Shown here: piece after piece, positions 1 through 64,000 of the stretch
Layout: each line of letters begins with the position of its first letter
Position numbering within the stretch: the stretch's first letter is position 1
Assembly: GCA_043824495.1 (NCBI GenBank)
Contig: JBDRSV010000024.1
Span: forward strand, 91,056 to 155,055
Reading direction: 5' to 3'
DNA from: Candidatus Aenigmatarchaeota archaeon
GTDB lineage: Archaea > Aenigmatarchaeota > Aenigmatarchaeia > QMZP01
Length of the DNA stretch: 64,000 nucleotides
The notes under the pieces: generated by a model
Seen by the model: only the letters and a program-made list of their open reading frames with translations
What the model was told of the DNA's origin: nothing
Database searches by the model: none
Made by a program: the position numbers and the translations under genes

Positions 1-767
1 TTTTCTATCCCAACCACTTTTCTATGCTGGGCGACATCCAAGTAAAAGGCGCCGTAAATGCTATTCCGAAAACGGCTACAGCAGAAATTTGGGTGGCATA
101 TCTCGATTCGAACGGAATCGAAGAGAGACTACGTCCCATCAGATCCGAGCTGAAAAAGGAATTTGCATCAAGCGATTCCAATCTCGCGATCATATTCAGG
201 TCTAGTTCTCGGACTGAGTTTATGGCAGACGAAGTGGCGCATGATGTGATCAATTTTCTCCTGGAGATGCCAGACGGTGTCATTAGCATGTCACTTGATC
301 TGGAGGATGTTCCATACACATCCTCGAATGTTGGAGTCGTGAAAATCGAAAACGACTCTCTGGTTGTGGAAATATTGTCCCGATCCTTCTCTGATGACGA
401 TCTTTCCTGTATGAAAATGGAGATCGATCGCATCTGCCAGAGTCACAGTGCCACTGTAGAGTTCCCTGTAGAATCTTCAGGTTGGGAACCAAACCCTGAC
501 TCATATCTCCTTCAGGTCGCGCAAAAAACATGGGGTGAATGCGTTGGTGAGAATCTCAAACTTGTGGCAGTTCACGCAGGGTTGGAAGCTGGCGCAATTC
601 AAAACCGATGTGAAATCCTGTTTCCTAACAGGATAATGGACGTCATCTCACTTGGCCCCCAAATCGAGAAATCACACACATCAGATGAGAGAGCGTCCAT
701 CACATCCGTCGTCCAACTCTACAATTTCATGAAAGTTTTCGTGCTCGAATTGGTACATGAAAACTGA
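1..767 (+). CDS. Xaa-His dipeptidase (PepD-like, M20 family) C-terminal fragment, 5' end outside the window
   Basis: Open frame from base 3 to the stop at 767. Motifs HAGLEAGAIQ and LGPQIEKSHTSDERASI resemble the PepD C-terminus. GC-rich. Confidence 0.45.
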   Translation, partial: FYPNHFSMLGDIQVKGAVNAIPKTATAEIWVAYLDSNGIEERLRPIRSELKKEFASSDSNLAIIFRSSSRTEFMADEVAHDVINFLLEMPDGVISMSLDLEDVPYTSSNVGVVKIENDSLVVEILSRSFSDDDLSCMKMEIDRICQSHSATVEFPVESSGWEPNPDSYLLQVAQKTWGECVGENLKLVAVHAGLEAGAIQNRCEILFPNRIMDVISLGPQIEKSHTSDERASITSVVQLYNFMKVFVLELVHEN

Positions 768-876
768 TTGAGGTCTGTAGTGAATCACGTAGAAAAAAAG
801 GAACAGAAGAGAATGTTAATTTTTTCAAATCAAGCAGCGAACAACAAAGTTCGCTCAGAAAACTGAGGTGATTTTC

Positions 877-2388
877 ATGACTCAACAGGAAGCCCTCACA
901 AGGCTTACAAAACTCTGGGGAAAGGCTGCACTTCTCGATTCTTGTGGCCAGCTTCTGGGATGGGACGAACGAGTTTACATGCCCAGAAAGGGTGCAAAAC
1001 ATCGCGCAGATCAGCTTGCCATGGTGGCGGGAATGGTGCATGAACTCCAGGTTGATCCCAGAATCGGTGATCTTCTGGGTGCAATCAGCGGAAGTGATCT
1101 GGTTCGCGACCCGAGTTCAGACGCTGACGTCATCGTCCGCGAAATCGGCCGGGCTCACTACCGGCTGGTGAAAATGCCGCAATCGCTGGTCGAAGAGATC
1201 ACGCGCGTCACTACGCTCGCCCAGGGTGCGTGGGGCGAGGCGCGCGCCAACTCCGACTTCAAGTCGTTCAAGCCATGGCTGGAGAAAGTCATCGCACTGA
1301 AGAAGCAGGAAGCCGAAGCCGTCGGGTACAAAGACGATCCATACGATGCCATGCTCGATGTTTACGAGCCGGGCGCAACGGTCACCTCAATCGACGAGAT
1401 CTTCGCCAAGAACCGTGAAGAACTCGTGATGCTCCTCGATAAGATCAAAGGCTCGGGCAAAGGCCCCGACACCACGATCATCACCCGTGAATATCCAATC
1501 GAAGCACAGAAGACATTCGGTCACGAGGGCGCTGCCGCAATCGGTTTCGACTTCGAGCGCGGTCGTCTCGATATCACGACCCACCCCTTTTGCGCCGGCA
1601 TCGGCCCCGGCGATACGCGCATCACCACTCGTTACGATGTCCATCATTTCCCCGGCGCGTTCTTCGGTATACTGCACGAGGCCGGACACGGTATCTACGA
1701 CCAATGTCTGCCCGATGACAAGTTTGGCAGTCCGCTGGGTGAGTATATCTCGCTCGGTATCCACGAGTCGCAGTCGCGCATGTGGGAAAATATGGTCGGA
1801 CGCTCACGCGCCTTCTGGACACGCATGTATCCCAAAGCGCAGAAGGCATTCCCCAAAGCGTTAGGCGATGTTCCGGTTGACGCGTTCTATTGGGCGATCA
1901 ACGACGTCCGTCCGTCGTTCATCCGTGTCGAAGCCGACGAGGCCACTTACAACCTGCACATTCTGCTGCGTTTCGAAATGGAGCGCGCGTTCTTCTCGGG
2001 TGACTTGAAGGTCGATGACATCCCGGGCGCCTGGAACGAGAAATTCAAATCATACTTCGGCATCACCCCGCCCAATGACGCGCAGGGCTGCATGCAGGAC
2101 GTTCACTGGAGCGCGGGACTGGTTGGCTATTTCCCGACCTACGCACTTGGCAATCTCTACTCTGCGCAGTTCTTCGCCAAAGCCAACGAGGATCTCGGCG
2201 ACCTCCACGCCCAATTCGCCAAGGGCGAGTTCGCACCGCTGAAGAAGTGGCTGCAAGACAACATCCACAGCCACGGCCGCCGCTATCTCGCATGCGAGCT
2301 GGTCGAACGTGTCACCGGCAAGCCGCTCGGCTCCGAAGCGGTGATGGCGTACATGAACAAGAAGTTCGGTGAACTCTACGGCTTCTGA
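877..2388 (+). CDS. M32 family carboxypeptidase (Taq/thermostable carboxypeptidase 1-like)
   Basis: HEAGHGIYDQ (HExxH) and IHESQSRMWEN (the HESQS motif diagnostic of M32). GAGGTG SD 6 nt upstream of ATG 877. The ORF track starts at GTG 868. Confidence 0.8.
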   Translation: MTQQEALTRLTKLWGKAALLDSCGQLLGWDERVYMPRKGAKHRADQLAMVAGMVHELQVDPRIGDLLGAISGSDLVRDPSSDADVIVREIGRAHYRLVKMPQSLVEEITRVTTLAQGAWGEARANSDFKSFKPWLEKVIALKKQEAEAVGYKDDPYDAMLDVYEPGATVTSIDEIFAKNREELVMLLDKIKGSGKGPDTTIITREYPIEAQKTFGHEGAAAIGFDFERGRLDITTHPFCAGIGPGDTRITTRYDVHHFPGAFFGILHEAGHGIYDQCLPDDKFGSPLGEYISLGIHESQSRMWENMVGRSRAFWTRMYPKAQKAFPKALGDVPVDAFYWAINDVRPSFIRVEADEATYNLHILLRFEMERAFFSGDLKVDDIPGAWNEKFKSYFGITPPNDAQGCMQDVHWSAGLVGYFPTYALGNLYSAQFFAKANEDLGDLHAQFAKGEFAPLKKWLQDNIHSHGRRYLACELVERVTGKPLGSEAVMAYMNKKFGELYGF

Positions 2389-2538
2389 GAAGTACAATAC
2401 ACCGAATAAACCAGAGTCACTAAAACCCGATAACCTTTAATCCCAGTGGCTAGTAGTGTCGGTCGCTGGGCTGTGGTTCGAGGGAGTTCGCCACAAGAGG
2501 CTCGATGTTCAAGGAGACTGGACTCGAAAGGTTGACAA

Positions 2539-2947
2539 CATGATGAGACGCATGATTTTCTTGTTGCTGTCGCTTCTGCTGGTGATCAGTTGCTCAGACT
2601 CGGATACTTCAGACGGTTTCTTCCCAAGTCTTGACGAGCAGTATGCTCAGGGTCTGGGAATGTCTTCTGACAAACCATTTCAGGGATTTTATGATCTTAG
2701 TAGTGGATGCAAGATCATACCTGGTGGTCATGTCGAAATTTGCTGCAGAATCCAAGGCGGTCTTAGTCTGGCTGTCAAGGACGCAGTGAATCGCTCCGAT
2801 CGACTAAAAATAGAATTCGGTGGTATCGAGAGCGTCTTATTCGAATCTGGTCAGACAGAAGACACCTTGCGATTGACGGCGATTTCCGAAAAACACCGCG
2901 AGAAAAGGTTGTACATTGTGGTGGTGAACAGTGCTGTGGGGACATAG
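2539..2947 (+). CDS. lipoprotein (hypothetical)
   Basis: MMRRMIFLLLSLLLVISC shows a signal peptide with lipobox LVISC. The ORF track gives 2456..2947; ATG 2539 preferred. Confidence 0.5.
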
Positions 2948-2966
2948 GTTCTCGCCGCGAATCCAA

Positions 2967-3010
2967 ACAGGTATTCAAGAAGAGTCAATTCCTTCTGCCT
3001 GTTTTTAATT
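2967..3010 (+). terminator. intrinsic terminator-like hairpin followed by T-run
   Basis: AAACAGG...CCTGTTTTTAATTT immediately after the lipoprotein stop. Confidence 0.4.
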
Positions 3011-3030
3011 TGTCTAATTAAAGGGATATA
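3008..3030 (-). repeat. junction motif copy 1 (AATTTGTCTAATTAAAGGGATATA; reverse-complement orientation)
   Basis: Matches four other copies at 17660, 20176, 36287 and 56967. Sits exactly at the GC-to-AT composition switch. Confidence 0.85.
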
Positions 3031-3110
3031 GAAAGAAAAAATTAGAAATGTTCAGACATATAAACCTTATAAACTATAATGCTCAATAATTGGTATAATT
3101 CGAAAGGAAA

Positions 3111-3458
3111 ATGACATATATGAAAGCTAAGACAGATATTGGGGTTGGTTTGAAGCCACCTGAGCATAAATGTGAAGAAGAAAACTGTGCATGGCACGGG
3201 AAATTGCCTGTCAGAGGCAGAGTGTTTAGAGGTAGAGTTAGGGCCGCTAAATCTCAGAAAACAGCTATAATCGACTGGGGATTCCATAGATTCGTGCCTA
3301 AATACGAGAGATATGAGAGAAGAAAATCAAGAGTGACTGTTCATAATCCTGGCTGTATGAATGCTAAAGAAGGGGATAATGTTGTAATAGCAGAATGCAG
3401 ACCAATTTCAAAGACAAAGCACTTTGTAATTGTTGGTGTGCAAAAGGAAGGAAAATAA
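3111..3458 (+). CDS. rps17: 30S ribosomal protein S17 (uS17)
   Basis: KTAIIDWGFHRFVPKYERYERRKSRVTVHNP and GDNVVIAECRPISKTKHFVIV are typical archaeal uS17. Confidence 0.8.
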   Translation: MTYMKAKTDIGVGLKPPEHKCEEENCAWHGKLPVRGRVFRGRVRAAKSQKTAIIDWGFHRFVPKYERYERRKSRVTVHNPGCMNAKEGDNVVIAECRPISKTKHFVIVGVQKEGK

Positions 3459-3459
3459 T

Positions 3460-3858
3460 ATGAAAGCGATATCAGCCAATATGACAAGGTGTTTGCCTGT
3501 GGGAGCAAGAATTAATTGTGTAGATAATTCAGGAGCAAAAATAATTAGAATAATTTCTGTAAGAGGATTTAAAGGTATACGAAGAACAATTCCTTCAACT
3601 GGTATTGCTGGTTTATTCCAGTGTAAAGTACTCAAAGGAAATGAGAAAGTTCGACATCTGGTTCATAAAGCTGTTATTGTAAGACAAACAAAAGAATTCA
3701 GAAGAGCAGACGGAACAAGAGTGTCATTCGAAGATAATGCAGCTGTATTAGTGGATGACAAAGGGGATCCAAAGGGTAATAGCATCAAGGGTCCTATTGC
3801 AAGGGAAGTTGTTGAGAGATTCCCAACAATTGGTAAGATTGCAAGCACAGTAGTTTAA
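3460..3858 (+). CDS. rpl14: 50S ribosomal protein L14 (uL14)
   Basis: CVDNSGAK, AVIVRQTKEFRR and FEDNAAVLV motifs. The ATG at 3460 follows the S17 stop. Confidence 0.85.
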   Translation: MKAISANMTRCLPVGARINCVDNSGAKIIRIISVRGFKGIRRTIPSTGIAGLFQCKVLKGNEKVRHLVHKAVIVRQTKEFRRADGTRVSFEDNAAVLVDDKGDPKGNSIKGPIAREVVERFPTIGKIASTVV

Positions 3859-4211
3859 TGGTGACTGACATGACAGATAACATAGATTTCAGTGAATTCC
3901 AAAAAGTTAATATAAGAATAGGAACAATTGAAGCAGCTGAGCCTGTTGAGAACACAGAAAAGCTGTTGAGGCTTCAAATAAGTTTAGGCGAAGAGAAGAG
4001 ACAAATTGTTTCTAGTATAGCAAAGGATTTCACACCTGATCAACTCATTGGTAAGCAAATACCAATACTTACCAACCTGGAGCCAAAAAGTTTCAGAGGA
4101 ATTGAAAGTCAGGGTATGATCTTACTGGTCGTAGAGGAACAAGATGGTTCAGAAAAGCTCACATTAATAACGCCTGAAAATAAAGTTCCTACAGGATCTA
4201 CAGTCAGGTAA
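3858..4211 (+). CDS. tRNA-binding domain protein (Trbp111/EMAP/MetRS C-terminal-like OB fold)
   Basis: VNIRIGTI...EKLLRLQISLGEE...GKQIPILTNLEPKSFRGIESQGMIL pattern. ATG overlaps the L14 stop (TAATG). Confidence 0.55.
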   Translation: MVTDMTDNIDFSEFQKVNIRIGTIEAAEPVENTEKLLRLQISLGEEKRQIVSSIAKDFTPDQLIGKQIPILTNLEPKSFRGIESQGMILLVVEEQDGSEKLTLITPENKVPTGSTVR

Positions 4212-4216
4212 GAGTA

Positions 4217-4561
4217 ATGTCAAAAAAGAGAACAGTTGCAATATTGGTGGGGATATTAATGTTGTTATTGGTATTCCTGGTCGTACTACCGCTATCATTC
4301 GACTCTTCATTGGGAGCTGACTCATTACCTGATTCAGCTTTTTATGAAATTGAATTAGCAGGTGAGAACATAGCATGTGGTATATCACTTGATAGAAAAG
4401 CATGTTTGCTTGAACTTGCTAATGAAAGAGACCAAGAAGTGGAAGAGTTAAATATAAAACAAAGAAGATTATTCGATGAAGATGAAAAGCAACAGTATGA
4501 ATTGCTCATAATTAAAACTGAAAACGCAGCTTCGAGATTAAGAATCGAGGCACTAAAATAG
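4217..4561 (+). CDS. hypothetical membrane-anchored protein
   Basis: N-terminal TM helix VAILVGILMLLLVFLVVLPL and an acidic coiled-coil C-terminus. No recognisable family. Confidence 0.4.
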   Translation: MSKKRTVAILVGILMLLLVFLVVLPLSFDSSLGADSLPDSAFYEIELAGENIACGISLDRKACLLELANERDQEVEELNIKQRRLFDEDEKQQYELLIIKTENAASRLRIEALK

Positions 4562-4569
4562 GAGATCAA

Positions 4570-5094
4570 ATGAAACAGACATGGTCTAAAGACTGGTTGA
4601 GTTCAAAACAACCAAGAAAGCAAAGGAAATATAGAGCTAATGCACCGCTCCATATTAGACGTAAGTTTATTTCTGCACACTTGAGTGAAGATTTGAGAAG
4701 ACAATTCAGTAGAAGAGCATTCCCTCTAAGAAAAGGTGATCAAGTAGAAATTATGAGAGGTAGCTTCAGAGGTAAGAAAGGTCAGGTAACTCGAGTAAAC
4801 TTGTCAAAAAGTAAAGTTTACGTTGAAGGTGTAAACGTGAAAAAAGTGGATGGATCTGAAGTTGCAAGAGGAATCCAACCTTCCAACATTAGAATAATCA
4901 GTCTGAACCTTGACGATAAAAAGAGAAGAATCGCTGTAGACAGAACAAGAGACCAGAAAAAATCTGTAAAAGAAACAGTCAAAGAAGTGAAAACAGAAAA
5001 AGAAACAAAACCGGTAGCTAAACCAGATAAATCAAAAGTTCCAGCGAAAGAAGCTAAAACCACTCCTAAAAAATTAACAAAGGAAGGGAAATGA
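4570..5094 (+). CDS. rpl24: 50S ribosomal protein L24 (uL24) with Lys-rich C-terminal tail
   Basis: SKQPRKQRK...RKGDQVEIMRGSFRGKKGQVTRV is the KOW domain. Confidence 0.8.
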   Translation: MKQTWSKDWLSSKQPRKQRKYRANAPLHIRRKFISAHLSEDLRRQFSRRAFPLRKGDQVEIMRGSFRGKKGQVTRVNLSKSKVYVEGVNVKKVDGSEVARGIQPSNIRIISLNLDDKKRRIAVDRTRDQKKSVKETVKEVKTEKETKPVAKPDKSKVPAKEAKTTPKKLTKEGK

Positions 5095-5135
5095 GTTACT
5101 TTATGCTTAAATAGTTAATAATTAAGAGGTTTGAT

Positions 5136-5846
5136 ATGTCACATTTAAAGAGATACGCGATGCCAAGGAACTGGCCAGTTGAGGTCAAGAAGAAAATTTT
5201 TATAGTTAGACCTATGCCTGGGCCTCATGCTATAAATAGATGCATACCTCTAAAAATTCTGATTAAAGATTCTCTAGACTATGCAGATACATCAAGAGAA
5301 GCAAAGAAAATTATCACATCAGGAAAAGTTAAAGTTGATGGTGTGATAAGAAGAGATGTTAAGTTTCCTGTGGGATTGATGGATGTTATAGAATTGCCTG
5401 ATGCAAAGGAAGCTTATAGAGTTGTTCTCAATAGAAGAGGAATAATATTGAAGAAGATAAAATCTGATTCTGATAAGAAATTATGTTTAATCAAAAACAA
5501 AGTGAGTGTTAAAAAAGGACATTTTCAACTAAATCTTCATGACGGTAGAAATATACTCCTAAAAACAGGAGCTGACGCTTACAAAACAGGCGATTCCATT
5601 GTTATCCAACTTTCTGATAATAAAATACTCAAGCACTACAAACTAGAAAAAGGAGTACCAGCTTTCATATACGCAGGAAAGAATATGGGTGTCTCAGGAA
5701 CAATAAAGGAAATCAAAAAGAAGAAAACAATGGTAGAGAAATCTGTTATTATATTTAAGACTGATGAAAAAGAAATGGAAACCCTTAAGGGTTACGTTTT
5801 CCCAGGTTACTTGGATTTGGGTGAATCTGGAAAGGAGAGTAAATGA
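5136..5846 (+). CDS. rps4e: 30S ribosomal protein S4e (eS4)
   Basis: MSHLKRYAMPRNWPV, KVKVDGVIRRDVKFPVGLMDVIE. Confidence 0.8.
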   Translation: MSHLKRYAMPRNWPVEVKKKIFIVRPMPGPHAINRCIPLKILIKDSLDYADTSREAKKIITSGKVKVDGVIRRDVKFPVGLMDVIELPDAKEAYRVVLNRRGIILKKIKSDSDKKLCLIKNKVSVKKGHFQLNLHDGRNILLKTGADAYKTGDSIVIQLSDNKILKHYKLEKGVPAFIYAGKNMGVSGTIKEIKKKKTMVEKSVIIFKTDEKEMETLKGYVFPGYLDLGESGKESK

Positions 5847-6352
5847 CAGAAAACCCAATGAGACAGATAAGAATAGAGAAGGTCACTGTAAACATGGGAG
5901 CAGGTGAAGCCGGAGCTAAGTTAGATAATTCTGTTAAGCTTATTGAAAAATTAACAGGAGCTAAAATTGTTATTACAAAAACACATAAAAGAACCACATT
6001 CGGTGGACCAAAGAAAAAACCTATTGGAGCCAAAACAACTCTAAGAGGTAAAAAAGCTGAAGAATTCTTAGAGCTAATGTTAAAAGCTGTTGAAAATAAA
6101 TTAAGAAAAAAACAATTTGATGTTAATGGAAATTTCTCTTTTGGTATAAAAGAATACATTGATATACCAGGTGTCAAATACGATCCAGATATTGGAATTA
6201 TGGGAATGGATATCTGTGTAACATTACAAAGACCTGGATATAGAGTTAAGAATAGAAAAATAAATCAAAGAAAGATTGGGATGAAACACAACATTAAAAA
6301 AGAGGACTCCATGGAATTCATGAAAACTAGATTTAAGGTAGAGGTAGTTTAG
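5843..6352 (+). CDS. rpl5: 50S ribosomal protein L5 (uL5)
   Basis: NPMRQIRIEKVTVNMGAGEAG...FSFGIKEYIDIPGVKYDPDIGIMGMDI. Confidence 0.8.
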   Translation: MTENPMRQIRIEKVTVNMGAGEAGAKLDNSVKLIEKLTGAKIVITKTHKRTTFGGPKKKPIGAKTTLRGKKAEEFLELMLKAVENKLRKKQFDVNGNFSFGIKEYIDIPGVKYDPDIGIMGMDICVTLQRPGYRVKNRKINQRKIGMKHNIKKEDSMEFMKTRFKVEVV

Positions 6353-6574
6353 ATGTCATTTTTAAAAGTTAGAAAACAGATAGAGAAAAAACCTATCAAG
6401 GTTGCAAGATATGATAAATTTAACAAACCAAAAAAGAGAAAATTCGGAAAAAATATTCATAGATGCGCAAAATGTAACAGAACAGGCGGGATGATAAATA
6501 AGTACGATTTACATTATTGTAGACAGTGCTTCAGAGAACAAGCAGAAAAATTAGGATTTGTAAAATATAGTTAG
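6353..6574 (+). CDS. rps14: 30S ribosomal protein S14 type Z (uS14, zinc-binding)
   Basis: CAKCNRTGGMINKYDLHYCRQCFRE with four Cys. Confidence 0.75.
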   Translation: MSFLKVRKQIEKKPIKVARYDKFNKPKKRKFGKNIHRCAKCNRTGGMINKYDLHYCRQCFREQAEKLGFVKYS

Positions 6575-6582
6575 GAGTTAAT

Positions 6583-6969
6583 ATGAGACACGATTTAATT
6601 TCAGATGCATTATGCATAATAAAAAACGCAGAATTCATTGGTAAAAAGGAGTGTAAGGTTCCTGTGTCTAAGTTAATTAAAGGTATGTTGACAATCATAA
6701 AAACCAATGAATACATTAAGGATTTCAAGTTAACACATGAAGAGAAAGGAGATTATTTTCATGTTCATCTTGCAGGTAAAATAAATGATTGTAATTCTAT
6801 TAGACCACAATACTCATTCCAAGTAAAAGACGTTGTTAAATGGGAAAAAAGATTCCTTCCAGCAAGAGAGATAGGAATTTTAATTATTACCACATCAAAG
6901 GGCATAATGGATCAAAGACAAGCAGAAAAAGAAAAATCCGGTGGTAGATTACTGGGTTATGTTTACTAG
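6583..6969 (+). CDS. rps8: 30S ribosomal protein S8 (uS8)
   Basis: DLISDALCIIKNAE...IITTSKGIMDQRQAEKEKSGGRLLGYVY. Confidence 0.8.
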   Translation: MRHDLISDALCIIKNAEFIGKKECKVPVSKLIKGMLTIIKTNEYIKDFKLTHEEKGDYFHVHLAGKINDCNSIRPQYSFQVKDVVKWEKRFLPAREIGILIITTSKGIMDQRQAEKEKSGGRLLGYVY

Positions 6970-6977
6970 GTGATTAT

Positions 6978-7241
6978 ATGATAACAAGCAGAGACATTAA
7001 ACATGCAGAAGAGCAAAAAAAATTGTTGATTGGAACAAAAAGTATAGTGAAATCACTAAAAATCGGGGAACTGGAAAGAGTCATTTATGCTTCTAATTGC
7101 CCAGAATCCACATTGAAGGATATAAATTATTATTTAAAATTAACTAAAACTGAAGTGGAATTATTCGATGGAAATTCTTCAAAACTAGGTGAAACCTGCG
7201 GTAAACCCTTTAATATACTTATGATCGCAATAAAGAAGTAG
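6978..7241 (+). CDS. rpl30e: 50S ribosomal protein L30e (eL30)
   Basis: LLIGTKSIVKSLKIGELERVIYASNCPE...KLGETCGKPFNILMIAI. Confidence 0.7.
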   Translation: MITSRDIKHAEEQKKLLIGTKSIVKSLKIGELERVIYASNCPESTLKDINYYLKLTKTEVELFDGNSSKLGETCGKPFNILMIAIKK

Positions 7242-7247
7242 ATAAAT

Positions 7248-7652
7248 ATGCCAATAAAACTAGAAACAATGACAATTAGAACTATTGCAACATTTGAAAA
7301 CGTAACGAACGTTCATGCGGTGGATTGCATAATTGCAGACGATTACATGTGTTTTCTTGTTGATCCTGAAAAAGTTGGCTTAGCAATTGGCAAAAACGGA
7401 TCAACAATAAAACAATTAAGAAAAATGTTTAATAAACAAATAAAAGTGTTCGGTTACTACAGAGATCCAGAATCTCTTGTAAAGGGGGTAATACCCGAAG
7501 TAATTGAAATAGAACAAAATAGTGGAGCTTTGGTAGCTACTCTCCCAAGCGGAGAAAAATTATCTATAATAGAGAAAAACAACAAGAATATTAAGATACT
7601 AAAGGAAATATTAAAGAGACATTTTTCCATCAAGACATTAAAACTCAGATAA
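7248..7652 (+). CDS. nusA: archaeal NusA-like KH-domain transcription termination factor
   Basis: KH GxxG motif VGLAIGKNGSTIKQLRKMF. Size and L30e-NusA-S12-S7 context are typical of archaea. Confidence 0.6.
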   Translation: MPIKLETMTIRTIATFENVTNVHAVDCIIADDYMCFLVDPEKVGLAIGKNGSTIKQLRKMFNKQIKVFGYYRDPESLVKGVIPEVIEIEQNSGALVATLPSGEKLSIIEKNNKNIKILKEILKRHFSIKTLKLR

Positions 7653-7657
7653 GATAT

Positions 7658-8287
7658 ATGATTCAAATGAAAATTAAGATAATAAAAAAATCTGGAAATG
7701 ACCTTGAATTCACAGCTGAAAACATCAGTATACCTTTAGCAAATGCACTTAGAAGGATAATGATTTCTGAAGTGCCAACATTATCAGTTGACTGGATTGA
7801 TATTCATAATAATACATCTGTTTTGTTTGATGAGATGATATCTCACAGAATTGGTTTAATTCCAATAAAATTCAACCCTGATAAATTTAACTTTATAGAT
7901 GATTGTAAATGTGAAGGCAAAGGATGTACATTGTGTCAAGCAGTGTTCTCAGTGACCAAGAAAGGTCCATGTATTGTTTATTCGGGGGACATGAAACCTG
8001 CAAACAAAGAAGCAATTTTCACAGATCCTAAATTCCCTATAGTTGAACTTCTAGAAAATCAAGAAATCAAACTAGATGCTATTGCAAGACTTGGAATAGG
8101 ACAAAATCACTCAAAGAATCAAGCAGCTATAGCAGCATATGAATATGATGGTGACGGAAAAGCATTGAAATTTAAATTTAAGATAGAGTCTGTATCAGGT
8201 TTGAAACCTGATTACATTGTTGAAAAAGCAGCACATATATTAGAATTAAAAGCAGCGGAATTTAAGAAGGAAGTCAATAAGATATGA
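7658..8287 (+). CDS. rpoD: DNA-directed RNA polymerase subunit D (Rpo3)
   Basis: ANALRRIMISEVPT signature and a CKCEGKGCTLC four-Cys cluster. Confidence 0.8.
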   Translation: MIQMKIKIIKKSGNDLEFTAENISIPLANALRRIMISEVPTLSVDWIDIHNNTSVLFDEMISHRIGLIPIKFNPDKFNFIDDCKCEGKGCTLCQAVFSVTKKGPCIVYSGDMKPANKEAIFTDPKFPIVELLENQEIKLDAIARLGIGQNHSKNQAAIAAYEYDGDGKALKFKFKIESVSGLKPDYIVEKAAHILELKAAEFKKEVNKI

Positions 8288-8496
8288 GCGCTCAATTGGT
8301 TGTATCCTGGATCCTTGGTAGCATATTCATGCTAGGAGGGGTATGGATAATAACAAACCTCGAGATGAATCTTGGGGTGACCGAGTCCTCTTATATTGTC
8401 GCTCTTATTATAGCATTTATCATGTTCCTTCTAGCTGGTTTCCTATGGATTTCGGTTGCCGTGGGTACAGAAAAACAGCCGCATCACCACCATTAA
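8284..8496 (+). CDS. small hypothetical membrane protein
   Basis: Two TM helices. ATGA overlap with the rpoD stop. Ends QPHHHH. Confidence 0.4.
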   Translation: MSAQLVVSWILGSIFMLGGVWIITNLEMNLGVTESSYIVALIIAFIMFLLAGFLWISVAVGTEKQPHHHH

Positions 8497-8606
8497 TTCC
8501 GAAATGAGCTATTCCTGCATTTATAAATATTTATATCAATAAGAACCAATATACTCACAAAATCTATATAAATCCTTGAGCTGAATAAGCTCATACAAGT
8601 GATATC

Positions 8607-9029
8607 ATGGGACAATTTGGAGCACGAGAATTAAAGAAAAAGAGGAAAAAGTTTAGATGGAAATCTACAAAACACAAGAGACATCAGCTAAAATTATGGA
8701 AGAAATCACCTCTTAGAGGAGCTCCTATCGGAAAAGGTATAGTTCTTAAGAAGAAGGGTATTGAACAAAAACAGCCACATTCTGGTATTATTAAAGCTGT
8801 CAGAGTACAGATAGTTAAAAACGGTATTAATGTTACAGCATTTGTACCAAAAACAGGTGCAATCAAGCATATAGACGAGCATGACGAAGTAACAATAGAA
8901 GGAATGGGCGGATCTCAGGGTGGAGCTGTCGGTTCTATGCACGGTATCAAGTTTAAGGTTTTCAAGGTGAATAATATTTCTTTGAAAGAAATTCTAAAGG
9001 GGAAAAAACAGAAGTCTAAGGGCGGTTAA
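8607..9029 (+). CDS. rps12: 30S ribosomal protein S12 (uS12)
   Basis: [36 protein letters not shown]...VTAFVP...[11 protein letters not shown]. Confidence 0.85.
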
Positions 9030-9031
9030 TT

Positions 9032-9622
9032 ATGTCAATATTACTTTTTAATAGATGGGATACGAGCAAAGTTGAAGTCCAAGATCCTAGTCTTAAGAGA
9101 TATGTTAATTTGGAACCTGTTATAGTACCTAGAACTAACGGTAAAATGAGAGGTCAGCACAAATATAAAGTTAATATAGTTGAAAGATTCACAAACAGAC
9201 TCATGGTTAATGGCCATAGAGGAAAAAAACATAAAATCACATCAGGTCATCATGTTGGAAATACAGCAACACTTTTCAATCACATGAAAGCTGCTTTCAC
9301 AGAAATAGAAAACAAGACAAAGAAAGATCCTGTGCAAGTTCTTGTACACGCAATAGAGAATTCTTCAGTAGTTGAAGAGGTTGCTTCTTACAGAATGGGT
9401 GGCATAATGGCTAGAAAAGCTGTTGTAGTGTCTCCTCAGAGAAGGCTAGACCTAGCATTAAGATACCTCACGCAAGGAATCTACAAGAAGAGCTTCAAAA
9501 ACAGGCAACCTCTCTCAAGAGTCATCGCAGATGAGCTCATAGCTGCTGCTAACAACGACACAAAAGTCTTCGCAATCCAAGAGAAAAACAGAATAGAAAG
9601 AGAAGCCGAAGGCGCTAGATAA
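9032..9622 (+). CDS. rps7: 30S ribosomal protein S7 (uS7)
   Basis: RFTNRLMVNGHRGKKHK...AIENSSVVEEVASYRMGGIMARKAV. Confidence 0.8.
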   Translation: MSILLFNRWDTSKVEVQDPSLKRYVNLEPVIVPRTNGKMRGQHKYKVNIVERFTNRLMVNGHRGKKHKITSGHHVGNTATLFNHMKAAFTEIENKTKKDPVQVLVHAIENSSVVEEVASYRMGGIMARKAVVVSPQRRLDLALRYLTQGIYKKSFKNRQPLSRVIADELIAAANNDTKVFAIQEKNRIEREAEGAR

Positions 9623-9708
9623 TTTTAATGTGCTATTTTTAGTGTCAGTAATTTCGTATAACAGGTAGCTCACACTACTTTTTTCTAAAAATAAAAGAAA
9701 TTGGGTAT

Positions 9709-10134
9709 TTACCCAATGTAATTAGCTTGTCCTGCACCTTGAGGTTTCAAGACTGGGATACCTATTGGTGGTGGTAGCTGTAAATCGTCAGCCATGTAAG
9801 CTATCTTTAGAAGACATCTCCTGAATAAGTGATTCAAGATTTCTATGTTTATTTCTTCTGGTAATTTTTTGTCTTTTTTCCAAGCTTTCATTACTATTGC
9901 TAGTGTTTTTGGAAGATAGATAACTTCTCCGCCTACCTTGATGTCGGCCAAATCAGGTGCATATTTTGTCTCAAACTCGAATGTTACGGACATTCCTTTT
10001 TTGTTAAGTGTTCCGATGTTTACTTCTTTTACACCTATGATTTTTGGTGTTGAGTTTACTTTAATTTCACCCTTAATTGGCTTTGGTTTTTTATTTGCCT
10101 CAAATGAGGTAAATGCGAGTCCTATGATTGGCAT
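9709..10134 (-). CDS. hypothetical protein
   Basis: 141 aa ORF in AT-rich backbone, no recognisable motif. Confidence 0.35.
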   Translation of the reverse strand: MPIIGLAFTSFEANKKPKPIKGEIKVNSTPKIIGVKEVNIGTLNKKGMSVTFEFETKYAPDLADIKVGGEVIYLPKTLAIVMKAWKKDKKLPEEINIEILNHLFRRCLLKIAYMADDLQLPPPIGIPVLKPQGAGQANYIG

Positions 10135-10242
10135 ACTAATCTCCTTAATATTATGTATACTATTACATATTGTTATTTAAATGCATATTATGCTCTCATT
10201 TACGAATATTTCTTCATATATTTATATTTCCGTACACAAATC

Positions 10243-10782
10243 TATACTATGAATATTCTCATACCAATGGCAGAGGGCTTTGAGGAAATAGAAGCTATTA
10301 CAGTTATAGATGTTTTCAGGAGAGCTGGAATCAATACTATCAGCGTCGGTCTTCCTGGTACAATGGTCACAGGAGCTCACGGCATCAAAGTTTTTGCTGA
10401 TAAGAGACTTGATGAAGTGAATATAGACGATTTTGATGCTCTTGTTCTTGTTGGTGGAGATCCTGGATACCACAATCTAGGTAAATCACAGAAGATAATA
10501 GAAGCCATCAAGAGGTTTGAAGCAGCAAAGAAACCTGTAGGAGCTATATGTACTGCGCCAGCTATTCTAGGTAAGCTAGGTCTACTAGACGAAAGAAGAG
10601 CAACAATATATCCCGGAATGGAGAGAGAGATACCAAGACCAAGAGGAAACAGAGTCATAGACGATGATAATATAATAACATCACAAGGACCTGGAACAGC
10701 TATGGAATTTGCTATCCAGATTGTGGATAAACTCAAGGGTCCTTCAATAGCGGGTAAGGTAAGAAGGGAACTGGTGGCTTAA
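10243..10782 (+). CDS. DJ-1/PfpI (ThiJ) family protein
   Basis: NILIPMAEGFEEIEAITVIDVFRRAG...ALVLVGG...AICTAPAILG. ATG 10243 preferred over the track start 10153. Confidence 0.75.
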   Translation, partial: YTMNILIPMAEGFEEIEAITVIDVFRRAGINTISVGLPGTMVTGAHGIKVFADKRLDEVNIDDFDALVLVGGDPGYHNLGKSQKIIEAIKRFEAAKKPVGAICTAPAILGKLGLLDERRATIYPGMEREIPRPRGNRVIDDDNIITSQGPGTAMEFAIQIVDKLKGPSIAGKVRRELVA

Positions 10783-11007
10783 ATGAGCGGATTAACTGCA
10801 GCCGAGAAAGAAATTCTAGAAATAATGTCAAAGAGACTTTTAGTAACAACAAGAGAGTTGAACAAATTCTTGAGCTCTGATAAATACAATGGAGGAACTG
10901 ATTTTAGTTTACAGAGACTTGTAGATCAAGGATACTTAGAAAGAGTAGAATCCTTAGGGACAACTGTTGTTGTAACTCAGAAAGGCTTGAGAGCTCTAAA
11001 AGCTTGA
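10783..11007 (+). CDS. small winged-helix DNA-binding protein
   Basis: 74 aa; TTRELNKFL...LQRLVDQGYLERV is an HTH-like pattern. Confidence 0.4.
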   Translation: MSGLTAAEKEILEIMSKRLLVTTRELNKFLSSDKYNGGTDFSLQRLVDQGYLERVESLGTTVVVTQKGLRALKA

Positions 11008-11070
11008 GTAAAGATCTTTTTATAGTAAAATGACATATATAGAAGTACTTCGATCGAATGATCTTAGAAT

Positions 11071-11234
11071 AGCCCCGTAGTGTAGTGGTCAAAGTTTGAC
11101 AACCTGTGTGCTCGCATGTAGTTGTCTACACGACTAGGCATATCGGGCCTTGGTTTTCGCAACTAAGGATCTGAGCGAGAAATCGCTGTGAAAGAGGATA
11201 CCCGGTGACTGCGGTTCGAATCCGCACGGGGCTA
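11071..11234 (+). tRNA. intron-containing tRNA, probably tRNA-Gln(UUG), with two putative introns (D-loop region and anticodon loop)
   Basis: 7-bp acceptor AGCCCCG/CGGGGCT with A1-U72 and discriminator A. D-loop AGUGG. T-arm TGCGG-TTCGAAT-CCGCA. Anticodon stem TCGGG/CCCGG with loop CCTTGG...A. Total 164 nt implies about 90 nt of intron. Confidence 0.55.
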
Positions 11235-11266
11235 TCATTTTTATTGTATACTTACAATTATTTCTT

Positions 11267-12952
11267 ATGTATCCACTAGAAAAGTTCAGAGACGATATTA
11301 AATCAGTGATAGCTGAATACAAAAAGATAAAGAAAGATGAAGTTGTTTTAGCAAAACCTCCTCAAGGTATTCCAGCAGATTTAGCCTATCCATGTTTTGG
11401 CTTGGCTAAAAGAGAAAAAAGAGATCCAGTAGAATTTGCTCTCACAACAGTGGAGAAAATAAAACCTAGAGGATTGATATCCAGAATAGAAGCTAATGGT
11501 CCATACATAAACTTCTATGCAGACTGGAGTAAGATGGGAAGCTTAGTTTTGAATGGAATAATAAAAGAAAAAAACGCTTATGGTAAAGGAAAGAAAAAGA
11601 ATAAGATTCTAGTGGAACACACTTCAGCCAATCCAGATGGTCCTTTACATCTAGGTCATTTCAGAAACACTGTTATAGGAGACTCTTTAGCAAGAATATT
11701 ACGATTCTATGGTCATGAAGTAAAAACAGATTTCTATGTAAATGATACAGGAAGACAAATAACTCTAGCTTCTTGGATGTATTTACAAAATGAGCCTAAA
11801 CCTAAAGGTAAGCTAGATTGGTGGGTTTATGACTTGTATTTCAAATGTAACCAGAAATTGAAAACCAATCCAAGTATAGAAAATGAAATAACAGATATGA
11901 TGCTTAAGTTTGAAAATGGAGATAAAGAACTAAGAAAAACACATGAGTTCATAGTTGATCAATGCTTGAAGGGGCATAAAGAAACTCTAGAAAGCATTGG
12001 AATTAAAATCGATAGATTCTCAAAGGAAAGCGAATTCCTATTCACTGGAAAAGTTGATGATGTTTTGAAGAAGATACTCAAAACAAAGGAAGGAAAATCG
12101 TCTGGTAAAAGAGTATGGGTTGACTTGAAACAATTCAAAATAGAAAGAGAATTCACTCTAACAAGATCTGATGGAACAACAATTTATCCAGCAAGAGATT
12201 TGGCATATCATGCAGACAAGTTTGAAAGAGCAGATCAAAACATAAATATTATAGGAACAGATCAGAAATTTTACTTCAAGCAGTTAACATCAACTCTTGG
12301 TTTACTATTTCCAAAGAAAACAGAGAATTATCATGTTTTGTTTTATGAGTTTTTGCTGTTGCCAGAAGGAACAATGTCTACACGTTTAGGTAAATTTATT
12401 TCAGTTGATGAACTTGTAAAGAAATTTACAGAAACTGCAAGAAAAAGTATAGAAATAAAAAATCCAAAATACTCAACTAAATTCAAGGATGATATAGCTA
12501 AGATGGTTGGTATAGGTGCATTGAAGTATGCAATGATAAAAGTTTCGCCTGAGAAAACATATTCTTTCAGTGTGGATGACAGCCTAAATTTCGAAGGTAA
12601 CACGGCACCTTATATTCAATATACTCATGCAAGAGCTTCTTCGATACTTCAGAAAGCTGGTAGTAGCAAACATGTAATCAAGTATATAGGAGAAGAAGAG
12701 AAACAAGTCATGAACAAGTTAATGGAATTCCCATATGCAGTGAAAAGAGCTTCTAAAGAATATAGACCACACATAATAGCTAACTATGCATATGATCTAG
12801 CAACGTCTTTCAATAACTTCTATCACTCGGTTCCTGTACTGAAAGCAGAAAAAGACTTAATAGGAACAAGACTAGCTATAGTAAAAGCTGCTCAGATAGT
12901 TTTGAAAACAAGTCTAGATCTTCTAGGTATAGAAGCACCTGATAAGATGTAG
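11267..12952 (+). CDS. argS: arginine--tRNA ligase
   Basis: HTSANPDGPLHLGHFRNTVIGD (HIGH region), GTMSTRLGKFISVDEL, DALK-type anticodon-binding C-terminus. Confidence 0.9.
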   Translation: MYPLEKFRDDIKSVIAEYKKIKKDEVVLAKPPQGIPADLAYPCFGLAKREKRDPVEFALTTVEKIKPRGLISRIEANGPYINFYADWSKMGSLVLNGIIKEKNAYGKGKKKNKILVEHTSANPDGPLHLGHFRNTVIGDSLARILRFYGHEVKTDFYVNDTGRQITLASWMYLQNEPKPKGKLDWWVYDLYFKCNQKLKTNPSIENEITDMMLKFENGDKELRKTHEFIVDQCLKGHKETLESIGIKIDRFSKESEFLFTGKVDDVLKKILKTKEGKSSGKRVWVDLKQFKIEREFTLTRSDGTTIYPARDLAYHADKFERADQNINIIGTDQKFYFKQLTSTLGLLFPKKTENYHVLFYEFLLLPEGTMSTRLGKFISVDELVKKFTETARKSIEIKNPKYSTKFKDDIAKMVGIGALKYAMIKVSPEKTYSFSVDDSLNFEGNTAPYIQYTHARASSILQKAGSSKHVIKYIGEEEKQVMNKLMEFPYAVKRASKEYRPHIIANYAYDLATSFNNFYHSVPVLKAEKDLIGTRLAIVKAAQIVLKTSLDLLGIEAPDKM

Positions 12953-13083
12953 AGTGATTAAACGGTAAGCATAATCAAGCTAATAGCACTTATTATAATT
13001 ATTTATTTAGTAGTTTCTATTTTCCAATGTTACTGGCCTGCGAGTATGCTTGAAGAAGTCTTATGTATTTATGGTCCACTATT

Positions 13084-13614
13084 CTAGACACTATTCCACA
13101 ATCTCTGAATTAGTTGATTCATTGTAATCTTTTTCTGGAACAGTTCTTTTACATCATTCTTTTCAATCTGCACTCTTATCTGTGCCTTATTCTCTAAATC
13201 ATTCTTATAAGATTCAACTCTTGCAACTAACTCTGGTTTTATCGCTTCATTTTCAGCTTCTACTGCAAATTTTCTTACAAAAGAAGCATCCATAGCTAAA
13301 AGATCATTTGCAATTCGTTCTCTGTAAAGAGACTTAACCATTTTTGTTATTGTAGCTGCTTTTTCTACAGTAGCTGAATCAGATGCTTTCTGTACCACAA
13401 AAGCTTCTACACTCCCTGCACTAACAGGAACAGCTTCTTCTATACCTAAAGTATCTCTGTAAATACTCTCTTTCTGTGCAGATGTTGTAGCTTGATGTTT
13501 TATTACATCAGATGATCTTATGTCTACTAGAGCAAATCTTCCAGAAGCTTGTACAAGAGACATTGATAAAACTAACAAAATTCCAATTATCATCAAAGTT
13601 AATTTATAGTTCAT
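13084..13614 (-). CDS. secreted hypothetical protein
   Basis: Signal peptide MNYKLTLMIIGILLVLSMSLVQA. 11-nt overlap with the upstream gene. Confidence 0.45.
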   Translation of the reverse strand: MNYKLTLMIIGILLVLSMSLVQASGRFALVDIRSSDVIKHQATTSAQKESIYRDTLGIEEAVPVSAGSVEAFVVQKASDSATVEKAATITKMVKSLYRERIANDLLAMDASFVRKFAVEAENEAIKPELVARVESYKNDLENKAQIRVQIEKNDVKELFQKKITMNQLIQRLWNSV

Positions 13615-14410
13615 TGAACCACTCCGTTAATTTTATTGAGTGTGCTGGATATGTTTTATCCACCACCAATATTTTTTTCTTCTCTAAATTCTTAAGCGCC
13701 GCTGCAAGACTAGATTTTGATATTCCCGATTTCTTTTCCAGTTCACTTCTCCTGATAACTCCTTTATTTTCTACGACTATATTTACAATCTTCTTTTCAT
13801 TCACTGATAATGTTTTTATGACCGATTCCTTTTTGGATAACCCTGGTTTCATTTTGTGTATGATTAATCCAATTCCAATGATTATGATAATACCAATAGC
13901 TGCAAACACGAATATAATTGGGTCGGTAGTCTTTGGTAGTTCCTTTTCAAATGAATATGATATTTCAATTGAGTTTATTCCTGCCCACCGAAGTTCTGTT
14001 ATATCTCCAGTTTGTATGTAAGCTGAAGGATTTGATGAAATTATTTTTGTGTTGTCAGGCATCAAAATAACAATGTTGTTATTTTGTAATCCTGTATCCA
14101 TATTGAATTTCCAGTTACCGTCTGTTTTTGATGTGAGTAGAGATGTTGTGTACAAAACAACAGCTTCTCTAGTTTCTCCAATTGACACTTCTATATAATC
14201 ATCATGCACTAGATGCAACCCGCCTCTTACTAGTACCTCATCCACATCTGCTGGGATTGGTAGACGATAAATACCTGATCCTGTTATTGTTATGCTTACT
14301 AATGTGTTTCCATTATCTTCTATGATTATGTAATATTCGGTTGCTTCTTGCGCATACACTGTCGGTATCAGCGCGAGCAATCCTATCATGATCAGCAATA
14401 CAACTTTCAT
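13604..14410 (-). CDS. membrane-anchored winged-helix transcriptional regulator with extracellular domain
   Basis: Signal peptide, about 160 aa ectodomain, TM segment FVFAAIGIIIIIGIGLII, then C-terminal wHTH (VNEKKIVNIVVENKGVIRRSELEKKSGISKSSLAAALKNLEKKKILV). Confidence 0.55.
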   Translation of the reverse strand: MKVVLLIMIGLLALIPTVYAQEATEYYIIIEDNGNTLVSITITGSGIYRLPIPADVDEVLVRGGLHLVHDDYIEVSIGETREAVVLYTTSLLTSKTDGNWKFNMDTGLQNNNIVILMPDNTKIISSNPSAYIQTGDITELRWAGINSIEISYSFEKELPKTTDPIIFVFAAIGIIIIIGIGLIIHKMKPGLSKKESVIKTLSVNEKKIVNIVVENKGVIRRSELEKKSGISKSSLAAALKNLEKKKILVVDKTYPAHSIKLTEWFNEL

Positions 14411-14475
14411 ACATGAAAGTTAATTTTTGCCTACTTAAATATGACCTGGGGGAAGGGTTCCCCAGGTATATAATT

Positions 14476-15171
14476 TTACCAGTAAAGACCTGGTCCGAAT
14501 GGGCCGATTGGTACTTCTATTGGTTTATTTGGTTTAGGTTGTGGTGTGTTCCACTCTTCAGGGAACCCTGGTCCTATACCACAGTCCCCGCATACTGCTA
14601 TTCGTGGGAATACTTTGTATTCACCGTATGAATAGTCTCCGTAGATATCCATGGCTTTCCAGTGATTTCCACTGTACCAACCAAAGAAGAGCTCATCTTC
14701 ATAGAAGCCAGCGAATTTGTGGTTCTCATAAATTCCCCATACTTTGACTCCATTATTATCTTCACCAACAAAATATCCATTTGCGTATGTTCCCCATATA
14801 ACATTTTCTCCGTCATGTGTCCATAGAATAAATCTATGTGGTCCTGTGTAGTAGGGCATTGTTTCTCCTGTTGTATCAGAAGATCCTGTACTTGGAGCTT
14901 CCATTTTGTCTACTGTAGCTTCGTAACTTGAAGGTATAGAAGCTGTAGCTTCTGTTTTAAACTCTTCTAGCTTATCTGCTACATTCGTTTTCACGATTTC
15001 TATATGCTCTGTGTTCACGCTGTTAGCGAATCCAAATCCCCTCTTCATATCATTCAGTTTCTGAATAAGAGGTTCATAATCCTCGCTTGAAACAGCTTGT
15101 GTTGAGGCAATTCCTAGTGCCAATACTGACACGAAAACAATTGCCATAATATATTTGGTGTCCATTTTCAC
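14476..15171 (-). CDS. secreted hypothetical protein (Trp/Tyr/Gly-rich)
   Basis: Signal peptide MAIVFVSVLALGIASTQA. Aromatic-rich repeats GWYSGNHW, GDYSYGEYK. Confidence 0.45.
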   Translation of the reverse strand: MKMDTKYIMAIVFVSVLALGIASTQAVSSEDYEPLIQKLNDMKRGFGFANSVNTEHIEIVKTNVADKLEEFKTEATASIPSSYEATVDKMEAPSTGSSDTTGETMPYYTGPHRFILWTHDGENVIWGTYANGYFVGEDNNGVKVWGIYENHKFAGFYEDELFFGWYSGNHWKAMDIYGDYSYGEYKVFPRIAVCGDCGIGPGFPEEWNTPQPKPNKPIEVPIGPFGPGLYW

Positions 15172-15315
15172 ACCCCCTTGACATCACCAAGGAATGAACA
15201 GGATATAAAGACCATACCGAACAAAAGTGAACAATCATGTTATATCCCTCTAATTAGACAATATAAAACAATCAGGTGCCGAGTGCACACCTAATTGTCC
15301 TTGCCAATCCTCTTC

Positions 15316-16422
15316 TCATCTCAGCTTCAAAAACGCTATATGAGGTGCAGGCAGCCACTTGACTAACGATTCAGTCCAAGAGAAAGACCATTTCAGCTTC
15401 TTCTTCATCTCGTGAACCTTCATACATTTCACCGAGACTAGATTCCAGTTCAGGATGCCGAAAGCTGTGCCCAAGAGACCACCGACAAGCATAACGAAGC
15501 CCTGTCCTACAAGATCCATTCCGGCGGAGGAAACGAGAAATTTGTAAGCGAGAAATCCGCCCAAGACTCCGTCAACTGCACACAACACTCTCTGGAAACA
15601 GTGAACCATCTTGATGATGTTCCAGATAAACTGACCGATAAATGTGAGGACCACCGAGATGCACACCAAGACAACGAAAATGACGGTCAGTGCAGTGAGA
15701 ATTGGGTACCAGACAGAAAGTAGAAGCAAACTGAAGAGAATGTATCCCATCGCGTTGAGATACCCGAGTTTTATTTCTCGGCGGTTCTTCTCCTCAAGGA
15801 AATACCTCCTTCTTAACACACCGATGTCGTATTTTTGGTCCGTGTGTCTGCTTATTCCGAGAGCCTCCCCAATACTCTTATAGTTGTACAAAACGTCTTC
15901 CCCGCTAGCGTCTTTCTTATCGACCATCATGAAAGGATAGAAGAACCTTCCGCGATCACGACTTCCAACAAAAGCGAGGAAAGAAAGAACGCCGGAAAAG
16001 ATCACAACACAGGCACCAGAGAGCGCCAACAGAAGAATGCTGCTGAGAGCGAGTTGAAGGATGTTCAGTGTTTCAGCATCTGCGAAAAGACCGGAAAATA
16101 TGTGATGTGCTGGCCACAAGCCGAGCACAAGACTCGGAAAAAGGAACGGGTGTGGCTTCGAGCATAACCAGTCCTTGGCTTTTCCGTAGTTGTCTCTGAT
16201 ATAAAACGGCCAAGTTCCGATATCATCCAACATCTCTCCGAGCATCACTTGGATCGCTTTGGCCACCTCACGGAGGTCGTAACCAAAATAACCAGCTGCT
16301 CCGCCGGCCAGGAAAGCAGCAACCCACATGTACAACTTGTCCGGCATCAGCCACATGGCAGTTGCACAGAACACGATGCCTCCAATGAAGCATCCGATTC
16401 CGATCTTCATCCAATCTTTCAT
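15316..16422 (-). CDS. polytopic membrane protein (hypothetical)
   Basis: At least 8 predicted TM helices. Intermediate GC zone (about 48%). Confidence 0.5.
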   Translation of the reverse strand: MKDWMKIGIGCFIGGIVFCATAMWLMPDKLYMWVAAFLAGGAAGYFGYDLREVAKAIQVMLGEMLDDIGTWPFYIRDNYGKAKDWLCSKPHPFLFPSLVLGLWPAHHIFSGLFADAETLNILQLALSSILLLALSGACVVIFSGVLSFLAFVGSRDRGRFFYPFMMVDKKDASGEDVLYNYKSIGEALGISRHTDQKYDIGVLRRRYFLEEKNRREIKLGYLNAMGYILFSLLLLSVWYPILTALTVIFVVLVCISVVLTFIGQFIWNIIKMVHCFQRVLCAVDGVLGGFLAYKFLVSSAGMDLVGQGFVMLVGGLLGTAFGILNWNLVSVKCMKVHEMKKKLKWSFSWTESLVKWLPAPHIAFLKLR

Positions 16423-16489
16423 GGCGAAAATCTCCTTCTCGTTGTATTTCTTTGTTTATAGTTATCGTCCTAGAATTAATTCAAAACAA

Positions 16490-17041
16490 TCATATCTGCA
16501 AAGGTTCAAGCAGATACATCAGACTTCGGTCTCGTAATTCTGTCCTCTTATAAGGAGGGAGATCTATGAGACAAAGACTGGAAATACTCACGTGCATGGT
16601 TTGATACTTGGTTTCGTCTGCTTGGTACATTCCCGTAAAGATTATATTATTCAGGACAAACCCGGAAACTACTGTCCAGATCCAGAATGCCATCCATCCA
16701 TCGTACAAGAAGACGCTGGCAATCGCTGAAATGATTGCACCCACTGCGAGAACACCTACCTCAAAGAGAAGCATCGTAAAGATATCTCCCACGGGGTCGT
16801 TTTTGTCCTCTTCCCACCAATCCTCCATGACGAGTTCGTGGATAATCATGTCAATGAGATTCTGCCTGTTCTGCATTTTCTCGTGGTAGGCTATGAAACG
16901 AGTTGGTTGACGAATGTTGTGCCAGATGATCAATCCAATTGGCACCCAGATGACTGCTGTAGTGACAAGCAGCCAGAGAACTACTCTAGTTTCCATGTCC
17001 CCTCCAGGATTGATTGTTAGAAAAAATACTAGTATAATCAC
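16490..17041 (-). CDS. membrane protein (hypothetical); probable true start at Met 16996
   Basis: METRVVLWLLVTTAVIWVPIGLIIW TM helices; same strand as 15316..16422. Confidence 0.45.
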   Translation of the reverse strand: MIILVFFLTINPGGDMETRVVLWLLVTTAVIWVPIGLIIWHNIRQPTRFIAYHEKMQNRQNLIDMIIHELVMEDWWEEDKNDPVGDIFTMLLFEVGVLAVGAIISAIASVFLYDGWMAFWIWTVVSGFVLNNIIFTGMYQADETKYQTMHVSISSLCLIDLPPYKRTELRDRSLMYLLEPLQI

Positions 17042-17249
17042 TCTCGTTAATTGACATTTCTGTCTTTCGTTGTCGTAGAGTATTGATTCCTAAATTACAG
17101 ATGATGACTTTACCTCGAACAAGAATCTTGTGCCAGGTGCTAAAAGTTGTCAGCGATGATAAATGTGGAACATGATGCATAGAATTTAACCTAAAATTTT
17201 ATAAACCTATACAAAACCTTTTTATACCTCTTAATTGACAATATATAGT

Positions 17250-17639
17250 ATGAAGAAAAAAGCAAAGAGGACCACAAAGAAAACAGTGAAAAAACCAGTC
17301 AAGAAAATAAAAATAGAAAAGAGAGTAACACCAAAACCAAAAAAAGAAGAGAAAATTAAATGTCCTTATTGTAAGAGTTCTAGAGTGGTTTGGAGAGGAT
17401 ATAGATACAACGAAAAGACTGACAAGCACTTAAGATTATGTAACAACTGTAAGAGAAAGTTCACAAAAAGAGACGAGTTCTTCCGTATGAGATTCGGTGA
17501 AGAAGAGATAAAAAGAGCTGTGGAATTATACAAGAAAGGTTATTCTTCTGCAGAAGTAGTTCAGAACCTGAAAAGAAATCATGGAATAAAGGTTTCAAGA
17601 TGGACTGTGATCTGTTGGCATAAGAGATACACTAAGTAA
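17250..17639 (+). mobile_element. IS1-family InsA-like Zn-ribbon/HTH protein, solo with no InsB
   Basis: CPYCKSSRVVWRGYRYNEKTDKHLRLCNNCKRKFT mirrors the InsA CPSC...YLCSHCRKTW pattern. C-terminal HTH GYSSAEVVQNLKRNHGIKVSRWTV. TTTATA box about 26 nt upstream of ATG 17250. The track start TTG 17235 is less likely. Confidence 0.45.
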
Positions 17640-17659
17640 TTATTTTTTTTATCAGTTAT

Positions 17660-17681
17660 TATATCCCTTTAAATGGACAAT
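17660..17681 (+). repeat. junction motif copy 2 (TATATCCCTTTAAATGGACAAT)
   Basis: Exact AT-to-GC switch. Followed by hairpin GGAGAGGTGCAG...CTGCACACTCTCC, the terminator of minus-strand gene 17755..19629. Confidence 0.85.
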
Positions 17682-17754
17682 GCAAAGGGAGAGGTGCAGT
17701 ATTCCACATCTGCACACTCTCCCACCACATCACCTTTTCAGGCTTTGCAGATTT

Positions 17755-19629
17755 TTACTTCAGAAGCGTCATCTTTTTGCTTTCCGTCAGGCTGGCCGTT
17801 TGCAACCGATAGAAGTACATACCGGACGCGACGGCCTTACCGTAGCGGTCGGTTCCGTCCCAGCTAACCTGATGTGTTCCTTCGGGCTGGGACCCGTTGA
17901 CGAGAGTGGCAACGTTGCGGCCGAGGATATCAAAGACCTCTAGCTTTACGTCTCCTCCCTGAGTCAACTGATAGGAAATCACGGTTCCGGCGTTGAAGGG
18001 GTTCGGGTAGTTCTGGTTCAAGCTGAATGATGTAGGAACGGCTCCTGTTGTCTTGTACGCGATGTTCAGCGTACCTAATGGAATCCACCCAGCCGGAACT
18101 GTCCGGCTGTTGTTGATCTCGTCAGCTATCGTTTTGGCCAACTCGTGATCGCCGAATGGATCGTCGATCAAGTTGTCGCAGTATGTTACCGCCTGTGACA
18201 CAGTCGCGCCGTCATCGCTAATCACAGCGGTTTGTGCCAGTTTGCCGCTAGCGACATTGAGTAGCAAAGCCATGAGTTGCTGTCTGGCTCGATCAATCAT
18301 GTCAACGCTGCCCTTGAGGTTCAGCAACGTCTTCGCGACTTCGAGCTTGTCTTCACAAAGATCCGACACGGGTGGATCGTACACGACGACCTCGTTCACT
18401 GCGTTCGAGTTGAAGTGGCCCGCGATGAGGTCGAGATAGCTACACAGAGTTGAAGCATCGATTTGCGCGCGGCCATTCCCACCAGTAGCGACGCCGACGT
18501 TGTGTTTCCAGAAGCCGATTGTTCGTTGTTCTCCAGCGTCTGACGGGCATCCCAATTCAAAGTCGATTTGGGCTGTGCCTTCACAATCGAGATCGACGGA
18601 CTGTTCGCTCGGAAATGCCGTATACCCGAGGGGGCCAACAAATGATACCATGTAGCTGGCCTCACCCGGGAGGTTCTCGAAATCGTAGTAACCGGCTTCA
18701 TCAGTCACAGCCGATTCTACAAGTACACCGGTGGCATCGAAGACATCAATCGTGATACCAAGAACAGAGCAGTCAGCACTCAGTGTGCCCTCAATTGCGG
18801 CGAAGCATTCTTCCTCTCCACCTCCGCATGCACACGTTCCATCTTCCACCTCAATGGCGGTGATGGTGTTGTCGTAGGCGTCCTTTGACCAGACGACGGT
18901 CAACGGCGCGAAGTTGATGACGTCGCATTCGAGATCCTCATCCCGACCACCGATCGTCGCGAAGTCACTGAGATACACGCCCGTTGTCTTGTCAATGCGA
19001 ACGATGTTGCCCAGACCATCGCGCCCGATGTAAAGGGTGTTCCCCGTCCCAACAATAACACCACTTATTCGATCCAGTGTATTGCCGGCCGCGTCGGTCG
19101 GATACAACGTTCCCAGATAGGCTCCCGAGCCCGCATCGAAGTGGTCAATGCCCGTTGATACATCATCGGAAACCCAGACACTGTTATCCGTCGCATCAAA
19201 GCCAATGCCGTCGATGAAACAGAAGCCCGGTGTTACCACAGAAAACTGGAAAGTGGCTACGCCGGTGGTGGGATCGATGAGATACACGTTCGCCGGACAT
19301 TCGTTGTCACTGCCTCCCCAGATCATGTTGCGCGTATTGTCCCATGCAATAGCGCCGATCGAAACTGGTGTGCCATCCGGTTTGAAAATGGAAACGAAGC
19401 CGAGATCGGTGCCGAATTTGTCTATCGAGTAGAGAGTTGGGTCGAAAGAGTTGGTGTAGAAAATCACACCATCACATCCAACTGCAACACCGATACCGAC
19501 ACCAGACGAGCTTGGAACAGGAACTGTGACGTTCGTGATGACATCACCGGGAGCTGCCATTGACGTAGCGGTGATAGCGGTGAAGAGGCAGAACACAACA
19601 AGCGCAGTGAAAGCTGTGAGACGCTTCAT
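17755..19629 (-). CDS. secreted protein with T9SS (Por) C-terminal sorting domain, CarboxypepD_reg-like domain and beta-propeller-like repeats
   Basis: Signal peptide MKRLTAFTALVVFCLFTAITATSMA. EAGYYDFENLPGEASYMVSFVGPLGY. C-terminal NYPNPFN...YFYRLQTASL sorting domain. GC-rich. Confidence 0.6.
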   Translation of the reverse strand: MKRLTAFTALVVFCLFTAITATSMAAPGDVITNVTVPVPSSSGVGIGVAVGCDGVIFYTNSFDPTLYSIDKFGTDLGFVSIFKPDGTPVSIGAIAWDNTRNMIWGGSDNECPANVYLIDPTTGVATFQFSVVTPGFCFIDGIGFDATDNSVWVSDDVSTGIDHFDAGSGAYLGTLYPTDAAGNTLDRISGVIVGTGNTLYIGRDGLGNIVRIDKTTGVYLSDFATIGGRDEDLECDVINFAPLTVVWSKDAYDNTITAIEVEDGTCACGGGEEECFAAIEGTLSADCSVLGITIDVFDATGVLVESAVTDEAGYYDFENLPGEASYMVSFVGPLGYTAFPSEQSVDLDCEGTAQIDFELGCPSDAGEQRTIGFWKHNVGVATGGNGRAQIDASTLCSYLDLIAGHFNSNAVNEVVVYDPPVSDLCEDKLEVAKTLLNLKGSVDMIDRARQQLMALLLNVASGKLAQTAVISDDGATVSQAVTYCDNLIDDPFGDHELAKTIADEINNSRTVPAGWIPLGTLNIAYKTTGAVPTSFSLNQNYPNPFNAGTVISYQLTQGGDVKLEVFDILGRNVATLVNGSQPEGTHQVSWDGTDRYGKAVASGMYFYRLQTASLTESKKMTLLK

Positions 19630-20175
19630 GGATTTTTATTCCTTAGGTTGTGAGGGAAATATGACCCTCCGGGTTTGTTTTTCGATTAGTTTCTGATTGT
19701 TTGTCGTTTACCACGTTTCCAAGTTAAGGTCCGCGAATCGCTATTTTCATTGGCATCCTCTCTTTGGGTTAATGTTGTCCGCACAAATTGCGGGATTAAA
19801 AGAAGGAAAGACACAAAAGATAGAGTATGTCTTATGTAGACTGAGAGTAAAATCATTCGAAGAATAAAGCTAATACTATTAAAACAAACATGCATGTTTG
19901 ATGTGTTTCTTTTCATGTTTTTTGTGTTAGCCAATGTACCGTTTCTATGGTTAATTGGATTGATTGAGTTGCAATCAATACAAATTTAAATGATGTTCGA
20001 ATGAGTAGCATGATTTAAATTGTATACAAAAATTGACGTTGATTCATCGTCGTTTTTTTGTGTTTTGGTATTTTTTTTGATTCTAGCTTGTCGCTTTTGT
20101 CAAGTCTTTAACTCAAGTATATAGCTTACAGGTATTTAAATGTTTTCTAACACATTTTTTTTAATTTTCTTTCTT

Positions 20176-20197
20176 TTATCCCTTTAAATAGACATAT
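20176..20197 (+). repeat. junction motif copy 3 (TTATCCCTTTAAATAGACATAT, slightly divergent)
   Basis: At the AT-to-GC switch that opens island C. Followed by inverted repeat AACGGGCG...CGCCCGTT. Confidence 0.75.
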
Positions 20198-20199
20198 AA

Positions 20200-23100
20200 A
20201 AAGGCAAACGGGCGAAGATTTGGAGCCAAACTCTTCTTGATGTCTCACCTCCGCCCGTTAAATGCCGTTGTCCGGCCTATCAATTTACCCGCCGGTTAGG
20301 TGAGCACATGTGCTCGTGTCCCAGAGGCGCATGTTTTCATGCCCTCCTTTGCCGGGTTCTTACGCGAACGTGCTGCTTGACCGAGATAATGTAGCTGCCA
20401 GATTCCCCACAACCTTGTTATTGGTGGAACCGCGACAGCGGTCGGTCCAGTCCGTATGCATCGTAGCCTCACTTGGTGAAGGACTGCGAATCAAGAGACG
20501 GGGATTCAGAAGAATCCCCGTCTCACGAGTTGACGGTTGGTACGAGATATATCAAAGGAAGTCTTTATGCCATTGGGTGCATTCCGAAACCTTTAGCCTC
20601 GTCCGTCTCCGAGGGATCCTATCAAAGGTTTCATAAAGGAAATTTCATGGACCTCGTTACGATAGGATCGGAGTGGCGTAAAGCCACGGCCAGAACCTCG
20701 AGGTCCCCCAGGATAAGATCACCGTTTGAATATGAGTCAGCGGTGAACGTAAGGGTGCTGGCGATTCTTCTTCGCATTCAAACCCTCCAGGGAACACTTC
20801 GTAATTTGTGTTGTCAGCGGCTGTTTACGAATCGGCGGTGATCGTTTCCACCACGGTACATGTCGGCGTGGTGACAAACGATGAAGAAGCGACTTCAAAA
20901 CGCGCGCGGCCATTGCTCGGCGGCGGCGAATGAGCCCAGGCATTGACGGCGGTCGCGGCGGTATTCATCCAGGAAGCGACCACTGGTGACCCGCGAAGGG
21001 TCGGTAATCGGTTCATAGAGCAAGCTCCATTTCTTCCGATAGGAAAATTCCAATCCACTTTACAAACTCTCGCCTAAACAGAAAGTATTGTCACATAACT
21101 TTCCGTCGCAAAAGAGAATGTGAAGAGGAAACAATTTCGTACACCTCGTCAAGAGATCGTCTCCATTTTCACCCTACATGGGCTAGGCGAGAGGATAGAC
21201 CAGTTGCTGATAGAGATGTAGAGGGAACCGTTTTCATCCGAAGATCTCTCCCGTCCCTCAGGGAGTAAGTTGCTCGTCCACCAGGTTCCCATACCAAGGG
21301 AGCTGGCAACTCTGCCATTCTCTCTATCCGACTCTCTGTTGTCATCGCCACTACGGCAACAACTCTTAGCCTATCCGGCGTAGGATTATGAGAGTGTAGA
21401 GCGAATTCCTCGTTCCATGTTTGTTCTGTATCGCTGCCTGTTATGATATCCAATCCTGAAAACGGGATTGGGTCAGCGGTATAAACAATACAGGAACCAT
21501 ATATGAGGTAGCAGAGTGTCATGATTCCCAGCATGACAACTCCTTACAAGGGCACATGGTTATATGGTAAATGCTCTCTCCGTCAACAAATCGTGCCCTC
21601 TAAGACATGTTTAGGAGAGAAAGGCGACAACTCATGAAGTGTTCTTCAGGTGGACCCGTCATCACTGTTATTGCGTTGACGGCCTTCTCCTTGACCCGGA
21701 CTTAGACGTGTGGCTTTCGGTGTTTTCGCGGCGCGTTTCTGCTGTTTTGGACTACGCTTCTTGTTGCTCGGAAGCCCGTCTCGGGCACCACCGTGACACG
21801 TCATGAAAGACCTCGTTTGTGAGGAGTTCAGTTCAAGCTTGTGCTGGAACTGTTTGGAACGAGGAATTGTTACTCTTTACGGCGAGCGATTGTGTGTCAT
21901 CGTAACTCCTTGACAATGGTTTCCACAAGCTCCAAAATAAAAAAGAGCTGTTGTTTTCAAATTCAGTTGGGAATCTCCTAGCCCGCCCCCAGAACTGACT
22001 AGAGGAGATCCCCAACTTTTGTACAGCGCACCCCGTGCATTGTTTTCAGGGTGGAGGGGCCCGGCGGTCAACTGAGCCCCTCACTGGACGAATCGGTCAC
22101 AGATAACATGTTACGCATTACCGACTCGAAATCTATGCCACGGCAGTAGATGGAAGTGGTCGCATCTACCGCCGGGCTTCACGACGTTGTGCATTTTGTC
22201 GCCTTCAGCCTTACACAACGCCGTTATTTCCCCACCCACAGGGAATTTAATATCGCGGGGCCTCACTCAGGAGACCCCGCTTCCGTTGGGTTTACTACCG
22301 AATTGTTCGGTAGCGTTCTTCCACGACAGACATACGCACATGCGCACGTCTTCATTTCTTTGAGGACCTACTCATCTCCGATTTGAGTAGGTCCTCGGCT
22401 CCCCACAACCCCCCGATCAGCACCGGGAATTTTTTTGAGGGGAAATCTGAGCAGATATCTCAGACTCCCCTCCCGTCAGGTCTACCGACCAGCACTTCCG
22501 GTTGGACGCCGGAAATTCTTTATTAGAAGGGGTTTCCCCTCTCCAAGAAACCCCTTCCTCTTCGGCGTAGCGCGTCTCACGCGCTTTAGTGCATCGATCC
22601 CCACCGATCAGGTAAAACCCTTGGATGGTTCTCTCCCCGAACCCCCACTGAAATATTTTGGAACCCCTCATAGATCCCCGTAATCTCCGAGAGGTTCCGA
22701 CAGCAGCACCATACAAATGGGACTACCGTGACAATCAAAAATACCGGAATCCACCGCGTCAGAAGAGGATTCCGGTATTCTACATCGCTGGTTGTGTTGA
22801 GAGCTTACCCCTTACTGGTCTTAACGAGTATGTTACGTCGGACTTCCTTTCACCAAATATACGGGTCACTACAGAATACCCGATCGATCCGCTTTGTTGT
22901 CTTAATCTCACCAGCGGATAGTGACGCGGTTACAGCCAGCGATTTCGCCTTTATACAACAGGCGTCTCCAAACCAAAATGGAAATTGGAGTTGTTGCTTC
23001 CACACTTCCGGATTTCCCCCTCCGGTAAACTCTAAGGTACTGATAGGTGACCGCTCGTGTTTCTTGTGTTCGCAATTGCCGATTGCATCAAGCTCTTCGT

Positions 23101-23800
23101 AGATCTAGATCTGGAAGTAATTAGCAAACGATCACAATAAACAGACAACTGGGAGAAGTCCATTTCTACCAGTACCTGGATTTTCTAACCCTCGGGAGGT
23201 GTGTACAAGCCTAAGCAGAGTTTGTCCTGTTGAATTGGCCCCGAGGGTAAGTGGCCTTCCGGAAGAGAATTGGTGAGGTCCTGTAACAGAACTCTATCTC
23301 ATTCCGGGGTAAAGCTCAAGGCACAGCCAGAAGGAGACGTATTACCTTGAGAAGTTGGTCTCCCGAGTGAAGAAATTCGAGATGTCCCATCGATGAAGGA
23401 CATCTCTTCTCCACTCGGGCTCATTCGTCAGCCTGGAAGGAGAAGTGCAAGAGTTTTCGCGCAATTACTCTCTCTCCTCCCGGGAAATTTATGACCTCCT
23501 GGTCCGAAACTTGTGCCGCGGTAAACCAGAAGGCGTAACTGCTAGGCTATGTGACGGCCACAGCAGTAGGGATCGAATCCAATACACGAAAGACAGCTAA
23601 GACTAACTCTGTCTCGTGTGGTTTACGAGTAAAATTCAGAAATCGATAGTCTTCGGCCTCTTCGAGGGAAACTGCTTAAGCGCTTAATTGCAGCGCGTTA
23701 TGTTTCCTGGTAAGTGACCTGTTCTCTAGGATGTACCGAAGGCTAACTTAGTTAGTCTCGGGAAATTCGCGTGTGATTGGTAGAAATGAAACATGAAATG
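20200..23800. other. GC-rich ORF-poor island C, dense in perfect hairpins; candidate structured ncRNA(s) or degraded foreign DNA
   Basis: No ORF over 125 aa in 3.6 kb, versus dense coding elsewhere. Many perfect 6-13 bp inverted repeats, e.g. 22363..22397, 22525..22556, 22741..22778, 23366..23430. Confidence 0.5.
21169..21534 (-). CDS. small hypothetical protein with N-terminal hydrophobic segment
   Basis: Perfect SD AAGGAG plus 5 nt before the ATG (rc of 21535-21546). MLGIMTLCYLIYGSCIVYTA is signal/TM-like. Confidence 0.4.
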   Translation of the reverse strand: MLGIMTLCYLIYGSCIVYTADPIPFSGLDIITGSDTEQTWNEEFALHSHNPTPDRLRVVAVVAMTTESRIERMAELPAPLVWEPGGRATYSLRDGRDLRMKTVPSTSLSATGLSSRLAHVG

Positions 23801-23949
23801 TCCTTATATATAAATGTAATTTAATTACTTAAATAGGTTGATGGATAGCTTTAAAAAGGTACTATTAAAATTATTTTTTTGTGAAGGGATCGATATACCA
23901 AGTGCTTCCAAAAATAAAGAGTAGAAAAAAATAAGAGTGAAAAAAGCAA

Positions 23950-25992
23950 TTAACCAATGAATTCAACCTTTTCAAAACTGCCGTTTTCTTCAAATTTGTC
24001 TAATGTTGATACGAAAATTATTACTTTTTTCTTGTCTTCTTTACAGATTCTAGCTGCTTGTTGTATTACCATGTTCTTGATTCTGTCTGAAGCACATATG
24101 AAATGATTGCTTTGTTTCAAGTCCTGATAAATTAATTCTCTATCATCTGTGTCTTCAACCATTATAGTTAATTCTTTTCCATCGTTCTGTAAATATATTC
24201 TGTTACCTTCTTGTTCACTCTTCCATCCGACTTCATTAAAGGTCTGCATGATACCTGTTAAGTTCAATTCTTTTTTCTGTGTTGAGTTACCAAATTTATT
24301 AGTGAAAACTTTCTCTCCTATATTTGTAAGAAAGTAATAACATAATCTATTCTTCTTAACTTTAGCATCAGCTGAATCAACTAATCCGTTATAAGTTAAG
24401 TTCTCAACCTTTTTCTTGAAAGTTGCTCCTGACATTTTTACATTTGTGTATATCTGAGATGTGTAAGCAGCACTACCATTACCAATGGTTTTCATCATAG
24501 CCCACTCTTGTTCTCCTAAATCCTCAATTGGAAGAGAGTTTATGAATTCTTCTTCCTTTACTGGAGGAGGTGAGTAGCTATCTTCTTTAGCTATTCTGTC
24601 TTTCATGTGCTCTCTGATATCATCATCTACAATAGAGTTCTTAACCAGTTTAGCCTTGTCGAATTTTACAAGGAATGGTTCTGGGAAATTCATAGAGTGT
24701 CTCAAAAGCATGAAACCGTGACCTACTGGCAGTCTTCTTAGATACTTACCTTCTTCTCTAGAATCAAGACCAAGCATGTTTGAAGCGTCTTGAATATCTG
24801 AAGTATGTTTTGTATCCAAACCTAGATTCATGTATATATGAGTAGAAGTATTACCAATTGCTGGATATGAAACTAAAGATGGATGCTGATCTATGTATAT
24901 CATTCCTAATCCTAATTCTCTAATTTCTCTAAATATTAATTCTACAACGGTTTCTGATCCTAATTTGGCAGATTTTTCTCTGTTAAGAACATGATGAGCT
25001 TCTTCCATCACTATACATCCTATGACTTCTTCTTTTCCGCCTTCTACGAGTAACCAATCTCTTATCCACTGTAGAATTATTTCTATGATAAAGCTCTTAT
25101 CATTAACATCAAGAGCATCTAATTCTAGAATTGTTACCTTTCCTTTCTTGAAGAAATCAGATGGTTTTATACCTTCTACACAGTCGAATATATGACCTGT
25201 GTCTTTGAAGCATAATGACTCTAATGGTCTTTCAGCTGTTGCTAACCAGTTTCTTTCTCTTGTTGGCAGCTTACCTTCTGCATATTCTGCTAAGTAATCT
25301 TTAAGGTCAAACAGTGTTGGATTTTTCTTTTCCTTGAAAACTCCATCTAAAGCTTTCAAGATTACGTGTCTTCCACCACCGAGTAACCAGTAAGAATGAT
25401 CGAATATTGAAGAGAACTCTTTCATCCACTGTGTTTGACTAATTCCTTTAGGACCTTTCAGTGGATTGAATTTGAAAGGAGCTACGCCTCTTCCGATTGT
25501 GTAAATATCTATTTTGTCTTTAATTTTAGTTGATAGTAAATCTTTATAATTTCTCTTAGAGAAATCAAATATCAAAACAGGAATATCCTTTTCTGCTAAT
25601 TCTTCAATTAAGTTATATGAAATATTTGTTTTACCATAACCAGATGAACCAAATATTCCTATATGTGTAAGTAAGTTTTTCTCTTCTAGCATGATTGGAT
25701 ATAAACCCTTTCTTCCGTATAAAACATCACCTAATCTAATTGTTCCTTTAGCTGCTGCTTCTTGGCTAGGAGGTTCCATTAGTACTGTATCTCTTAGATC
25801 TTCATCAGCAGAAACTGCGGCTTTTATAACATCAAGTAGTTCGAAGATTCTTTGTCTTACATCTTCGTTTCCAACTAAGTAAGCTTTACTTAATCTCAAA
25901 GCTTTGTCTTTACCCAAGATTGGAGTAAGCTTCTTAATTTCATCTGCAATTAGTTTTTCTTGAATATTAATCATTTGTACCACCCAAATCAT
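23950..25992 (-). CDS. HerA/FtsK-superfamily ATPase (DUF87-like) with C-terminal winged-helix region
   Basis: Walker A GIFGSSGYGKTN. Walker B IVMEEAHHVL (EEAH typical of HerA). C-terminal wHTH-like segment. Confidence 0.6.
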   Translation of the reverse strand: MIWVVQMINIQEKLIADEIKKLTPILGKDKALRLSKAYLVGNEDVRQRIFELLDVIKAAVSADEDLRDTVLMEPPSQEAAAKGTIRLGDVLYGRKGLYPIMLEEKNLLTHIGIFGSSGYGKTNISYNLIEELAEKDIPVLIFDFSKRNYKDLLSTKIKDKIDIYTIGRGVAPFKFNPLKGPKGISQTQWMKEFSSIFDHSYWLLGGGRHVILKALDGVFKEKKNPTLFDLKDYLAEYAEGKLPTRERNWLATAERPLESLCFKDTGHIFDCVEGIKPSDFFKKGKVTILELDALDVNDKSFIIEIILQWIRDWLLVEGGKEEVIGCIVMEEAHHVLNREKSAKLGSETVVELIFREIRELGLGMIYIDQHPSLVSYPAIGNTSTHIYMNLGLDTKHTSDIQDASNMLGLDSREEGKYLRRLPVGHGFMLLRHSMNFPEPFLVKFDKAKLVKNSIVDDDIREHMKDRIAKEDSYSPPPVKEEEFINSLPIEDLGEQEWAMMKTIGNGSAAYTSQIYTNVKMSGATFKKKVENLTYNGLVDSADAKVKKNRLCYYFLTNIGEKVFTNKFGNSTQKKELNLTGIMQTFNEVGWKSEQEGNRIYLQNDGKELTIMVEDTDDRELIYQDLKQSNHFICASDRIKNMVIQQAARICKEDKKKVIIFVSTLDKFEENGSFEKVEFIG

Positions 25993-26515
25993 TAAAGATC
26001 TTTAAGATCTTATTTTCTGTTTGTAGTTGTTCCAGGAGCTCTCTTAGCTCTGTTTTTAATTCTAATCCATCTCTCCAAAAAAGAATATTTTCTTGTCTTT
26101 TTTCTTTTCTGAGAATAGAAACATCAAGTTTGAAATTTCTCTTTTCATCGATGTCTGTGATATGATTCATCATATCGTCTTTTTCTTCGATGTCTTCTTC
26201 AATTTCTTTTAAGAATGTTTTGTGGAGAACTTCTCTTTCTTTCATAGTGTTTTCAATTTCACTAACTCTTATTTGCAAGAATTCTACTTTATCGAATAAG
26301 CTTCCAATAACTAGAGGATCATCTCTTTTTAGAGCAGTGAGTTTACTTTCTTCAAATCTTGGCATTGATCTTTTCTTAATAATTTGAACTTCTCTAACTT
26401 CGGGTTCATCTAGATCAATCTCATCATGTCTAATTAAAGACTCACGTCTTCTCTTTTTTGTAATGTCTTCATACTCGTCAAGAGTTTTATAATAGGGTTC
26501 CATTAATCTGTCCAT
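25967..26515 (-). CDS. coiled-coil protein, operon partner of the HerA-like ATPase
   Basis: 182 aa, highly charged heptad-like sequence. 26-nt overlap with the downstream ATPase gene. Confidence 0.45.
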   Translation of the reverse strand: MDRLMEPYYKTLDEYEDITKKRRRESLIRHDEIDLDEPEVREVQIIKKRSMPRFEESKLTALKRDDPLVIGSLFDKVEFLQIRVSEIENTMKEREVLHKTFLKEIEEDIEEKDDMMNHITDIDEKRNFKLDVSILRKEKRQENILFWRDGLELKTELRELLEQLQTENKILKIFNDLGGTND

Positions 26516-27342
26516 AATAATTACCTCGAGTGACCATTTGTCACTATCTGATAGTTAAAATATGTATAAAGGGTTTATAAAGCTTTCGGTTAGCTTGCAG
26601 TGTGCTGTTTTTGAGCGTAAAAATCGTGTACGAAAGACAATTTTCTTGGGTTTCCATGACTTTTGTGCCAACGAAAGACATATTCTGTCTTTAGTAAGAG
26701 AGTTAATAAAGATTTCTGTCTCGCGCCTTATAAAGGATCCGAATTGGATATTTTATATAGTAATTAATTACTATTGTAGAGATCTTTATTTACTTAAGTC
26801 TTTACATAAATAATTCTCAAATACTTTTTGTCTTTGCTAAAGTTTAATGCAGATTTTCCTCGAAACTTTTGTGGAAATTCTTGAAATCAAATGTCTTCTA
26901 GTTTTGCTAGAGCTTTTGAAGACATGGAAACTCTCATAAAACCCCAACCGAAAAGTATTTAAACCCTTTGACTATAATTTCACTATAGATTAGTGACAAC
27001 AAATTAAGAAATGTCTGAGTTATGTGTGGTGTCAAATCCTACATAACTATCTTTACAATCTACGCAACTTTGAATAAAAAGAATTTCGGGTTAAACTCGC
27101 AATTCTAAACTCAGAGAAATTGAGTGCACAGGAATTTAGGCGCGGCCTAAAATCCCCATAAGAAATCCAAAAAAATGACACGCTTTGTGTCAAAAAATGT
27201 GATTTGAGGGGGTTTGATTTCCTTAGCTCTGAGTATCTACTTTTCGAAAACCACGAAGACTCGCGTAACAATTCTAAGCAATAAATATAGTGAAATTCCA
27301 GACTTCTGTAGACTTTCGCTGTCTGACATAGAAATTAACAAG

Positions 27343-27354
27343 TTGACAATAAAC
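27343..27354 (+). promoter_or_regulatory. TTGACAATAAAC sigma70-like -35 element upstream of 27378 (copy 1 of the island D promoter cassette)
   Basis: Same TGACAAT(A/T)AAC as at 29368 and 30278. SD GGGAGGG before ATG 27378. Confidence 0.4.
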
Positions 27355-27377
27355 GGAAACTTCTGGGAGGGATTGTC

Positions 27378-27740
27378 ATGAGAAATATCATGAGCTGTGT
27401 TTTCCTGCTGCTCACATTATTCCTGGTGAGTTGTGCGAAAAGTGGTCCGGAGCTGGGGAGTGATATCCGGATCAGTGGAACAATCGTCGACATGAGCGAA
27501 GGAGGTAGTAGGGATTTCCTGATCCAGTCCGGAGGAAAACTCTACCATTTCGGTACTCGACTGCAATTTAAATGGAGTAAACTTCGTGCGGGACATTACG
27601 TCACCGTGGATGGGAAGTTTGGGGGACCGTGCGAGGAAGCCTCAATGTTCAGACGCTACATGTACGACGACGAAGGGAACTTCATCAAGTCCCTCGAGGT
27701 CTATGACATCATCCATGTTTCGAACGTGGAGAGGCAGTGA
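27378..27740 (+). CDS. lipoprotein (hypothetical)
   Basis: MRNIMSCVFLLLTLFLVSC has lipobox LVSC. GC-rich, with SD. Confidence 0.5.
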   Translation: MRNIMSCVFLLLTLFLVSCAKSGPELGSDIRISGTIVDMSEGGSRDFLIQSGGKLYHFGTRLQFKWSKLRAGHYVTVDGKFGGPCEEASMFRRYMYDDEGNFIKSLEVYDIIHVSNVERQ

Positions 27741-27869
27741 TCCCACTGAGTTCATCCAATTCATCGGGTGGACCCAGATGAGATTATTGTCTAAAGGCTA
27801 AATCAGCAGGCCTTGAATTGTTGGTAGGGATCATTGGAAGATTCCCAAAAACATGGCAAGGAGGGCAAC

Positions 27870-28022
27870 ATGTCGCAGGGAACCAAAAACACCAAAGACA
27901 CAGGAACAAGAGCGTTTCTGGTTATCGACGGAACTACAGGAGACCTCATTCCTGTGAAAGCATCGTCTGGACGAAAAGCTGAGCAAATCGCCGGCAGCGT
28001 AACCAGACAATCCCGCAAATAA
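27870..28022 (+). CDS. small hypothetical protein (50 aa)
   Basis: AAGGAGGG SD 7 nt before ATG 27870. Hairpin GAGTATC...GATACTC after the stop. Confidence 0.3.
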   Translation: MSQGTKNTKDTGTRAFLVIDGTTGDLIPVKASSGRKAEQIAGSVTRQSRK

Positions 28023-28159
28023 AATTACCCACTGTGAATTCCCCAGGAGTATCATCCGCCCGGAAGATACTCTGTTCTCCCCCATACTACCATAGGCCAC
28101 ACGGAGCTCATCAGGTTTTCACTTGGTGGGCTCCAGTGAGATCTTTGGTGGTTAACGTT

Positions 28160-28240
28160 CCATAACCGTTTCATTCACAACCTTTTGCCGACCTTGTCTG
28201 CATTGCAGCTCAAGGAAGTGTGTAAAGGAAGGAGAGTGTC
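28160..28240 (+). promoter_or_regulatory. conserved leader/promoter region copy A (CCATAACC...CCTTTTGCCGACCTTGTCTG...AAAGGAAGGAGA-ATG)
   Basis: About 75% identical to 32682..32757 upstream of gene 32758. Preceded by GAGCTCAT...GGTGGGCTC, similar to 31980-32030 and 32613-32665. Confidence 0.5.
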
Positions 28241-28942
28241 ATGTTATTGCATGTAACAGTAATAAGCCGCGGAGACAGAACAACGATCGATGTTCCCAGA
28301 ACAGAATTCAACTGGGATACCAATCAATGTCGCGTAGTTGAAGGTGCAGAGGAAGCTGAAAGAAATCTCGGGGTGGCGGAGAATCTCGAAATCCGTAAAC
28401 CCGCGGCTTACCAGGGACCCTATTTATACTGTATTGTAGAGGTGGGGTTCGAGGAAATTTGTTTTCCCCCGACTTTCCTCAAGTGGATCGAGAATGTTCC
28501 CGAGGATGAGAAAAGAGCCATCCTTATCGTTCCCACCAAAACCATCCGAAAGGCCGATGATAGTCACTATATGGGATCTATAGATCGTTATAGGTATTAT
28601 CCTCATGGTGAAGTCTTCCTGATTGGTCGCAGAATCATCGTGAGGAACATCTACCTATCACCTGATAACATCAAGATGGTGGTGGATAAAATCCTTGCCC
28701 GACTGAGTGACGGCCTGTTCCTCCGGTTGGCCTTTGAGTTTCTCCAGGCTACGCCGATCAGTGACAATCCTACGGTGACTGGAGAACATATCACCATGTT
28801 GGATAATCTCTTCACGGGGACGCGTTCCCTTCGGAGAGGAGATTCAACTCGTCGCGAACGGTTCAATCATGTTCGGGCCGTGATTGGACATATGGCCAAA
28901 CACGGGATAGTTCTGTCTGGCAAGATCGAACCCGTGAAGTAA
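28241..28942 (+). CDS. hypothetical protein
   Basis: 233 aa, GC-rich, strong SD AAGGAAGGAGAG. No family recognised. Confidence 0.5.
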   Translation: MLLHVTVISRGDRTTIDVPRTEFNWDTNQCRVVEGAEEAERNLGVAENLEIRKPAAYQGPYLYCIVEVGFEEICFPPTFLKWIENVPEDEKRAILIVPTKTIRKADDSHYMGSIDRYRYYPHGEVFLIGRRIIVRNIYLSPDNIKMVVDKILARLSDGLFLRLAFEFLQATPISDNPTVTGEHITMLDNLFTGTRSLRRGDSTRRERFNHVRAVIGHMAKHGIVLSGKIEPVK

Positions 28943-28995
28943 TCAACGGCTTGGAAACCAAGTCAAATCAACGACAATGAAAGTTGAGGTGTAAT

Positions 28996-29316
28996 ATGAA
29001 TAGGCGAATACAGAGTATGATTGTGATGACTGCGACTTTGATAGCTGTTGCAGTCTTTCTCCAAGTCTCACAGCTTCACGCGGCACATTTGATGGCAACC
29101 GCAATTGCAATTGCGGTTGTGGTGATGATCGTTGTTAACATGGGAAGAGTTCCCAACACTCGGCAGAAGTTTCGGAACTTCTCTGTCGGAGCCGTTTTCG
29201 GGAGCATCTTCCTGTGGGAGTTGTTCAAGGTTACGTTCTTGAATCACCCTGCGGCTCTTTGGAGTGTGGTTGTACTCGGAGCTGCGGCAGTCTCATTTCT
29301 GACGTTCCGCCGGTAG
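28996..29316 (+). CDS. small membrane protein
   Basis: Three hydrophobic helices. ATG 28996 preferred over the track start 28984. Confidence 0.4.
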   Translation: MNRRIQSMIVMTATLIAVAVFLQVSQLHAAHLMATAIAIAVVVMIVVNMGRVPNTRQKFRNFSVGAVFGSIFLWELFKVTFLNHPAALWSVVVLGAAAVSFLTFRR

Positions 29317-29330
29317 TACTGAAGTTCACC

Positions 29331-29380
29331 GGGGATCCCGATCAATCTGGTTGGGATCCCCTCAACCTGACAATAAACTG
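29331..29380 (+). terminator. hairpin GGGGATCC-N15-GGATCCCC followed by TTGACAAT -35 box (cassette copy 2)
   Basis: Perfect 8-bp stem right after stop 29316. The TGACAATAAAC repeat also occurs at 27343 and 30278. Confidence 0.5.
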
Positions 29381-29414
29381 TTGTTAAATGTTCCATTACA
29401 CCAAGGAGGGCGCA

Positions 29415-30233
29415 ATGCGTCACCAACGTTTCATCACCACAGTACTGGCACTCATGTTCTTGACTGTGCCGGCAATGTTCAGCAGTGCGGTTCTGGCCGA
29501 TCCGATTTCATCCGGAGACGGTCAAATGTATGTGGTCCAACAGGGAGATTGGTTGACGCGGCCGATCATCCCGACACTCTACTCGGATGTGTTGAAGCCA
29601 GGCGACTTGAAGAGTGCTCTCTGGATCGCTGACATCTTCGATACACTCAACATTAACATCACCCACCGCGACAAAATTCGGGCGTATGATACCATCATGG
29701 CGCCGTCATTCGCGGCGTTGAAGAAGTACAAACATCTCGCACCCGCCGACGTGGTCATCAACCTGTTCGCCACGTATGATATCGCGTCCATGGAACTTGT
29801 GGACGCCGAGTTTGTAAGAAAGCGCATCGAGGACTTTGAGGGTACTTACTGGTACAAAAATCGAGCCGCGTGGGCCCGAATTTTCGGAGTCGGTAATGGC
29901 ACGTATGTCTGCGGTGACACCGTGATGCCGTTCTCATGGTTCATGAGCTGCAATACGGACGGTAATACGGGAATGACTATCTCCATCTCCATGGACGAAG
30001 GAGATCTCACCGCAGTTCGCAAGGTTCCAGGTACACGTAACGGATTCTGGGGAGCCAGTCGTGACAATAAGTTCACATACGTGGGCTTCGGCAACGACTG
30101 GATCGATCGTTGCGACTGGAATGACGAGACCGAGAGCTGGGACATTCCACCAGTTCTGAATGAGATCGTCGGAACTCTCAACAACTTTCCATTCGTCCAG
30201 TATATGACCGTCGTCGCGTACGAACTGGAATAG
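29415..30233 (+). CDS. secreted hypothetical protein (paralog family with 30334..31659)
   Basis: Signal peptide TTVLALMFLTVPAMFSSAVLA. AGGAGGG SD. C-terminal FPFVQYMTVVAYELE resembles the paralog's FFTNMKVIMYTVK. Confidence 0.5.
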   Translation: MRHQRFITTVLALMFLTVPAMFSSAVLADPISSGDGQMYVVQQGDWLTRPIIPTLYSDVLKPGDLKSALWIADIFDTLNINITHRDKIRAYDTIMAPSFAALKKYKHLAPADVVINLFATYDIASMELVDAEFVRKRIEDFEGTYWYKNRAAWARIFGVGNGTYVCGDTVMPFSWFMSCNTDGNTGMTISISMDEGDLTAVRKVPGTRNGFWGASRDNKFTYVGFGNDWIDRCDWNDETESWDIPPVLNEIVGTLNNFPFVQYMTVVAYELE

Positions 30234-30241
30234 TTGTTACA

Positions 30242-30290
30242 GGGGATCCTGACCAATTCGGTTGGGATCCCTTCAACTTGACAATTAACG
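30242..30290 (+). terminator. hairpin GGGGATCC-N15-GGATCCC followed by TTGACAAT (cassette copy 3)
   Basis: About 80% identical to 29331..29380. Confidence 0.5.
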
Positions 30291-30333
30291 TAACATGTTA
30301 ACAATGAATACCAACAGAGAAGGAGAAAGTCAA

Positions 30334-31659
30334 ATGTGTAACATCATCATCCGTACCATCGTGGCACTGGCACTCATGGTTCTGATCGTGCCGGCCATCA
30401 CCAACATCGCAATTGCGGACGGAACGCCGTGTGGTCTCACCGTAGGTAATGGCAACGACATCGATCGCGACTTCGTTGCATTCCTCAACAAAGAAGGAAT
30501 CAGATGGTTAACAATCGAGGAATTCGTTGAGTGCTACTCCCAACTGATCGGTCCAGGTAGTACCATGTTGAGCACCACTCGGGGATATGGCTGGGGATAT
30601 ATTGACGTTCCTTTCAAGTTTGGCGATTCGGTCGCGTCTATAGTGAACATGGAGATCATGCCAGGCGTCCGGATCAATATGGCTTGGGATCAAGCGGTCA
30701 TCTTCTACAAATATGCGAATAATCATGGAATGCATATTCTGAAGAAGACGGAGAATGACCGTGAGGTTCCGGCCTGGAGCGGCTTGATTGATGAAGCTAC
30801 GGTGCGTCAACATGTCAACGGCTTCGAAGTGTCCGCGCAGATTCCGAGTGATGTTCTGGAATCGGATGTTGCGATTATCCGGATGCGAGATTTAAAGGAC
30901 GCCTACTTGGCCGAGAACACCGACGTTATCGAGTCTTACCTCATCGAGAAGTTTGACCTCGACGACGATTCCGAGCCGTATTCTGACAATCGGCCAAATA
31001 TATTTCATCGCAGTGGCGAAGTCTTACTGGACTCGGAGATGTTCTTCGTGTATGAAGGTCTGGAAATTCTCAATCTCATCATCAATGATCGGTGGATTGG
31101 TGTACGATTCCCCGGATCGACCTATATCCACTTCATCAACATCGGACCGAGAAAAGTCCACGACTTGAATGCCAACTTCGTCGAGACGAAAACTCCGAAC
31201 AACACCGGCGGTCAGATCAGTATCCCGCAGGATGTGATCGAAAAGATGACGTGGATCGATTCCGTCTATTCGGATAGGATGTCCCCGAATCCGATGTTAG
31301 GTTTCGGAAACGGTGAGTACCTGGCGAGCTCTGGGATCGTTTCGTTCGCGTGGGTTGCCTGGACCAACACCGATGGCAACCTCCAGTTCTATCTCAATGT
31401 TCTCCTTAACATTGATCATCAGGTGACGATCGAGACTGTGTCTCACTACGGTGGGCCTGATGTTTGGAGGGCGTGGAGTCCGAATCAGACCTGCACAGAG
31501 GTGGAGACTGGAAACGGCTGGTGTTATATTCACTGTTCCCAGTCGGAAAGTGGACCTCGAATCTGCGACTATAGACAAGCCTTGGACGATGCAGTCGCGG
31601 CGTTCAATGGCATCGATTTCTTCACGAACATGAAGGTGATCATGTACACGGTGAAGTAA
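30334..31659 (+). CDS. secreted hypothetical protein (paralog of 29415..30233)
   Basis: Signal peptide IVALALMVLIVPAITNIAIA. SD GAAGGAG. ATG 30334 preferred. Confidence 0.5.
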   Translation: MCNIIIRTIVALALMVLIVPAITNIAIADGTPCGLTVGNGNDIDRDFVAFLNKEGIRWLTIEEFVECYSQLIGPGSTMLSTTRGYGWGYIDVPFKFGDSVASIVNMEIMPGVRINMAWDQAVIFYKYANNHGMHILKKTENDREVPAWSGLIDEATVRQHVNGFEVSAQIPSDVLESDVAIIRMRDLKDAYLAENTDVIESYLIEKFDLDDDSEPYSDNRPNIFHRSGEVLLDSEMFFVYEGLEILNLIINDRWIGVRFPGSTYIHFINIGPRKVHDLNANFVETKTPNNTGGQISIPQDVIEKMTWIDSVYSDRMSPNPMLGFGNGEYLASSGIVSFAWVAWTNTDGNLQFYLNVLLNIDHQVTIETVSHYGGPDVWRAWSPNQTCTEVETGNGWCYIHCSQSESGPRICDYRQALDDAVAAFNGIDFFTNMKVIMYTVK

Positions 31660-31948
31660 AGCCGAACGCCACGAATTACTAATCCGCTCTTCTTCCCAAA
31701 GAAGTGTGGCTAGTGTGAAAGGAGTATGGGAAGGTTCCACAGTAGTAGCATCAACGGCAAAAAGTAAAAGACAAAAAAATGAAGGCCAAACCCGAGGAGG
31801 AACTCGAAGTGAAGACGAAACGAAGGTCATGCCAATATCCCATTTCGCCCATGATGGCGACTCATATTCTCATAGTCTGACCGGCCGCCGGCGACGCCAC
31901 GGGCCTCTTATATAGTTAGCGGGGCCCATCGCCAATGCAGTCAAAATC

Positions 31949-32030
31949 CCGGGTAGGCTTCAACCCCTACCCGGGGTTCCAAATGAGCTCATCTAGTTCA
32001 GATATTTTCTAGGTGGGCCCATTTGGAATT
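31949..32030 (+). promoter_or_regulatory. hairpin CCGGGTAGG...CCTACCCGG plus inverted repeat TTCCAAATGAGC-N28-GCCCATTTGGAA
   Basis: A second copy with the same architecture lies at 32580..32665. Confidence 0.45.
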
Positions 32031-32092
32031 GTAAATGATTGTTGACTGTTCAATGAGCGTTCCGAAAGGAACATTGCAAGGAGATTTTTATC

Positions 32093-32557
32093 ATGACACA
32101 GCAGATGACATCAGTACCAGATGGTTGGGGCGGAGCAGGTGGCGACAGTCTCGGCACAGATGCACTCGAGCTTCTGAAGAAAATGGGATTCGACAATGCA
32201 ATGGGACAAGCGTTGCTCGGCAGCTTTAATCCACAGGGTTTCGTGGATGCGCTTCTCACGTTCCGACCGTTCCCGGTTGGCGGAGTCTCTCCCGAAGCTC
32301 GGAACGAGAGCAGAGAAGCTCAGTGGATTTATCTCACATGGATCTTCACCAGTCGGCAGAGAGCCTCCTTTCCCGTCGAAGGGGTGAGTGGCCTTGCTGA
32401 CTTCGTGGATATTGTCCGGAAAGCACAGAGCGATGCGGACGCGAACGAACATGCAGTTCGAATCTTGTCCAGGTTTGGGTGTGTCGATCTCCTCGTTGGT
32501 GAAGGTCGGACCTTCTTGCACACGAAAGCCATCGATTTCGCTAATTCCCAAACGTAA
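32093..32557 (+). CDS. hypothetical protein
   Basis: 154 aa, SD AAGGAG, GC-rich. Confidence 0.45.
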   Translation: MTQQMTSVPDGWGGAGGDSLGTDALELLKKMGFDNAMGQALLGSFNPQGFVDALLTFRPFPVGGVSPEARNESREAQWIYLTWIFTSRQRASFPVEGVSGLADFVDIVRKAQSDADANEHAVRILSRFGCVDLLVGEGRTFLHTKAIDFANSQT

Positions 32558-32579
32558 GTCCGCGACATCACCAACCAAT

Positions 32580-32665
32580 CCCGGGAACAAGACAGTTCAA
32601 TCTGTTCCCGGGTTCCAAATGAGTTCATGTGGTTTGATTTCTTGACTAGGTGGGCTCATTTGGAA
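32580..32665 (+). promoter_or_regulatory. hairpin CCCGGGAACA...TGTTCCCGGG plus inverted repeat TTCCAAATGAGT-N29-GCTCATTTGGAA (copy 2)
   Basis: Immediately after stop 32557. Contains TTGACT. Similar to 31949..32030. Confidence 0.45.
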
Positions 32666-32681
32666 TTGAGTTGTAGTAGAA

Positions 32682-32757
32682 CCATAACCCATTCACGACC
32701 TTTTGTCGACCCTGTCTGATATCAGTTCAGGGAAGAATCTAAAGGAAGGAGAATTCA
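32682..32757 (+). promoter_or_regulatory. conserved leader/promoter region copy B
   Basis: CCATAACCCATTCACGACCTTTTGTCGACCCTGTCTG...AAAGGAAGGAGAATTCA-ATG matches 28160..28240. Confidence 0.5.
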
Positions 32758-34749
32758 ATGCATTCACTCCAAGAAGTAAAAGAACACATCAAGACAACGA
32801 TGTGCAAAGCGGTTCAAGTGAATCGCTGGATGATGTGGATCGCGCTCGTCGTCATATGTATTGTGGCGATTGAGTTGTTCGTTTGGTTGCCTTCACTGCC
32901 AGAAGAGGCGCAAGACGTCCTTTCCCCATTCATAGAAGGTGGAAACAGGAATGCAGGCACGTTATTACTCCACTTCTTCTGTTTCATGGGTGCATTGGTG
33001 TCTATCTTCTTCAAAATCTTCGGTCCGATCACAAGATCTTATGATAATACACTTTTCTGGGAACTCCATCTGGGTGGAACAAAAAGGATCGGATTCCGCC
33101 TGGGTGACTGGCCTACTGGTGTGTTCATTGAAGCGGCAGACGTTCTCAGTGATTTACCAGCGAATGTCAGGAAAAGAATTCCGTGCACCCAGTATGCTGT
33201 TTCTCGAATTAAAAGCGTAACGGAATTCGACGACAGCGGTAGAGCCATCGTCCCACGGGATGAGAGTGTGTCTTCTGTGAGATTCGCCACAGTGGATGAT
33301 GGTCGACCGGGAACGCTCGACTTGGATAGGGTGTTCTCCTGGGCGCATAAGTACATCCGAGGCTATTATATCTGCCTGGCCTTTACATGTCTGTTCCTGG
33401 CTTGGCCGGTGATAACCGGCTACTCGATCGCGAGCTTCATGCACGACCTCCCGGTCCAGATCCACGACATCGCTGTTGACCCATCTCAGAATTCGACGAA
33501 AGTAATCGTCAGTTCTGATCGCAATGTCCGGTATGACTCAAGAATCGAGGTTGCAGATGACTGTGTCTGCTCCCGATTCATTCTGAACATATACCCGGCA
33601 AAGTGTGATTTCCTGGAGGAGATCTTTGCCAGTGACTATGTAATGAGAGGGTATTATGGGGCTCGAACCAACACCGGGCAGCTCTCCGAAGCAACTGGAT
33701 GGAATGGTGTCAGGCAAATCAACATCAGACAAGTTGGTGACACCATCAAGATTGTACTCGGCCTGAAAGATATGGTTGAGTACGCAATGAGTCGCTCGTC
33801 AGAGCACGGCACAAAGGATCTGGTCGTTGGTCTGGACACGCCAGTCGAGTCCAAACAGACATCGGGCGAATATTGGACCGCGAACAAGTTCGCAGATCAG
33901 TACGAAGTTCCTGACAACAATGCCCGTCGCGAGTCATCGTGTGGTGAATGGAAGTCGTTCGTCAGATTTGTATCTGCGGATAGTAACAACGTATACTTCT
34001 CTGCCAGATACGGTGGAGTGTACAGAGTGGATATGAATGGATGGATTGACACGATCGTCCCAAACAACGAGGTTGATTACTACCACACGCCAGTGAGTAG
34101 CGGTAATAAACTCGCTGGCATCCATGATGGGAATGATCTCTGTATTGTGGATATGGATACCAGAAAGGTCAAGAACGTCACCCATGGACAAATATGGGAC
34201 GTCGATTGGGTCTCGGACACCGGACTCGTGTTCTGGAGAGATCTTGATGGTGTCTGTTACTACTCCCTCTCTGCGGACTCGTCTTGGTCTTTGAACAAAA
34301 AGGCCAAATTCCCATCTGTGTGTGGGGATAAGATATTCTACCTCACACACTTACGCACCCATCGGGATGAGTGGGATTCCACACTAATCTGGGAGATGAG
34401 CCTTGACGGGTCTTCCAGAACCGTAGCTAGGTTGAAGGGAGGCTACTCACACCTGAGTATGTCTTCGGACTGCTCAATTGCAGTTCTGAAAGAGCCGTAT
34501 AGTTCTGACCGCACGTGGGTCAATAGAATCAAAACATTCTCCTTCAACGACTGCATTATGACAACACTGACGGAGTGTGGTGAGTCTCCAAGGATCACTA
34601 CAGACAATCGAATTGTTTATGTCAAGTTGTATCCTGTGGAGGGGCGTGGGGATTTCAACTCGAACTCAGAAGTCCGGATCATGGATCTGGACGGCAGAAA
34701 CGACACCTTGATTGTCAACAGAGAGGAACTCCGGAAGTTTCCGATGTAA
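32758..34749 (+). CDS. large membrane-anchored protein with extracytoplasmic beta-rich domain (hypothetical)
   Basis: Two N-terminal TM helices, then about 560 aa rich in W/Y/D/G turns; possibly propeller-like. Confidence 0.5.
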   Translation: MHSLQEVKEHIKTTMCKAVQVNRWMMWIALVVICIVAIELFVWLPSLPEEAQDVLSPFIEGGNRNAGTLLLHFFCFMGALVSIFFKIFGPITRSYDNTLFWELHLGGTKRIGFRLGDWPTGVFIEAADVLSDLPANVRKRIPCTQYAVSRIKSVTEFDDSGRAIVPRDESVSSVRFATVDDGRPGTLDLDRVFSWAHKYIRGYYICLAFTCLFLAWPVITGYSIASFMHDLPVQIHDIAVDPSQNSTKVIVSSDRNVRYDSRIEVADDCVCSRFILNIYPAKCDFLEEIFASDYVMRGYYGARTNTGQLSEATGWNGVRQINIRQVGDTIKIVLGLKDMVEYAMSRSSEHGTKDLVVGLDTPVESKQTSGEYWTANKFADQYEVPDNNARRESSCGEWKSFVRFVSADSNNVYFSARYGGVYRVDMNGWIDTIVPNNEVDYYHTPVSSGNKLAGIHDGNDLCIVDMDTRKVKNVTHGQIWDVDWVSDTGLVFWRDLDGVCYYSLSADSSWSLNKKAKFPSVCGDKIFYLTHLRTHRDEWDSTLIWEMSLDGSSRTVARLKGGYSHLSMSSDCSIAVLKEPYSSDRTWVNRIKTFSFNDCIMTTLTECGESPRITTDNRIVYVKLYPVEGRGDFNSNSEVRIMDLDGRNDTLIVNREELRKFPM

Positions 34750-34830
34750 GCGTGTAGTTATCATTCACACCCCGCCTGGATTCAATTCCAGGCGGGGTTG
34801 ATCATGAAATAAAGAGAAGGGGAGTGTACC

Positions 34831-35835
34831 ATGATAAAAATGTTTGGTAAACTGCTCTGCGGAGTTGCCATGGTTGTAGGCGGGTTGATCGCAGTGCTAG
34901 CGACGATCACTTTCTTCGCAGTCATTGGGAACATGGTAATCGATACTTACAAAATTGGCATGCATTTCTCTCCGTTGTTACCGACAGCCTTCATCAGCCT
35001 TTGGGTCGCCGCCGTCATGCTTTGGATTACCACCCTCGGCGCGAAAGGCCTCGGATGGTCGGTATCATGCCATTTGAAATTCAACATCGGTTACGGTTCC
35101 ATGCTGCTGGGAATCGTCGGCGTAATTGTGATCCTGGGATACTACACATATCTCTTCACCTTTGCTGACATCCCAGGACAACTGGTTGTCCTCAGTATTG
35201 ACGGTATGGAGACGTTCAGTCGGGTGGAAGTTCGTCTCATGAAAATCATGGATTTGGTGCCTCTACTATTCGCATCCATTTGCACCGGATTCACCGGACT
35301 GGCTCTCTGGTGGGGACGAATACAATCAATCCGGTTTCCGTTCTCCCGTTGGTTCGGAATCGCTGTCGCGATGATTCTTGTTATTGTCATGGCAGTGCCT
35401 GTTCTTGGTCAGGCCGATTCCACAGGCTTCACTGAGGCCAAGACCCATCTTTGTGGGATGCAGATGAATTATGCTGAATATTTCGGTGAGTTGTTCGCGG
35501 CGCGTTTCGCATCCCGGGAACTTGATATCAATATCTTCGATGCCGATGAAGAGTGGATGTGGAGAATGGTTGATTCAACATTCTACCGAAGGGATACACT
35601 CTTTGCTGTCAGAGACGGGTTCTCGTCGGTATTTAATATGGCCGAAGAGAAGGCCGAGCTTGTGGCCGCGACTGATCTGGCGAGAATTGTCGGGAAAATC
35701 AGGGGAATCCCGGAAGGTGAACGCGTTCCTTTAAGGTATTGTTTCCGTGGGGGACAGTTCATCAAGAAAGATACAAACAGAGGTTACCATGCGGTTGTAG
35801 TGCAGATTCTTCCGCTGTCTGAGAATCTGGAGTGA
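34831..35835 (+). CDS. polytopic membrane protein with C-terminal soluble domain (hypothetical)
   Basis: About 6 TM helices in the first 200 aa. SD GGGGAG. Confidence 0.5.
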   Translation: MIKMFGKLLCGVAMVVGGLIAVLATITFFAVIGNMVIDTYKIGMHFSPLLPTAFISLWVAAVMLWITTLGAKGLGWSVSCHLKFNIGYGSMLLGIVGVIVILGYYTYLFTFADIPGQLVVLSIDGMETFSRVEVRLMKIMDLVPLLFASICTGFTGLALWWGRIQSIRFPFSRWFGIAVAMILVIVMAVPVLGQADSTGFTEAKTHLCGMQMNYAEYFGELFAARFASRELDINIFDADEEWMWRMVDSTFYRRDTLFAVRDGFSSVFNMAEEKAELVAATDLARIVGKIRGIPEGERVPLRYCFRGGQFIKKDTNRGYHAVVVQILPLSENLE

Positions 35836-35876
35836 AACCAACATTATCCTTTCAACATTTGATGGAGGACGGGTCA

Positions 35877-36222
35877 TGAAACTAGTCTTAAATCGTAGGC
35901 ATCTTATAGATCCCGCCAGTGTCATTGGGCCACGCGTGAACTGGTTGTTCTCCTGAATGGCCAAGAGGTTCAGGTGCGTCCTATCGACCAGACGATAATT
36001 CTGATCGGACGCGATCCGGAATGTGACGTAATACTCGATAATCGCGCCGTCGACTTCTTCCATGCTCACATTGATTTCGGCGAGAATTTTGTAGTAATTG
36101 ACAACGTGTCACTCAACGGCACGTTTGTCAACGGAGAAAAGGTCGAGAAAGCGGTTCTCCGTCCTGGTGATGTGATCACAATAGCCAGGTATGAGATTCA
36201 CATCCGGTCCCTCCGGAAGTAG
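35877..36222 (+). pseudogene. FHA-domain protein, apparently frameshifted (or non-ATG start at GTG 35974)
   Basis: FHA core LVVLLNGQEVQVRPIDQTIILIGRDPECDVIL...NGTFVNGEKV lies in a frame with no ATG. A GGAGG SD plus ATG 35877 lie in another frame that terminates after 26 codons. Confidence 0.4.
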
Positions 36223-36286
36223 ACGACGCGATGGTAGTCTTGTTCCAATTCCGTACAGGTGTTTACAAAATCTGTGCGGGATTTGT

Positions 36287-36308
36287 ATTGTCTAATTAAA
36301 GGGATATA
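36287..36308 (-). repeat. junction motif copy 4 (ATTGTCTAATTAAAGGGATATA; reverse-complement orientation)
   Basis: GC-to-AT switch at the end of island D, after the FHA gene. Confidence 0.85.
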
Positions 36309-36390
36309 AGAGTTAAGGCTTTGCACAAAAACTCTGTTTTACACAAAAACTGTGCTTAGCCTAAAAAATTCAAGAAAAAGGAGGTGAAGC

Positions 36391-36609
36391 GTGAAAAAGG
36401 TTAAAAGTTGGAAATCTAAAGATAATAATATGATGATTACTCCAAGATTAGTGTTAATGTTCATTTTTGGACTTATTGCTATTTATGGTCTTTTTGCTGC
36501 TCTTAGTCCAGAAAGGTATATAATTCCTCTAGTTTCAGGTGAATTTGCACAAATTATTGGGTTTATTATATTTATCATAGCAGGTTATTTTTTTGTTAGG
36601 TTTAGATAA
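36391..36609 (+). CDS. small membrane protein
   Basis: GTG start with AAGGAGGTG SD. Two TM helices. Confidence 0.4.
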   Translation: MKKVKSWKSKDNNMMITPRLVLMFIFGLIAIYGLFAALSPERYIIPLVSGEFAQIIGFIIFIIAGYFFVRFR

Positions 36610-36874
36610 TATGGACAAAATACAACTTAAAAAGAATAAGATAGATCTGGAAGCTAGATATATAATGCAAGAAAGAAATGCTATTTTATTGGCCCTCCCT
36701 GCTTTACCATTAACTTCTTTTAACTTGGGTTTGTTTGTAGGTCAACTTGATCCATTAGTCTCTGCATTCATTGCTTTGGTTGTTTTTGAATATCTTTATT
36801 TTATTAAGCTTCATTTTGATCGAAAATTAAAGGATAAAATAAAAGAAATTGATGATCTGATGAGAATTACCTAA
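36593..36874 (+). CDS. small membrane protein
   Basis: Overlaps the previous gene. Two TM helices. Confidence 0.35.
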   Translation: MLGLDNMDKIQLKKNKIDLEARYIMQERNAILLALPALPLTSFNLGLFVGQLDPLVSAFIALVVFEYLYFIKLHFDRKLKDKIKEIDDLMRIT

Positions 36875-36935
36875 GGCGAATTCTGACCAAAAACCCTTGC
36901 ATTGATTTATATTCCTTTCCAACTAATTCTTTCCT

Positions 36936-37589
36936 ATGACAAAACCAATCGCACTATCGGCAAGTAGCATAAGACTTTTCCTAGAGTGCCCTCGATGCTT
37001 CTGGCTGCATATAAACAAGAAGGTAAGAAGGCCTTCGGGAGCTTTCCCATCGTTGCCAGCGGGTATGGACAAGATACTCAAGATACACTTTGATGAGTAC
37101 AGGGAGAAAGGCAAGATACCAAAAGAGCTAGAAGGCAAATTCAGCGGCAAGCTTTTTGGTGATACAGAAATATTGGGTGTGTGGCGTAACAACAGAAAAG
37201 GGCTAAGACATACAGACAAAAAGAGTGGCATTATTCTCATGGGAGCGTTAGATGACCTCTTTGTCACCAATAATGGACAGTTTGCACCATTGGACTTCAA
37301 AACAAGAGGCTATCCCCTCAAGGAAGACACACATGAACACTATCAGCACCAGATGGACATTTACTCATATCTTCTAGAAAAGAACAACATGAAGACTGCA
37401 GGCTATGCAATACTCATATTCTACCATCCGAAACGTGTTACAAGCACATGCAATGTTGAGTTTAATGCAGACCCTTTGAAGGTGAAGACCAGCATAAAGG
37501 ACGGTGAGAAGATATTTTTGGATGCTGTAAAATGCCTTTCGGGGAAAGAGCCCAATCCTGGCAAGGACTGTGGGTTTTGTAGATGGTGA
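36936..37589 (+). CDS. Cas4-like PD-(D/E)XK nuclease with Cys cluster (solo; no CRISPR array or other cas genes in the window)
   Basis: N-terminal LECPRCFWL (the Cas4 CPRxFWL motif). LDFK motif. QhxxY motif (QMDIYSY). C-terminal C-x11-C-x2-C. Confidence 0.55.
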   Translation: MTKPIALSASSIRLFLECPRCFWLHINKKVRRPSGAFPSLPAGMDKILKIHFDEYREKGKIPKELEGKFSGKLFGDTEILGVWRNNRKGLRHTDKKSGIILMGALDDLFVTNNGQFAPLDFKTRGYPLKEDTHEHYQHQMDIYSYLLEKNNMKTAGYAILIFYHPKRVTSTCNVEFNADPLKVKTSIKDGEKIFLDAVKCLSGKEPNPGKDCGFCRW

Positions 37590-37696
37590 TTCAAATCTAT
37601 TTTCAGTGTCAAACAAACCTATTTAAATAAAACAGACCACTTTCTATTGGAACTAATTAAATATATACCAACTGAAACCAATAATTAATAGTTCAT

Positions 37697-38329
37697 ATGC
37701 TTATGGACGAACGAAAACCAGAAATAAAAATTGTAGATAGGTCATTCTTACTTTACCTTCTATCGAAGGCCCAAGAAGCTAAAGCAGAATTAGGTAGAAC
37801 CTTATTACAGAAATTTGTTTTCGCTACTGAGGTTACTACGAAAGGAAAGGGTGGTGGAGGGCTAAATTATTATATTTATAAATGGAAACATGGTCCATTT
37901 AGCAAAGAGCTTGCACAAGATAGAGAAGTTCTTCTAAAAAACAATTTAATAACAGATAGTAATGAACTTACAAAAGAAGGGCATAAAATATTATCATATA
38001 TTAATCCCATTGTTGATAAAGATTCGGAATCTAAAGCCGTAATAAGTGTAATAACTAAAACTCTTTCTGGGAGAAGCTTGTCTCATATATTAGAAATTAT
38101 TTATAAGTCCGATTTTGATCTCCCAAATGGGAAAAGAATGAAAATAAAGACAATACCAGAGGGGACTCCAATGATTTTCAGATCGGAAGAACGAGATGTT
38201 AAAAACAGATCTCTCTTCACAGAATCTACGATAGAAACACTGGCCATAATGATGAATAAGGAAAAACATTCTTCTCTTAAGAAAGCCATGTCAATGCCGA
38301 TGATAGGAGAATTCAAATATGATATATGA
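37697..38329 (+). CDS. Panacea-domain (DUF4065, SocA-like) putative antitoxin
   Basis: LQKFVFATEV...GLNYYIYKWKHGPFSKEL fits the DUF4065 pattern. Confidence 0.5.
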   Translation: MLMDERKPEIKIVDRSFLLYLLSKAQEAKAELGRTLLQKFVFATEVTTKGKGGGGLNYYIYKWKHGPFSKELAQDREVLLKNNLITDSNELTKEGHKILSYINPIVDKDSESKAVISVITKTLSGRSLSHILEIIYKSDFDLPNGKRMKIKTIPEGTPMIFRSEERDVKNRSLFTESTIETLAIMMNKEKHSSLKKAMSMPMIGEFKYDI

Positions 38330-38724
38330 TAAAAAAAAGATTTCTTGAAACTAGCGGATTTCGTGAATTCTTCCAAAGTTTGAGCGATTTCGACAAAAAA
38401 AATGTTAAAAAAATTATAGAAAAAATAAGAGAACGTGTGGAGTATAATATACTTAAACCAGATAGTTTTCTTCGCTATGAGTTTGCAGGCACGCGGAAAG
38501 AAAGAAGAGAAAGACTTAGAGTATTCTATCGCGTGTGTGAGGAATGCCGAAGACTAGGTCATGATAAAATCGAAGGCAGATGTCACGATTGCCCAAGAGA
38601 AGACGATATCATTTGTCTTATATGGGGAGACGATATTCGAGACGATGAAACATATAAAGATAAAACAATGCTTGACAGACCAGGAGCTAAAATAGATAAG
38701 AGGTCAAATGAATTCTGTGAATGA
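38326..38724 (+). CDS. HigB/Gp49-like (RelE/ParE superfamily) putative toxin with Zn-ribbon insertion
   Basis: FFQSLSDFDKKNVKKIIEKI...ILKPDSFLRYEFAGTRKE..RLRVFYRV pattern. CEEC...CHDC insert. ATGA overlap with the Panacea gene. Confidence 0.4.
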   Translation: MIKKRFLETSGFREFFQSLSDFDKKNVKKIIEKIRERVEYNILKPDSFLRYEFAGTRKERRERLRVFYRVCEECRRLGHDKIEGRCHDCPREDDIICLIWGDDIRDDETYKDKTMLDRPGAKIDKRSNEFCE

Positions 38725-38761
38725 ATTAATTTTTTATTTTACGGCGATTTTGGCCTAAAAC

Positions 38762-38995
38762 CTATCTATCAACAGTCTCTACCCACGGCGCTTTTCTCTC
38801 AGGCAGTTTACTTCCTTTGATCACTATCTTGAATTTTAGTGGATTAGTAATATGCTTTCTGAATTCGTCTTTCCTCATTTCTGTCAAGTGTCTGACTATC
38901 TCAACAACATTGAGTCTGTATTCTTCGCTGAATCCTTCTTTTGGTGGTTTAGGGTCCTTTATTCTAATGTCTTTTAGAATTATATCTACCATCAT
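38762..38995 (-). CDS. hypothetical protein
   Basis: 77 aa, same strand as the RM enzyme operon. Confidence 0.3.
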   Translation of the reverse strand: MMVDIILKDIRIKDPKPPKEGFSEEYRLNVVEIVRHLTEMRKDEFRKHITNPLKFKIVIKGSKLPERKAPWVETVDR

Positions 38996-39018
38996 TATAT
39001 TTGGAGCAAAGAAATAAA

Positions 39019-39324
39019 TTAGCTTTCAATTCGCGTGGGGAGCCCCGATTCTCTGAGGCGTTTTATACGTTCCTCATGAGTCATTTTACCTGTGCCTCTT
39101 TCTATAGAGTCCTTTATTTCTGTTTTAGATGCTTTGCATTCAGGACATTTGGTATGGACATCGAGCTTTTCTGGATGATATTTTGGTATCAATTTACTTC
39201 TTCCTGCAGCATGAGCTCTCCCTTCGCTATACCAATCAAGTGTTTTGGTAATATCAATATCCGCCTTTTTACAGAATGGGCACCTGATACTTTCTCTTGT
39301 AAATTCAGGTTTTGATCTTGTCAT
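39019..39324 (-). CDS. Zn-ribbon protein (CPFC...CPEC)
   Basis: Two CxxC pairs. Immediately downstream of the RM enzyme gene. Confidence 0.4.
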   Translation of the reverse strand: MTRSKPEFTRESIRCPFCKKADIDITKTLDWYSEGRAHAAGRSKLIPKYHPEKLDVHTKCPECKASKTEIKDSIERGTGKMTHEERIKRLRESGLPTRIES

Positions 39325-39329
39325 ATATC

Positions 39330-42056
39330 TTATATTTTCTCTATTATTTTCTTCTCTTCTTCTGTTATCCCGTATATTCTATATATATATGAATCTATTT
39401 CTTTGTCAATTCTTTGTATCTCATTTTCTATATGTACTCTTCTATCCGTTTTTTTGTCACCTATCTCATTTAAACTGTTATTCATAGAAATTATTTTATC
39501 AACTAAGTTAATGACATCTTTCTCTGTTTCTTTACTAACTAGTTTAATAGGAAATTTCTTCGTATTAGCAATTAGTATTTTTTGGAATAGCCTTTTTGAA
39601 GGATCTAAATATTTCTCTTTATGGTAAAAAGTCATTAGCTTTGAGTTTAAAATTGCTAGAATATATTTAATTTGATCAGAACTACCGTTCTTGGGTATTA
39701 TATTAAATCCTATTTGTGTGTTATATAACTCCTTTTCGGTATATCCAGCGTATATTTTTGGAGGTTTACCACTGATAATCTGTCTCACGACTATACGAGG
39801 TTTTAAGAAAAATCTCTGTTCTCTGGGAGCGCCTAGCCATTTCCCATAACTAATATATTCTGTTTGGTTCCATTTTATACCATATCTTATAATGCCTGCT
39901 CCAGATAAGAGGGGTTTGAAAGTTTCATTCTTTTTTGTTTCTGAATGAAAAACTTTATTTTTTATTTGATCTTGTGTATGACCTTTGTATTTATCATAAG
40001 GTGTTAATCCTAGCGAGAAATCGCACAAATCTATCAAAGGTTTTGTACCTTCTTCAATCTTTTTAATTATTTTACTTATAGTAGGATTTCGAGATATATT
40101 GATAATGTTATCACGACTCCAGTCTAGTTGATTAAATGTTGTGTATGTATTGCAATTTTCTTTGTCTATGAAACTTATCTTTTCTTCACTAGGATAAATC
40201 AAAAGTTCACATTTAGTACTTTTTGTTGGCTTCTTTTTTTGGTATATGAGTATTATGGTCTCTACTTTAGCCTTCTCAAAAACATTATCAGGAAGTCTCA
40301 CAATCTTTTTAAGAGTCGCTTCGTTTAATAGTAATTTTCTTATTTTTGAATATGATTGATTATATAGGATTGAATTCGGTATAATAAAACCGAAGTATCC
40401 TCCATTCTTTAGTAGACGGAAAGATTTTTCAACAAAAACTGAGTACAGATTCATTCTATTTTCTACTGTTTCATATGCCGAAAATAAATATTTAACAATT
40501 AGAGGATCTAGCTGTTTTATATCTACATACGGTGGATTACCAATTATAATATCAAAGGAACCTCCTTCAAAATCGTCTATCCATTTAAAAGAGTCTAATC
40601 CAGCAACCTCTTCAGCATCTATTAAACTGTTTCCATGACATATATGAGTATCAATCTCTGTGGGTAGTTTTCTTCCCTTTTCTGCAGCCTTCAGTAATAA
40701 ATTCAGTTTTGTTATTTCTACTGCTTTATTGTCTAAGTCCACACCGTAAAAGTTATTCTTAAGCATGTGTGTTTTAACTGAATAAATTCCCTGATAATCT
40801 AATCTCATTTGTTTTGCTTCTGGTTTTTGCATCATACTATTCAACAAATGATCAAAAGACTTTATTAAGAATGAACCAGAACCACACGCAGGGTCTAATA
40901 TTTTAATTTCTAATGGCTTCGTTTTTTTATCTGTTATTAACTCTCCTAAAGTGTTTCTAATAATATAATCTACTACATAAGTCGGTGTGTAATAAATGCC
41001 TTGTTCCTTTCTATGTAGTCTCGAATCTCTTAATTGAGCTTTCCCTGATTTCTTTTGATCAAGAATTAGACCCAAGTATTGCTCATAAACTTGACCTAGA
41101 ACATCAGCATCTATCCAGTCAAAATTATAAATGTATGTTTTGTCTTTCGATTCGTATAAATAATAAATTAAATTTTTAATTATAGATCCGTTGATATTGA
41201 TTGTATCACAATCATTATCTCTCGATATAGCAAACAAACCACTGTTATATACATCATCATATGTTTTGAATATTTCCTTCAGTTTTGTGTAAGCTTTACT
41301 ATCATGTAGGTGTTTTATATCGCTAAGTATAACACCATCAGGATTTATGTTTATGTCTTCACAGCGTCGAATAAATATAAGTCTGTCTAGAATTCTCTGG
41401 ACTATATCATCCTTCTCATCAATAGAATACTTTTTTGCATAGGTTTTCTCAATGTCGCTAGCAATTAAACTTCTTATAAGCATCAAATCATTAAGCAGGG
41501 TTTTATCGATAGAAACCCTTTTCTTCAATCTACCTTCATCTTCAGCTTTTTTAAGGATAATATTTTCTTCAAAACTGTTTTTTGATAAGAAAAGCAAATC
41601 TTCAAAGCTGTTGATATAATCTTCTGGGGTATTGAAAACTCGGAATTTATTTCTTATAGAATTTTCTTCCTCTACACAAAATATTCTTGTTTCTTCAAAG
41701 TTGGTTGATACTGCAAAAGGTACTCTCTTTGATAGTGCATATGATATTACTTGTTTATCCGCTTCTCTATCTAAAGATACACCAACCTTTTTGACTTCAA
41801 GAAAGAAAACAGTTCTGCCATTAATCTTAAAGGCGTAATCTGCGCGTCCTCTTTGACTTCCTCTATGTGCTTGAGACTGTTTATCAAAATCATTTCGCTC
41901 CCAACCAAGCAACTGAAAAAGAGGTTCAATTAATCTAGTTTCTGTATCAGCTTCTGACAGTTTTTTATATGATTCTTTGTCAGCGTTGAATTCGTTAATT
42001 AATTTTTGAATTTCCTCCTTAATGATCTCTTTATCCATATAATTAGAATGAAACAA
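39330..42056 (-). CDS. Type IIL/IIG restriction-modification enzyme (MmeI-like fusion of PD-ExK nuclease, gamma-class N6-adenine MTase and TRD)
   Basis: N-terminal RADYAF...FFLEVKK (D..ExK). ILDPACGSGSFL (motif I). FDIIIGNPPYV (motif IV). Confidence 0.65.
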   Translation of the reverse strand: MFHSNYMDKEIIKEEIQKLINEFNADKESYKKLSEADTETRLIEPLFQLLGWERNDFDKQSQAHRGSQRGRADYAFKINGRTVFFLEVKKVGVSLDREADKQVISYALSKRVPFAVSTNFEETRIFCVEEENSIRNKFRVFNTPEDYINSFEDLLFLSKNSFEENIILKKAEDEGRLKKRVSIDKTLLNDLMLIRSLIASDIEKTYAKKYSIDEKDDIVQRILDRLIFIRRCEDININPDGVILSDIKHLHDSKAYTKLKEIFKTYDDVYNSGLFAISRDNDCDTININGSIIKNLIYYLYESKDKTYIYNFDWIDADVLGQVYEQYLGLILDQKKSGKAQLRDSRLHRKEQGIYYTPTYVVDYIIRNTLGELITDKKTKPLEIKILDPACGSGSFLIKSFDHLLNSMMQKPEAKQMRLDYQGIYSVKTHMLKNNFYGVDLDNKAVEITKLNLLLKAAEKGRKLPTEIDTHICHGNSLIDAEEVAGLDSFKWIDDFEGGSFDIIIGNPPYVDIKQLDPLIVKYLFSAYETVENRMNLYSVFVEKSFRLLKNGGYFGFIIPNSILYNQSYSKIRKLLLNEATLKKIVRLPDNVFEKAKVETIILIYQKKKPTKSTKCELLIYPSEEKISFIDKENCNTYTTFNQLDWSRDNIINISRNPTISKIIKKIEEGTKPLIDLCDFSLGLTPYDKYKGHTQDQIKNKVFHSETKKNETFKPLLSGAGIIRYGIKWNQTEYISYGKWLGAPREQRFFLKPRIVVRQIISGKPPKIYAGYTEKELYNTQIGFNIIPKNGSSDQIKYILAILNSKLMTFYHKEKYLDPSKRLFQKILIANTKKFPIKLVSKETEKDVINLVDKIISMNNSLNEIGDKKTDRRVHIENEIQRIDKEIDSYIYRIYGITEEEKKIIEKI

Positions 42057-42193
42057 ATTCTAATAAGCTTTATCTTCACCAATAATTTCTGTTTCTCCTT
42101 TTCTGCCGCTGTACAAGTTCTGGTTCAGTGCGGTTCAACTTAGTTCAACTGAACTGTAGAAAACTTTATAAGCCCTATAAACAAGGATAATGT

Positions 42194-43213
42194 ATGCAAA
42201 AAAAATATTCAGCAGATTGGCTTGAAAAAGCTGAGATTGTGAAAAGAAAAATAAAGGACCTACAACTGGATCCAGAAAATGTTAGGTTTAGCCATATACC
42301 ACAAATTCATAAGAGCACAAAAAACATAGAAGAAATAATGAAGGAGGATGACGGCATCTTTGACCTTTATGATCAAATACTTTCTTCAAATGGTATTATA
42401 GAGCCTATTGTAATTGATTCAAATAATATGGTCATCGAGGGTAATCGAAGATTAACTTGTTTGAGGCTCTTGGATGACCAGGCAAAAAAAGGAGAATTAG
42501 ATGATGAAGGCATATCTAGAACCCAGTTTGAAGAGGTGCAATGCAGACTCTTGCCTAAAATAGATGACGAAACAAGGGATCTTTTCCTTGCAACAATACA
42601 TGTGAAAGGCAAGAAGCCTTGGAAAAGATTTAATAAAGCCAAGCATATATACAGGCTTAACAGAATGCACAAAATAAGTTATGACGAAATAGCAAGACTT
42701 CTTGGGATGGGAAAAGCCACCGTCCAGAGAAATGTTTCTGTTTATGTGGAGGTCAGTAAATATCACACAAGATTCTCTGACGATAAAGAATGGTTTAAGA
42801 AATTCATGCTCTATGAGCAGTTTTTTATGAGAAAAGATTTAAGAGATTTTAGAGAAGATCAAGAAAACATAAACATTTTTGCTAAATGGGTTTATTCTGG
42901 AAAATTTCAAAATCATAAAGATATTAGAAGATTATATGAAGTCCTAAATGATGAGGACTCAAAAAATGAATTTGAAAAGACAAATATGGAGAACGCCATA
43001 AAAACATTGGAAACCAAGAATCCTGAGCTCGTAGACGCTGACTTTAAGAAAATAAACGACACTATAAGTGTTTTACAAGAAATTTCAAGAGCTAAGCTCA
43101 ATGATATTGTCTCAAACCCAGAGAAAATAAAACTATTAAATTCGCTTGAGCATGAACTGAAAAACTTACTGATTGATATAGAAAGCAGAAAAGACAGCTT
43201 AAGGAAAAAATAA
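42194..43213 (+). CDS. ParB/Srx-like nuclease-domain protein
   Basis: IEPIVIDSNNMVIEGNRRLTCLRLL is a ParB N-terminal domain motif. Divergent from the RM gene. Confidence 0.5.
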   Translation: MQKKYSADWLEKAEIVKRKIKDLQLDPENVRFSHIPQIHKSTKNIEEIMKEDDGIFDLYDQILSSNGIIEPIVIDSNNMVIEGNRRLTCLRLLDDQAKKGELDDEGISRTQFEEVQCRLLPKIDDETRDLFLATIHVKGKKPWKRFNKAKHIYRLNRMHKISYDEIARLLGMGKATVQRNVSVYVEVSKYHTRFSDDKEWFKKFMLYEQFFMRKDLRDFREDQENINIFAKWVYSGKFQNHKDIRRLYEVLNDEDSKNEFEKTNMENAIKTLETKNPELVDADFKKINDTISVLQEISRAKLNDIVSNPEKIKLLNSLEHELKNLLIDIESRKDSLRKK

Positions 43214-43310
43214 TGACCAGGGTGGTGGAAGGGGCGACTGACGGGTGGCCCTCCATAACTTCCTTTGTCAGGAAGCGAACACGGTAAAACGTGCCCTGGT
43301 CTTCATAATC
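43214..43310 (+). ncRNA. GC-rich structured element (candidate small RNA or terminator complex)
   Basis: GACCAGGGT...GCCCTGGTC terminal inverted repeat encloses hairpins GGCCCTCC and CTTCCT-ttgtc-AGGAAG. About 60% GC in an AT-rich spacer. Confidence 0.3.
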
Positions 43311-43371
43311 TTAATGTTTGATTAATATTTATATGTTATTTATATATTCTTTTTCTATCTTATTAACTAAT

Positions 43372-43590
43372 CTATAGTTTCCAATAAGTAACTCCACCTC
43401 TGGTTTTACCTCTAGATAAGTACCCGCGTTTAAATAATCTCTTAAGTGTTTTATCTGCACTATGCCAACTCATTTTCGTTCTTTTCGCTATCTTATTTGT
43501 TGTTATGGGTCTCTGGGTTCTTCTAAGAAGATTAAGTATAGCAGATTCCTTTGGACTGAATCTTGAATGTCCGTTTACCATTTTAATCAC
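43372..43590 (-). CDS. winged-helix DNA-binding protein
   Basis: ILNLLRRTQRPITTNKIAKRTKMSWHSADKTLKRLFKRGYLSRGK. Confidence 0.45.
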   Translation of the reverse strand: MIKMVNGHSRFSPKESAILNLLRRTQRPITTNKIAKRTKMSWHSADKTLKRLFKRGYLSRGKTRGGVTYWKL

Positions 43591-43849
43591 GCCTTATCAA
43601 CTTGAAGCTGACTTTAATATCTTTCTTGTCCTTAAGTGGAATTGGAGTTTCTACAGTATACTCTAAAAGATCTTCTTCAGAGAATTTTATTGCATCCGAT
43701 ATCTCTCTTGGAAACCTCACGAAAAACAAGTCTCGTGAGTCCTTGCTTATTTTTGCTGATTTTGTTATAATCTCTTTATCATATGGGAGCTCTTTTTCCA
43801 GTGATCTCTTTTTTTCAGGTTTTTCCCATTGTATGTTTTTTCTTCCCAT
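43583..43849 (-). CDS. hypothetical protein
   Basis: 88 aa, 8-nt overlap with the HTH gene. Confidence 0.35.
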   Translation of the reverse strand: MGRKNIQWEKPEKKRSLEKELPYDKEIITKSAKISKDSRDLFFVRFPREISDAIKFSEEDLLEYTVETPIPLKDKKDIKVSFKLIRRD

Positions 43850-44027
43850 ACTTAATATATTGCATGTGTTCTTTATAAAAGTTATGGTGTATTTTTAAAG
43901 CTTTGTATGCAAAATGCAAACCTTTATAAGGATAAACATTCTAAATTACATATGTAACTTACAAACTCATAAAATATAAGGAGGTGATAACGAGACTGGC
44001 GATAAGGTATAACTTCGCCAGTCTCTC

Positions 44028-45038
44028 ATGCTTATGAAAACGAAACAACTTACTTTAGATCGAGACTGGAGCCAATATAACTTGGCCCAAACACAGGAGA
44101 AACTTCTATTCATGAGAATACTGAGTGATGCCGTTAATTCCATGAATATAGAATATACATACAAAGGCAACGGAAGACCAAGCATAGGCATAGAGGACAT
44201 GATAAAAGTCCTCGTGATAAAGGTTTTCAACGGCTTCTCGCAGAGGAGGACAATACCAGATTTGTATATGGCTAAAGGTTTAGGCTACATACCTGAAGTC
44301 CCACACTTCAATTCCATAAGCAACTACTTCAACAGCACTGAATTGACTTATTATCTTGAGCAGCTCTACAGGATATTGGCTATGCCATTCATTCCTATAG
44401 AACAGTACTTTGCTATCGATTCTACTGGTTTTGGTAAATACAATACCAATTGGACTGCCAGCAAATATAAAAACGCAAGCATGAGAAGCTTCAACAAGCT
44501 GCATATAATATGCGGAGTGCGGACAAACATAATTGTGATAGCTAAAGTGACAGATGCACACCAACACGATTCTCTTCAGTTTCCTAAGATGCTTAAGGAG
44601 ACATGCAAAATATTCACAGTAAAAGAGATCTCTGCAGACAAAGGATATCTAGCACTCTATAATGTGAATGCAGCTAAAGAATTAGGCGTAGTACCCTACA
44701 TAATGCCCAAGAAGAACACAAAGTTATATTCCAAAAAGAGATGGGTGGATGGAGAGGCATGGGATAGAATGGTACTCATGTGGAGACATAAAGAGGAAGA
44801 ATTCAGAAAACACTACCATCTGAGATCGAATGTTGAGAGCAGCTTCTCAATGATGAAGAGGAAGTTTCTTCCTTTCATAAGGAGTAAGAACCCTATTGCA
44901 CAGAAGAATGAAATTCTGGCTAAGGTTGCTTGTCACAATATATCCGTTCTTGTCCACTCAATCTTTGAATTGGGTTTAAACATAGATTTTAAAAATATAG
45001 ATTCAACAGATGAAAGGAGGGAATATTATGACGCCTGA
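44028..45038 (+). mobile_element. IS4/IS5-superfamily DDE transposase
   Basis: AIDSTGF and ISADKGYLA (second D) with VESSFSMMKRKF (E) form the DDE triad. Upstream hairpin GAGACTGGCG...CGCCAGTCTC at 44000. Confidence 0.6.
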
Positions 45039-45444
45039 AGAAGGGATGAAAATATTAAACCAGTATCTAAGTGATATGAATAAATTAAGGGAGAAAAGAT
45101 ATTATGAGGGTAAAGATGAATTAAACTTACTTGATAGAAAAATAAAAACTTTCATAAATAGAGTTTTCCCAGATTATGAAGAAAGGCAGAAAGACTATTA
45201 TAGAACTGTACATGCTTGGTTTATTGCTACAATGCATGAAGAGACAGAAGAAGAAAAACAAACGGATTACATGAATCAAATAAGAAAAATGACACTATTT
45301 GTCAATACTTTGTTGGATGAATTACAAGTTTTTGGGTTGGCATCAGAAAAATTTGGACCAACAAAAACTGAGACAGAAAAAGAAATAAGCGGTGGAATTC
45401 CAGGCATTCTAAAAGGTAAATACAAACGAACTAAAAGCGAATAG
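45010..45444 (+). CDS. hypothetical protein
   Basis: 144 aa, overlaps the transposase 3' end. Confidence 0.35.
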   Translation: MKGGNIMTPEEGMKILNQYLSDMNKLREKRYYEGKDELNLLDRKIKTFINRVFPDYEERQKDYYRTVHAWFIATMHEETEEEKQTDYMNQIRKMTLFVNTLLDELQVFGLASEKFGPTKTETEKEISGGIPGILKGKYKRTKSE

Positions 45445-45513
45445 TAAAAGGTTTTTGTGCAAAGCCAAGAGTTAAACATAAACTATAAATAAAAGAAGAT
45501 ACAAGAAGTCCAC

Positions 45514-46281
45514 ATGGAACCAATTATATGTTTTGGGCAACAGCCTAATGGAATATTTCCTAAGAATTTCTTTGTGGCTAAGATAGATTCAGCTAGAAAG
45601 CTTCAGCGGGAAATTGGTGGAAAAATAATATGGTTCTGTCACGATTCAGATCATGATCACAGAGAAACAAAAACAAGAATAGAATCTAATATGCATAAAG
45701 AAGGTTTTGTTGATCTTAACTTCTCGATTAAGAACAAAACCCAAAGGAAATATACTCCTTTATACCTAAAAGAAATAACTCCGGAATGGAAAGAAGAAAC
45801 AAGAAAAATTCTAGAAAGAATTGTTTCACTAGAATTGCTTATAATATTCTATTCTGTGAATGAAACAAGAGTAGCGGATTTCTGTATAGAGATGTATAAG
45901 AGAATGGGATTACTTGATGGTATAGATATTGTAAGAAGTAGTGATCCTAGGTTTAGAGAAGAAGCAGAGAAGCCAGAAGAAGAATTCATAGATGTGGAAT
46001 ATGATGGAGAAATAGTAAGAGCTAGGTGTATGAAAGATGGGTTATATTTACATGAAGGCGGAGATAGTTACAAGAAGATGGCGGATATGTGTGATTATTC
46101 AAAGAAACAAGTCTCCGCTGCTAGAGATTCTAGGTTTCCCTGGATGCAATCTGTAATTAAAGCAACTCATTATGTGTATGGAATGTCAGAGAAAGAATAT
46201 ATAAAGAAACAACAAATAGAGATGGTTCCTAGAGATGAAATAGATAAGAAAGATTTTGCATTTATTCAATTACTTAAATAA
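45514..46281 (+). CDS. hypothetical protein
   Basis: 255 aa, N-terminal ICFGQQPNGIFP. Convergent with the LmbE-like gene. Confidence 0.4.
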   Translation: MEPIICFGQQPNGIFPKNFFVAKIDSARKLQREIGGKIIWFCHDSDHDHRETKTRIESNMHKEGFVDLNFSIKNKTQRKYTPLYLKEITPEWKEETRKILERIVSLELLIIFYSVNETRVADFCIEMYKRMGLLDGIDIVRSSDPRFREEAEKPEEEFIDVEYDGEIVRARCMKDGLYLHEGGDSYKKMADMCDYSKKQVSAARDSRFPWMQSVIKATHYVYGMSEKEYIKKQQIEMVPRDEIDKKDFAFIQLLK

Positions 46282-46944
46282 ATCTAAATTAAGTTCTAGT
46301 GGTCTATCAACTATGAAGGATTCTCCATATTTAGAACCAATTAGACTACCTACACTTTGTCTATAGAAGCTTAGTCTATCTACAACACCTTCTGTTTGTG
46401 ATTTGTGACAATTTGCTAATTCTTTCCATTTCTCAAAATAGTCTGTTACATCACATACTAGATTAGGTTCTAGATGTCTTGGAATCATGTAATAAATTAC
46501 ATGTGGAACAAAATGATGATCATGGTCTAATTTGATATTCTTGAATTTAGCTAATCTCAGTGCATGTTTCACTATATTTCCTGTAGTGAAATGATCAGAG
46601 TGAGCTACTCCATCGTGATGCCCTGCATTGTTCTCATAATATGGAGCAAATACAATATCTGGTTTATGCTTTCTAATAACGGAAGCTATTTTTTCTCTAC
46701 TTTTATAATTGTCTTCTATTTGACAATCTTTGAAACCGAGGAATTCGAAAGAAGCTCCTGCGAATTTAGCAGCTTCCTCAACCTCTTTTTCTCGTATTTC
46801 AGGAGAACCCTTTGTCCCTGCTTCACCCTTGGTTAGTACAGCTAAGCTAACCTTGAAACCCTGGTCTACTAGCTTGAGTAGGGTCCCACCCATAGCAAAT
46901 TCTACATCGTCTGGATGAGCACCAAAAATTAGAACGCTTTTCAT
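46270..46944 (-). CDS. PIG-L/LmbE family deacetylase
   Basis: IFGAHPDDVEFAMGGT and HSDHFTTG motifs. Confidence 0.7.
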   Translation of the reverse strand: MKSVLIFGAHPDDVEFAMGGTLLKLVDQGFKVSLAVLTKGEAGTKGSPEIREKEVEEAAKFAGASFEFLGFKDCQIEDNYKSREKIASVIRKHKPDIVFAPYYENNAGHHDGVAHSDHFTTGNIVKHALRLAKFKNIKLDHDHHFVPHVIYYMIPRHLEPNLVCDVTDYFEKWKELANCHKSQTEGVVDRLSFYRQSVGSLIGSKYGESFIVDRPLELNLDLFK

Positions 46945-47034
46945 GTGTATTTGTTCTCGTCTGAGTTTATATGCGTTTTTGTATAGAATATAGTGGCATA
47001 GATAGATTCAATAACTTTTGTTACTAATGAAAAT

Positions 47035-57536: not shown

Positions 57537-58082
57537 TTAGTCCTTCTCAGCCTTCTGAAGTTTCAGACAAATGGTCTCACCGTCAGTTGCGTGGTCGTAG
57601 TCAAATGTAGTCGCAAATTTGGCGCTCCCGATCTTGATTCGAGCGTGAATCTGACACTTCTTGGGAATACTCGGGAGAGTTATCTCCCCACGAATGATCG
57701 TAGAGCCGCCTTCAGTGTCCTCATCATCTATCTTGAAGTAGACGATGGTCCCATTCGGAGTTGCGATACAGTCATCGCCGTGGCATACTTCGGCTTTGAC
57801 GGTGACTGAAGCACGAACAAAGTCGAGATCGAAATCGGTGTTCCCATCAGCCGTGTCATAATCCAGACGTGCTTCGTACAACTCGCCGTCGATTGTTACG
57901 AATGCTTCAAGCGATCCAGCCGCGAGGACGCCCATTAAGACGATGATACCGTTTTCTTTCACGGTGGCACGATTTTCTTCGCTTGCGTCGCCTGCGTCAT
58001 TACCAAATAATACTGAGATGCCTTTTGGTATTAGCTCAGTATCTTCGTAATAGGCGGTCAGTTGAAGTGTCGTTTTATCCAT
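57537..58082 (-). CDS. hypothetical protein (island E)
   Basis: 181 aa, Asp/Gly-rich. Confidence 0.45.
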   Translation of the reverse strand: MDKTTLQLTAYYEDTELIPKGISVLFGNDAGDASEENRATVKENGIIVLMGVLAAGSLEAFVTIDGELYEARLDYDTADGNTDFDLDFVRASVTVKAEVCHGDDCIATPNGTIVYFKIDDEDTEGGSTIIRGEITLPSIPKKCQIHARIKIGSAKFATTFDYDHATDGETICLKLQKAEKD

Positions 58083-58127
58083 TTATCCTTTGCCCTCCTT
58101 GTATGGTTTGCCTGTTCCATATAGGCG

Positions 58128-59030
58128 TTATAAACTGACTGTCACAAGAATGTGGTGTGACTTGTCCCCATATTCACTTTGGCGCATTGGCAAGAGCATT
58201 ACTCTACCAATCTTGCCTCCTATATAGTACCAGGAGGATTTAACACCGAACTCGTATCCGCCTCCGAGAAGAAGGAGGTATTTCCCATGCTGCCAGGCAA
58301 ACGCCTTGTCAGCACCGATTCCAACATTTCCGGATTTCGTATCACCGAAGGTCTCAAAGCCCAGGCCGTGGAAGAGGCCAACAGAACTAGAGAAGACCCA
58401 TTTACCCTTTCTGAAGTTCTGGTAGGCATCGAATCGTGTAGCTTGAATTCTTGCAGATCTCAGAAAACCGAGAACTGATGATTCTTTGTGATTAAGTTTC
58501 CATTCAAACCTGGTTCCAAAGTCCAAGTCCCACATGTTCTGGGATGGTTCGGTGATCCATATGGGACCGCCAGGAATGTACTCGGTTCCGGGAGCAATGA
58601 AATTGACAGTTCTCGTTCTCACCCAGATTCTTCGAGCCCCGATAGCAAGTCGAAATTTTCCAGGAAGAACTCCGAGAGCAAACCGAATATTCGTCGTTGT
58701 GGCGATTTTTTGGAAGTCGGTCTGTGCAGGTGGTACGCCTTCTGATTGAGTGTAACCACCGAGACCCATTAGAGTAAAGCTAGTCTCGGTACCCAGTGGG
58801 CGGAGAAGGAACGGGAGCTTGTACGAGGCTCCAGATTCTATTACCCAGAAATCTGTCCGCGAACCATACATCCCGTCTGTTGGGGTCTTGAGAATGTAGG
58901 TGAAGACTGACGAGTTGTCGTAAATTGGTGGTGGTTTGGCATCCACTTTCACCGGAGACACTACCACCACAAACAGTGTCACTGCTGCGATGATGTTACG
59001 CATCGAGACCCTCGCGATAACTTTATGCAT
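58128..59030 (-). CDS. secreted beta-rich protein (outer-membrane beta-barrel-like, hypothetical)
   Basis: Signal peptide MRNIIAAVTLFVVVVSPVKVDA. Alternating hydrophobic pattern and aromatic-rich C-terminus. Confidence 0.45.
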   Translation of the reverse strand: MHKVIARVSMRNIIAAVTLFVVVVSPVKVDAKPPPIYDNSSVFTYILKTPTDGMYGSRTDFWVIESGASYKLPFLLRPLGTETSFTLMGLGGYTQSEGVPPAQTDFQKIATTTNIRFALGVLPGKFRLAIGARRIWVRTRTVNFIAPGTEYIPGGPIWITEPSQNMWDLDFGTRFEWKLNHKESSVLGFLRSARIQATRFDAYQNFRKGKWVFSSSVGLFHGLGFETFGDTKSGNVGIGADKAFAWQHGKYLLLLGGGYEFGVKSSWYYIGGKIGRVMLLPMRQSEYGDKSHHILVTVSL

Positions 59031-59263
59031 CGAAACCCCCTTGGCTGAACGCCGTGACCGAGTCTATAGAAATCTCTCTACTTCTATCTCAACACGAAAG
59101 ACGATTTACTTGACTTTCGTGATTAAGTGGTTACCTAAATACAAATACCAGCACTGAGATGAGATTAATCTTCTCAGATAAATGCTGGGTTAAAGGTGTG
59201 TTTAGTTGAAAAACATGAATATAGAGGATTCTTGATAATAAACTTTTAAAAAGTAGGTGAACC

Positions 59264-60091
59264 TTAAAATAGGCCGAATTTCTTCTTTTTGAACTGTTTA
59301 TAGAATTCTGTCTGAGTTTTGATGGTAAATGTTTGTGTTATTGAGATTCCCAATAACATTATTATTGCTCCTATTATTATGCTAACAGATCCTGATTGTA
59401 ATGCTTTGAATAGTTCTGCTTCACTTCCGCCCATCATTGCGGCTGGTCCCAATGCTAGTGCAATTGCTCCTAATAATGGTAATGAGAATATGAATAATAT
59501 TACCAACACAAGAAGTGTGATTATTATCCAAATTAAAATTACACGAAGAGGACTCTTTGTGACTATGTGGTAAGAGTCTTTTAGGGAATTGAGTATTCCA
59601 TTCTTCTTAATGACTAATGACTGTAAGCTGAAGAAGAACAGTATTGAGATTATTACAGATACTATGGTTGATAGAACAGGACCAGCAAATGGTATTGCTC
59701 CGGCTATGGTACTGAAAATCATTGATATTATTGATATTAGTATAACCAAACCTAAACCTGGTAAGAATTTAGAGTAACCAACACTCCAGCTCTTACTCAC
59801 TTCCTTTTCTTTATCGCTCTGATGTATAAGAGCTATTGTTAAGTATAGATTTAGTAATGTCCATACAGCAAACAAGAACACAAGTGAGACGATGAATCCA
59901 CCTAAACTAAACAGAGCAAGTGGGTTTATAGCAGCTTCAGTTATCACAGATAATATTGATTCTAAATTAGTTGCTGCGAGACCAAATGCTACTAAGAAGA
60001 ATACTAAATGGAGTATGAAAAATGGTAACCATCTTCGAGGTGAAAACCCGAATTTGAATCCCTTCTCCAATGCATCTCCATAATTGAGCAT
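59264..60091 (-). CDS. polytopic membrane protein (hypothetical)
   Basis: About 8 TM helices. Confidence 0.5.
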   Translation of the reverse strand: MLNYGDALEKGFKFGFSPRRWLPFFILHLVFFLVAFGLAATNLESILSVITEAAINPLALFSLGGFIVSLVFLFAVWTLLNLYLTIALIHQSDKEKEVSKSWSVGYSKFLPGLGLVILISIISMIFSTIAGAIPFAGPVLSTIVSVIISILFFFSLQSLVIKKNGILNSLKDSYHIVTKSPLRVILIWIIITLLVLVILFIFSLPLLGAIALALGPAAMMGGSEAELFKALQSGSVSIIIGAIIMLLGISITQTFTIKTQTEFYKQFKKKKFGLF

Positions 60092-60105
60092 AATTATACT
60101 TTACC

Positions 60106-60513
60106 TTACTTTCTTATAAACATTGATTTTCGCTTATCTATTATTATAATGTAACCTATTATTGCAAAGAATAGCATAACCAATGTATATGGGAATAGTA
60201 TTCCGGTTATGAAAAACAGATAACCTATAAATCCCCCAACAATAGCGAATATGACAACTGTCCACCCATAAAAATTCCCATCAGATGGCATTACAGCTTC
60301 AATTAAAACTAATAGACCGACAACGAAAACTATAGAACTTATGAATAAATCGAGAGCGCCAAATACACCTGAAAAAAGTAAAGCCCCAGCAACAAATCCC
60401 TTTGCTGCACTCTTGGGATGAAAAAATGGTTGTTCAATCATATACCTATCCATAAACCCCATGTGAAGTTGGTGTGTCTGTCTTTTCAATAGCAAAATAA
60501 TCTTTGATTCCAT
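60106..60513 (-). CDS. small membrane protein; true start probably an internal Met around 60441-60462
   Basis: Three TM helices. The track ORF overlaps the upstream gene by 68 nt. Confidence 0.4.
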   Translation of the reverse strand: MESKIILLLKRQTHQLHMGFMDRYMIEQPFFHPKSAAKGFVAGALLFSGVFGALDLFISSIVFVVGLLVLIEAVMPSDGNFYGWTVVIFAIVGGFIGYLFFITGILFPYTLVMLFFAIIGYIIIIDKRKSMFIRK

Positions 60514-60961
60514 TTCTGTAATTGAGTATTAAATTTCTACACTTTGCTATGTAACCTTGTCTAACTCTATCGTAAAACAAATAGGAATACATGTACCATA
60601 TAGGTTTTAAGATAATACTTTTGCCACCAAAACTTGTTCTAATAGCGCCTTGTAGTTGTAAACTAAAATCTCCAGATTTGTCTTTTTTTGATGTGTGCCC
60701 TTGAACTTTTATTTTTATGTAAGCATCAGAATGTCTACTGAGTTTTACTCTCACCCACCATTTAGAGAAAAAAGAAGTTGGATCACTTGAAACGTCCCAA
60801 TTAAGTTGTGTTTGAGCAGTACCTGAGGAACTCACGTGGAAAAATGGCTTTAGACTTCCCGATATTCTTTTAACAACATCAAATGAATTTGGACCTTGGT
60901 ATTTAACATAGCTAAATCTGTCTGGTGCAAGACAGTCATCTTGAATTTGCAACTTTCCCAT
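60446..60961 (-). CDS. hypothetical protein, tandem paralog B
   Basis: Aligns with 60969..61508: SKWWVRV vs KVRWW; KPIWYMYSYLFYDRVRQGY vs WQRTLFYEMMRTLWHRLFYH. Confidence 0.5.
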   Translation of the reverse strand: MGKLQIQDDCLAPDRFSYVKYQGPNSFDVVKRISGSLKPFFHVSSSGTAQTQLNWDVSSDPTSFFSKWWVRVKLSRHSDAYIKIKVQGHTSKKDKSGDFSLQLQGAIRTSFGGKSIILKPIWYMYSYLFYDRVRQGYIAKCRNLILNYRNGIKDYFAIEKTDTPTSHGVYG

Positions 60962-60968
60962 AATTACC

Positions 60969-61508
60969 TCAGCTCGTTTCTACTTTAACATCTTCTGAGT
61001 TCTTGTTTAATTCCTCGAAGAATTCTCTCATTTTTCTTTGTAAATAAACAGTCATGTGTCTACAGTCTTCTGCATACTCTTCTCTTTTTCCGTGATAGAA
61101 TAATCTATGCCAAAGAGTTCTCATCATTTCGTAAAATAATGTTCTTTGCCATATTGTATCTTGTGGATATTCTGTTCTTAATAGGCCCCTGATATCTATT
61201 TTTGCATTCCCCGTCTTCTCATTTCCTTGTGCAGATAGGTCTATTCTAACAAAAAGATATGTGTTCAAATCCATATCTTTGTGTATCCACCATCGTACCT
61301 TTATCTTATCTCCCTCTTTACCTTTTCCGTAAGAATAATCAGTTTCTTGTATATCGCTATCAGCGACTTTGAATATATTTTTCATGCCTTCGTATAGGCC
61401 GTTATAGAGCTTGATTACGTTCGGACCAACAAACTTCATTGTTATTCCACCTGGCTCTTCCTCAAAGCAATTGTCCTCCATAACTAACTTTGTTCTTGCA
61501 AAAACCAT
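60969..61508 (-). CDS. hypothetical protein, tandem paralog A (possible Bet v1/SRPBCC-like fold; low confidence)
   Basis: Shares a long C-terminal aromatic helix and a GPN N-terminal motif with paralog B. Confidence 0.5.
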   Translation of the reverse strand: MVFARTKLVMEDNCFEEEPGGITMKFVGPNVIKLYNGLYEGMKNIFKVADSDIQETDYSYGKGKEGDKIKVRWWIHKDMDLNTYLFVRIDLSAQGNEKTGNAKIDIRGLLRTEYPQDTIWQRTLFYEMMRTLWHRLFYHGKREEYAEDCRHMTVYLQRKMREFFEELNKNSEDVKVETS

Positions 61509-61532
61509 TAAATCACCAACTTATGTATTTAT

Positions 61533-61742
61533 TTGTCTCTAGGAAATAAATATAAGTATAGGTGTTCTATGTTTGGATTGATAGGTATCATTGTAGGAAT
61601 TCTAATGTTCCTTATTGGAGTATTTTTATTTTTCTTTTTTCCGTCGAATGCGTCTCATCAGTCAAGTAGTTTCGCTCTAACGGGTATTTTAATAGGACTC
61701 TTGTTAATGATTATAGGTGCAGTTTTAATATTTTTACCGTAG
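61533..61742 (+). CDS. small membrane protein
   Basis: Two TM helices. Confidence 0.4.
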   Translation: MSLGNKYKYRCSMFGLIGIIVGILMFLIGVFLFFFFPSNASHQSSSFALTGILIGLLLMIIGAVLIFLP

Positions 61743-61749
61743 GTGAATT

Positions 61750-63300
61750 ATGGGATTAATAATAGATGACTTTAGGGATTGGGCAATGGAGTCAGGACCT
61801 TTGACAGGCACAGCTGTATGTGGATCTCCTTTCGAAATGCAGATAATTTTAGATTATACAGGACTTAGGGGAAGCGGTTCTAACATATATTATTCTCTAA
61901 TATACCAAGCACCTAAATGGAACTTCAAGGTCAAAAAAGTAGACGAATGGATAGAAGTTACACCAGCTTTTGCTGATTATTATAATATAACTATTGCACA
62001 AAAGCAAAAGATAGAGGGTGCAATTAAATCTGGGTTAGCTTCTGCTTCCCAATCTGTTGCTGATTATGAACTACTTGCTCACGATGCAAGAAGATATAGA
62101 GAAATAATAGATTATTTCAAGGAGGGTCAAAAAGACGATCATGTTCTACGTTCTCTGTTCCTTGACAGAGTGGATGTGTATACAGGAGATAATTACTCTC
62201 TTGTTACAATGGCTAAGAGGTGGCCAACAATAATAACTGATTTCATAAGAATGGAGAGTGCTTGGACGAATCCAGACATAATTCCGGAGGATAAGCAAGT
62301 TAAGCTCATAATGAATAATCTTGATGTTTCTCAAGCTGAAGCTACTATTCTGAAAACAAAGAATCAGCTGTTCAGAAAGTGGAAAGTAATGTTTTTCCCT
62401 GTTGTTAAGGATAGATATGCAAGAATACAGGCCATGGTTGAAGCAAGAAGAAAATCAATTGACGAATACAAGAACTGGCTTAAACCGTATGTGGCTAAAT
62501 ACAGAATGATAAGAGAGAAAACCGAATTAAATCCAAAAGAATATGTTTCAAATGCTTATATGACTCCTGGTTTTGGTCAATCCCAAGCATCTACAGGAGT
62601 AAGATTATGGTTCTTTAAAGTGTTCCCTCCAGAACAAATGGGTAAATCAGAATCAGTTAGAAGTGACGGAAAATTCATGATAAATCCTTATGATGACTTA
62701 GTCAAAGAGTGGAAAAAGAAAATAGAAGAAAAGTATGGCGTTGAAATAACAGATGACGAAGTAAAAAAACTCCTCAAAGAAAAATCATCAGGAGACAATC
62801 CTGAAATGGATCCTGGTGAGATATATTATATTCTAATAGACCTGAATATAGAACTTGCTCTAACCAAAACACCTCCTCCACAAGGGTCAGAACAAGACAA
62901 TTTGATGTTTAAACCTGTGAGAGCATGGGTAATGTCTCAGAATGTTTTGTTAATTCATTTACTTGAAATATATGCAATAGAGAAAAGTTTTGATAAATAT
63001 GTAAATGAGATGGTTGGAGCTCCTAGTATAGAAAAAAATATTCTAGAAAATATAGAAAAGGAGTTTGAGGAGCCTAAAACAGAGAAAATGACAGGATTGA
63101 AAAACGCTGGAAGAAAGATCAATAGAGCTGGAAGAATATTTAGGAAGGGTGGAGAAAAGATATTTTACGTGTTTGTAAAGAAAGGTCCATATGAAACCGT
63201 TTTCGAGGAAAGAGTATCAAAGATGTATATGCGTGGTGCTGGTGGACAGTATGGTAGGGTAATAGGCTTCATACAACAAAAAATGGGCGTTGGTAATTAG
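61750..63300 (+). CDS. large hypothetical protein (516 aa)
   Basis: No recognisable motif. Lys/Glu-rich. Confidence 0.5.
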   Translation: MGLIIDDFRDWAMESGPLTGTAVCGSPFEMQIILDYTGLRGSGSNIYYSLIYQAPKWNFKVKKVDEWIEVTPAFADYYNITIAQKQKIEGAIKSGLASASQSVADYELLAHDARRYREIIDYFKEGQKDDHVLRSLFLDRVDVYTGDNYSLVTMAKRWPTIITDFIRMESAWTNPDIIPEDKQVKLIMNNLDVSQAEATILKTKNQLFRKWKVMFFPVVKDRYARIQAMVEARRKSIDEYKNWLKPYVAKYRMIREKTELNPKEYVSNAYMTPGFGQSQASTGVRLWFFKVFPPEQMGKSESVRSDGKFMINPYDDLVKEWKKKIEEKYGVEITDDEVKKLLKEKSSGDNPEMDPGEIYYILIDLNIELALTKTPPPQGSEQDNLMFKPVRAWVMSQNVLLIHLLEIYAIEKSFDKYVNEMVGAPSIEKNILENIEKEFEEPKTEKMTGLKNAGRKINRAGRIFRKGGEKIFYVFVKKGPYETVFEERVSKMYMRGAGGQYGRVIGFIQQKMGVGN

Positions 63301-63402
63301 TTTAGAATTTTCTTTTCGTAGTGGTTTATATAAACTGAAATCAATATACATTCAGCTATTGGTATAAACTTTATAAACTAATAATTTGTTTATCAAACAG
63401 TG

Positions 63403-64000
63403 ATTTGGATGGCTAAAAATAAAAAAATAACTAAGAGAGCAGTTAAGAAATCGGTTAAGAAAACAGCTGAAAAGCCAGCTAAGACTGCCAAATCAAAATC
63501 TAAACCTACTCCTAAGACCAAGAAACTAACACCAGAACAAGAAGCAAAAGAGCTTGATGATGAAAAGCTAGAAAGAATAGATCTTCTAAAGAAATTCACA
63601 AAGGATGTTTTGAAAGAGTATGGTCAGCTAATTAGAGCTATAGTATTATTTGGTTCTACTGCTAGAGGCGGGTTCAAGAAGCACTCTGATATTGATATTT
63701 TTGTTATAGTTGATGATACAAGAGAGAAAATCACTCCTATGCTTAGAGATAAACTAGAAGACGATTTAGACAAAATAGCTAAGAGCTGCTCAAAGAAAAT
63801 GTCTGTGCAGCAACCTTACATGCTCACTGAATTCTGGAGACTTGTGAGAGAAGGTCATCCAATTGTTTTCAATTTCATAAGAGAAGGAGTTCCCGTATTT
63901 GACAGAGACATGTTTTTACCTATCAAGAGATTACTTCAAATAGGAGAGATAAAGCCGTCTCAAGAAGCTGTTGAGAAATTTATTGAGAGAGGACCTAAGA
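63403..64000 (+). CDS. nucleotidyltransferase-domain protein with Lys-rich N-terminal tail; 3' end outside the window
   Basis: Minimal NTase motif LFGSTARGGFKKHSDIDIFVIVDD. The supplied minus-strand ORF 63393..63599 is its antisense shadow. Confidence 0.55.
   Translation, partial: MWMAKNKKITKRAVKKSVKKTAEKPAKTAKSKSKPTPKTKKLTPEQEAKELDDEKLERIDLLKKFTKDVLKEYGQLIRAIVLFGSTARGGFKKHSDIDIFVIVDDTREKITPMLRDKLEDDLDKIAKSCSKKMSVQQPYMLTEFWRLVREGHPIVFNFIREGVPVFDRDMFLPIKRLLQIGEIKPSQEAVEKFIERGPK

Follow-up and report, generated by a model that had tools for sequence, protein, structure and literature searches.

The locus and its archaeal backbone

The DNA analysed here, hereafter the window, is a stretch of 64,000 nucleotides, and all searches for genes and motif in it cover this part of a 171.8 kb contig. 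The source is a MAG of the Aenigmatarchaeota (DPANN), obtained by bulk metagenomics from Äspö groundwater at 345 m depth, for which a bulk, non-MDA Illumina library was assembled with MEGAHIT; the strain is known from a single sample. Backbone features referred to below are:

3111..9622, forward strand: ribosomal-protein/RNA polymerase cluster (S17, L14, L24, S4e, L5, S14, S8, L30e, NusA-KH, Rpo3, S12, S7)
11070..11236, forward strand: tRNA-His(GTG) with a 74-nt intron
17235..17639, forward strand: AT-rich N-terminal fragment of an IS6-family transposase, a 134-aa Zn-ribbon/HTH protein (NF033587, E = 5e-5, profile positions 2-52 only)
23950..25992, reverse strand: HerA/FtsK-type ATPase located between island 4 and island 5, weakly similar to the CedD DNA translocase

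The archaeal character of the backbone, noted in a first-pass annotation of the sequence, was confirmed. Markers recovered are KH-NusA, Rpo3, eS4, S7, S12, uL24 (archaeal/eukaryotic L26 type) and a protein of the L7Ae/L30e family, together with S14, S28e, L24e, L7Ae and diphthine synthase (TP_methylase family). The reported intein was found within inositol-3-phosphate synthase. The reported intron-containing tRNA, which adjoins no island, was seen only with intron-aware ARAGORN and was missed by default ARAGORN and Rfam.

Six GC-rich islands, each a single transcription unit

High-GC segments stand out sharply from the 0.342-GC backbone, as had been noted, with a sharp GC change on both sides of each. 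Six such islands were found where five had been counted (<1-2940, 15268-17010, 17687-19675, 20202-23775, 27350-36281 and 56994-59065), summing to 21,250 bp or 33% of the window. Their contents, and their relation to the motif M described below, are as follows:

1..2940, forward strand: island 1 (GC 0.519), starting 960 bp upstream of the window; all genes point toward M copy 1
1-767, forward strand: 3' part of pepD (TIGR01893, 377 bits, cutoff 344)
877-2388, forward strand: M32 carboxypeptidase (E = 3e-178), intact, catalytic motifs kept
2456-2947, forward strand: lipoprotein ORF, 163 aa
2965..3004, forward strand: terminator-type hairpin at the end of island 1 (AAACAGG...CCTGTTT, then a T-tract)
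15268..17010, reverse strand: island 2 (GC 0.466), hairpin at 15268-15298
15316-16422 and 16490-17041, reverse strand: ORFan membrane proteins, both converging on M copy 2
17687..19675, reverse strand: island 3 (GC 0.533), hairpin at 17687-17723 (dG -23.6)
17755-19629, reverse strand: secreted protein, 624 aa, with a T9SS type-A sorting domain
20202..23775, no strand assigned: island 4, GC-rich, 3.6 kb, essentially non-coding, with many hairpins
21169-21534, reverse strand: sole credible ORF of island 4, 121 aa, with an AAGGAG SD, converging on M
27350..36281, forward strand: island 5 (GC 0.493), nine co-directional genes, final hairpin at 36251-36279
27378-27740, forward strand: lipoprotein
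28241-28942, 28984-29316, 29415-30233, 30334-31659, 32093-32557, 32758-34749 and 34831-35835, forward strand: ORFans
35974-36222, forward strand: FHA-domain ORF
56994..59065, reverse strand: island 6 (GC 0.501), hairpin at 56992-57032 (dG -21.3)
57064-57528, 57537-58082 and 58128-59030, reverse strand: three ORFans, all converging on M copy 6

GC content is 0.466-0.533 in the islands, and GC3 is 0.50-0.70 against 0.19-0.35 in the backbone. The GC gap of 25-30 points proposed earlier is thus exceeded or matched at third codon positions alone (25-45 points), whereas whole islands differ from the backbone by 12-19 points.

Every island is one-directional (19 genes, no strand switch) and is closed by a terminator-type hairpin and T-tract. 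At the other end, each island begins close to its first gene: the distal GC change-point is at most ~40 nt ahead of the start codon and, in island 1, falls within the first codons; no motif common to the distal edges was found, nor any target-site duplication at the islands. Island 1 splits an archaeal ribosomal-protein operon: Rpp29 and a methyltransferase lie on one side of it and rps17 on the other, the interrupted gene order being L2-S19-L22-S3-L29-SUI1-Rpp29 / S17-L14.

Island 4 contains no ORF longer than 142 codons in the standard code and no gene-sized ORF when any single stop codon is reassigned (longest run, 316 codons). Rfam returned no matches to it and no Pfam remnants were detected in six frames; its mean folding z was -1.2.

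For the bacterial expression signals attributed to the islands, support was weak: the closing hairpin and T-tract are present throughout, but SD-like motifs precede island and backbone genes alike. The σ70-like promoters and intrinsic terminators of island 5 are not enriched over shuffled sequence (15 versus 11 ± 3.5 and 8 versus 7.6 ± 3.1, respectively), and the hairpins inside this island have no T-tracts. Among the products, translations show the LVSC and VISC lipoboxes, and the T9SS sorting domain was confirmed by TIGR04183 (51.5 bits, cutoff 23) and by Pfam. The AF2 model of the candidate β-barrel-like secreted protein had a pLDDT of 31.

A conserved oriented motif at one edge of every island

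A conserved AT-rich box of ~27 nt, M (consensus YTWTATCCCTYTAAWTRGACAWW), occurs once per island with constant polarity, 3-6 T's past the terminator hairpin at the 3' end of the genes:

3003..3033, reverse strand: M copy 1, CTATATCCCTTTAATTAGACAAATT, 43 bits, GACAA side toward island 1
15240..15267, forward strand: M copy 2, TTATATCCCTCTAATTAGACAATAT, 41 bits
17220..17247, forward strand: weak M-like copy, TTTTATACCTCTTAATTGACAATAT, 14.8 or 20.9 bits by two scorings, directly before the IS6-type transposase fragment
17659..17686, forward strand: M copy 3, TTATATCCCTTTAAATGGACAATGC, 46 bits
20174..20201, forward strand: M copy 4, TTTTATCCCTTTAAATAGACATATA, 41 bits
36282..36309, reverse strand: M copy 5, TTATATCCCTTTAATTAGACAATAC, 46 bits
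56966..56993, forward strand: M copy 6, CTATATCCCTTTAAATAGACAATAT, 48 bits

The six copies, exactly one for each island, compare with 0.01 expected, and none of them is more than 60 nt away from an island edge (P ~ 1e-10). No other strong M was found in the window, ~45 backbone intergenic regions being without it, and a test for att duplication found no second M at the far island edges. Including other loci, M keeps one polarity and is always 3' of the genes (11 of 11 cases, P ~ 5e-4), and a hairpin follows 4-14 nt after M in 12 of 12 copies. No partner arm was detected for any of the window copies at 11 bits or above, so all are solo arms. M and the single-transcription-unit layout of each island had been missed in the first-pass annotation.

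M holds a perfect archaeal box-A TATA element, TTTAAATA (TTTAWATA), which points into the cassette, so that the foreign genes are probably transcribed in antisense from M. Two native promoters of the genome resemble M, although M is without their A-rich BRE-like upstream region. We did not find M in the searchable literature.

The same layout (M, a short A-run, a hairpin and genes converging on M) recurs in further archaeal MAGs as well as in unrelated metagenomes. A search of GTDB species representatives gave two archaeal MAG matches and one chance match within an ORF, and M was not found in Zixibacterial loci. At locus L007, where PASTA, SLT and anti-sigma genes converge on M, the signature switches from backbone-like (archaeal-like) to Zixibacteria-like exactly at M. 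Loci L006 and L009 carry tail-to-tail M pairs with a gap of 10-11 nt between two terminator hairpins. L006 belongs to a GC-rich archaeal genome and shows no clear compositional switch at M, so M is not always a mark of foreign DNA.

Contiguity of the stretch

A chimeric contig had been put forward as one explanation of the islands. For comparison, two contigs of a separate Logan assembly of the same run were used, which are 100% identical to the window over all aligned parts (window coordinates -5262..12388, 17094-29629 and 51750-64000). Placed by their extent, they run from -5262..17112 and 17094..65147 and have 12 of 12 island edges inside. Five of the 12 edges were compared by sequence (the two of island 6, the two of island 1 and the M-proximal one of island 3); for the others (island 2, the distal edge of island 3, islands 4 and 5) support comes from contig coordinates and gene order.

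An assembly or binning artefact, in which archaeal and bacterial reads were joined in error, could draw on the fact that the MEGAHIT and Logan assemblies share one short-read library, and that the join at 17094-17112 is supported by the MEGAHIT contig only. Against this, the library is bulk and non-MDA, no repeat of at least 31 nt able to bridge two genomes was found, and like architecture occurs in unrelated samples. Island genes also suit their surroundings, with a GGTGAT SD before the M32 gene and the operon resuming past island 1. Random chimeras, moreover, would not give each island the same 27-nt motif, in a fixed orientation, at one of its edges. We therefore reject the chimera, give an artefact of any such kind a very slim chance, and conclude that the GC-rich islands are genuine insertions in an archaeal chromosome.

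Bacterial affinity and age of the islands

The proposed bacterial affinity was upheld for the island proteins with homologues. The M32 carboxypeptidase of island 1 shares 72% identity with named Zixibacteria proteins (84% with the best unnamed match), and every named homologue of the T9SS protein of island 3 is Zixibacterial. Most proteins of the remaining islands are ORFans: for islands 2, 5 and 6 no homologues were found beyond one marginal match, among 1.84e9 proteins, to the 663-aa protein of island 5. Tetranucleotide composition of each coding island, ORFan islands included, correlates with that of Zixibacterial loci (r = 0.57-0.85) rather than with the backbone (r = 0.0-0.48, and at most 0.28 for all except island 2). 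Because islands 2, 5 and 6 are without homologues, composition is the one line of evidence for their bacterial origin. These data support the assignment of the islands to Zixibacteria-type bacterial DNA in an Aenigmatarchaeota chromosome.

The earlier suggestion of a very recent multi-site inter-domain acquisition can be kept as to the acquisition, with Zixibacteria-type donors, but its recency was not established: the nearest DNA relative of the M32 gene is 82.7% identical, over the coding region only, the ribosome-binding site of that gene is of the backbone type, and island gene neighbourhoods are unlike those of Zixibacterial genomes.

Proposed capture at M and alternative explanations

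The reading that we favour, at somewhat better than even confidence, is that bacterial transcription units are captured at M in a novel, cassette-like manner. Each island would be a discrete cassette holding one whole bacterial transcription unit, and M would act in cis as the site of an insertion that is one-ended and orientation-specific, taking part in insertion rather than arriving later. A putative enzyme would nick, or join a strand, at the outer edge of M; the foreign DNA would be joined, 3-6 T's past its hairpin, to the GACAATA/A-run edge of M, and the other insert end would be joined without sequence specificity. New cassettes would accumulate beside a resident M, giving direct arrays (15.2-23.8 kb) or tail-to-tail arrangements (L006, L009). 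Islands and M would then point to an undescribed, orientation-specific cross-domain uptake of foreign genes. Against capture, paired arms fit equally well with M being a palindrome for protein binding or regulation that came later than the islands, and the window yielded no recombinase, HUH nuclease or reverse transcriptase. The lack of a clear switch in composition at M in L006 and the missing BRE-like upstream region of M also count against it.

An alternative that we regard as unlikely but still of some weight is ordinary, unrelated HGT, with M a small palindromic regulatory or mobile module (divergent-promoter or MITE-like, rc(M)-N10-M) inserted later beside T-tract terminator-type hairpins. 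In this AT-rich archaeon such hairpins would be present only in bacterial-derived DNA. The complete back-to-back pairs with their fixed gap at L006 and L009, the presence of M in the GC-rich genome of L006 and its likeness to native promoters all suit this reading. It is harder to reconcile with the window, where each island has one copy, placed in every case at the outermost terminator, precisely where composition changes; all six copies are solo arms, and decay of the partner in 6 of 6 cases, with the kept arm at 34-48 bits, is unlikely.

Improbable, in our estimate, is a retro-copy origin, in which each island is cDNA of a bacterial polycistronic RNA whose terminator U-tract was primed by the A-run at a nicked M, in the manner of target-primed reverse transcription. 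The island would then run from the transcript 3' end at M to the 5' end, consistent with foreign DNA ending 3-6 T past the hairpin like a mature mRNA 3' end, with an antisense strand running on from M-forward in 11 of 11 cases, with unidirectional genes and with distal change-points close to the first start codon that share no motif. The internal hairpins of island 5 without T-tracts also agree with it, and a long non-coding RNA could account for island 4. However, neither a reverse transcriptase nor target-site duplications were found in the window, island 5 would need a 9 kb cDNA, and the paired arms suggest a DNA-binding site. Correctly spaced σ70-like hexamers immediately precede the distal change-points of island 5 (CTGACA-16-GACAAT) and island 6 (TTGAGA-18-TATAGA), which suggests that promoters came along, as in DNA-level transfer.

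The IS6-type fragment, which has the weak M copy before it and M copy 3 after it, raises the question of IS6/IS26-like units. M would be the left terminal repeat and promoter of an archaeal IS6-family element, its cargo gathered beside resident copies through targeted cointegration as for IS26, with later loss of the transposase genes; both the direct M array with cargo between copies (15.2-23.8 kb) and the absence of target-site duplications would fit. We nevertheless hold this to be very doubtful, since neither a full-length IS6 copy nor a DDE domain adjoins any M, strong M copies are followed by hairpins and no transposase gene, and the constant orientation of the terminator end of the cargo toward M is left unexplained. 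To our knowledge, from inspection, M is unlike known IS6 terminal repeats.

Integron-type gene cassettes, with the hairpin and M as an archaeal attC, are scarcely credible despite the site with variable hairpin at the cassette 3' end, the direct array and the many ORFan cassettes: these cassettes are multi-gene, reaching 9 kb, M as the conserved box has 27 nt instead of 7, and IntI was not found in the window. RYYYAAC/GTTRRRY core boxes are present at 0 of 6 sites, with four chance pairs only in the whole window, and M was rejected as an integron attC. In favour of the integron reading, earlier work reports attC sites and the transfer of cassettes between domains for archaea, Aenigmatarchaeota among them (PMC9668308).

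GC-rich islands in an archaeal backbone

Six GC-rich islands, one more than the five counted in the first-pass annotation, interrupt the AT-rich backbone (GC 0.342) of the window. Numbered from left to right, they are as follows.

Extent of the islands (window coordinates)
Island 1: <1-2940, reaching 960 bp past the window's left end
Island 2: 15268-17010
Island 3: 17687-19675
Island 4: 20202-23775
Island 5: 27350-36281
Island 6: 56994-59065

Together they total 21,250 bp, or 33% of the window, with GC contents of 0.466-0.533. Measured over whole islands, the gap to the backbone is 12-19 points and not the 25-30 points first estimated; a contrast of 25-45 points is confined to third codon positions (GC3 of 0.50-0.70 in the islands vs 0.19-0.35 in the backbone). 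The sequence derives from a bulk Illumina NovaSeq metagenome (SRR26275509) of groundwater from 345 m depth at the Äspö Hard Rock Laboratory, borehole SA2600A, assembled with MEGAHIT. The island proteins carry locus tags ABIJ92_043xx-045xx on a contig of 171,815 bp, and the DNA read was 70 kb of these 171.8 kb.

The backbone is unambiguously archaeal. All of the following markers were found: S17, L14, archaeal L24, S4e, L5, S14, S8, L30e/L7Ae, KH-NusA, Rpo3, S12, S7, ArgRS, S28e, L24e, and diphthine synthase. The intein that had been noted lies within inositol-3-phosphate synthase (window 47035-49560) and itself has a homing-endonuclease-sized insert, and the intron-containing tRNA is tRNA-His(GTG) at 11070-11236, with a 74-nt intron at position 41. 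This tRNA was seen only with aragorn -i, being missed by default ARAGORN and by Rfam at both the gathering threshold and E <= 1; it is the sole tRNA gene of the window and adjoins no island.

Island 1 is located inside an archaeal ribosomal-protein operon, where the gene order is L2-S19-L22-S3-L29-SUI1-Rpp29, a methyltransferase (opposite strand), pepD, the M32 carboxypeptidase, a lipoprotein gene, and S17-L14-L24-S4e. Within the same operon, a tRNA-binding-domain gene and a DUF5667-like gene (window 3858-4561) stand between rpl14 and rpl24, and the usual L6-L32e-L19e-L18-S5 genes are absent after S8. A scrambled ribosomal-protein cluster is typical of reduced DPANN genomes.

A conserved box closes one edge of each island

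A repeat search revealed a ~27-nt AT-rich box, here called M, with the consensus YTWTATCCCTYTAAWTRGACAWW at one edge of each island. Exactly six copies with <= 3 mismatches were observed in the window, against 0.01 expected, and a weight-matrix scan added one weak copy only (17220-17247), with none elsewhere in the backbone. All six sit on a compositional boundary (P ~ 1e-10), always with the GACAATA side facing the island, and the 19 island genes are all directed to M, with zero strand switches. Read in the sense of the genes, each island ends in the same layout of stop codon, GC-rich hairpin, 3-6 T, and TTGTCTAWTTAAAGGGATAT; the hairpin is 4-14 nt from M in 12/12 copies, counting both the window and the outside loci described below.

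The distal edges (those away from M) share no common motif, k-mer counts being at or under the null, and a PWM scan of every distal edge found no second M. Their GC change-points precede the first start codon by no more than ~40 nt or, in island 1, fall within the first codons. The hairpins internal to island 5 are without T-tracts. Given the direction of the genes, the closing hairpin, the distal edge near a start codon, and the lack of T-tracts inside island 5, each island therefore resembles one complete transcription unit.

Several islands are chained. At 15.2-23.8 kb, a direct array of four M copies delimits island 2, an N-terminal fragment of an IS6-type transposase, island 3, and island 4. 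Two longer stretches have the reverse complement, rc(M), on the left and M on the right: 12.2 kb of backbone between the copies at 3.0 and 15.2 kb, and 20.7 kb between those at 36.3 and 57.0 kb.

Integrity of the assembly

The islands are not an assembly artefact, as their junctions were reproduced by an independent assembly of the same reads and no bridging repeats exist. Two independent Logan contigs from the same run (22,374 and 48,054 bp) are 100% identical to the window where aligned (-5262..12388, 17094-29629, and 51750-64000), which contradicts the chimeric contig initially held as an alternative. By size, they are placed at -5262..17112 and 17094..65147, and therefore all 12 island edges lie inside them jointly; the sole point resting on the MEGAHIT contig alone is the 19-nt overlap at 17094-17112. 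M was dismissed as an assembler bridge, the longest exact repeat shared within the window being 21 nt, and the library had been prepared without MDA amplification. Both Logan contigs end at 17094-17112, a short distance ahead of the weak M copy and the IS6 transposase fragment, and a branch of the assembly graph at this point could stem from a cassette array that varies within the population.

Zixibacterial affinity of the island genes

The M32 carboxypeptidase of island 1 is full length (Pfam E = 3e-178) and keeps the HPF, HEAGH, IRVEADE, and GYFPTY motifs. With its own record excluded, its named relatives are mostly from candidate division Zixibacteria (60-72% identity), the others being two Planctomycetota-type MAG proteins (59-60%) and one labelled just 'bacterium' (66%); the best unnamed match is 84% identical. 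The nearest DNA relative is 82.7% identical, in the coding region only. The gene neighbourhood conserved in Zixibacteria (M36, B3_4, M32, CMD, and TPR) is not shared by island 1. The neighbouring pepD encodes a bona fide dipeptidase (TIGR01893). In island 3, the T9SS assignment was confirmed, with one protein bearing a sorting domain of T9SS type A. Every named homologue of this protein is Zixibacterial (50-62% identity across the C-terminal 56%), and the one relative that matches over the full length is encoded by an ordinary bacterial chromosome whose signature is Zixibacteria-like.

Composition-normalised tetranucleotides gave the same picture: the coding islands correlate with Zixibacterial loci at r = 0.57-0.85 and with the backbone at r = 0.0-0.28 (0.35-0.48 for island 2), and backbone segments correlate with one another at r = 0.50-0.83. 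Island 4 is intermediate (0.47). The bacterial affinity first ascribed to the islands was thus upheld by closest homologues for islands 1 and 3 and by a signature matching Zixibacterial loci, not the host backbone, for all coding islands, and these comparisons point to a Zixibacterial origin.

Expression signals, on which the first reading had also relied, make a weak argument: Shine-Dalgarno-like motifs do precede island genes, and they precede backbone genes alike. The GAGGTGAT before the M32 start codon has the Shine-Dalgarno flavour of backbone genes. Neither sigma70-like promoters nor intrinsic terminators are enriched in island 5 relative to shuffles.

Most proteins of islands 2, 5, and 6 are without a Pfam, PHROG, or PADLOC family, the exceptions being a small FHA-domain ORF ending island 5 and one marginal PADLOC match. 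The two largest ORFans searched, both from island 5, had no homologues among 5.8e9 proteins; the 663-aa one of the pair gave one marginal match among 1.84e9 representatives. A viral origin of the ORFan islands was rejected (no PHROG match, M absent from IMG/VR), as was a role as defence systems, for which the sole match was to KwaA, marginal and confined to a transmembrane stretch. For the putative beta-barrel protein, AF2 gave a model with a pLDDT of 31, too low for use.

Two repeats were seen within island 5. A 51-nt module, 84% identical between its copies (window 29328-29378 and 30239-30289), consists of a GGGGATCC...GGGATCCCC hairpin followed by TCAACyTGACAATwAAC and precedes two secreted ORFans (29415-30233 and 30334-31659), distant paralogues with 24% identity in the C-terminal 130 aa. 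A repeated intergenic CCCGGG...CCCGGG hairpin (31948-32005 and 32580-32665) is followed by TTCCAAATGAGyTCAT and an inverted copy.

Island 4

Neither the standard code nor the reassignment of any one stop codon gives island 4 (3.6 kb) a gene-sized ORF. An alternative genetic code was rejected, stop density being random in every frame, and so were decayed genes, for which a six-frame Pfam search with stops masked returned nothing. Rfam gave no match, even with the cutoff relaxed from the gathering threshold to E <= 1, which discounts an rRNA or other known RNA. A set of small proteins was likewise rejected with a single credible ORF (121 aa), which has an AAGGAG Shine-Dalgarno sequence and points to M. 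Local folding is stronger than in the other segments, with a mean z of -1.2, compared with -0.6 to -0.9 in coding islands and -0.3 in the backbone. Island 4 may be a large new non-coding RNA or non-coding bacterial DNA.

Occurrence of M in other loci

M is not confined to the window: other archaeal MAGs and unrelated metagenomes contain the box in the same geometry. A 39-bit M pattern had three matches among 185,579 species representatives, two of which are 'uncultured archaeon' MAGs of 54-58% GC; the third (L005) lies within a long ORF and was attributed to chance. The pattern was also found in nine metagenome contigs, and 6/9 (L007, L009, L013, and the near-identical L011, L012, and L014) share the layout of M, short A-run, hairpin, and genes converging on M. 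The other three were judged to be chance matches: L010 in a long ORF, L015 in AT-rich non-coding DNA, and L008 overlapping the start of an unannotated predicted ORF. No viral contig in IMG/VR was matched, nor was M found in the Zixibacterial loci examined or in the searchable literature.

In the metagenome contig L007, the signature switches at M. The 5' side correlates with the window backbone at r 0.64 and with Zixibacteria at 0.31, and the 3' side with Zixibacteria at r 0.69 and with the window islands at 0.71; GC differs across M by just 3 points, and genes with PASTA, SLT, and anti-sigma domains surround it.

L006 (from one of the archaeal MAGs) and L009 have a second, weaker M copy on the opposite strand after a gap of 10-11 nt, giving a symmetric module of hairpin, T-tract, rc(M), gap, M, A-tract, and hairpin. 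The window repeats this rc(M)-gap-M geometry on a larger scale. In L006 (58% GC), a 1.7 kb ORF-free insert (3625-5347) with rc(M)-11 nt-M was observed between the pyruvate dehydrogenase E1-beta and E2 genes, a split that parallels that of the ribosomal-protein operon by island 1. The symmetry of the module bears on the main rival explanation, in which ordinary horizontal gene transfer would have come first and M, as a small palindromic module with a regulatory or mobile nature, would have settled beside terminator hairpins later. The best-supported explanation is a cassette-like, one-ended, orientation-specific capture at M of Zixibacterial transcription units. Of its elements, the linkage, the donor affinity, and the geometry were observed directly, and both the enzyme and the point of joining are inferred.

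M as a candidate promoter

In archaeal promoters, the box-A TATA (TTTAWATA) is preceded by a purine/A-rich BRE, and transcription starts ~25 nt downstream of it. Read forward, M contains a perfect box-A, 8/8 to TTTAWATA (TTTAAATA), and its downstream part resembles two native promoters, that of 9709-10134(-) with TTTAAATAACAATATG and that of rps4e with CTTAAATAGTTAATAAT. The upstream part, also conserved, is TATATCCC and does not resemble the A-rich stretch at this place in native promoters. M is plausibly an inward (antisense) promoter. As a metatranscriptome is also available from borehole SA2600A (PMC11484514), this question is directly testable.

Comparison with known routes of gene capture

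Bacterial-type genes are known in DPANN genomes through diffuse horizontal transfer (Castelle et al. 2021, PMC8204110), although their entry route is not. What differs here is that one-third of 64 kb is foreign, un-ameliorated in composition, and traceable by its affinities to one bacterial phylum, in motif-tagged transcription units of which one lies within a ribosomal-protein operon. This suggests that Aenigmatarchaeota live in a specific physical partnership with Zixibacteria.

A different origin of the same units would be by RNA. Here, the islands would be DNA copies of bacterial operon transcripts, RNA of a Zixibacterial host having been taken up by the Aenigmatarchaeote and reverse-transcribed from the terminator U-tract at a nicked M, which would then produce antisense RNA directed at genes of that host. 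LINE-mediated retro-copies, made by target-primed reverse transcription, end where the transcript ends, use an A/T-rich primer site in fixed orientation, and have a variable, motif-free 5' end. The islands share the transcript-end terminus, the A/T-rich joining site, the fixed orientation, and the motif-free, variable 5' end, and copying from RNA would explain their polarity, why the insert ends within the terminator T-tract, why all genes run in one direction, and why the distal edge is close to a start codon. They differ in being operon-length inserts in a prokaryote, with no reverse transcriptase found in the window and no target-site duplications found, and with possible promoters (sigma70-like hexamers) kept just upstream of two distal edges. 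We consider this origin improbable; if true, it would provide the first 'processed operons' in a prokaryote and the first genomic evidence of a bacterial host for a DPANN archaeon. A search for empty sites by exact look-ups of uL14 and uS12 returned the same sample only.

For capture of DNA at M, several known systems offer partial parallels. IS91/ISCR elements and Helitrons are conserved at one end, where a hairpin lies within a few bases of the terminus, and variable at the other, and they capture adjacent DNA with no target-site duplication. The islands are alike in their single conserved hairpin end, variable other end, variable-length foreign DNA, and lack of target-site duplication; they differ in that the terminal sequence is unrelated, the host archaeal with bacterial cargo, and no HUH/Rep transposase was found in the window. 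More generally, no integrase, DDE-domain transposase, HUH nuclease, or reverse transcriptase was found beside M in the window.

Archaeal integrons and CALINs have been described, with attCs reported in Aenigmatarchaeota, and proposed as a bacteria-to-archaea transfer platform (Ghaly et al. 2022, PMC9668308). Like integron cassettes, the units here are foreign and often ORFan, occur in direct arrays and as singletons, and are closed at the 3' end by a hairpin-forming site. In contrast, the conserved element is a 27-nt AT-rich box beside the hairpin, where in attC it is the hairpin ends; the units are multi-gene, up to 9 kb, and stand tail-to-tail besides head-to-tail; and neither IntI nor attI was found in the window. 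M was rejected as an attC, with no RYYYAAC/GTTRRRY (R''/R') pair at any of the six M-proximal edges and four pairs, all chance, in the whole window. M offers a concrete, searchable sequence handle on cross-domain gene capture distinct from the integron system.

IS26/IS6 translocatable units form direct arrays of a repeated end with cargo between and no target-site duplication, and the window shares these traits, with an IS6-type transposase fragment behind one weak M copy. It differs in having 27-nt boxes only and no whole IS copies, a fixed cargo orientation, and no DDE domain; the fragment is 134 aa, N-terminal, and covers profile positions 2-52 of 202, and strong M copies have no adjoining transposase. 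A duplicated att site of an integrase-mediated island was also dismissed, with no M or shared k-mer at distal edges and no integrase found in the window.

Other genes near the islands

Further genes of the backbone were observed close to M or between islands.

Backbone genes near the islands (window coordinates)
14476-15171: secreted 231-aa ORFan of intermediate GC (0.41; GC3 0.32), to the backbone side of M copy 2
23950-25992: HerA/FtsK-type ATPase, within the 3.5 kb of backbone between islands 4 and 5
36936-37589: PD-(D/E)XK / Cas4-like nuclease gene of intermediate GC (0.44), ~630 nt to the backbone side of M copy 5
39330-42056: type IIG restriction-modification enzyme (Eco57I/MmeI-like), between islands 5 and 6
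44028-45038: IS5-family DDE transposase, GC3 0.44 (above backbone), between islands 5 and 6

The HerA/FtsK-type ATPase weakly resembles CedD, a DNA translocase, as well as defence-associated HerA, all scores being far under curated cutoffs. The 231-aa ORFan could be an older, partly ameliorated acquisition.

Follow-up and report, generated by a model that had tools for sequence, protein, structure and literature searches.

Within the window (the whole 64-kb stretch of DNA that was analysed), each of the six strong copies of a 22-base motif marks the point at which a GC-rich, imported unit meets native DNA; none of them represents the terminus of a giant transposon. Comparison with full-length elements shows the 22-mer to correspond, by its sequence, to the inner, conserved portion of a terminal inverted repeat of the IS6 family, and in Aenigmatarchaeota this end survives as short solo or paired motif copies. 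We are fairly confident of the identity of the motif and of its marking of junctions. The complete explanation, that the copies are relics of IS6-derived ends, probably bound by a domesticated protein, that mark the joins of foreign units to the chromosome, has in our judgement an even chance of being right, and the mechanism that we propose for the joining is more tentative still.

Results

The seven copies in the window, six strong and one degenerate (Table 1), are real and non-random: The 22-mer with up to three mismatches occurs 5 times, against 0.00 expected from shuffled sequence, and its 13-mer core 6 times against 0.15 expected. A weight-matrix scan placed the strong sites at 34.6–40.6 bits and the seventh at 19.4 bits, the best block-shuffled score being 15.7. 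All four copies quoted in the original prediction (copies 1, 3, 5 and 6) are present at the positions it gave, and those at the edges of its two AT-rich blocks are indeed inverted; however, the notion that inverted pairs bracket these blocks overlooks three further copies (at 15241, 17221 and 20175). Four copies in direct orientation lie between 15241 and 20201.

Table 1. Motif copies, hairpins, GC-rich units and the InsA-like gene in the window.
Feature	Position	Strand	Description
Motif copy 1	3009..3030	+	TTTGTCTAATTAAAGGGATATA; 40.6 bits; tip to unit A on left, inner side to S17 ribosomal-protein cluster
Degenerate partner arm of copy 1	~3052-3066		TCAGACATATAAAC; read directly from sequence
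Motif copy 2	15241..15262	-	38.0 bits; tip to unit B, inner side to native gene 14476-15171
Degenerate copy	17221..17247	-	19.4 bits; immediately 5' of InsA-like start codon
Motif copy 3	17660..17681	-	36.5 bits; 20 nt past InsA-like stop; tip to unit C
Motif copy 4	20175..20201	-	ATGTCTATTTAAAGGGATAAA; 34.6 bits; tip to unit D
Motif copy 5	36287..36308	+	36.4 bits; tip to unit E, inner side to AT-rich accessory/defence island
Motif copy 6	56967..56988	-	40.6 bits; tip to unit F, inner side to VanZ-like and YchF-like native genes
Terminator-like hairpin + T-run, end of A	2965..3004	+	dG -14.9, z -1.9; directly before copy 1
Terminator-like hairpin + T-run, end of B	15266..15300	-	z -3.3
Terminator-like hairpin + T-run, end of C	17687..17723	-	dG -27.5, z -5.6
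Long hairpin + T-run, motif-proximal end of D	20207..20259	-	z -2.8
Terminator-like hairpin + T-run, end of E	36247..36283	+	z -3.7
Terminator-like hairpin + T-run, end of F	56992..57032	-	z -4.2
Unit A, GC-rich foreign	1..3008	+	M20 peptidase gene end, M32 carboxypeptidase, 163-aa orphan
Unit B, GC-rich foreign	15263..~17100	-	membrane orphan genes 15316-16422 and 16490-17041; 5' edge approximate
Unit C, GC-rich foreign	17682..~19700	-	624-aa protein; 5' edge approximate
Unit D, GC-rich	20202..~23800	- (predicted)	3.6 kb non-coding; more structured than shuffled sequence
Unit E, GC-rich foreign	~27050..36286	+	nine co-oriented ORFs; 5' edge approximate
Unit F, GC-rich foreign	56989..~59100	-	three orphan ORFs, 57064-59030; 5' edge approximate
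InsA-like gene	17250..17639	+	Zn-ribbon + HTH; position after ArgRS conserved in relatives

At every strong copy (6/6), the ATTGTC tip faces GC-rich DNA and the GATATA inner side faces native DNA. The changeover occurs no more than 100 nt from the motif and is as sharp as had been claimed, GC per 100-nt bin being 0.44–0.60 on the ATTGTC side vs. 0.23–0.47 on the GATATA side. All 18 GC-rich ORFs are oriented towards their own motif, with 53–75 nt between the last stop codon and the motif, and the units end in a constant order of terminator hairpin, T-run and motif: A stable hairpin adjoining a T-run precedes 6/6 strong copies (z from -1.9 to -5.6). The ‘inverted pairs’ arise because the foreign units flanking a native stretch are transcribed towards it. 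No motif is present at the other GC-rich edges: ~17100, ~23800, ~27050, ~59100 and, in contig L002, the upstream boundary of the first block.

GC-rich blocks occupy ~34% of the window (at least six units, ~22 kb of 64 kb), and GC3 is bimodal, at 0.19–0.35 in native and 0.49–0.70 in foreign ORFs. The blocks consist of complete transcription units whose bacterial-like or orphan genes all point the same way, and they differ among themselves in tetranucleotide usage. Unit A begins ~0.85 kb upstream of the window, adjoining an AT-rich methyltransferase gene, and sits between the Rpp29 and S17 genes, the ribosomal-protein cluster resuming on its far side; the nearest named relatives of its M32 peptidase are Zixibacteria proteins (72% identity), and a 74% relative was found in an ordinary bacterial genome context. 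The 624-aa protein of unit C combines FlgD_ig with a type IX secretion C-terminal sorting domain. Unit E, with a TATA-like box at ~26956, encodes eight orphans and an FHA-domain protein (35974–36222), and a 663-aa protein, the only foreign orphan for which homologues were sought, returned none. Across its 3.6 kb, unit D lacks any ORF, shows no codon periodicity and matches nothing in Rfam; a TATA-like box near 23826–23838, together with its motif-proximal hairpin, suggests the strand on which it is read.

The AT-rich blocks belong to the native chromosome of a DPANN archaeon (Aenigmatarchaeota), into which the GC-rich blocks have been inserted. The AT-rich blocks hold core genes in the order of relative L019 (ribosomal proteins, RpoD, ArgRS, riboflavin and inositol genes), and the run from ribosomal proteins through ArgRS, InsA and DUF87 to Ino1 synthase is collinear with that relative, which lacks the GC-rich units of the window, unit B included. 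This arrangement overturns the original suggestion that the AT-rich blocks are themselves the inserted units, i.e., that 3008–17681 and 36287–56988 are giant transposons, or rearranged units, with ATTGTC-tipped terminal inverted repeats. Although the block-edge copies form inverted pairs whose tips point outward, and the motif does derive from a transposon end, the core genes inside the blocks keep their L019 order, and the ribosomal-protein cluster, which unit A splits at Rpp29/S17, continues beyond the GC-rich block. Nor is the first block uniformly AT-rich, as had been described: It holds the two-gene unit B (15263–~17100) with an extra motif copy of its own at 15241. Target-site duplications, proposed as a check, are absent outside both motif pairs, where the longest shared word is 2–4 nt. 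Giant transposons are ruled out by the synteny with L019, and we give this reading almost no chance.

Another conceivable origin of the contig is a chimera produced by assembly or binning, in which archaeal and bacterial (or GC-rich archaeal) contigs were joined at a short repeat. The extreme two-state composition (33% vs. ~50% GC), the bacterial-type genes in the GC-rich blocks and the occurrence of the motif in GC-rich and AT-rich archaeal genomes alike are consistent with such an artefact; moreover, every assembly seen derives from run SRR26275509, and the independent assembly has one break, at 17094–17112. We nevertheless consider a chimera very improbable. Over the compared lengths of 12.9 kb and 12.5 kb, two Logan contigs of this run match the window with 100% identity, and they cross the six strong motif junctions, as well as the four motif-less GC/AT edges that they cover, in an assembly whose de Bruijn word we take to be 31 nt. 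At 27 nt or less, the motif copies are shorter than this word, and they differ from one another by 1–3 bases, so they cannot be collapsed repeats. None of the GC-rich blocks is a random genome fragment, each being a set of complete, co-oriented units that ends at a terminator; the blocks are heterogeneous in tetranucleotide usage, and MAGs and contigs obtained from other samples, in other studies, show this architecture too. With all six strong junctions reproduced in a second assembly, the assembly mosaic raised in the original prediction is unlikely; its variant, in which recombination joined two genomes at a common sequence, comes close to the reading we favour, except that the GC-rich parts are heterogeneous and do not represent one second genome.

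Sequence comparison identifies the InsA-like protein as the N-terminal DNA-binding module of an IS6-family transposase without the DDE domain. It matches both the IS1/IS1595 Zn domain (IS1_IS1595_Zn at E 0.0022, a hit that falls short of the curated cut-off) and the N-terminus of IS6 transposases, and a search with a 12-homologue profile recovered proteins of ~280–315 aa that share this N-terminus and have DDE_Tnp_IS240 in addition. The ends of one full IS6-like element were set from three copies with different flanks, and in each of these three contigs the best two matches to the motif matrix are exactly the two termini of the element, inverted and in the same register; its right end (IRR) is identical to the motif at 14/18 positions. 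Motif copy 3 occupies the position of an IS6 right end, and the InsA-like ORF does end 20 bp short of it, as originally noted. The motif lacks the G-rich tip of IS6 ends, which reads GG in the consensus of the family and GACA in the full copies recovered here; this lack makes canonical IS6 cleavage at these copies doubtful. Inside the 64-kb window there is no DDE transposase with matching ends, the sole DDE gene (44028–45038) being of the IS4/IS5 type; the InsA-like gene has no InsB frame downstream, and no 8-bp target duplications occur at the motif copies in the window.

In all cases examined (the window and relatives L003, L011, L019–21, L022–23, L024–27 and L028), the motif lies within ~70 bp of the InsA-like gene. 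Inverted copies bracket the gene in L024 and L028, with ATTGTC tips outward, like a mini-IS; this bracketing and the register match to IS6 ends bear out the earlier view that the motif is derived from terminal inverted repeats and linked to the gene. The degenerate copy upstream of the start codon, possibly the promoter or operator of the InsA-like gene, has counterparts in L022 and L024. The gene is syntenic and conserved across genera, and such conserved synteny of a remnant is the behaviour of a host gene. Exact motif scans matched four archaeal MAGs and four metagenome contigs (37–62% GC), most of which repeat the order gene, hairpin, T-run, motif. Four contigs with an identical InsA protein are one sequence where compared (L024 equals L025 base-for-base, and L026/L027 share their motif contexts), and no presence/absence polymorphism of a unit was found at any motif among the contigs compared.

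In L011, ArgRS and InsA are followed by six direct motif copies that space ~1-kb units containing ORFs, tRNAs or non-coding DNA. A tandem array of this kind, with same-orientation sites and ORFs running either way, would be expected if recombination at the motif served a new cassette system resembling integrons, with the InsA-motif locus as its platform. Circular units, each with one site made up of a variable hairpin and a conserved core, would then be inserted at the resident site by a dedicated site-specific recombinase encoded elsewhere. Also in keeping with such a system, the ArgRS-InsA-motif platform is constant and its content varies among the window, L019, L011 and L022; the cargo consists mostly of orphan, secreted or membrane proteins; contigs L006, L010 and L023 terminate ~30–130 nt from a motif; and integrons have been reported in Aenigmatarchaeota (PMC9668308). 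We view this explanation as unlikely: R''/R' pairs (RYYYAAC...GTTRRRY) are absent from the window and from L011, the 64-kb window encodes no tyrosine or serine recombinase and no integrase, and what is conserved is an unbroken 27-mer with homology to an IS6 end rather than a site defined by its structure. In addition, most units of the window are multi-gene (2–9 kb), with promoter-like 5' regions of their own and a site at one end only.

A purely regulatory motif, serving as operator, insulator or roadblock-terminator of the Zn-ribbon/HTH protein and possibly as promoter, is an alternative that we hold to be possible, if doubtful. Its MITE-like copies would have spread behind strong hairpin terminators without any role in acquiring foreign units, and GC-rich units would carry the motif only because such hairpins belong to them. 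Several features accord with regulation: the TATA-like core TAWTTAAA inside the motif; a reversed copy ~26 nt before the InsA start in L022, as for a leaderless promoter; a motif-to-T-run spacing fixed at 4 nt in most of 24 instances; back-to-back MITE-like pairs in L004 and L024 and the degenerate partner arm in the window; strong conservation over genomes of 33–65% GC; and the want of a cleavable IS6 tip. However, regulation alone leaves unexplained why composition switches within 100 nt of the motif at 6/6 sites, and why, in four genomes, it is on the tip side of the conserved InsA site that the variable DNA lies. A promoter role fails at three copies of the window whose inner side does not look onto the start of a downstream gene: Two are turned towards a convergent gene at its 3' end (17639, 56951), and the third towards the promoter-proximal end of unit C; in L011, the distance from the motif to the next TATA box is variable (9–37 nt).

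Discussion

To account for relics of IS6 ends at the joins of foreign units, we propose that the remnant Zn-ribbon/HTH protein would bind the motif, much as IS26 Tnp26 and IS1 InsA bind their own ends, DNA binding being a prediction from family knowledge. Purifying selection for this predicted binding would keep the copies near-identical across genomes of such different base composition. Foreign units may have been joined at the motif through IS6-style recombination, either by cointegration or by end-targeted insertion, a process that would set passenger DNA against the IS tip and build direct-repeat arrays; alternatively, short-homology recombination could have taken place at the shared 27-bp sequence. 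We infer such joining with some hesitation. The persisting copies would be those adjoining a terminator, where a protein-bound site may insulate native genes from read-through. A simple cointegrate would leave relics at both edges of a passenger, with some tips towards native DNA, whereas 6/6 tips point to foreign DNA and no relic lies at the 5' edges; the association of motif and unit could result in part from later MITE-like insertion behind strong hairpin terminators.

Among known systems, IS6/IS26 offers several parallels. The Zn-ribbon and HTH of the InsA-like protein are those at the N-terminus of full DDE_Tnp_IS240 transposases, passenger DNA lies against the tip, and the motif, in register with the ends of the full relative, retains TGT...AA, the core of the signature cTGTt...caaa described for IS6 ends (PMC7986276). 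Direct-repeat arrays between passenger segments likewise resemble those of IS26 (PMC7986276). Unlike IS6/IS26, the system has no DDE domain, G-rich tip or 8-bp duplication; the ‘IS’ between passengers is cut down to a ~27-bp site at one passenger edge only, each passenger comprises entire transcription units and stops at a terminator, and the remnant gene has been kept, in the same gene neighbourhood, from genus to genus.

As in attC/CALIN arrays, including those of archaeal integrons (PMC9668308), sites of one orientation follow the 3' ends of short units, most of them orphan, and form tandem arrays next to a conserved platform, with cargo of cross-domain origin. In contrast to integrons, R''/R' boxes and IntI are missing, it is sequence and not structure that defines the site, which derives from an IS end, and many units are multi-gene with their own promoter-like regions. 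In one-ended mobilisation of the ISEcp1/IS1380 or IS91/ISCR type, a passenger abuts one IS end and its far edge has no recognisable repeat. The passengers of the window appear analogous in adjoining one IS end, with a repeat-less far edge, but the IS family is another, no intact transposase is adjacent, and the passenger genes run towards the end instead of away from it.

InsA of IS1 binds the terminal repeats and represses transcription. The protein described here is similarly a small Zn-finger and HTH protein at the start of a transposase gene. The label is apt for the Zn-ribbon, whereas the HTH part and the longer relatives are of the IS6 type (transpos_IS6, PF13610) and not of IS1. REP/BIME sequences are intergenic repeats derived from transposon ends and situated by hairpins, and they are accompanied by RAYT, a single-copy, domesticated derivative of an IS200/IS605 transposase. 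The motif differs from these in that its parent is an IS6 DDE element rather than an HUH element, its protein has no catalytic domain at all, its copy number is low, and its copies stand at compositional junctions with foreign DNA; by analogy, the two systems would share a short, conserved, end-derived repeat at the 3' ends of transcription units, by hairpins, together with a single-copy domesticated transposase derivative.

Results

Native backbone and foreign units

The composition of the window is two-state: GC3 ranges from 0.19 to 0.35 in the native ORFs and from 0.49 to 0.70 in a second set, and the AT-rich DNA codes for core functions such as archaeal ribosomal proteins, RpoD and ArgRS. 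In L019, a related genome (ENA) whose proteins are 60–74% identical to those of the window, the backbone order is identical, running from ribosomal proteins through ArgRS, the InsA-like gene, a motif copy, an ORF-free gap, a DUF87 ATPase, a 182-aa protein and a short variable stretch to Ino1 synthase and PadR; the window's GC-rich units are absent from it. The upstream extension of the window (L002) places unit A between the Rpp29 and S17 genes, beside an AT-rich methyltransferase gene. This synteny, together with the location of unit A inside a ribosomal-protein cluster, therefore identifies the GC-rich blocks as insertions and the AT-rich blocks as the chromosome. The original prediction had raised the inverse, i.e., that the AT-rich blocks are the inserted units, in effect giant transposons; this is refuted, in that the bounded segments are core genome syntenic with L019 and no target-site duplications lie outside either motif pair (the longest word common to the flanks is 2–4 nt).

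The GC-rich DNA amounts to about a third of the window (~22 kb of 64 kb) and forms six units. Unit A encodes M20 and M32 peptidases, the latter 72% identical to Zixibacteria proteins and 74% identical to the product of a gene in ordinary bacterial surroundings. Elsewhere, the GC-rich DNA encodes an FHA-domain protein and many orphans without a Pfam match, one of which has zero homologues among 5.8 billion proteins. The blocks are not rRNA operons or other known RNAs, since the window contains no Rfam match at the gathering threshold and no tRNAs. Block-by-block tetranucleotide analysis, which had been proposed as a check, found the GC-rich blocks heterogeneous among themselves: their profiles correlate poorly (r 0.01–0.40, at the low power afforded by short segments), which argues against one bacterial donor genome.

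Type IX secretion is a feature of Bacteroidota-group bacteria and, to our knowledge, has no archaeal version, so the sorting domain encoded in unit C probably came from bacteria recently and is carried along without a function. In unit E, intergenic modules are repeated at 29328–29378 and 30239–30289, and further repeat pairs occur at 28206–28235/32723–32752 and 31971–31998/32607–32634; one module is a GGGGATCCC...GGGATCCCC hairpin followed by CAACYTGACAATWAAC immediately ahead of the next start codon, and ribosome-binding-site regions are also repeated. These regulatory repeats are internal to the foreign unit and have no counterpart in the native DNA.

Features of the window, with positions in nucleotides
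Feature	Position	Strand	Remarks
GC-rich units	A 1–3008; B 15263–~17100; C 17682–~19700; D 20202–~23800; E ~27050–36286; F 56989–~59100		
Strong motif sites	3009, 15241, 17660, 20175, 36287, 56967	+, -, -, -, +, -	34.6–40.6 bits each
Degenerate motif site	17221	-	19.4 bits
InsA-like gene	17250–17639	+	
T9SS-tail gene	17755–19629	-	FlgD_ig, SdrD_B and a C-terminal sorting domain for type IX secretion (Por_Secre_tail/CHU_C)
TATA-like box	~23826–23838		At one end of unit D; long hairpin, T-run and motif at the other end
DUF87 ATPase and 182-aa coiled-coil protein	23950–26515	-	ATPase HerA/FtsK-type, 680 aa, winged-helix-like C-terminus
AT-rich accessory island (defence/mobile)	36936–45038		Just inside the 36287 motif copy
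Myo-inositol-1-phosphate (Ino1) synthase gene	47035–49560	-	Intein of ~460 aa with LAGLIDADG homing-endonuclease domain

A recurrent motif at the 3' ends of foreign units

Scanned with a weight matrix derived from 24 motif instances across several genomes, the window has exactly seven motif sites, six strong and one degenerate, against a best score of at most 15.7 bits in block-shuffled sequence. Chance is ruled out by the counts of the 22-mer with up to three mismatches (5 vs. 0.00 in shuffles) and of its 13-mer core (6 vs. 0.15). The copies have at most ~27 nt in common and differ from one another by 1–3 bases; the 27-mer includes the segments TGTC and GGGATATA. All four copies quoted in the original prediction are present where it placed them; its picture of two bracketed AT-rich blocks does not hold, as it overlooked three further copies, and the first block is not a single AT-rich unit, in that it encloses another motif copy and a GC-rich unit.

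The organization around the strong copies is uniform. All 18 GC-rich ORFs are oriented towards the motif of their own unit, the last stop codon lies 53–75 nt from it, and the interval holds a stable hairpin abutting a T-run at each of the six strong copies (z −1.9 to −5.6). GC content falls within 100 nt beyond the motif, whose ATTGTC side (the tip) always faces the foreign unit and whose GATATA side faces native DNA. No motif, even when degenerate copies are included, occurs at the 5' edges of the units, and a common 5' leader that might serve as a second end was discarded: only short words are common (GGCACAAGAT and GTCTTTCGTGT, with CACAAACTCT within the SMTZ contig, L011), which is too little. 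The inverted pairs are a by-product of this polarity, because units flanking a native stretch are transcribed towards that stretch.

Exact scans recovered the motif from four archaeal MAGs and four metagenome contigs of other studies, most of which have the order gene, hairpin, T-run, motif; the gene on the inner side is often convergent. Matches in a Methylophilaceae sequence (L005) and in IMG/VR (L012) were attributed to chance, as neither is accompanied by a hairpin and T-run; a rough hand estimate, rather than a computation, puts the chance matches expected in the genome scan at about two. An adapter or vector origin is contradicted by the differences among copies and by the occurrence of the motif in unrelated public assemblies, and a sigma-70 promoter by the wrong spacing. 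Our literature search returned no published description of the motif.

Integrity of the junctions

Data on this genome come from one sequencing run, SRR26275509. Two contigs from Logan, an independent assembly of that run, agree with the window at 100% identity across compared lengths of 12,947 and 12,536 nt, and together they cross six of six strong motif junctions and four motif-less GC/AT edges. The sole uncrossed GC/AT edge is the 5' edge of unit B, where the two contigs abut (17094–17112), ~110 nt from the degenerate motif copy; this break could reflect strain heterogeneity in the array. Given that the copies have at most ~27 nt in common, with 1–3 base differences, and that the Logan de Bruijn assembly uses a word that we take to be 31 nt, the motif copies would not have been collapsed. 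The original prediction had also entertained an assembly mosaic of two genomes; the junctions, identical base for base in the independent contigs, speak against it. A chimera is unlikely on other grounds as well: the sequence common to the junctions is at most 27 nt and mismatched, the GC-rich blocks are complete transcription units rather than random fragments and are mutually heterogeneous in tetranucleotides (in short segments), and a like architecture is found in MAGs and contigs of other studies.

IS6 ancestry of the motif and the InsA-like gene

The InsA-like ORF has matches to the Zn-binding domain of IS1/IS1595 and to residues 1–50 of the IS6 transposase model; its product consists of a Zn-ribbon and HTH only, with no DDE domain (DDE_Tnp_IS240), although PF13610 is present in full-length relatives elsewhere. 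A profile of 12 close homologues retrieved ~1,170 cluster representatives, many of them stand-alone proteins of 90–130 aa. Another set of 280–315 aa has the same N-terminus followed by DDE_Tnp_IS240, and these are therefore IS6-family transposases.

From three copies with different flanks, we defined the ends of a full IS6-like element as GACACTGTTAAGTTAACGATACAT (IRL) and GACATTGTTCAATTAAAGCGAG (IRR). When the motif matrix was run on the three full-element contigs, the two best matches on either strand were exactly IRL and IRR, inverted and in a single register, with the IS tip 4–5 nt outside TTGT; IRR and the motif are identical at 14 of 18 positions. The published signature of IS6 ends is a G-dinucleotide tip with internal cTGTt and caaa motifs (PMC7986276). 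Its TGT...AA core is kept in the motif and the G tip is not, the tip positions being T/A-rich and unconserved. In the window, the InsA-like gene is followed after 20 nt by a motif with its tip outward, which is the transposase-then-right-end layout of the full element. Two comparison sequences (L024 and L028) have a mini-IS-like arrangement, with the small InsA-like gene between inverted motif copies, tips outward, and MITE-like pairs of inverted copies, placed back to back, are separated by 14 nt in L004 and by 49 nt in L024. The window's MITE features are confined to a degenerate partner arm at 3052–3066, with no target duplications seen. The motif is a relic of an IS6 end, tied to a DDE-less transposase fragment and situated at the 3' junction of foreign units.

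Every genome examined has a motif copy within ~70 bp of an InsA-like gene. The position of this gene after ArgRS is kept in three genera (the order is common to the window, L019 and L011), and the order InsA-like gene, gap, DUF87 is common to the window, L019 and the relative L022. An alignment of 12 sequences of the protein has 38 invariant columns. With its transposase-module homology, single copy, cross-genus synteny and constraint, the InsA-like gene behaves as a domesticated host gene; a literature search recovered no publication treating the family as a domesticated IS6 fragment. The transposase Tnp26 is reported to bind its own terminal repeats by its N-terminal domain (PMC8477213), and from this analogy and the co-location in all genomes examined we infer that the InsA-like protein would bind the motif.

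Two neighboring features of comparison sequences deserve record. In L029, the full IS6-like element whose ends were compared with the motif adjoins genes for a ParE toxin and a DUF7557 protein (1987–2441). In L003, an uncultured archaeon MAG, an InsA-like gene and two motif copies are found at a distance of 3 kb from a group II intron domain (4288–4449; RF02012, 63 bits).

Arrays and a variable site

On the SMTZ contig (51% GC), six motif copies in the same orientation come after ArgRS and the InsA-like gene at a spacing of 0.75–1.15 kb, with units that contain ORFs of either orientation, tRNA genes or non-coding DNA. The array units with tRNA genes (3679–3836 and ~5512–5680, minus strand) carry a tRNA-Val and a second tRNA with an odd anticodon call; an apparent intron-containing tRNA has its 3' end and T-run abutting a motif copy, and a 39-nt leader (TCACCATCATATTCACAAACTCT...) is common to several units. 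The window has four direct copies within 15241–20201. The direct arrays repeat the 27-bp relic, not an IS, and in three of the window units just one edge bears a copy.

The arrays and the orphan cargo also fit an integron-like recombination site, and integrons have been reported in Aenigmatarchaeota (PMC9668308). We regard this reading as quite improbable: pairs of R'' (RYYYAAC) and R' (GTTRRRY) boxes 50–160 nt apart number zero in the window and zero in the SMTZ contig, which eliminates a canonical attC; the window has no Rfam match; and the ORFs scanned, from 64 kb of a 172-kb contig, include no IntI or other integrase domain.

At the InsA-proximal site, the tip-side DNA differs among the window, L019, L022 and L011, and the inner-side gene is conserved. 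The proteins flanking site 36287 and the L019 site at 17671 are unrelated in an orthology comparison. No presence/absence polymorphism of a unit at the motif was found among comparison sequences L024–L027: L024 and L025 are identical base for base over their common 2,736 nt, the motif contexts of L026 and L027 are the same, and apparent strain differences were differences in gene calling.

In a rival reading, the motif is a domesticated element with a regulatory role alone, and its copies spread as MITEs to positions behind terminator hairpins. Its TATA-like core and the fixed spacing of the T-run are in keeping with such a role, which would leave unexplained both the coincidence with the switch in composition and the variability on the tip side; we consider it a tentative and rather unlikely account.

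The ORF-free unit D and the accessory genes

Unit D (3.6 kb, ~48–50% GC) has no ORF longer than 125 aa. Recoded or pseudogenised genes were rejected for 20200–23790, as all three kinds of stop codon occur in all frames and codon periodicity (amplitude 0.099) equals the shuffled value. The region 19600–24000 has no Rfam match even at E ≤ 1, and unit D has no plasmid or phage match; its folding energy is ~2 sd below that of shuffles on both strands. Unit D may be a very large RNA or non-coding cargo. ORF-free gaps of 2.1–2.3 kb occupy the corresponding position in L019 (10320–12614) and L022 (10700–12830), and likewise in the related sequences L020 and L021, bounded by the InsA-like gene and its motif on one side and by the DUF87 ATPase on the other. 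Apart from the motif, the window, L019 and L022 gaps have nothing in common, which speaks against a conserved large RNA at this site. They match no plasmid or phage. The position of the gap is conserved; its sequence is not.

The DUF87 ATPase has a weak NCBIfam match, far under the cut-off, to 'DNA-translocating ATPase CedD', and it and the 182-aa protein adjoin the InsA-motif locus in three genera, so that a role of the pair in handling DNA there is conceivable. The accessory island encodes a Cas4-like PD-(D/E)XK nuclease of intermediate GC3 (0.48), a PDC-M19A-like protein, a type IIG restriction-modification enzyme (908 aa), a ParB-like PDC-M38A protein and an IS4/IS5-type DDE transposase (GC3 0.44). 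The Ino1 orthologue in L019 (360 aa) has no intein.

Discussion

Foreign transcription units that have hardly ameliorated make up about one third of this chromosomal segment, each ending at a 27-bp sequence that can be traced to an IS6-type end and is tied to a conserved DDE-less fragment. A possible explanation proceeds in three steps. The transposase fragment would bind the motif, by analogy with IS1 InsA and with Tnp26 (PMC8477213); such binding would account for the near-identity of the motif across genomes of 33–65% GC. Units might then be joined to the chromosome at motif ends by IS6-style cointegration or end-targeted insertion, setting passengers against the IS tip and forming direct-repeat arrays, or alternatively by short-homology recombination at the common 27-mer. 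Finally, copies abutting terminators could persist because the bound site also insulates neighboring genes. Against this mechanism, the motif has no tip, there is no target duplication, no catalytic partner is in view, and the comparison sequences gave no presence/absence polymorphism; and against a plain cointegrate model, relics occur at one edge only, with every tip towards the foreign DNA.

In its most ambitious form, the explanation is that Aenigmatarchaeota may run a dedicated gene-capture platform made of a domesticated IS6 fragment and end-derived 'landing pads', in which the Zn-ribbon/HTH protein would bring motif copies into synapsis and a catalytic partner, encoded at another locus or brought in by a mobile IS6 copy, would insert whole foreign transcription units at a resident tip, including bacterial operons with their own intrinsic terminators. 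We offer this as speculation and think it improbable. If true, the platform would function as an independently evolved analogue of integrons for moving DNA across domains, and would account for a DPANN symbiont in which bacterial-type or orphan genes make up one third of this region.

DPANN archaea contain many bacterial genes. Should the link be causal, the motif offers a concrete, testable route of cross-domain gene import into ultra-small archaea, and a second case, after REP/RAYT, of a host recruiting both a transposon end and a transposase fragment. If it is regulatory only, a phylum without genetics still gains a cis-element present throughout the lineage, together with a plausible trans-factor. 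In practice, the motif marks junctions that binning and chimera filters might be inclined to cut. A literature search found no publication on GC-rich junction-marked islands in Aenigmatarchaeota, and a cross-domain mosaic with a traceable junction element is both surprising and testable.

Intact IS6/IS26 elements carry DDE_Tnp_IS240 between their ends and generate an 8-bp target duplication, whereas the window protein lacks this domain and the longest words common to the flanks of the window junctions are 2–4 nt. In its overall organization, the system resembles three known kinds: IS6 relics and arrays, domesticated transposases with repeats of the REP/RAYT type, and cassette-like arrays.

Follow-up and report, generated by a model that had tools for sequence, protein, structure and literature searches.

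What is encoded by a 164-nt segment of archaeal DNA that has the ends of a tRNA gene and from which automatic searches return no default tRNA call? This question was raised by positions 11071-11234 of the window, that is, of the whole 64,000-nt stretch analysed here, which belongs to a Candidatus Aenigmatarchaeota (DPANN) MAG. An initial annotation, made from the letters alone, had proposed a tRNA-Gln gene with two introns on an archaeal backbone. The archaeal host is borne out by the arginyl-tRNA synthetase (ArgRS) encoded in the window, which is 100% identical to a Candidatus Aenigmatarchaeota MAG protein, its next relatives being 63-65% identical. The identity as tRNA-Gln with two introns also stands, on the ARAGORN call for the spliced product and on the alignment of relatives. 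We conclude with high confidence that the segment is the precursor gene of a tRNA-Gln(UUG) with two protein-spliced introns, a C at position 33 and a second conformer of intron 2. Sequence motifs, cloverleaf product, orthology and covariation are established for this locus. The gene does not encode CCA and is laid out as AGCCCCGTAGTGTAGTGGTCAA-(45 nt)-GCATATCGGGCCTTGG-(46 nt)-ACCCGGTGACTGCGGTTCGAATCCGCACGGGGCTA, with the following parts.

11071-11234, + strand: whole tRNA-Gln(UUG) gene, from sequence, in silico splicing and cloverleaf search
11071-11092, + strand: exon 1, with the acceptor 5′ strand, U8 and A9, D-stem GUGU and D-loop AGUGGUCAA (tRNA positions 1-21)
11093-11137, + strand: intron 1 (45 nt), at the D-loop/D-stem junction, separating tRNA positions 21 and 22
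11138-11153, + strand: exon 2, with the D-stem 3′ strand GCAU, A26, anticodon-stem strand UCGGG and loop nucleotides C32, C33, U34, U35, G36 and G37
11149, + strand: C33, replacing the nearly invariant U33, common to L013, L015, L022 and L034
11150-11152, + strand: anticodon TTG (Gln), from ARAGORN on the spliced product and cloverleaf search
11154-11199, + strand: intron 2, 46 nt, at the canonical position 37/38
11200-11234, + strand: exon 3, with A38, anticodon-stem strand CCCGG, variable loop UGAC, T-arm, acceptor 3′ strand and discriminator A

Removal in silico of 11093-11137 and 11154-11199 left a 73-nt cloverleaf, AGCCCCGUAGUGUAGUGGUCAAGCAUAUCGGGCCUUGGACCCGGUGACUGCGGUUCGAAUCCGCACGGGGCUA, which ARAGORN identified as tRNA-Gln(ttg). 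Its acceptor stem has seven base pairs (AGCCCCG/CGGGGCU) followed by discriminator A, and begins with A1-U72 as in archaeal tRNA-Gln. After removal of intron 1 the D-arm reads GUGU-AGUGGUCAA-GCAU, a 4-bp stem with G18G19 in the loop. The T-arm (TGCGG-TTCGAAT-CCGCA, 11210-11226) has a 5-bp stem and is the sole T-arm motif in the 64-kb window. Acceptor, discriminator and T-arm, as well as the anticodon stem TCGGG/CCCGG, are present as the initial annotation had read them. In the anticodon loop, CCUUGGA, the purine at position 37 is present and position 33 is C instead of U. The locus is still classed as a tRNA gene because all its other features, and its orthology, are those of a tRNA. That the loop is not fully canonical had gone unmentioned in the initial annotation.

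An unbiased search looked for combinations of BHB-like introns that leave a full cloverleaf once removed. For the window gene it returned three two-intron solutions, and only the cuts at gene positions 22/67 and 83/129 gave a 73-nt product with the family D-loop. The extra sequence, first estimated at about 45 nt in the D-loop region and about 46 nt after position 37, amounts to exactly 45 and 46 nt in this search. When either insert was retained, ARAGORN made no call or returned a tRNA-Pro by forcing another intron. The precursor would be transcribed with its two protein-spliced introns, an archaeal splicing endonuclease would cut in the four bulges, an RtcB-type ligase would join the three exons into the 73-nt tRNA, and CCA would then be added. 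Pfam scans of 30 window ORFs found no EndA, fibrillarin or Nop5. In DPANN, an EndA with the L3 loop has been linked to disrupted tRNA genes (PMC5829648).

When the 164 nt were scanned for bulge-helix-bulge (BHB) geometry, a single outstanding motif emerged, located at 37/38, with h = 7, H = 4 and h′ = 7.

11141-11161, + strand: 5′ half of the intron-2 hBHBh′ motif, with h TATCGGG, H CCTT, bulge GG↓T (cut after 11153) and h′ TTTCGCA
11187-11207, + strand: 3′ half of the same motif, with h′ TGTGAAA, H GAGG, bulge AT↓A (cut after 11199) and h CCCGGTG

As RNA, uaucggg-CCUU-(GG↓U)-uuucgca ... ugugaaa-GAGG-(AU↓A)-cccggug is a strict hBHBh′ motif, in which the central helix CCUU/GAGG is bounded by two 3-nt bulges with a 7-bp helix on either side. 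Shuffled inserts reached this geometry at the required register with a frequency of 0.00004. The cuts after 11153 and 11199 lead to the loop CCUUGGA and hence to the anticodon UUG.

The motif at the junctions of intron 1 is less complete.

11087-11095, + strand: 5′ half of the intron-1 motif, with GGTC (11087-11090), bulge AA↓A (11091-11093, cut after 11092) and h′ GT (11094-11095)
11130-11138, + strand: 3′ half of the same motif, with h′ AC (11130-11131), GACT (11132-11135) and bulge AG↓G (11136-11138, cut after 11137)

Here GGUC-(AA↓A)-gu ... ac-GACU-(AG↓G) forms a 4-bp helix with two 3-nt bulges. There is no outer helix h, and h′ has only 2 bp beside the bulge, followed by a mismatch past which the inner helix resumes as GACAAC/GUUGUC. 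This relaxed HBh′ type goes back to Marck and Grosjean, as cited in PMC4090602, and is known in other archaea. A BHB had been looked for at both pairs of junctions: intron 2 has the strict motif, whereas intron 1 has only the relaxed one, lacking the outer helix. Shuffled inserts reproduced the intron-1 geometry at the required register with a frequency of 0.005. The palindrome GTCAAAGTTTGAC attributed earlier to the D-loop insert is present, at 11088-11100, but it straddles the junction of exon 1 and intron 1 and has no role in the splice motif.

In the BHB scan, the GU-rich 5′ part of the D-loop insert pairs with its 3′ part in several registers. Therefore, the relatives were used to choose the register. 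L015, L013 and L022, which are without a D-loop intron, read GUNU-AGYGGCCAA-GNAU directly, and the mature D-arm is thereby fixed. More widely, an uninterrupted GUNU-AGYGGYCAA-GNAU is found in the intron-less L010, L011 and L006 together with these three genes, the closest syntenic relatives. The intron at 21/22 itself occurs in seven genes (window, L033, L034, L036, L005, L003 and L007). Its central helix covaries among relatives, which show GGUC/GACU, GGUC/GGCU, GGCC/GGCU and GGAC/GUCU, the third pair being U-A, U.G, C-G or A-U.

These comparisons drew on about 25 related DPANN tRNA-Gln genes with 0-3 introns each. They were collected by scanning species-representative genomes (T-arm plus acceptor) and metagenomes (anticodon-stem/T-arm segment) and by ArgRS synteny look-ups. 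All relatives begin with A1-U72, and their anticodon is UUG or CUG. The Rfam tRNA model scores orthologues with no intron or one intron at 46-64 bits (63.7 for L011, 57.4 for L010 and 49.9 for L015). The spliced product of the window gene is identical at 59-67 of its 73 positions (81-92%) to about a dozen spliced or intron-less tRNA-Gln relatives, and its D-loop is identical to those of L033, L011 and L010. The intron sets are distributed as follows.

No intron: L010, L011, L006
37/38 intron only: L015, L022, L018, L039, L004, L017
37/38 and 21/22 introns: window, L033, L005, L003, L007
37/38 and 20a/20b introns: L002, L012, L008
37/38 and 26/27 introns: L009
10/11 intron only: L030
37/38 intron and T-loop insert at 59/60: L013
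Three introns: L034, L036

Across the lineage, extra introns are located at 10/11, 20a/20b, 21/22, 26/27, 53/54 or ~59/60, depending on the species. Such gain, loss and relocation is known from Thermoproteales and has been noted for DPANN (PMC4090602, PMC5829648).

The surroundings of the gene are also conserved. The argS gene (arginyl-tRNA synthetase, 11267-12952) begins 33 nt downstream, a 74-aa ORF ends 63 nt upstream, and the block includes genes for ribosomal proteins S4e, L30e, S12 and S7, NusA and an RNA polymerase subunit. A tRNA-Gln gene placed after a conserved ~73-aa ORF and near argS is shared by the window, L013, L015, L034, L036 and L039. At L037, the locus of ArgRS relative P0014, no tRNA-Gln lies beside argS. 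Two short elements flank the gene.

11035-11041, + strand: ATATATA, ~30 nt upstream of the gene, picked out by eye; on its sequence, a possible archaeal TATA box
11238-11242, + strand: T5 run, 4 nt past the discriminator; on its sequence, a likely archaeal oligo-T terminator

A second T-rich box is found upstream, at 11017-11024. In seven confident window genes, CAA codons outnumber CAG codons by 26 to 14; a working UUG tRNA-Gln is therefore needed.

In tRNAs, U33 is almost invariant and C33 is found essentially only in eukaryotic initiator tRNAs (PMC5041475). The loop sequence CC-UUG-G is carried by five species-level sequences from independent assemblies (window, L013/L014, L015/L016/L020, L022 and L034/L035). 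In the next relatives (L018, L033, L036, L039), as in all others, this stretch reads CU-UUG-G. Because it recurs in five species-level sequences, C33 is neither an error nor a private mutation. Moreover, the five C33 genes all pair position 33 with G in the central helix of the BHB, where the U33 genes have A, with a single G among them. The change from U33 to C is in fact matched by compensatory changes in two separate segments of the intron. From this pattern we infer that the C33 tRNA-Gln is functional; editing of C33 back to U appears less likely.

Could the segment nevertheless encode something else, or be spliced otherwise? In the unspliced gene, no tRNA was found over the whole window by ARAGORN at default settings or by Rfam at the gathering score, and Rfam gave no tRNA match at E<=10 on 10950-11350. 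Weak Rfam matches (HPnc0260, SpF41 and others) pick up the T-arm only and were discarded. With ARAGORN -i, a tRNA-His(gtg) with one 74-nt intron was returned at 11070-11236. A single-intron tRNA-His(GUG) can practically be dismissed: its D-stem consists of wobble pairs and mismatches, an A.C mismatch interrupts its anticodon stem, and its variable region is a 21-nt stretch without a stem. In addition, its junctions show no BHB while the perfect one at 37/38 is ignored, and a GUG anticodon is found in none of the relatives, all of which align as Gln. The initial annotation had let such tool results decide the matter. Default calls are indeed absent and a single-intron solution with another anticodon does exist, but both reflect the limitations of the tools, and the relatives support Gln. 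Single-intron calls as tRNA-Pro(UGG/AGG) were likewise rejected on structural and comparative evidence. The Pro(UGG) model places the intron inside the anticodon, without a BHB, and in one case the Pro call leaves two bases unpaired behind the D-stem and has an anticodon stem with a C.A mismatch. Within the tRNA-Gln solution, intron 1 might be removed in another register of the same helix, 17/61 or 15/63. Each offers a 4-bp central helix and two 3-nt bulges; 17/61 (hBH) has a 4-bp outer helix that the preferred 22/67 register lacks, and 15/63 is a strict hBHBh′ with 2-bp flanks. Their products, a 74-nt tRNA with D-loop AGUGGACUAG and a 70-nt tRNA with D-loop AGCUAG, are both still called tRNA-Gln by ARAGORN. 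However, neither product has the 9-nt D-loop AGYGGNCNA present in every relative, and that of 15/63 lacks G18G19. The alternative helices are not kept in L033, L034, L036 and L005, while the 22/67 helix is kept, with covariation. Finally, with both BHBs enforced, the 22/67 register folds at -52.4 kcal/mol as compared to -47.8 and -44.2 for two rivals, which are thus 4.6 and 8.2 kcal/mol less stable. We consider splicing in either of these registers improbable. D-loop conservation, helix conservation in relatives and energy also led to the rejection of 16/62 and 21/68, along with 15/63 and 17/61.

The locus might also be a decaying pseudogene that keeps the D-loop insert or is crippled by C33, another gene then supplying the tRNA-Gln(UUG). 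C33 does break a nearly invariant position (PMC5041475), and the intron-1 splice motif is relaxed. However, five species-level relatives have C33 in common; their ArgRS are only 63-65% identical, all their stems are intact, and intron changes compensate for C33 in two separate segments. Decay is also at variance with the synteny and the putative T-run terminator, and with exons that remain 81-92% identical to those of relatives while the introns diverge freely. Overall, we regard a pseudogene as very unlikely and retain the two-intron precursor of tRNA-Gln(UUG).

Intron 2 of this precursor contains, besides its splice motif, the elements of a second conformer.

11163-11168, + strand: hexamer CTAAGG in intron 2, complementary to loop positions 32-37, an alternative to the BHB central helix
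11171-11191, + strand: K-turn-like element, with D′-like CTGA (11171-11174), hairpin GCGA-GAAA-TCGC (11175-11186), bulge TGT (11187-11189) and GA (11190-11191)

The GA at 11190-11191 is predicted to form tandem G.A/A.G pairs with the GA of CTGA. The anticodon arm and the intron of 13 genes were aligned for the analysis of this conformer. The 5′ part of the intron and the hairpin are free to vary, and the invariant intron positions are a few bases of the hexamer and the two GA dinucleotides. Over the 13 genes, 97% of the hexamer positions pair with loop positions 32-37, and a one-column shift of the partner lowers this to 59-67%. Four of the five C33 genes have the hexamer CUAAGG, and most U33 genes have CYAAAG. 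Its complementarity to the loop amounts to 6 bp, or 8 bp in the window counting two intron nucleotides. A CUGA, UUGA or UCGA sits 2 nt 3′ of the hexamer, a spacing that is invariant in the 13 genes. After this D′-like box comes a hairpin of 2-7 bp with unrelated sequence, or a short loop, then a bulge, of 4 nt in L015 and 3 nt elsewhere, and GA. L002, L008 and L009 carry CUGA-UAAAA-GAUG. The intron-2 element matches the consensus of the box C′/D′ K-turn or K-loop of archaeal C/D sRNAs (PMC7994747), and the parts of such an internal motif (CUGA, hairpin, UGU, GA) are all found in intron 2. It is not classed as a canonical C/D sRNA because the terminal box C/box D pair is absent. Indeed, there is no box C anywhere in intron 2, no second CUGA, and one K-turn only. 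The variable-loop GUGA of exon 3, 11 nt past the C′-like box, was considered as a terminal box D and set aside, since it is not conserved in relatives and has no box C partner. A regex scan for canonical C-D′-C′-D sRNAs found none in the window and 12 loci, a set too small to be informative.

The two conformers of intron 2 compete for the same nucleotides. UGUGAAA (11187-11193) provides the bulge and the non-canonical stem strand of the K-turn and is also the h′ strand of the BHB, and loop positions 32-35 pair with either the hexamer or GAGG. The conformers are therefore mutually exclusive. Each is backed by covariation, and when folded without constraints the precursor reaches its energy minimum with the hexamer duplex (8 bp in the window) formed instead of the BHB. 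We regard the K-turn and the two-state design of intron 2 as likely to exist. Since the hexamer conformer excludes the splice motif, this structural model makes intron 2 probably a protein-controlled (L7Ae) switch that would act prior to splicing.

What such a switch would achieve may be read in two ways. The K-turn and the anti-loop hexamer may form an L7Ae-bound folding or timing device that protects the loop or delays splicing, without methylation. This is the more conservative reading, and we place it somewhat short of an even chance. It agrees with two mutually exclusive conformers that each show covariation, the hexamer conformer being the more stable. It agrees also with a single K-turn and with a duplex of 6-8 bp, where usual guides have 10-12 nt (PMC7994747). 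In addition, complexes with a single C/D motif lose site specificity in vitro (PMC1635284). On the other hand, the invariant 2-nt spacing in the 13 genes puts the wobble position, U34, opposite the N+5 position upstream of the D′-like box in all of them, a register for which a plain chaperone has no need. Known archaeal tRNA guides, the pre-tRNA-Trp intron among them, also target position 34 (PMC7994747, PMC11408192). These observations leave room for a more specific proposal, which we advance tentatively and hold to be possible though on the whole unlikely: intron 2 may be a minimal cis guide of C′/D′ type with a single K-turn. The duplex between hexamer and anticodon loop, beside the L7Ae-bound K-turn, would form first and would direct fibrillarin to 2′-O-methylate the wobble U34. 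Intron 2 would then refold into the BHB conformer and be spliced out. On this reading, the clade would tolerate its C33, or have been selected for it, because C33 strengthens both intron pairings.

How does this gene compare with known systems? The introns of the Pyrobaculum islandicum tRNA-Pro are at 25/26, 37/38 and 56/57 (PMC4090602, PMC5829648). In the multi-intron tRNAs of Thermoproteales, Nanoarchaeota and ARMAN/DPANN, as here, a canonical 37/38 intron accompanies a non-canonical D-arm intron, relaxed HBh′ motifs occur, introns are patchy among close relatives, and standard finders miss the genes. The two-intron architecture is thus ordinary for intron-rich archaea. In contrast to those cases, the host here is an Aenigmatarchaeota, and in its lineage one tRNA-Gln gene has one, two or three introns by species. 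The junction is 21/22, whereas the review lists 20/21 and 22/23 and not 21/22 (PMC4090602, PMC5829648).

The guide in the intron of pre-tRNA-Trp resembles intron 2 in its 37/38 position, in the D′-type box that follows a complement to the anticodon loop, and in the pairing of N+5 with position 34. In the tRNA-Trp intron, guide duplex and BHB are mutually exclusive, as are the two conformers here. The present case differs in concerning Gln instead of Trp and DPANN instead of Euryarchaeota, and in its introns of 34-54 nt in the element-bearing relatives. It has one K-turn/K-loop and no terminal box C/box D, its complementarity is 6-8 bp instead of 10-12, and its C′ side is degenerate (UGUGAAA). 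Eukaryotic cytoplasmic initiator tRNA-Met likewise has C for the almost invariant U33 of the U-turn (PMC5041475), but here C33 occurs in an archaeal elongator tRNA-Gln, in one Aenigmatarchaeota clade only, and coupled to intron changes. The archaeal K-turns and K-loops bound by L7Ae (C/D sRNA C′/D′, RNase P RNA) share with the intron element a stem or loop, a 3-nt bulge, tandem sheared G.A/A.G pairs, invariant GA dinucleotides and a covarying stem (PMC7994747, PMC4245976). Unlike them, the predicted K-turn is embedded in the intron of a tRNA gene, where it shares nucleotides with the h′ strand of the splice motif. Neither the conserved C33 nor the bistable intron combining K-turn and anti-loop hexamer is described in the literature searched.

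For the organism, the gene illustrates why DPANN tRNA sets appear incomplete. The sole automatic call on the unspliced gene names the wrong amino acid, and without this tRNA-Gln the genome would seem short of a decoder for CAA, its commoner Gln codon. For the family, the related genes amount to a compact natural experiment on intron gain, loss and movement in one orthologous gene, with 0-3 introns at at least seven positions. A functional intron-2 element would add a second case, much reduced in structure, of a tRNA intron programming the modification of its own anticodon. If the guide is true, the pre-tRNA-Trp paradigm would be extended to another tRNA, to another superphylum and to a natural guide of half size. 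Finally, the C33 clade would provide an unusual opportunity to learn how elongator tRNAs manage without the uridine of the U-turn.

The backbone of the window has a G+C content of 31-36%, and islands of 44-52% G+C are found at positions 1-4000, 18000-24000, 28000-36000 and 56000-60000. These high-G+C islands, which do not adjoin the tRNA-Gln gene, may correspond to foreign or mobile DNA. In the 28-36 kb island, five ORFs of 233-663 amino acids had no Pfam family, and the protein encoded at 17755-19629 is secreted and carries the domains FlgD_ig and Por_Secre_tail. Other genes of the window include:
39330-42056, minus strand, type IIG-like restriction-modification fusion (Eco57I/N6_Mtase/TaqI_C)
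44028-45038, plus strand, DDE transposase
47035-49560, minus strand, myo-inositol-1-phosphate synthase with an inserted intein that contains a LAGLIDADG domain

Three insertions each were observed in two orthologous tRNA-Gln genes from other DPANN genomes or metagenomes (loci L034 and L036), located in the D-loop (21/22), at 37/38, and in the T-loop or at the T-stem/loop boundary:
L034 1212-1391, 180 nt
L036 2304-2516, 213 nt

Within the same tRNA-Gln family, further non-canonical intron positions were seen at 26/27 in L009 and at 10/11 in L030; in the latter, the 5′ acceptor sequence AGCCCCG is present twice within 14 nt.

The tRNA-Gln gene of L013 carries an insertion in its T-loop:
L013 2127-2205, 79 nt

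Only a relaxed hBH splice motif could be drawn for it, using the T-stem as a part. The insertion contains the hairpin CCTTTCTTTTCAAAAAAGAAAGG, which is similar to repeated sequences close upstream of the gene (about 1847-1875 and 1920-1985). Instead of an ordinary intron, this T-loop insertion may represent a small mobile repeat.

At tRNA position 33 of the window gene (11149), a C replaces the nearly invariant U. C33 is common to five species-level relatives (the window gene, L013, L015/L020, L022 and L034) and is paired with a compensatory G in two segments of the intron.

Intron 2, at 37/38, contains the following element:
11163-11193, hexamer and K-turn/K-loop

A hexamer with complementarity to the anticodon loop comes first and is separated by 2 nt from a box D′-like CUGA; next are a hairpin that covaries, a bulge of 3 nt and, last, GA. 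An equivalent intron layout was found in L002, L004, L008, L009, L013, L015, L018, L022, L033, L034, L036 and L039. On sequence grounds, the element is predicted to be a K-turn/K-loop combined with a guide-like part aimed at U34, the wobble position of the UUG anticodon. This K-turn/guide-like fold and the bulge-helix-bulge splice motif exclude each other.

Follow-up and report, generated by a model that had tools for sequence, protein, structure and literature searches.

A 27-bp sequence, here called motif-1, marks the edges of blocks of bacterial-type DNA in the window, a 64,000-nucleotide stretch from the genome of Candidatus Aenigmatarchaeota archaeon. All six strong copies of motif-1 in the window lie on a GC junction, with the GACAAT end towards an island of ~50% GC, and none lies at an ordinary gene. 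We tentatively read motif-1 as a site that captures foreign cassettes in one specific orientation and probably also starts antisense transcription; this is our preferred explanation, to which we give slightly less than an even chance.

DPANN archaea carry many bacterial-type genes, and such DNA makes up about one third of the 64-kb window, in six blocks. The window presents a concrete, repeatable structure in which foreign blocks are docked in one fixed orientation on a 27-bp site, and this site is genetically linked to a DNA-binding protein of transposase descent. If confirmed, this would be a second platform for cross-domain gene capture in Archaea, beside integrons, possibly with built-in antisense control. 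The question of capture becomes testable, since the 27-mer is defined, a protein of 95 aa is available, and both the transcription starts and the points of insertion are predicted.

Motif-1 and the island junctions

Junctions were called by two-state GC segmentation of the window and fall at 2959/2960, 15272/3, 17686/7, 20202/3, 36280/1 and 56993/4. A search for TATATCCCTTTAAATGGACAAT with up to three mismatches returned five matches in the window (3009-3030(-), 15241-15262(+), 17660-17681(+), 36287-36308(-) and 56967-56988(+)) versus none in 100 dinucleotide-preserving shuffles, and a position-weight-matrix scan of the window added two further copies, 20174-20200(+) and 17220-17246(+). Six copies are strong, versus none expected by chance. 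These copies and the islands they border are:

3005..3031, minus strand: motif-1 copy (37 bits) on a GC junction, at the right edge of island 1, before the S17 ribosomal-protein gene cluster
15240..15266, plus strand: motif-1 copy (39 bits) on a GC junction, at the left edge of island A
17659..17685, plus strand: motif-1 copy named in the earlier note, at the left edge of island B, 20 nt past the stop codon of the ZnR-HTH gene (see below)
20174..20200, plus strand: degenerate motif-1 copy (24 bits; best shuffle score 16), at the left edge of island B'
36283..36309, minus strand: motif-1 copy (40 bits) on a GC junction, at the right edge of island C
56966..56992, plus strand: motif-1 copy (40 bits) on a GC junction, at the left edge of island D
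1..3004, plus strand: island 1, with genes for an M20 peptidase (cut through by the window edge), a Zixibacteria-like M32 peptidase and a lipoprotein
15267..17008, minus strand: island A, two genes converging on motif-1; hairpin at 15268-15298; start ~25 nt 5' of the first start codon
17686..19673, minus strand: island B, a single complete T9SS C-terminal sorting domain gene (17755-19629) with a ~45-nt leader and a terminator
17687..17723: GC-rich hairpin directly after motif-1 (-24.6 kcal/mol, z = -6.0)
about 20201..23775: island B', 3.5 kb, 50% GC, strongly structured, no ORF
27354..36282, plus strand: island C, a 9-kb plus-strand gene block that begins 25 nt 5' of the ATG at 27378; hairpin at 36251-36279
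56993..59064, minus strand: island D, three genes converging on motif-1; hairpin at 56992-57032; start ~35 nt 5' of the first start codon (59030)

Motif-1 is a conserved block of ~27 bp, with conservation seen in neither flank; the module measures about 21-27 bp, with the core TATATCCCTYTAAWTRGACA(AT), and the junction copies differ from one another by one to three bases. It contains neither dyad symmetry nor a T5 run, T-runs and hairpins sitting in the non-conserved flanks, and the longest match to an inverted partner within +/-200 nt was 0-8 nt, inside the range of the shuffle controls. The 27-bp sequence did not occur in the literature searched. A laboratory linker or adapter was ruled out, as the copies vary and recur in other datasets.

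At the strong copies, an A-tract comes directly after motif-1, then a terminator hairpin that is not conserved, then foreign DNA with the form of a transcription unit. The hairpins at the cassette 3' ends stand in fixed register at every junction while their sequence is not conserved, and the preceding A-tract varies in length; we take the hairpin at 17687..17723 to be the terminator for the T9SS-tail gene, which converges on motif-1. At their other ends the islands begin ~25-75 nt upstream of the first start codon, and truncated genes are absent. The earlier note had described a uniform orientation at four coding junctions. The orientation is borne out by genes that converge on motif-1 in five of five coding islands (ORFs; Pfam: M32 peptidase, +; T9SS-tail protein, -), and the junctions number five coding and one non-coding. 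With related loci included, the first gene converges at 11-12 of the 13 strong copies that have coding DNA downstream and is co-directional at one or two, a count that rests on these 13 informative copies, all from metagenome assemblies.

The islands show lipoprotein signal sequences and Shine-Dalgarno sequences, and one island protein has a T9SS sorting tail. The M32 peptidase shares 72-84% identity with Zixibacteria-type proteins, and its DNA is 83% identical to a bacterial contig. Among the seven island proteins present in the collection searched (three others were absent from it), none has a relative at ≥90% identity outside this genome, and a recent donor was set aside for these seven, which have no close relative there. 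Island 1, which reaches ~0.9 kb past the left edge of the window and has its terminator hairpin at 2965-3004, is a composite whose pieces differ in GC content and origin.

Island B' has no credible ORF, and Pfam on three minus-strand frames and Rfam gave no match; recoded or decayed genes were dropped as an interpretation, since no long ORF appears under any stop-codon reassignment and Pfam found nothing. ORF-less stretches of different genomes share no translated or nucleotide similarity, and there are no tRNA or known RNA genes at the junctions in the window. The low-GC DNA of the window is syntenic with relatives. That the low-GC segments are the inserts, bounded by inverted repeats, was ruled out, as they carry ribosomal proteins, RpoD and ArgRS. 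A second motif was found at several places in the window:

59094..59120: motif-2, a palindromic hairpin of ACGAAAGAC type, close to the island D 5' end
17061-17070(-), 19804-19813(+), 23586-23595(+), 26630-26639(+) and 26671-26680(+): further copies of motif-2

All four exact 10-mers of motif-2 lie in the 5'-end zones of islands; with ≤1 mismatch there are 15 matches versus 4.9 ± 2.2 expected, and a copy also occurs in a related locus (L013:4047). It was not adopted as the second half of a recombination site, lying 30-720 nt from the GC boundary with flanks that are not motif-like.

Motif-1 recurs in other Aenigmatarchaeota, and its anatomy is repeated in independent assemblies and environments (loci L006, a Black Sea MAG, L009, L012, L013, L014 and L029). 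Viral contigs are without the motif, and a virus or plasmid origin was ruled out on this ground. Downstream GC content exceeds upstream GC content in 21 of 22 tabulated copies and equals it in one (L029). On a longer contig of the same genome (L030), the 3005..3031 copy lies between Rpp29 and S17; the cargo in this gap differs between the window's genome and its relative L029, with the motif at opposite ends. The DNA 3' of the ZnR-HTH gene and motif also differs among the window, L015 and L018, and L014 has, compared with L013, an additional 600-bp cassette precisely at the motif edge. Among the cargo of L013, from a genome of 51% GC, are tRNA genes that contain introns and match the archaeon's own type, and the motif may there simply be a common intergenic element.

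The ZnR-HTH gene and promoter geometry

Upstream of island B, a small gene is flanked by motif-1 sequences:

17220..17246, plus strand: motif-1 promoter variant TTTTATACCTCTTAATTGACAATATAT (16 bits, inside the shuffle range), 3 nt before the ZnR-HTH ATG
17250..17639, plus strand: Zn-ribbon plus HTH (ZnR-HTH) gene, 129 aa, ending in a T8 run, without a DDE domain

Judged by its sequence, the ZnR-HTH protein is a stand-alone DNA-binding module of an IS6-type transposase. It matches positions 2-58 of the IS6 transposase model NF033587, under the curated cut-off. A profile search gave 131 matches at E≤1e-10, and PF13610 (DDE_Tnp_IS240) is present in seven of the ten longer matches scanned with Pfam, at the C-terminal side in relatives of 266-315 aa, while the stand-alone proteins (95-129 aa) consist of Zn-ribbon and HTH only. 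The AlphaFold model has a pLDDT of 75, and PDB contains no significant match by sequence or fold. A frameshifted full-length transposase was ruled out in L013, where the ORF that follows the ZnR-HTH gene is without DDE similarity.

The gene lies beside ArgRS in three lineages (window, L013 and L015). Motif-1 copies stand on both sides of it in the window, L015-17, L018-19 and L020-22; the copy past the stop codon keeps its position in L013, L015, L018 and L020, and L001 has a copy in the divergent upstream region of the gene. The promoter-variant motif ends 2-4 nt upstream of the ATG in the window, L015 and L020, and in L015 the motif occupies the whole 32-nt gap between the ArgRS stop codon and the ZnR-HTH ATG. 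A TATA box at about -30 to -23 from the ATG reads TTTATATA in L015 and L020 and TTTTATAC in the window, and a TATA box that begins near -30 is frequent ahead of start codons in this genome. Because the variant appears to constitute the whole leaderless core promoter of the ZnR-HTH gene, forward promoter activity of motif-1 is plausible, as the earlier note had proposed for the TATATCCC-to-GACAAT direction; the geometry of the variant supports the proposal, but the TATA assignment is ambiguous.

The core of the motif had also been equated with the archaeal TATA consensus. TATA-like boxes are indeed present, but TTTAAATA occurs verbatim in only two of the six strong copies (56966 and 20174), the rest having TTTAAATG, TTTAATTA (twice) and TCTAATTA, and two candidate boxes compete for the assignment. 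ZnR-HTH promoter copies appear to use the 5' box, their inner box being degenerate. In the -30 to -23 register the junction copies have TTATATCC (6/8 matches), weaker than the ZnR-HTH copies; their inner TTTAAWTA box (6-8/8 matches) is closer to consensus, and a start directed by it would fall ~10 nt inside the hairpin. There is no conserved BRE upstream of motif-1, where the sequence is non-conserved and usually contains a T-run.

A complete antisense unit had been proposed for island B, delimited by the motif and by a hairpin plus T-run on the plus strand at ~19643-19682:

stem-loop 19652-19669, with tail CGGGTTTGTTTTT to ~19682, plus strand: hairpin and T-run of the earlier note, with a 5-bp stem, in the T9SS 5' leader region

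The structure exists, but its 5-bp stem is weak and T5 runs come earlier, at +67 and +89 after the motif; others follow motif-1 at +28 in island D and +112 in island 1. With T5 signals within 28-112 nt in three islands, a complete unit ending at 19652-19682 is not supported, and any antisense RNA from motif-1 may be short because of these oligo-T stops. Upstream, a T5-T8 run lies 5-25 nt from nearly all motif-1 copies (forward strand), and motif-1 has opposing T- and A-runs on its two sides.

Proposed cassette capture and competing explanations

Under orientation-specific capture, the promoter variant would be the ZnR-HTH gene's own leaderless core promoter and probably its operator too, and the other motif-1 copies would be docking points for foreign DNA. 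Promoterless cassettes resembling transcription units, here Zixibacteria-type bacterial genes, would be inserted directly against the GACA side; each would begin a few tens of nucleotides 5' of its first start codon and close with a terminator hairpin and U-tract of its own, always with the 3' end towards the motif. We infer an enzyme and a mechanism for this insertion; neither the window nor the neighbourhood of the motif in any locus encodes a recombinase, a reverse transcriptase or a DDE partner. The newest cassettes would join at the motif-side edge, and islands can therefore be stacks of separate acquisitions. The upstream oligo-T run would usually insulate docking copies from host transcription and, given this insulation and the promoter geometry that they keep, these copies most likely start antisense transcripts into the cassette. 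Such transcripts would often extend over only tens of nucleotides, covering the terminator and the gene 3' end. Antisense transcription would act with the predicted binding by ZnR-HTH to hold down the expression of genes captured recently; as the island genes are intact, such silencing is putative.

The motif might instead be a recombination or attachment site only, with a trans-acting recombinase inserting at the GACA edge and no promoter role at the junctions. The recombinase could be an integrase, or a full-length IS6-type transposase for which the motif serves as a one-ended site, much as IS26 takes up translocatable units by targeted conservative insertion. The exact junction position, cargo that varies between relatives and motif-adjacent cassette addition all agree with this explanation, as do the homology of the linked protein to the IS6 DNA-binding domain and the direct-orientation motif copies that separate cassettes at 15240-23775 and in L013. 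We nevertheless consider it unlikely. Solitary islands have one motif copy, without a second (hybrid) site at the far end; 8-bp target-site duplications are absent, no direct repeat above chance having been found around three solitary modules; DDE or integrase genes were not found nearby; the motif is without the GG tip and cTGTt/caaa signature of IS6 terminal repeats (PMC7986276); and the preserved promoter geometry is left unexplained. An IS-type insertion was ruled out, as target-site duplications are absent and the motif is not an IS6 terminal repeat.

Somewhat less probable again is that the motif is an ordinary strong host promoter or operator and that the orientation rule arises from selection alone. 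Foreign DNA would then land at random, and the survivors would be those lying tail-first against a promoter, antisense-silenced and not over-expressed. Selection would fit the promoter geometry, the lack of an archaeal promoter of their own in the foreign genes, and L001, where the motif lies 45 nt ahead of a co-directional native lipoprotein gene. It leaves unexplained why the hairpin abuts the motif's A-tract without a spacer in more than 12 independent cases, why six of six strong copies in the window are at junctions and none at ordinary genes, and why 5' ends are trimmed to ~25-75 nt with partial genes absent.

We give a similarly low probability to RNA-templated gene capture in Aenigmatarchaeota, in which transcripts would be copied to DNA, installed beside the motif and then transcribed antisense. 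The templates would be foreign and cellular transcripts (bacterial mRNAs, pre-tRNAs, structured RNAs), copied from the 3' terminator/U-tract end, and the copies would be placed at a nick next to the motif, which the IS6-derived ZnR-HTH protein would recognise. Such capture would account for cargo that runs from transcript start to terminator, for the fixed tail-first orientation and for the variable length of the junction A-tract. The motif promoter would read each acquisition antisense, providing a built-in quarantine, with loose parallels in the leader-proximal acquisition of CRISPR and in piRNA clusters; bacterial genes that prove useful could later be domesticated out of it.

The earlier note had offered simple bidirectional terminators as its own alternative, which a motif without dyad symmetry or a T5 run of its own does not support. 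In a refined form, a T-run, the motif and an A-run would make up one unit to which the ZnR-HTH protein binds; as a transcriptional insulator or roadblock, this unit would block read-through both ways between host genes and foreign cassettes. The flanking sequences favour such a role: the T5-T8 run precedes nearly all copies, the downstream A-tract is on the other strand a T-tract directly after the cassette hairpin, and the motif often lies between convergent genes (17659, L006). We regard an insulator as a little more doubtful than either selection or RNA-templated capture, as the motif itself has no oligo-T run or dyad symmetry, archaeal termination would need oligo-T runs alone, and the junction position, the hot-spot behaviour and the ZnR-HTH promoter copy would be unexplained.

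An assembly or binning artefact, joining bacterial and archaeal reads at a shared short repeat so that the islands are not in the archaeal chromosome, is very improbable: all sequences are metagenomic, island composition and gene content are bacterial and one Logan contig breaks at about 17094, but the window junctions were recovered by a second assembler, their motif copies differ mutually, any repeat common to the far island ends is too short to have misled an assembler with k≥31, the arrangement recurs in unrelated samples and lineages, and the artefact would require a bacterium in which the archaeal motif follows many terminators.

Comparison with known systems

As a candidate capture site, motif-1 appears to fit none of integron, IS6 element or terminator. 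Some retroelements, group IIC introns among them, insert at terminator hairpins, and LINE-type elements capture transcripts by target priming. The insertions described here likewise abut intrinsic-terminator hairpins, with cargo that runs approximately from transcript start to terminator and an orientation fixed by the 3' end. No reverse transcriptase or intron RNA was found at junction sites (Rfam; window and retrieved motif-adjacent loci); the sole group II intron seen, in L001, lies 2.4 kb from the ZnR-HTH gene and has no obvious connection with it.

In the archaeal core promoter, the centre of a TATA octamer (about TTTAWATA) lies ~26 nt before the transcription start, and a purine-rich BRE immediately precedes the octamer. 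Motif-1 shares with leaderless archaeal promoters an A/T-rich octamer at -30 to -23 in the ZnR-HTH copies, and the junction copies have two TATA-like boxes. It differs in its ~20 contiguous conserved bases from TATA to start site, far above what a core promoter needs, in having no conserved BRE and in that the junction copies face gene 3' ends.

InsA of IS1 corresponds to the N-terminal part of the transposase and binds the end of the IS, which overlaps the promoter of insA itself. The ZnR-HTH protein is comparable as a stand-alone Zn-finger plus HTH transposase fragment with a presumed binding site within its own promoter. Unlike insA, its gene is a conserved chromosomal resident next to ArgRS, outside any IS, and its site has multiplied as solitary copies at foreign-DNA junctions.

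IS6 terminal inverted repeats measure 14-20 bp and carry cTGTt/caaa motifs as well as a GG tip (Varani et al. 2021, PMC7986276), and IS26 arrays can be without 8-bp direct target repeats (PMC7986276). The ZnR-HTH protein is homologous to the N-terminal Zn-ribbon/HTH part of IS6-type transposases and, as in IS26 arrays, passengers are separated by a directly repeated single site, with insertion beside an existing copy. Here, however, the protein has 95-129 aa and no DDE domain, the site is 27 bp as opposed to an IS of ~800 bp, and the motif copies that flank the ZnR-HTH gene are direct rather than inverted repeats. Motif-1 is also without the GG tip or cTGTt/caaa, whereas a full-length relative (L026/L027) has GGACACTGTTAAG-type ends.

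Integron attC sites are imperfect inverted repeats (R''/L''...L'/R') and fold in the single-stranded state. Since motif-1 has no inverted partner, there is no attC-type folded site here, and attC at the junctions was ruled out; no integrase (IntI) domain was found in the scanned window ORFs or in the Pfam lists of L015, L018, L029 and L030. Integrons are attI/attC/IntI platforms, and archaeal integrons are described in Ghaly et al. 2022 (PMC9668308). They share with the system proposed here the capture of promoterless, compact cassettes beside a conserved chromosomal site, the newest lying nearest the site, as well as arrays of co-oriented cassettes and cross-domain capture from bacteria to archaea. 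The cassette ends differ, being here GC-rich, terminator-like stems of 30-45 nt that have no RYYYAAC/GTTRRRY cores. In integrons, Pc transcribes the cassettes in sense, whereas those of the window lie tail-first to a promoter-like site, in modules dispersed round the chromosome, even within a ribosomal-protein gene cluster.

Island boundaries and the junction motif

The window background (~34% GC) is archaeal chromosome and encodes S17, L14, L24, S4e, RpoD and ArgRS. Two-state GC segmentation separates six stretches of ~50% GC from it:

1-2959, island 1
15273-17008, island A
17687-19673, island B
20203-23775, island B' (non-coding)
27354-36280, island C
56994-59064, island D

Motif-1, an element of ~27 bp that includes CCCTYTAAWTRGACA and ends in GACA(AT), occurs in the window in five copies with ≤3 mismatches (0 in 100 shuffles). 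A weight-matrix scan adds two more:

20174-20200, degenerate sixth copy
17220-17246, weak seventh copy

Conservation spans only the ~27 bp, and the flanks of the copies are unrelated. Each of the six strong copies coincides exactly with a GC junction, its GACAAT end turned towards the island, which confirms the position and orientation described in the earlier note; the direction of island genes towards motif-1, also claimed there, holds in 5 of 5 coding islands. An independent Logan assembly has a contig break at ~17094, where low-GC DNA separates island A from the gene for a Zn-ribbon/HTH protein (ZnR-HTH), a hint that this array contains a repeat or is heterogeneous in the population.

Exact-pattern scans recovered motif-1 from further DPANN/Aenigmatarchaeota MAGs and from metagenome contigs of various environments, and the junction anatomy of the window recurs at loci L006, L009, L012, L013 and L014. 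The Black Sea MAG (L006) has, after its FEN1 gene, a single 0.65-kb higher-GC gene placed tail-first (3' end facing the motif) against motif-1. Over all loci, a converging gene is faced by 11-12 of the 13 strong copies that have coding DNA downstream; GC content is higher downstream than upstream in 21 of 22 tabulated copies and equal in one. A second assembler also recovers the window junctions, on Logan contigs of 48 kb and 22 kb, and this, together with recurrence in other MAGs and environments, makes an assembly chimera very unlikely.

At the junctions, GACA(AT) is followed by an A-rich stretch of variable length (3-12 nt), then directly by a GC-rich hairpin of different sequence at each junction and, 15-60 nt beyond the hairpin, by the stop codon of an opposite-strand gene. 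On the gene strand, the junction has the predicted form of a bacterial intrinsic terminator (hairpin + U-tract) fused to motif-1. The far (5') island ends lie only ~25-75 nt upstream of the first start codon, with no truncated genes present there; in extent, each island or layer is therefore a promoterless transcription unit.

Near the far island ends another short motif recurs, ACGAAAGACA, in many cases within a small palindrome or hairpin:

17061-17070, minus strand
19804-19813, plus strand
23586-23595, plus strand
26630-26639, plus strand
26671-26680, plus strand
59094-59120
L013:4047-4060

Its four exact 10-mers in 64 kb all fall in zones near island 5' ends, at variable distances (30 to 720 nt) from the GC boundary. 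Sense transcription of the cassettes may use it as an operator or leader element.

Origin and turnover of the cassettes

The island DNA is bacterial-type. The M32 carboxypeptidase of island 1 shares 72-84% identity with Zixibacteria-type bacterial proteins, and its gene shows 83% DNA identity to a bacterial metagenome contig and 73% identity to a contig with clear bacterial chromosomal context. A T9SS sorting tail is present on a protein encoded in island B, and Shine-Dalgarno sequences and lipoprotein signal peptides are found on island genes. Homology between island 1 and the bacterial contigs is confined to the M32 gene, the neighbours of which differ, also in their GC content; island 1 is therefore a stack of separately acquired pieces. 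For 0 of 7 island proteins did the protein collection contain a relative at 90% identity outside this genome. Island C contains a 51-nt repeat (84% identity; 29328-29378 and 30239-30289) in sense orientation, 5-10 nt before the start codons at 29388 and 30295. The repeat terminates in GGGATCCCYTCAACYTGACAATWAAC, a loose likeness to motif-1, and TTGACAATAAAC lies at 27344-27354, ahead of the first island C gene; the likeness could be fortuitous, or the sequence a bacterial intergenic repeat or a GC-rich motif-1 relative.

Cargo differs between relatives at shared sites. L015, a close relative with conserved synteny, has ArgRS, the ZnR-HTH gene and motif-1 directly in a row, and 2.3 kb of unrelated DNA separates motif-1 from HerA; in the window, an additional 4.3 kb precedes the ZnR-HTH gene, and islands B and B' make up 6.3 kb downstream of it. 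The genes for RNase P p29 (Rpp29) and S17 are normally contiguous within archaeal ribosomal-protein gene clusters. In the window's genome they are separated by ~5 kb (a methyltransferase gene, M20, M32 and a lipoprotein gene) with motif-1 at the S17 side, while the gap in a related contig (L029) holds 2.1 kb of different genes with motif-1 at the Rpp29 side, in the opposite orientation and again preceding a hairpin and converging genes. Motif-1 plus tail-first cargo is therefore a module and not an upstream element of S17 itself. Loci L013 and L014 have the left flank, motif-1 and the downstream gene in common, and L014 carries a further unit of 600 bp right at the motif-1 edge, composed of a hairpin, a gene for a small secreted protein and a 60-nt leader, with ~60 nt of the older unit lost and no second motif-1. 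Islands therefore grow from that edge.

Two sets of observations complicate this picture of a capture site. The cargo of L013 (51% GC) includes archaeal tRNA genes with introns, and at L013:3150-6280 motif-1 forms the final block of a ~130-300-bp repeat unit, which also carries AGAGTTTGTGAAYATGATG and has its own TTTAAATA (TATA) box 15-42 nt upstream of motif-1; these units separate a tandem cassette array in which the intron-containing tRNA genes lie on the opposite strand. Secondly, island B' and its counterparts following the ZnR-HTH gene and motif-1 in three relatives (L015:10326-12616, L018:10338-12830, L020:1700-4081) span 2.3-3.5 kb each, lack ORFs whichever stop codon is reassigned, give no signal in Rfam or Pfam and share no similarity; in the window, B' follows the next motif-1 copy, at 20174. 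Local folding of these highly structured stretches far exceeds that of coding controls (mean z -1.1 to -2.1 vs. -0.1 to -0.8) and in 3 of 4 cases is stronger on the strand converging on motif-1, and they may be large structured RNAs or captured RNA-derived DNA.

Other genes were noticed in host DNA. A tRNA-binding-domain protein gene (PF01588; 3858-4211, plus strand) lies between L14 and L24 in the ribosomal-protein gene cluster; it has equivalents in L029 and L030 (a longer contig of the window's own genome) and, being kept in a relative, is a lineage feature and not an island. The myo-inositol-1-phosphate synthase gene (47035-49560, minus strand) is split by an intein with a LAGLIDADG homing-endonuclease domain, while the length of the L015 ortholog (360 aa) suggests that it is intein-free. 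Low-GC DNA at 39330-42056 (minus strand) encodes a 908-aa type IIG (Eco57I/MmeI-like) restriction-modification fusion enzyme; its presence is noteworthy, given that the genome accumulates foreign DNA all the same. A low-GC DDE_Tnp_1 (IS4/IS5-type) transposase gene (44028-45038, plus strand) is unrelated to motif-1, with no copy of the motif near it.

The ZnR-HTH protein and predicted transcription from motif-1

The small low-GC gene at 17250-17639 (plus strand) encodes ZnR-HTH, homologues of which (46-77% identity; 95-129 aa) adjoin motif-1 in every lineage examined. The gene is a stable chromosomal resident and lies near ArgRS in the window, L013 and L015. A weaker motif-1 variant precedes its ATG by 2-4 nt in the window, L015 and L020 and by 11 nt in L018, and a strong copy in the same orientation lies past its stop codon and an oligo-T run in the window, L013, L015, L018 and L020; in L001, motif-1 instead occupies part of the divergent upstream region. 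Similarity of the protein to the IS6 transposase model is confined to the first ~57 model positions. A profile search of 1.8 billion proteins returned 1169 relatives, and in seven longer ones that were checked (266-315 aa) an IS6-family DDE domain stands behind the ZnR-HTH module. ZnR-HTH thus corresponds to the DNA-binding module of an IS6-type transposase and lacks the catalytic portion. Its structure model comprises a beta-ribbon and four helices, with no significant PDB match.

The earlier note had called the motif core an archaeal TATA box, from which transcripts would enter each island antisense. Literal TTTAAATA is present in only two window copies; the promoter and its orientation gain partial support from the variant before ZnR-HTH and from the uniform convergence of island genes. 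In L015 and L020 that variant reads TTTATATACC..., placing a TATA box at -30 to -23 from the ATG, and the window variant (TTTTATACC) has the same register; in L015 the variant takes up all 32 nt between the ArgRS stop codon and the ATG. Octamers that resemble a TATA box and begin near -30 are frequent before start codons in the window's genome, so leaderless transcripts are the norm here. In L001, motif-1 lies 45 nt before a co-directional lipoprotein gene. By homology with the ZnR-HTH promoter copies, junction copies should fire in the TATATCCC-to-GACA direction. Junction copies have the weaker 5' A/T box (TTATATCC), and ZnR-HTH copies the weaker inner box (TTTAAWTA); the 5' box as TATA would place the start in the A-tract, and the inner box ~10 nt inside the hairpin.

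A hairpin and T-run near 19652-19682, proposed to end a complete antisense unit across island B, is present on the plus strand but weak. Downstream of motif-1, T5 runs already occur at 67 and 89 nt (island B), 28 nt (island D) and 112 nt (island 1), and the distant signal therefore delimits no such unit. As for the other suggestion, bidirectional terminators, motif-1 itself has neither dyad symmetry nor an oligo-T run and is therefore not a terminator, although it typically has a T-run upstream and the A-tract and hairpin of the cassette downstream.

A candidate capture architecture and known systems

We propose that motif-1 serves a domesticated DNA-binding protein of IS6 type as binding site and promoter module, and that foreign cassettes resembling transcription units would be installed beside it, 3' end first; antisense transcripts into the cassettes, often short, probably start there. 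No recombinase, transposase or reverse transcriptase was found near motif-1 in the window and the loci examined. In L001, a group II intron RNA domain (Rfam RF02012, 63 bits; L001:4288-4449, plus strand) lies 2.4 kb from the ZnR-HTH gene and is the sole retroelement trace near any motif-1 locus examined. Cargo that runs from transcript start to terminator, with an A-tract of variable length, makes RNA-templated capture attractive, if speculative. A viral origin was rejected, since motif-1 does not occur in viral contigs.

Members of the IS6 family encode a DDE transposase, are bounded by 14-20-bp inverted repeats that have a GG tip and cTGTt/caaa motifs, and are flanked by 8-bp target repeats (PMC7986276). 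Motif-1 loci have none of these, and the likeness to IS6 is limited to homology of the DNA-binding domain. Archaeal integrons, some of them in Aenigmatarchaeota, combine IntI with canonical folded attC sites (PMC9668308). In contrast, the integrase is absent from every locus examined, motif-1 has no inverted partner and the cassettes are arranged tail-first to a promoter-like site, which together speak against an integron. Motif-1 was not found in the searchable literature. The significance of these loci lies in a previously undescribed architecture in Aenigmatarchaeota, one that joins a motif, a protein and cassette capture and is distinct from both integrons and IS6 elements.
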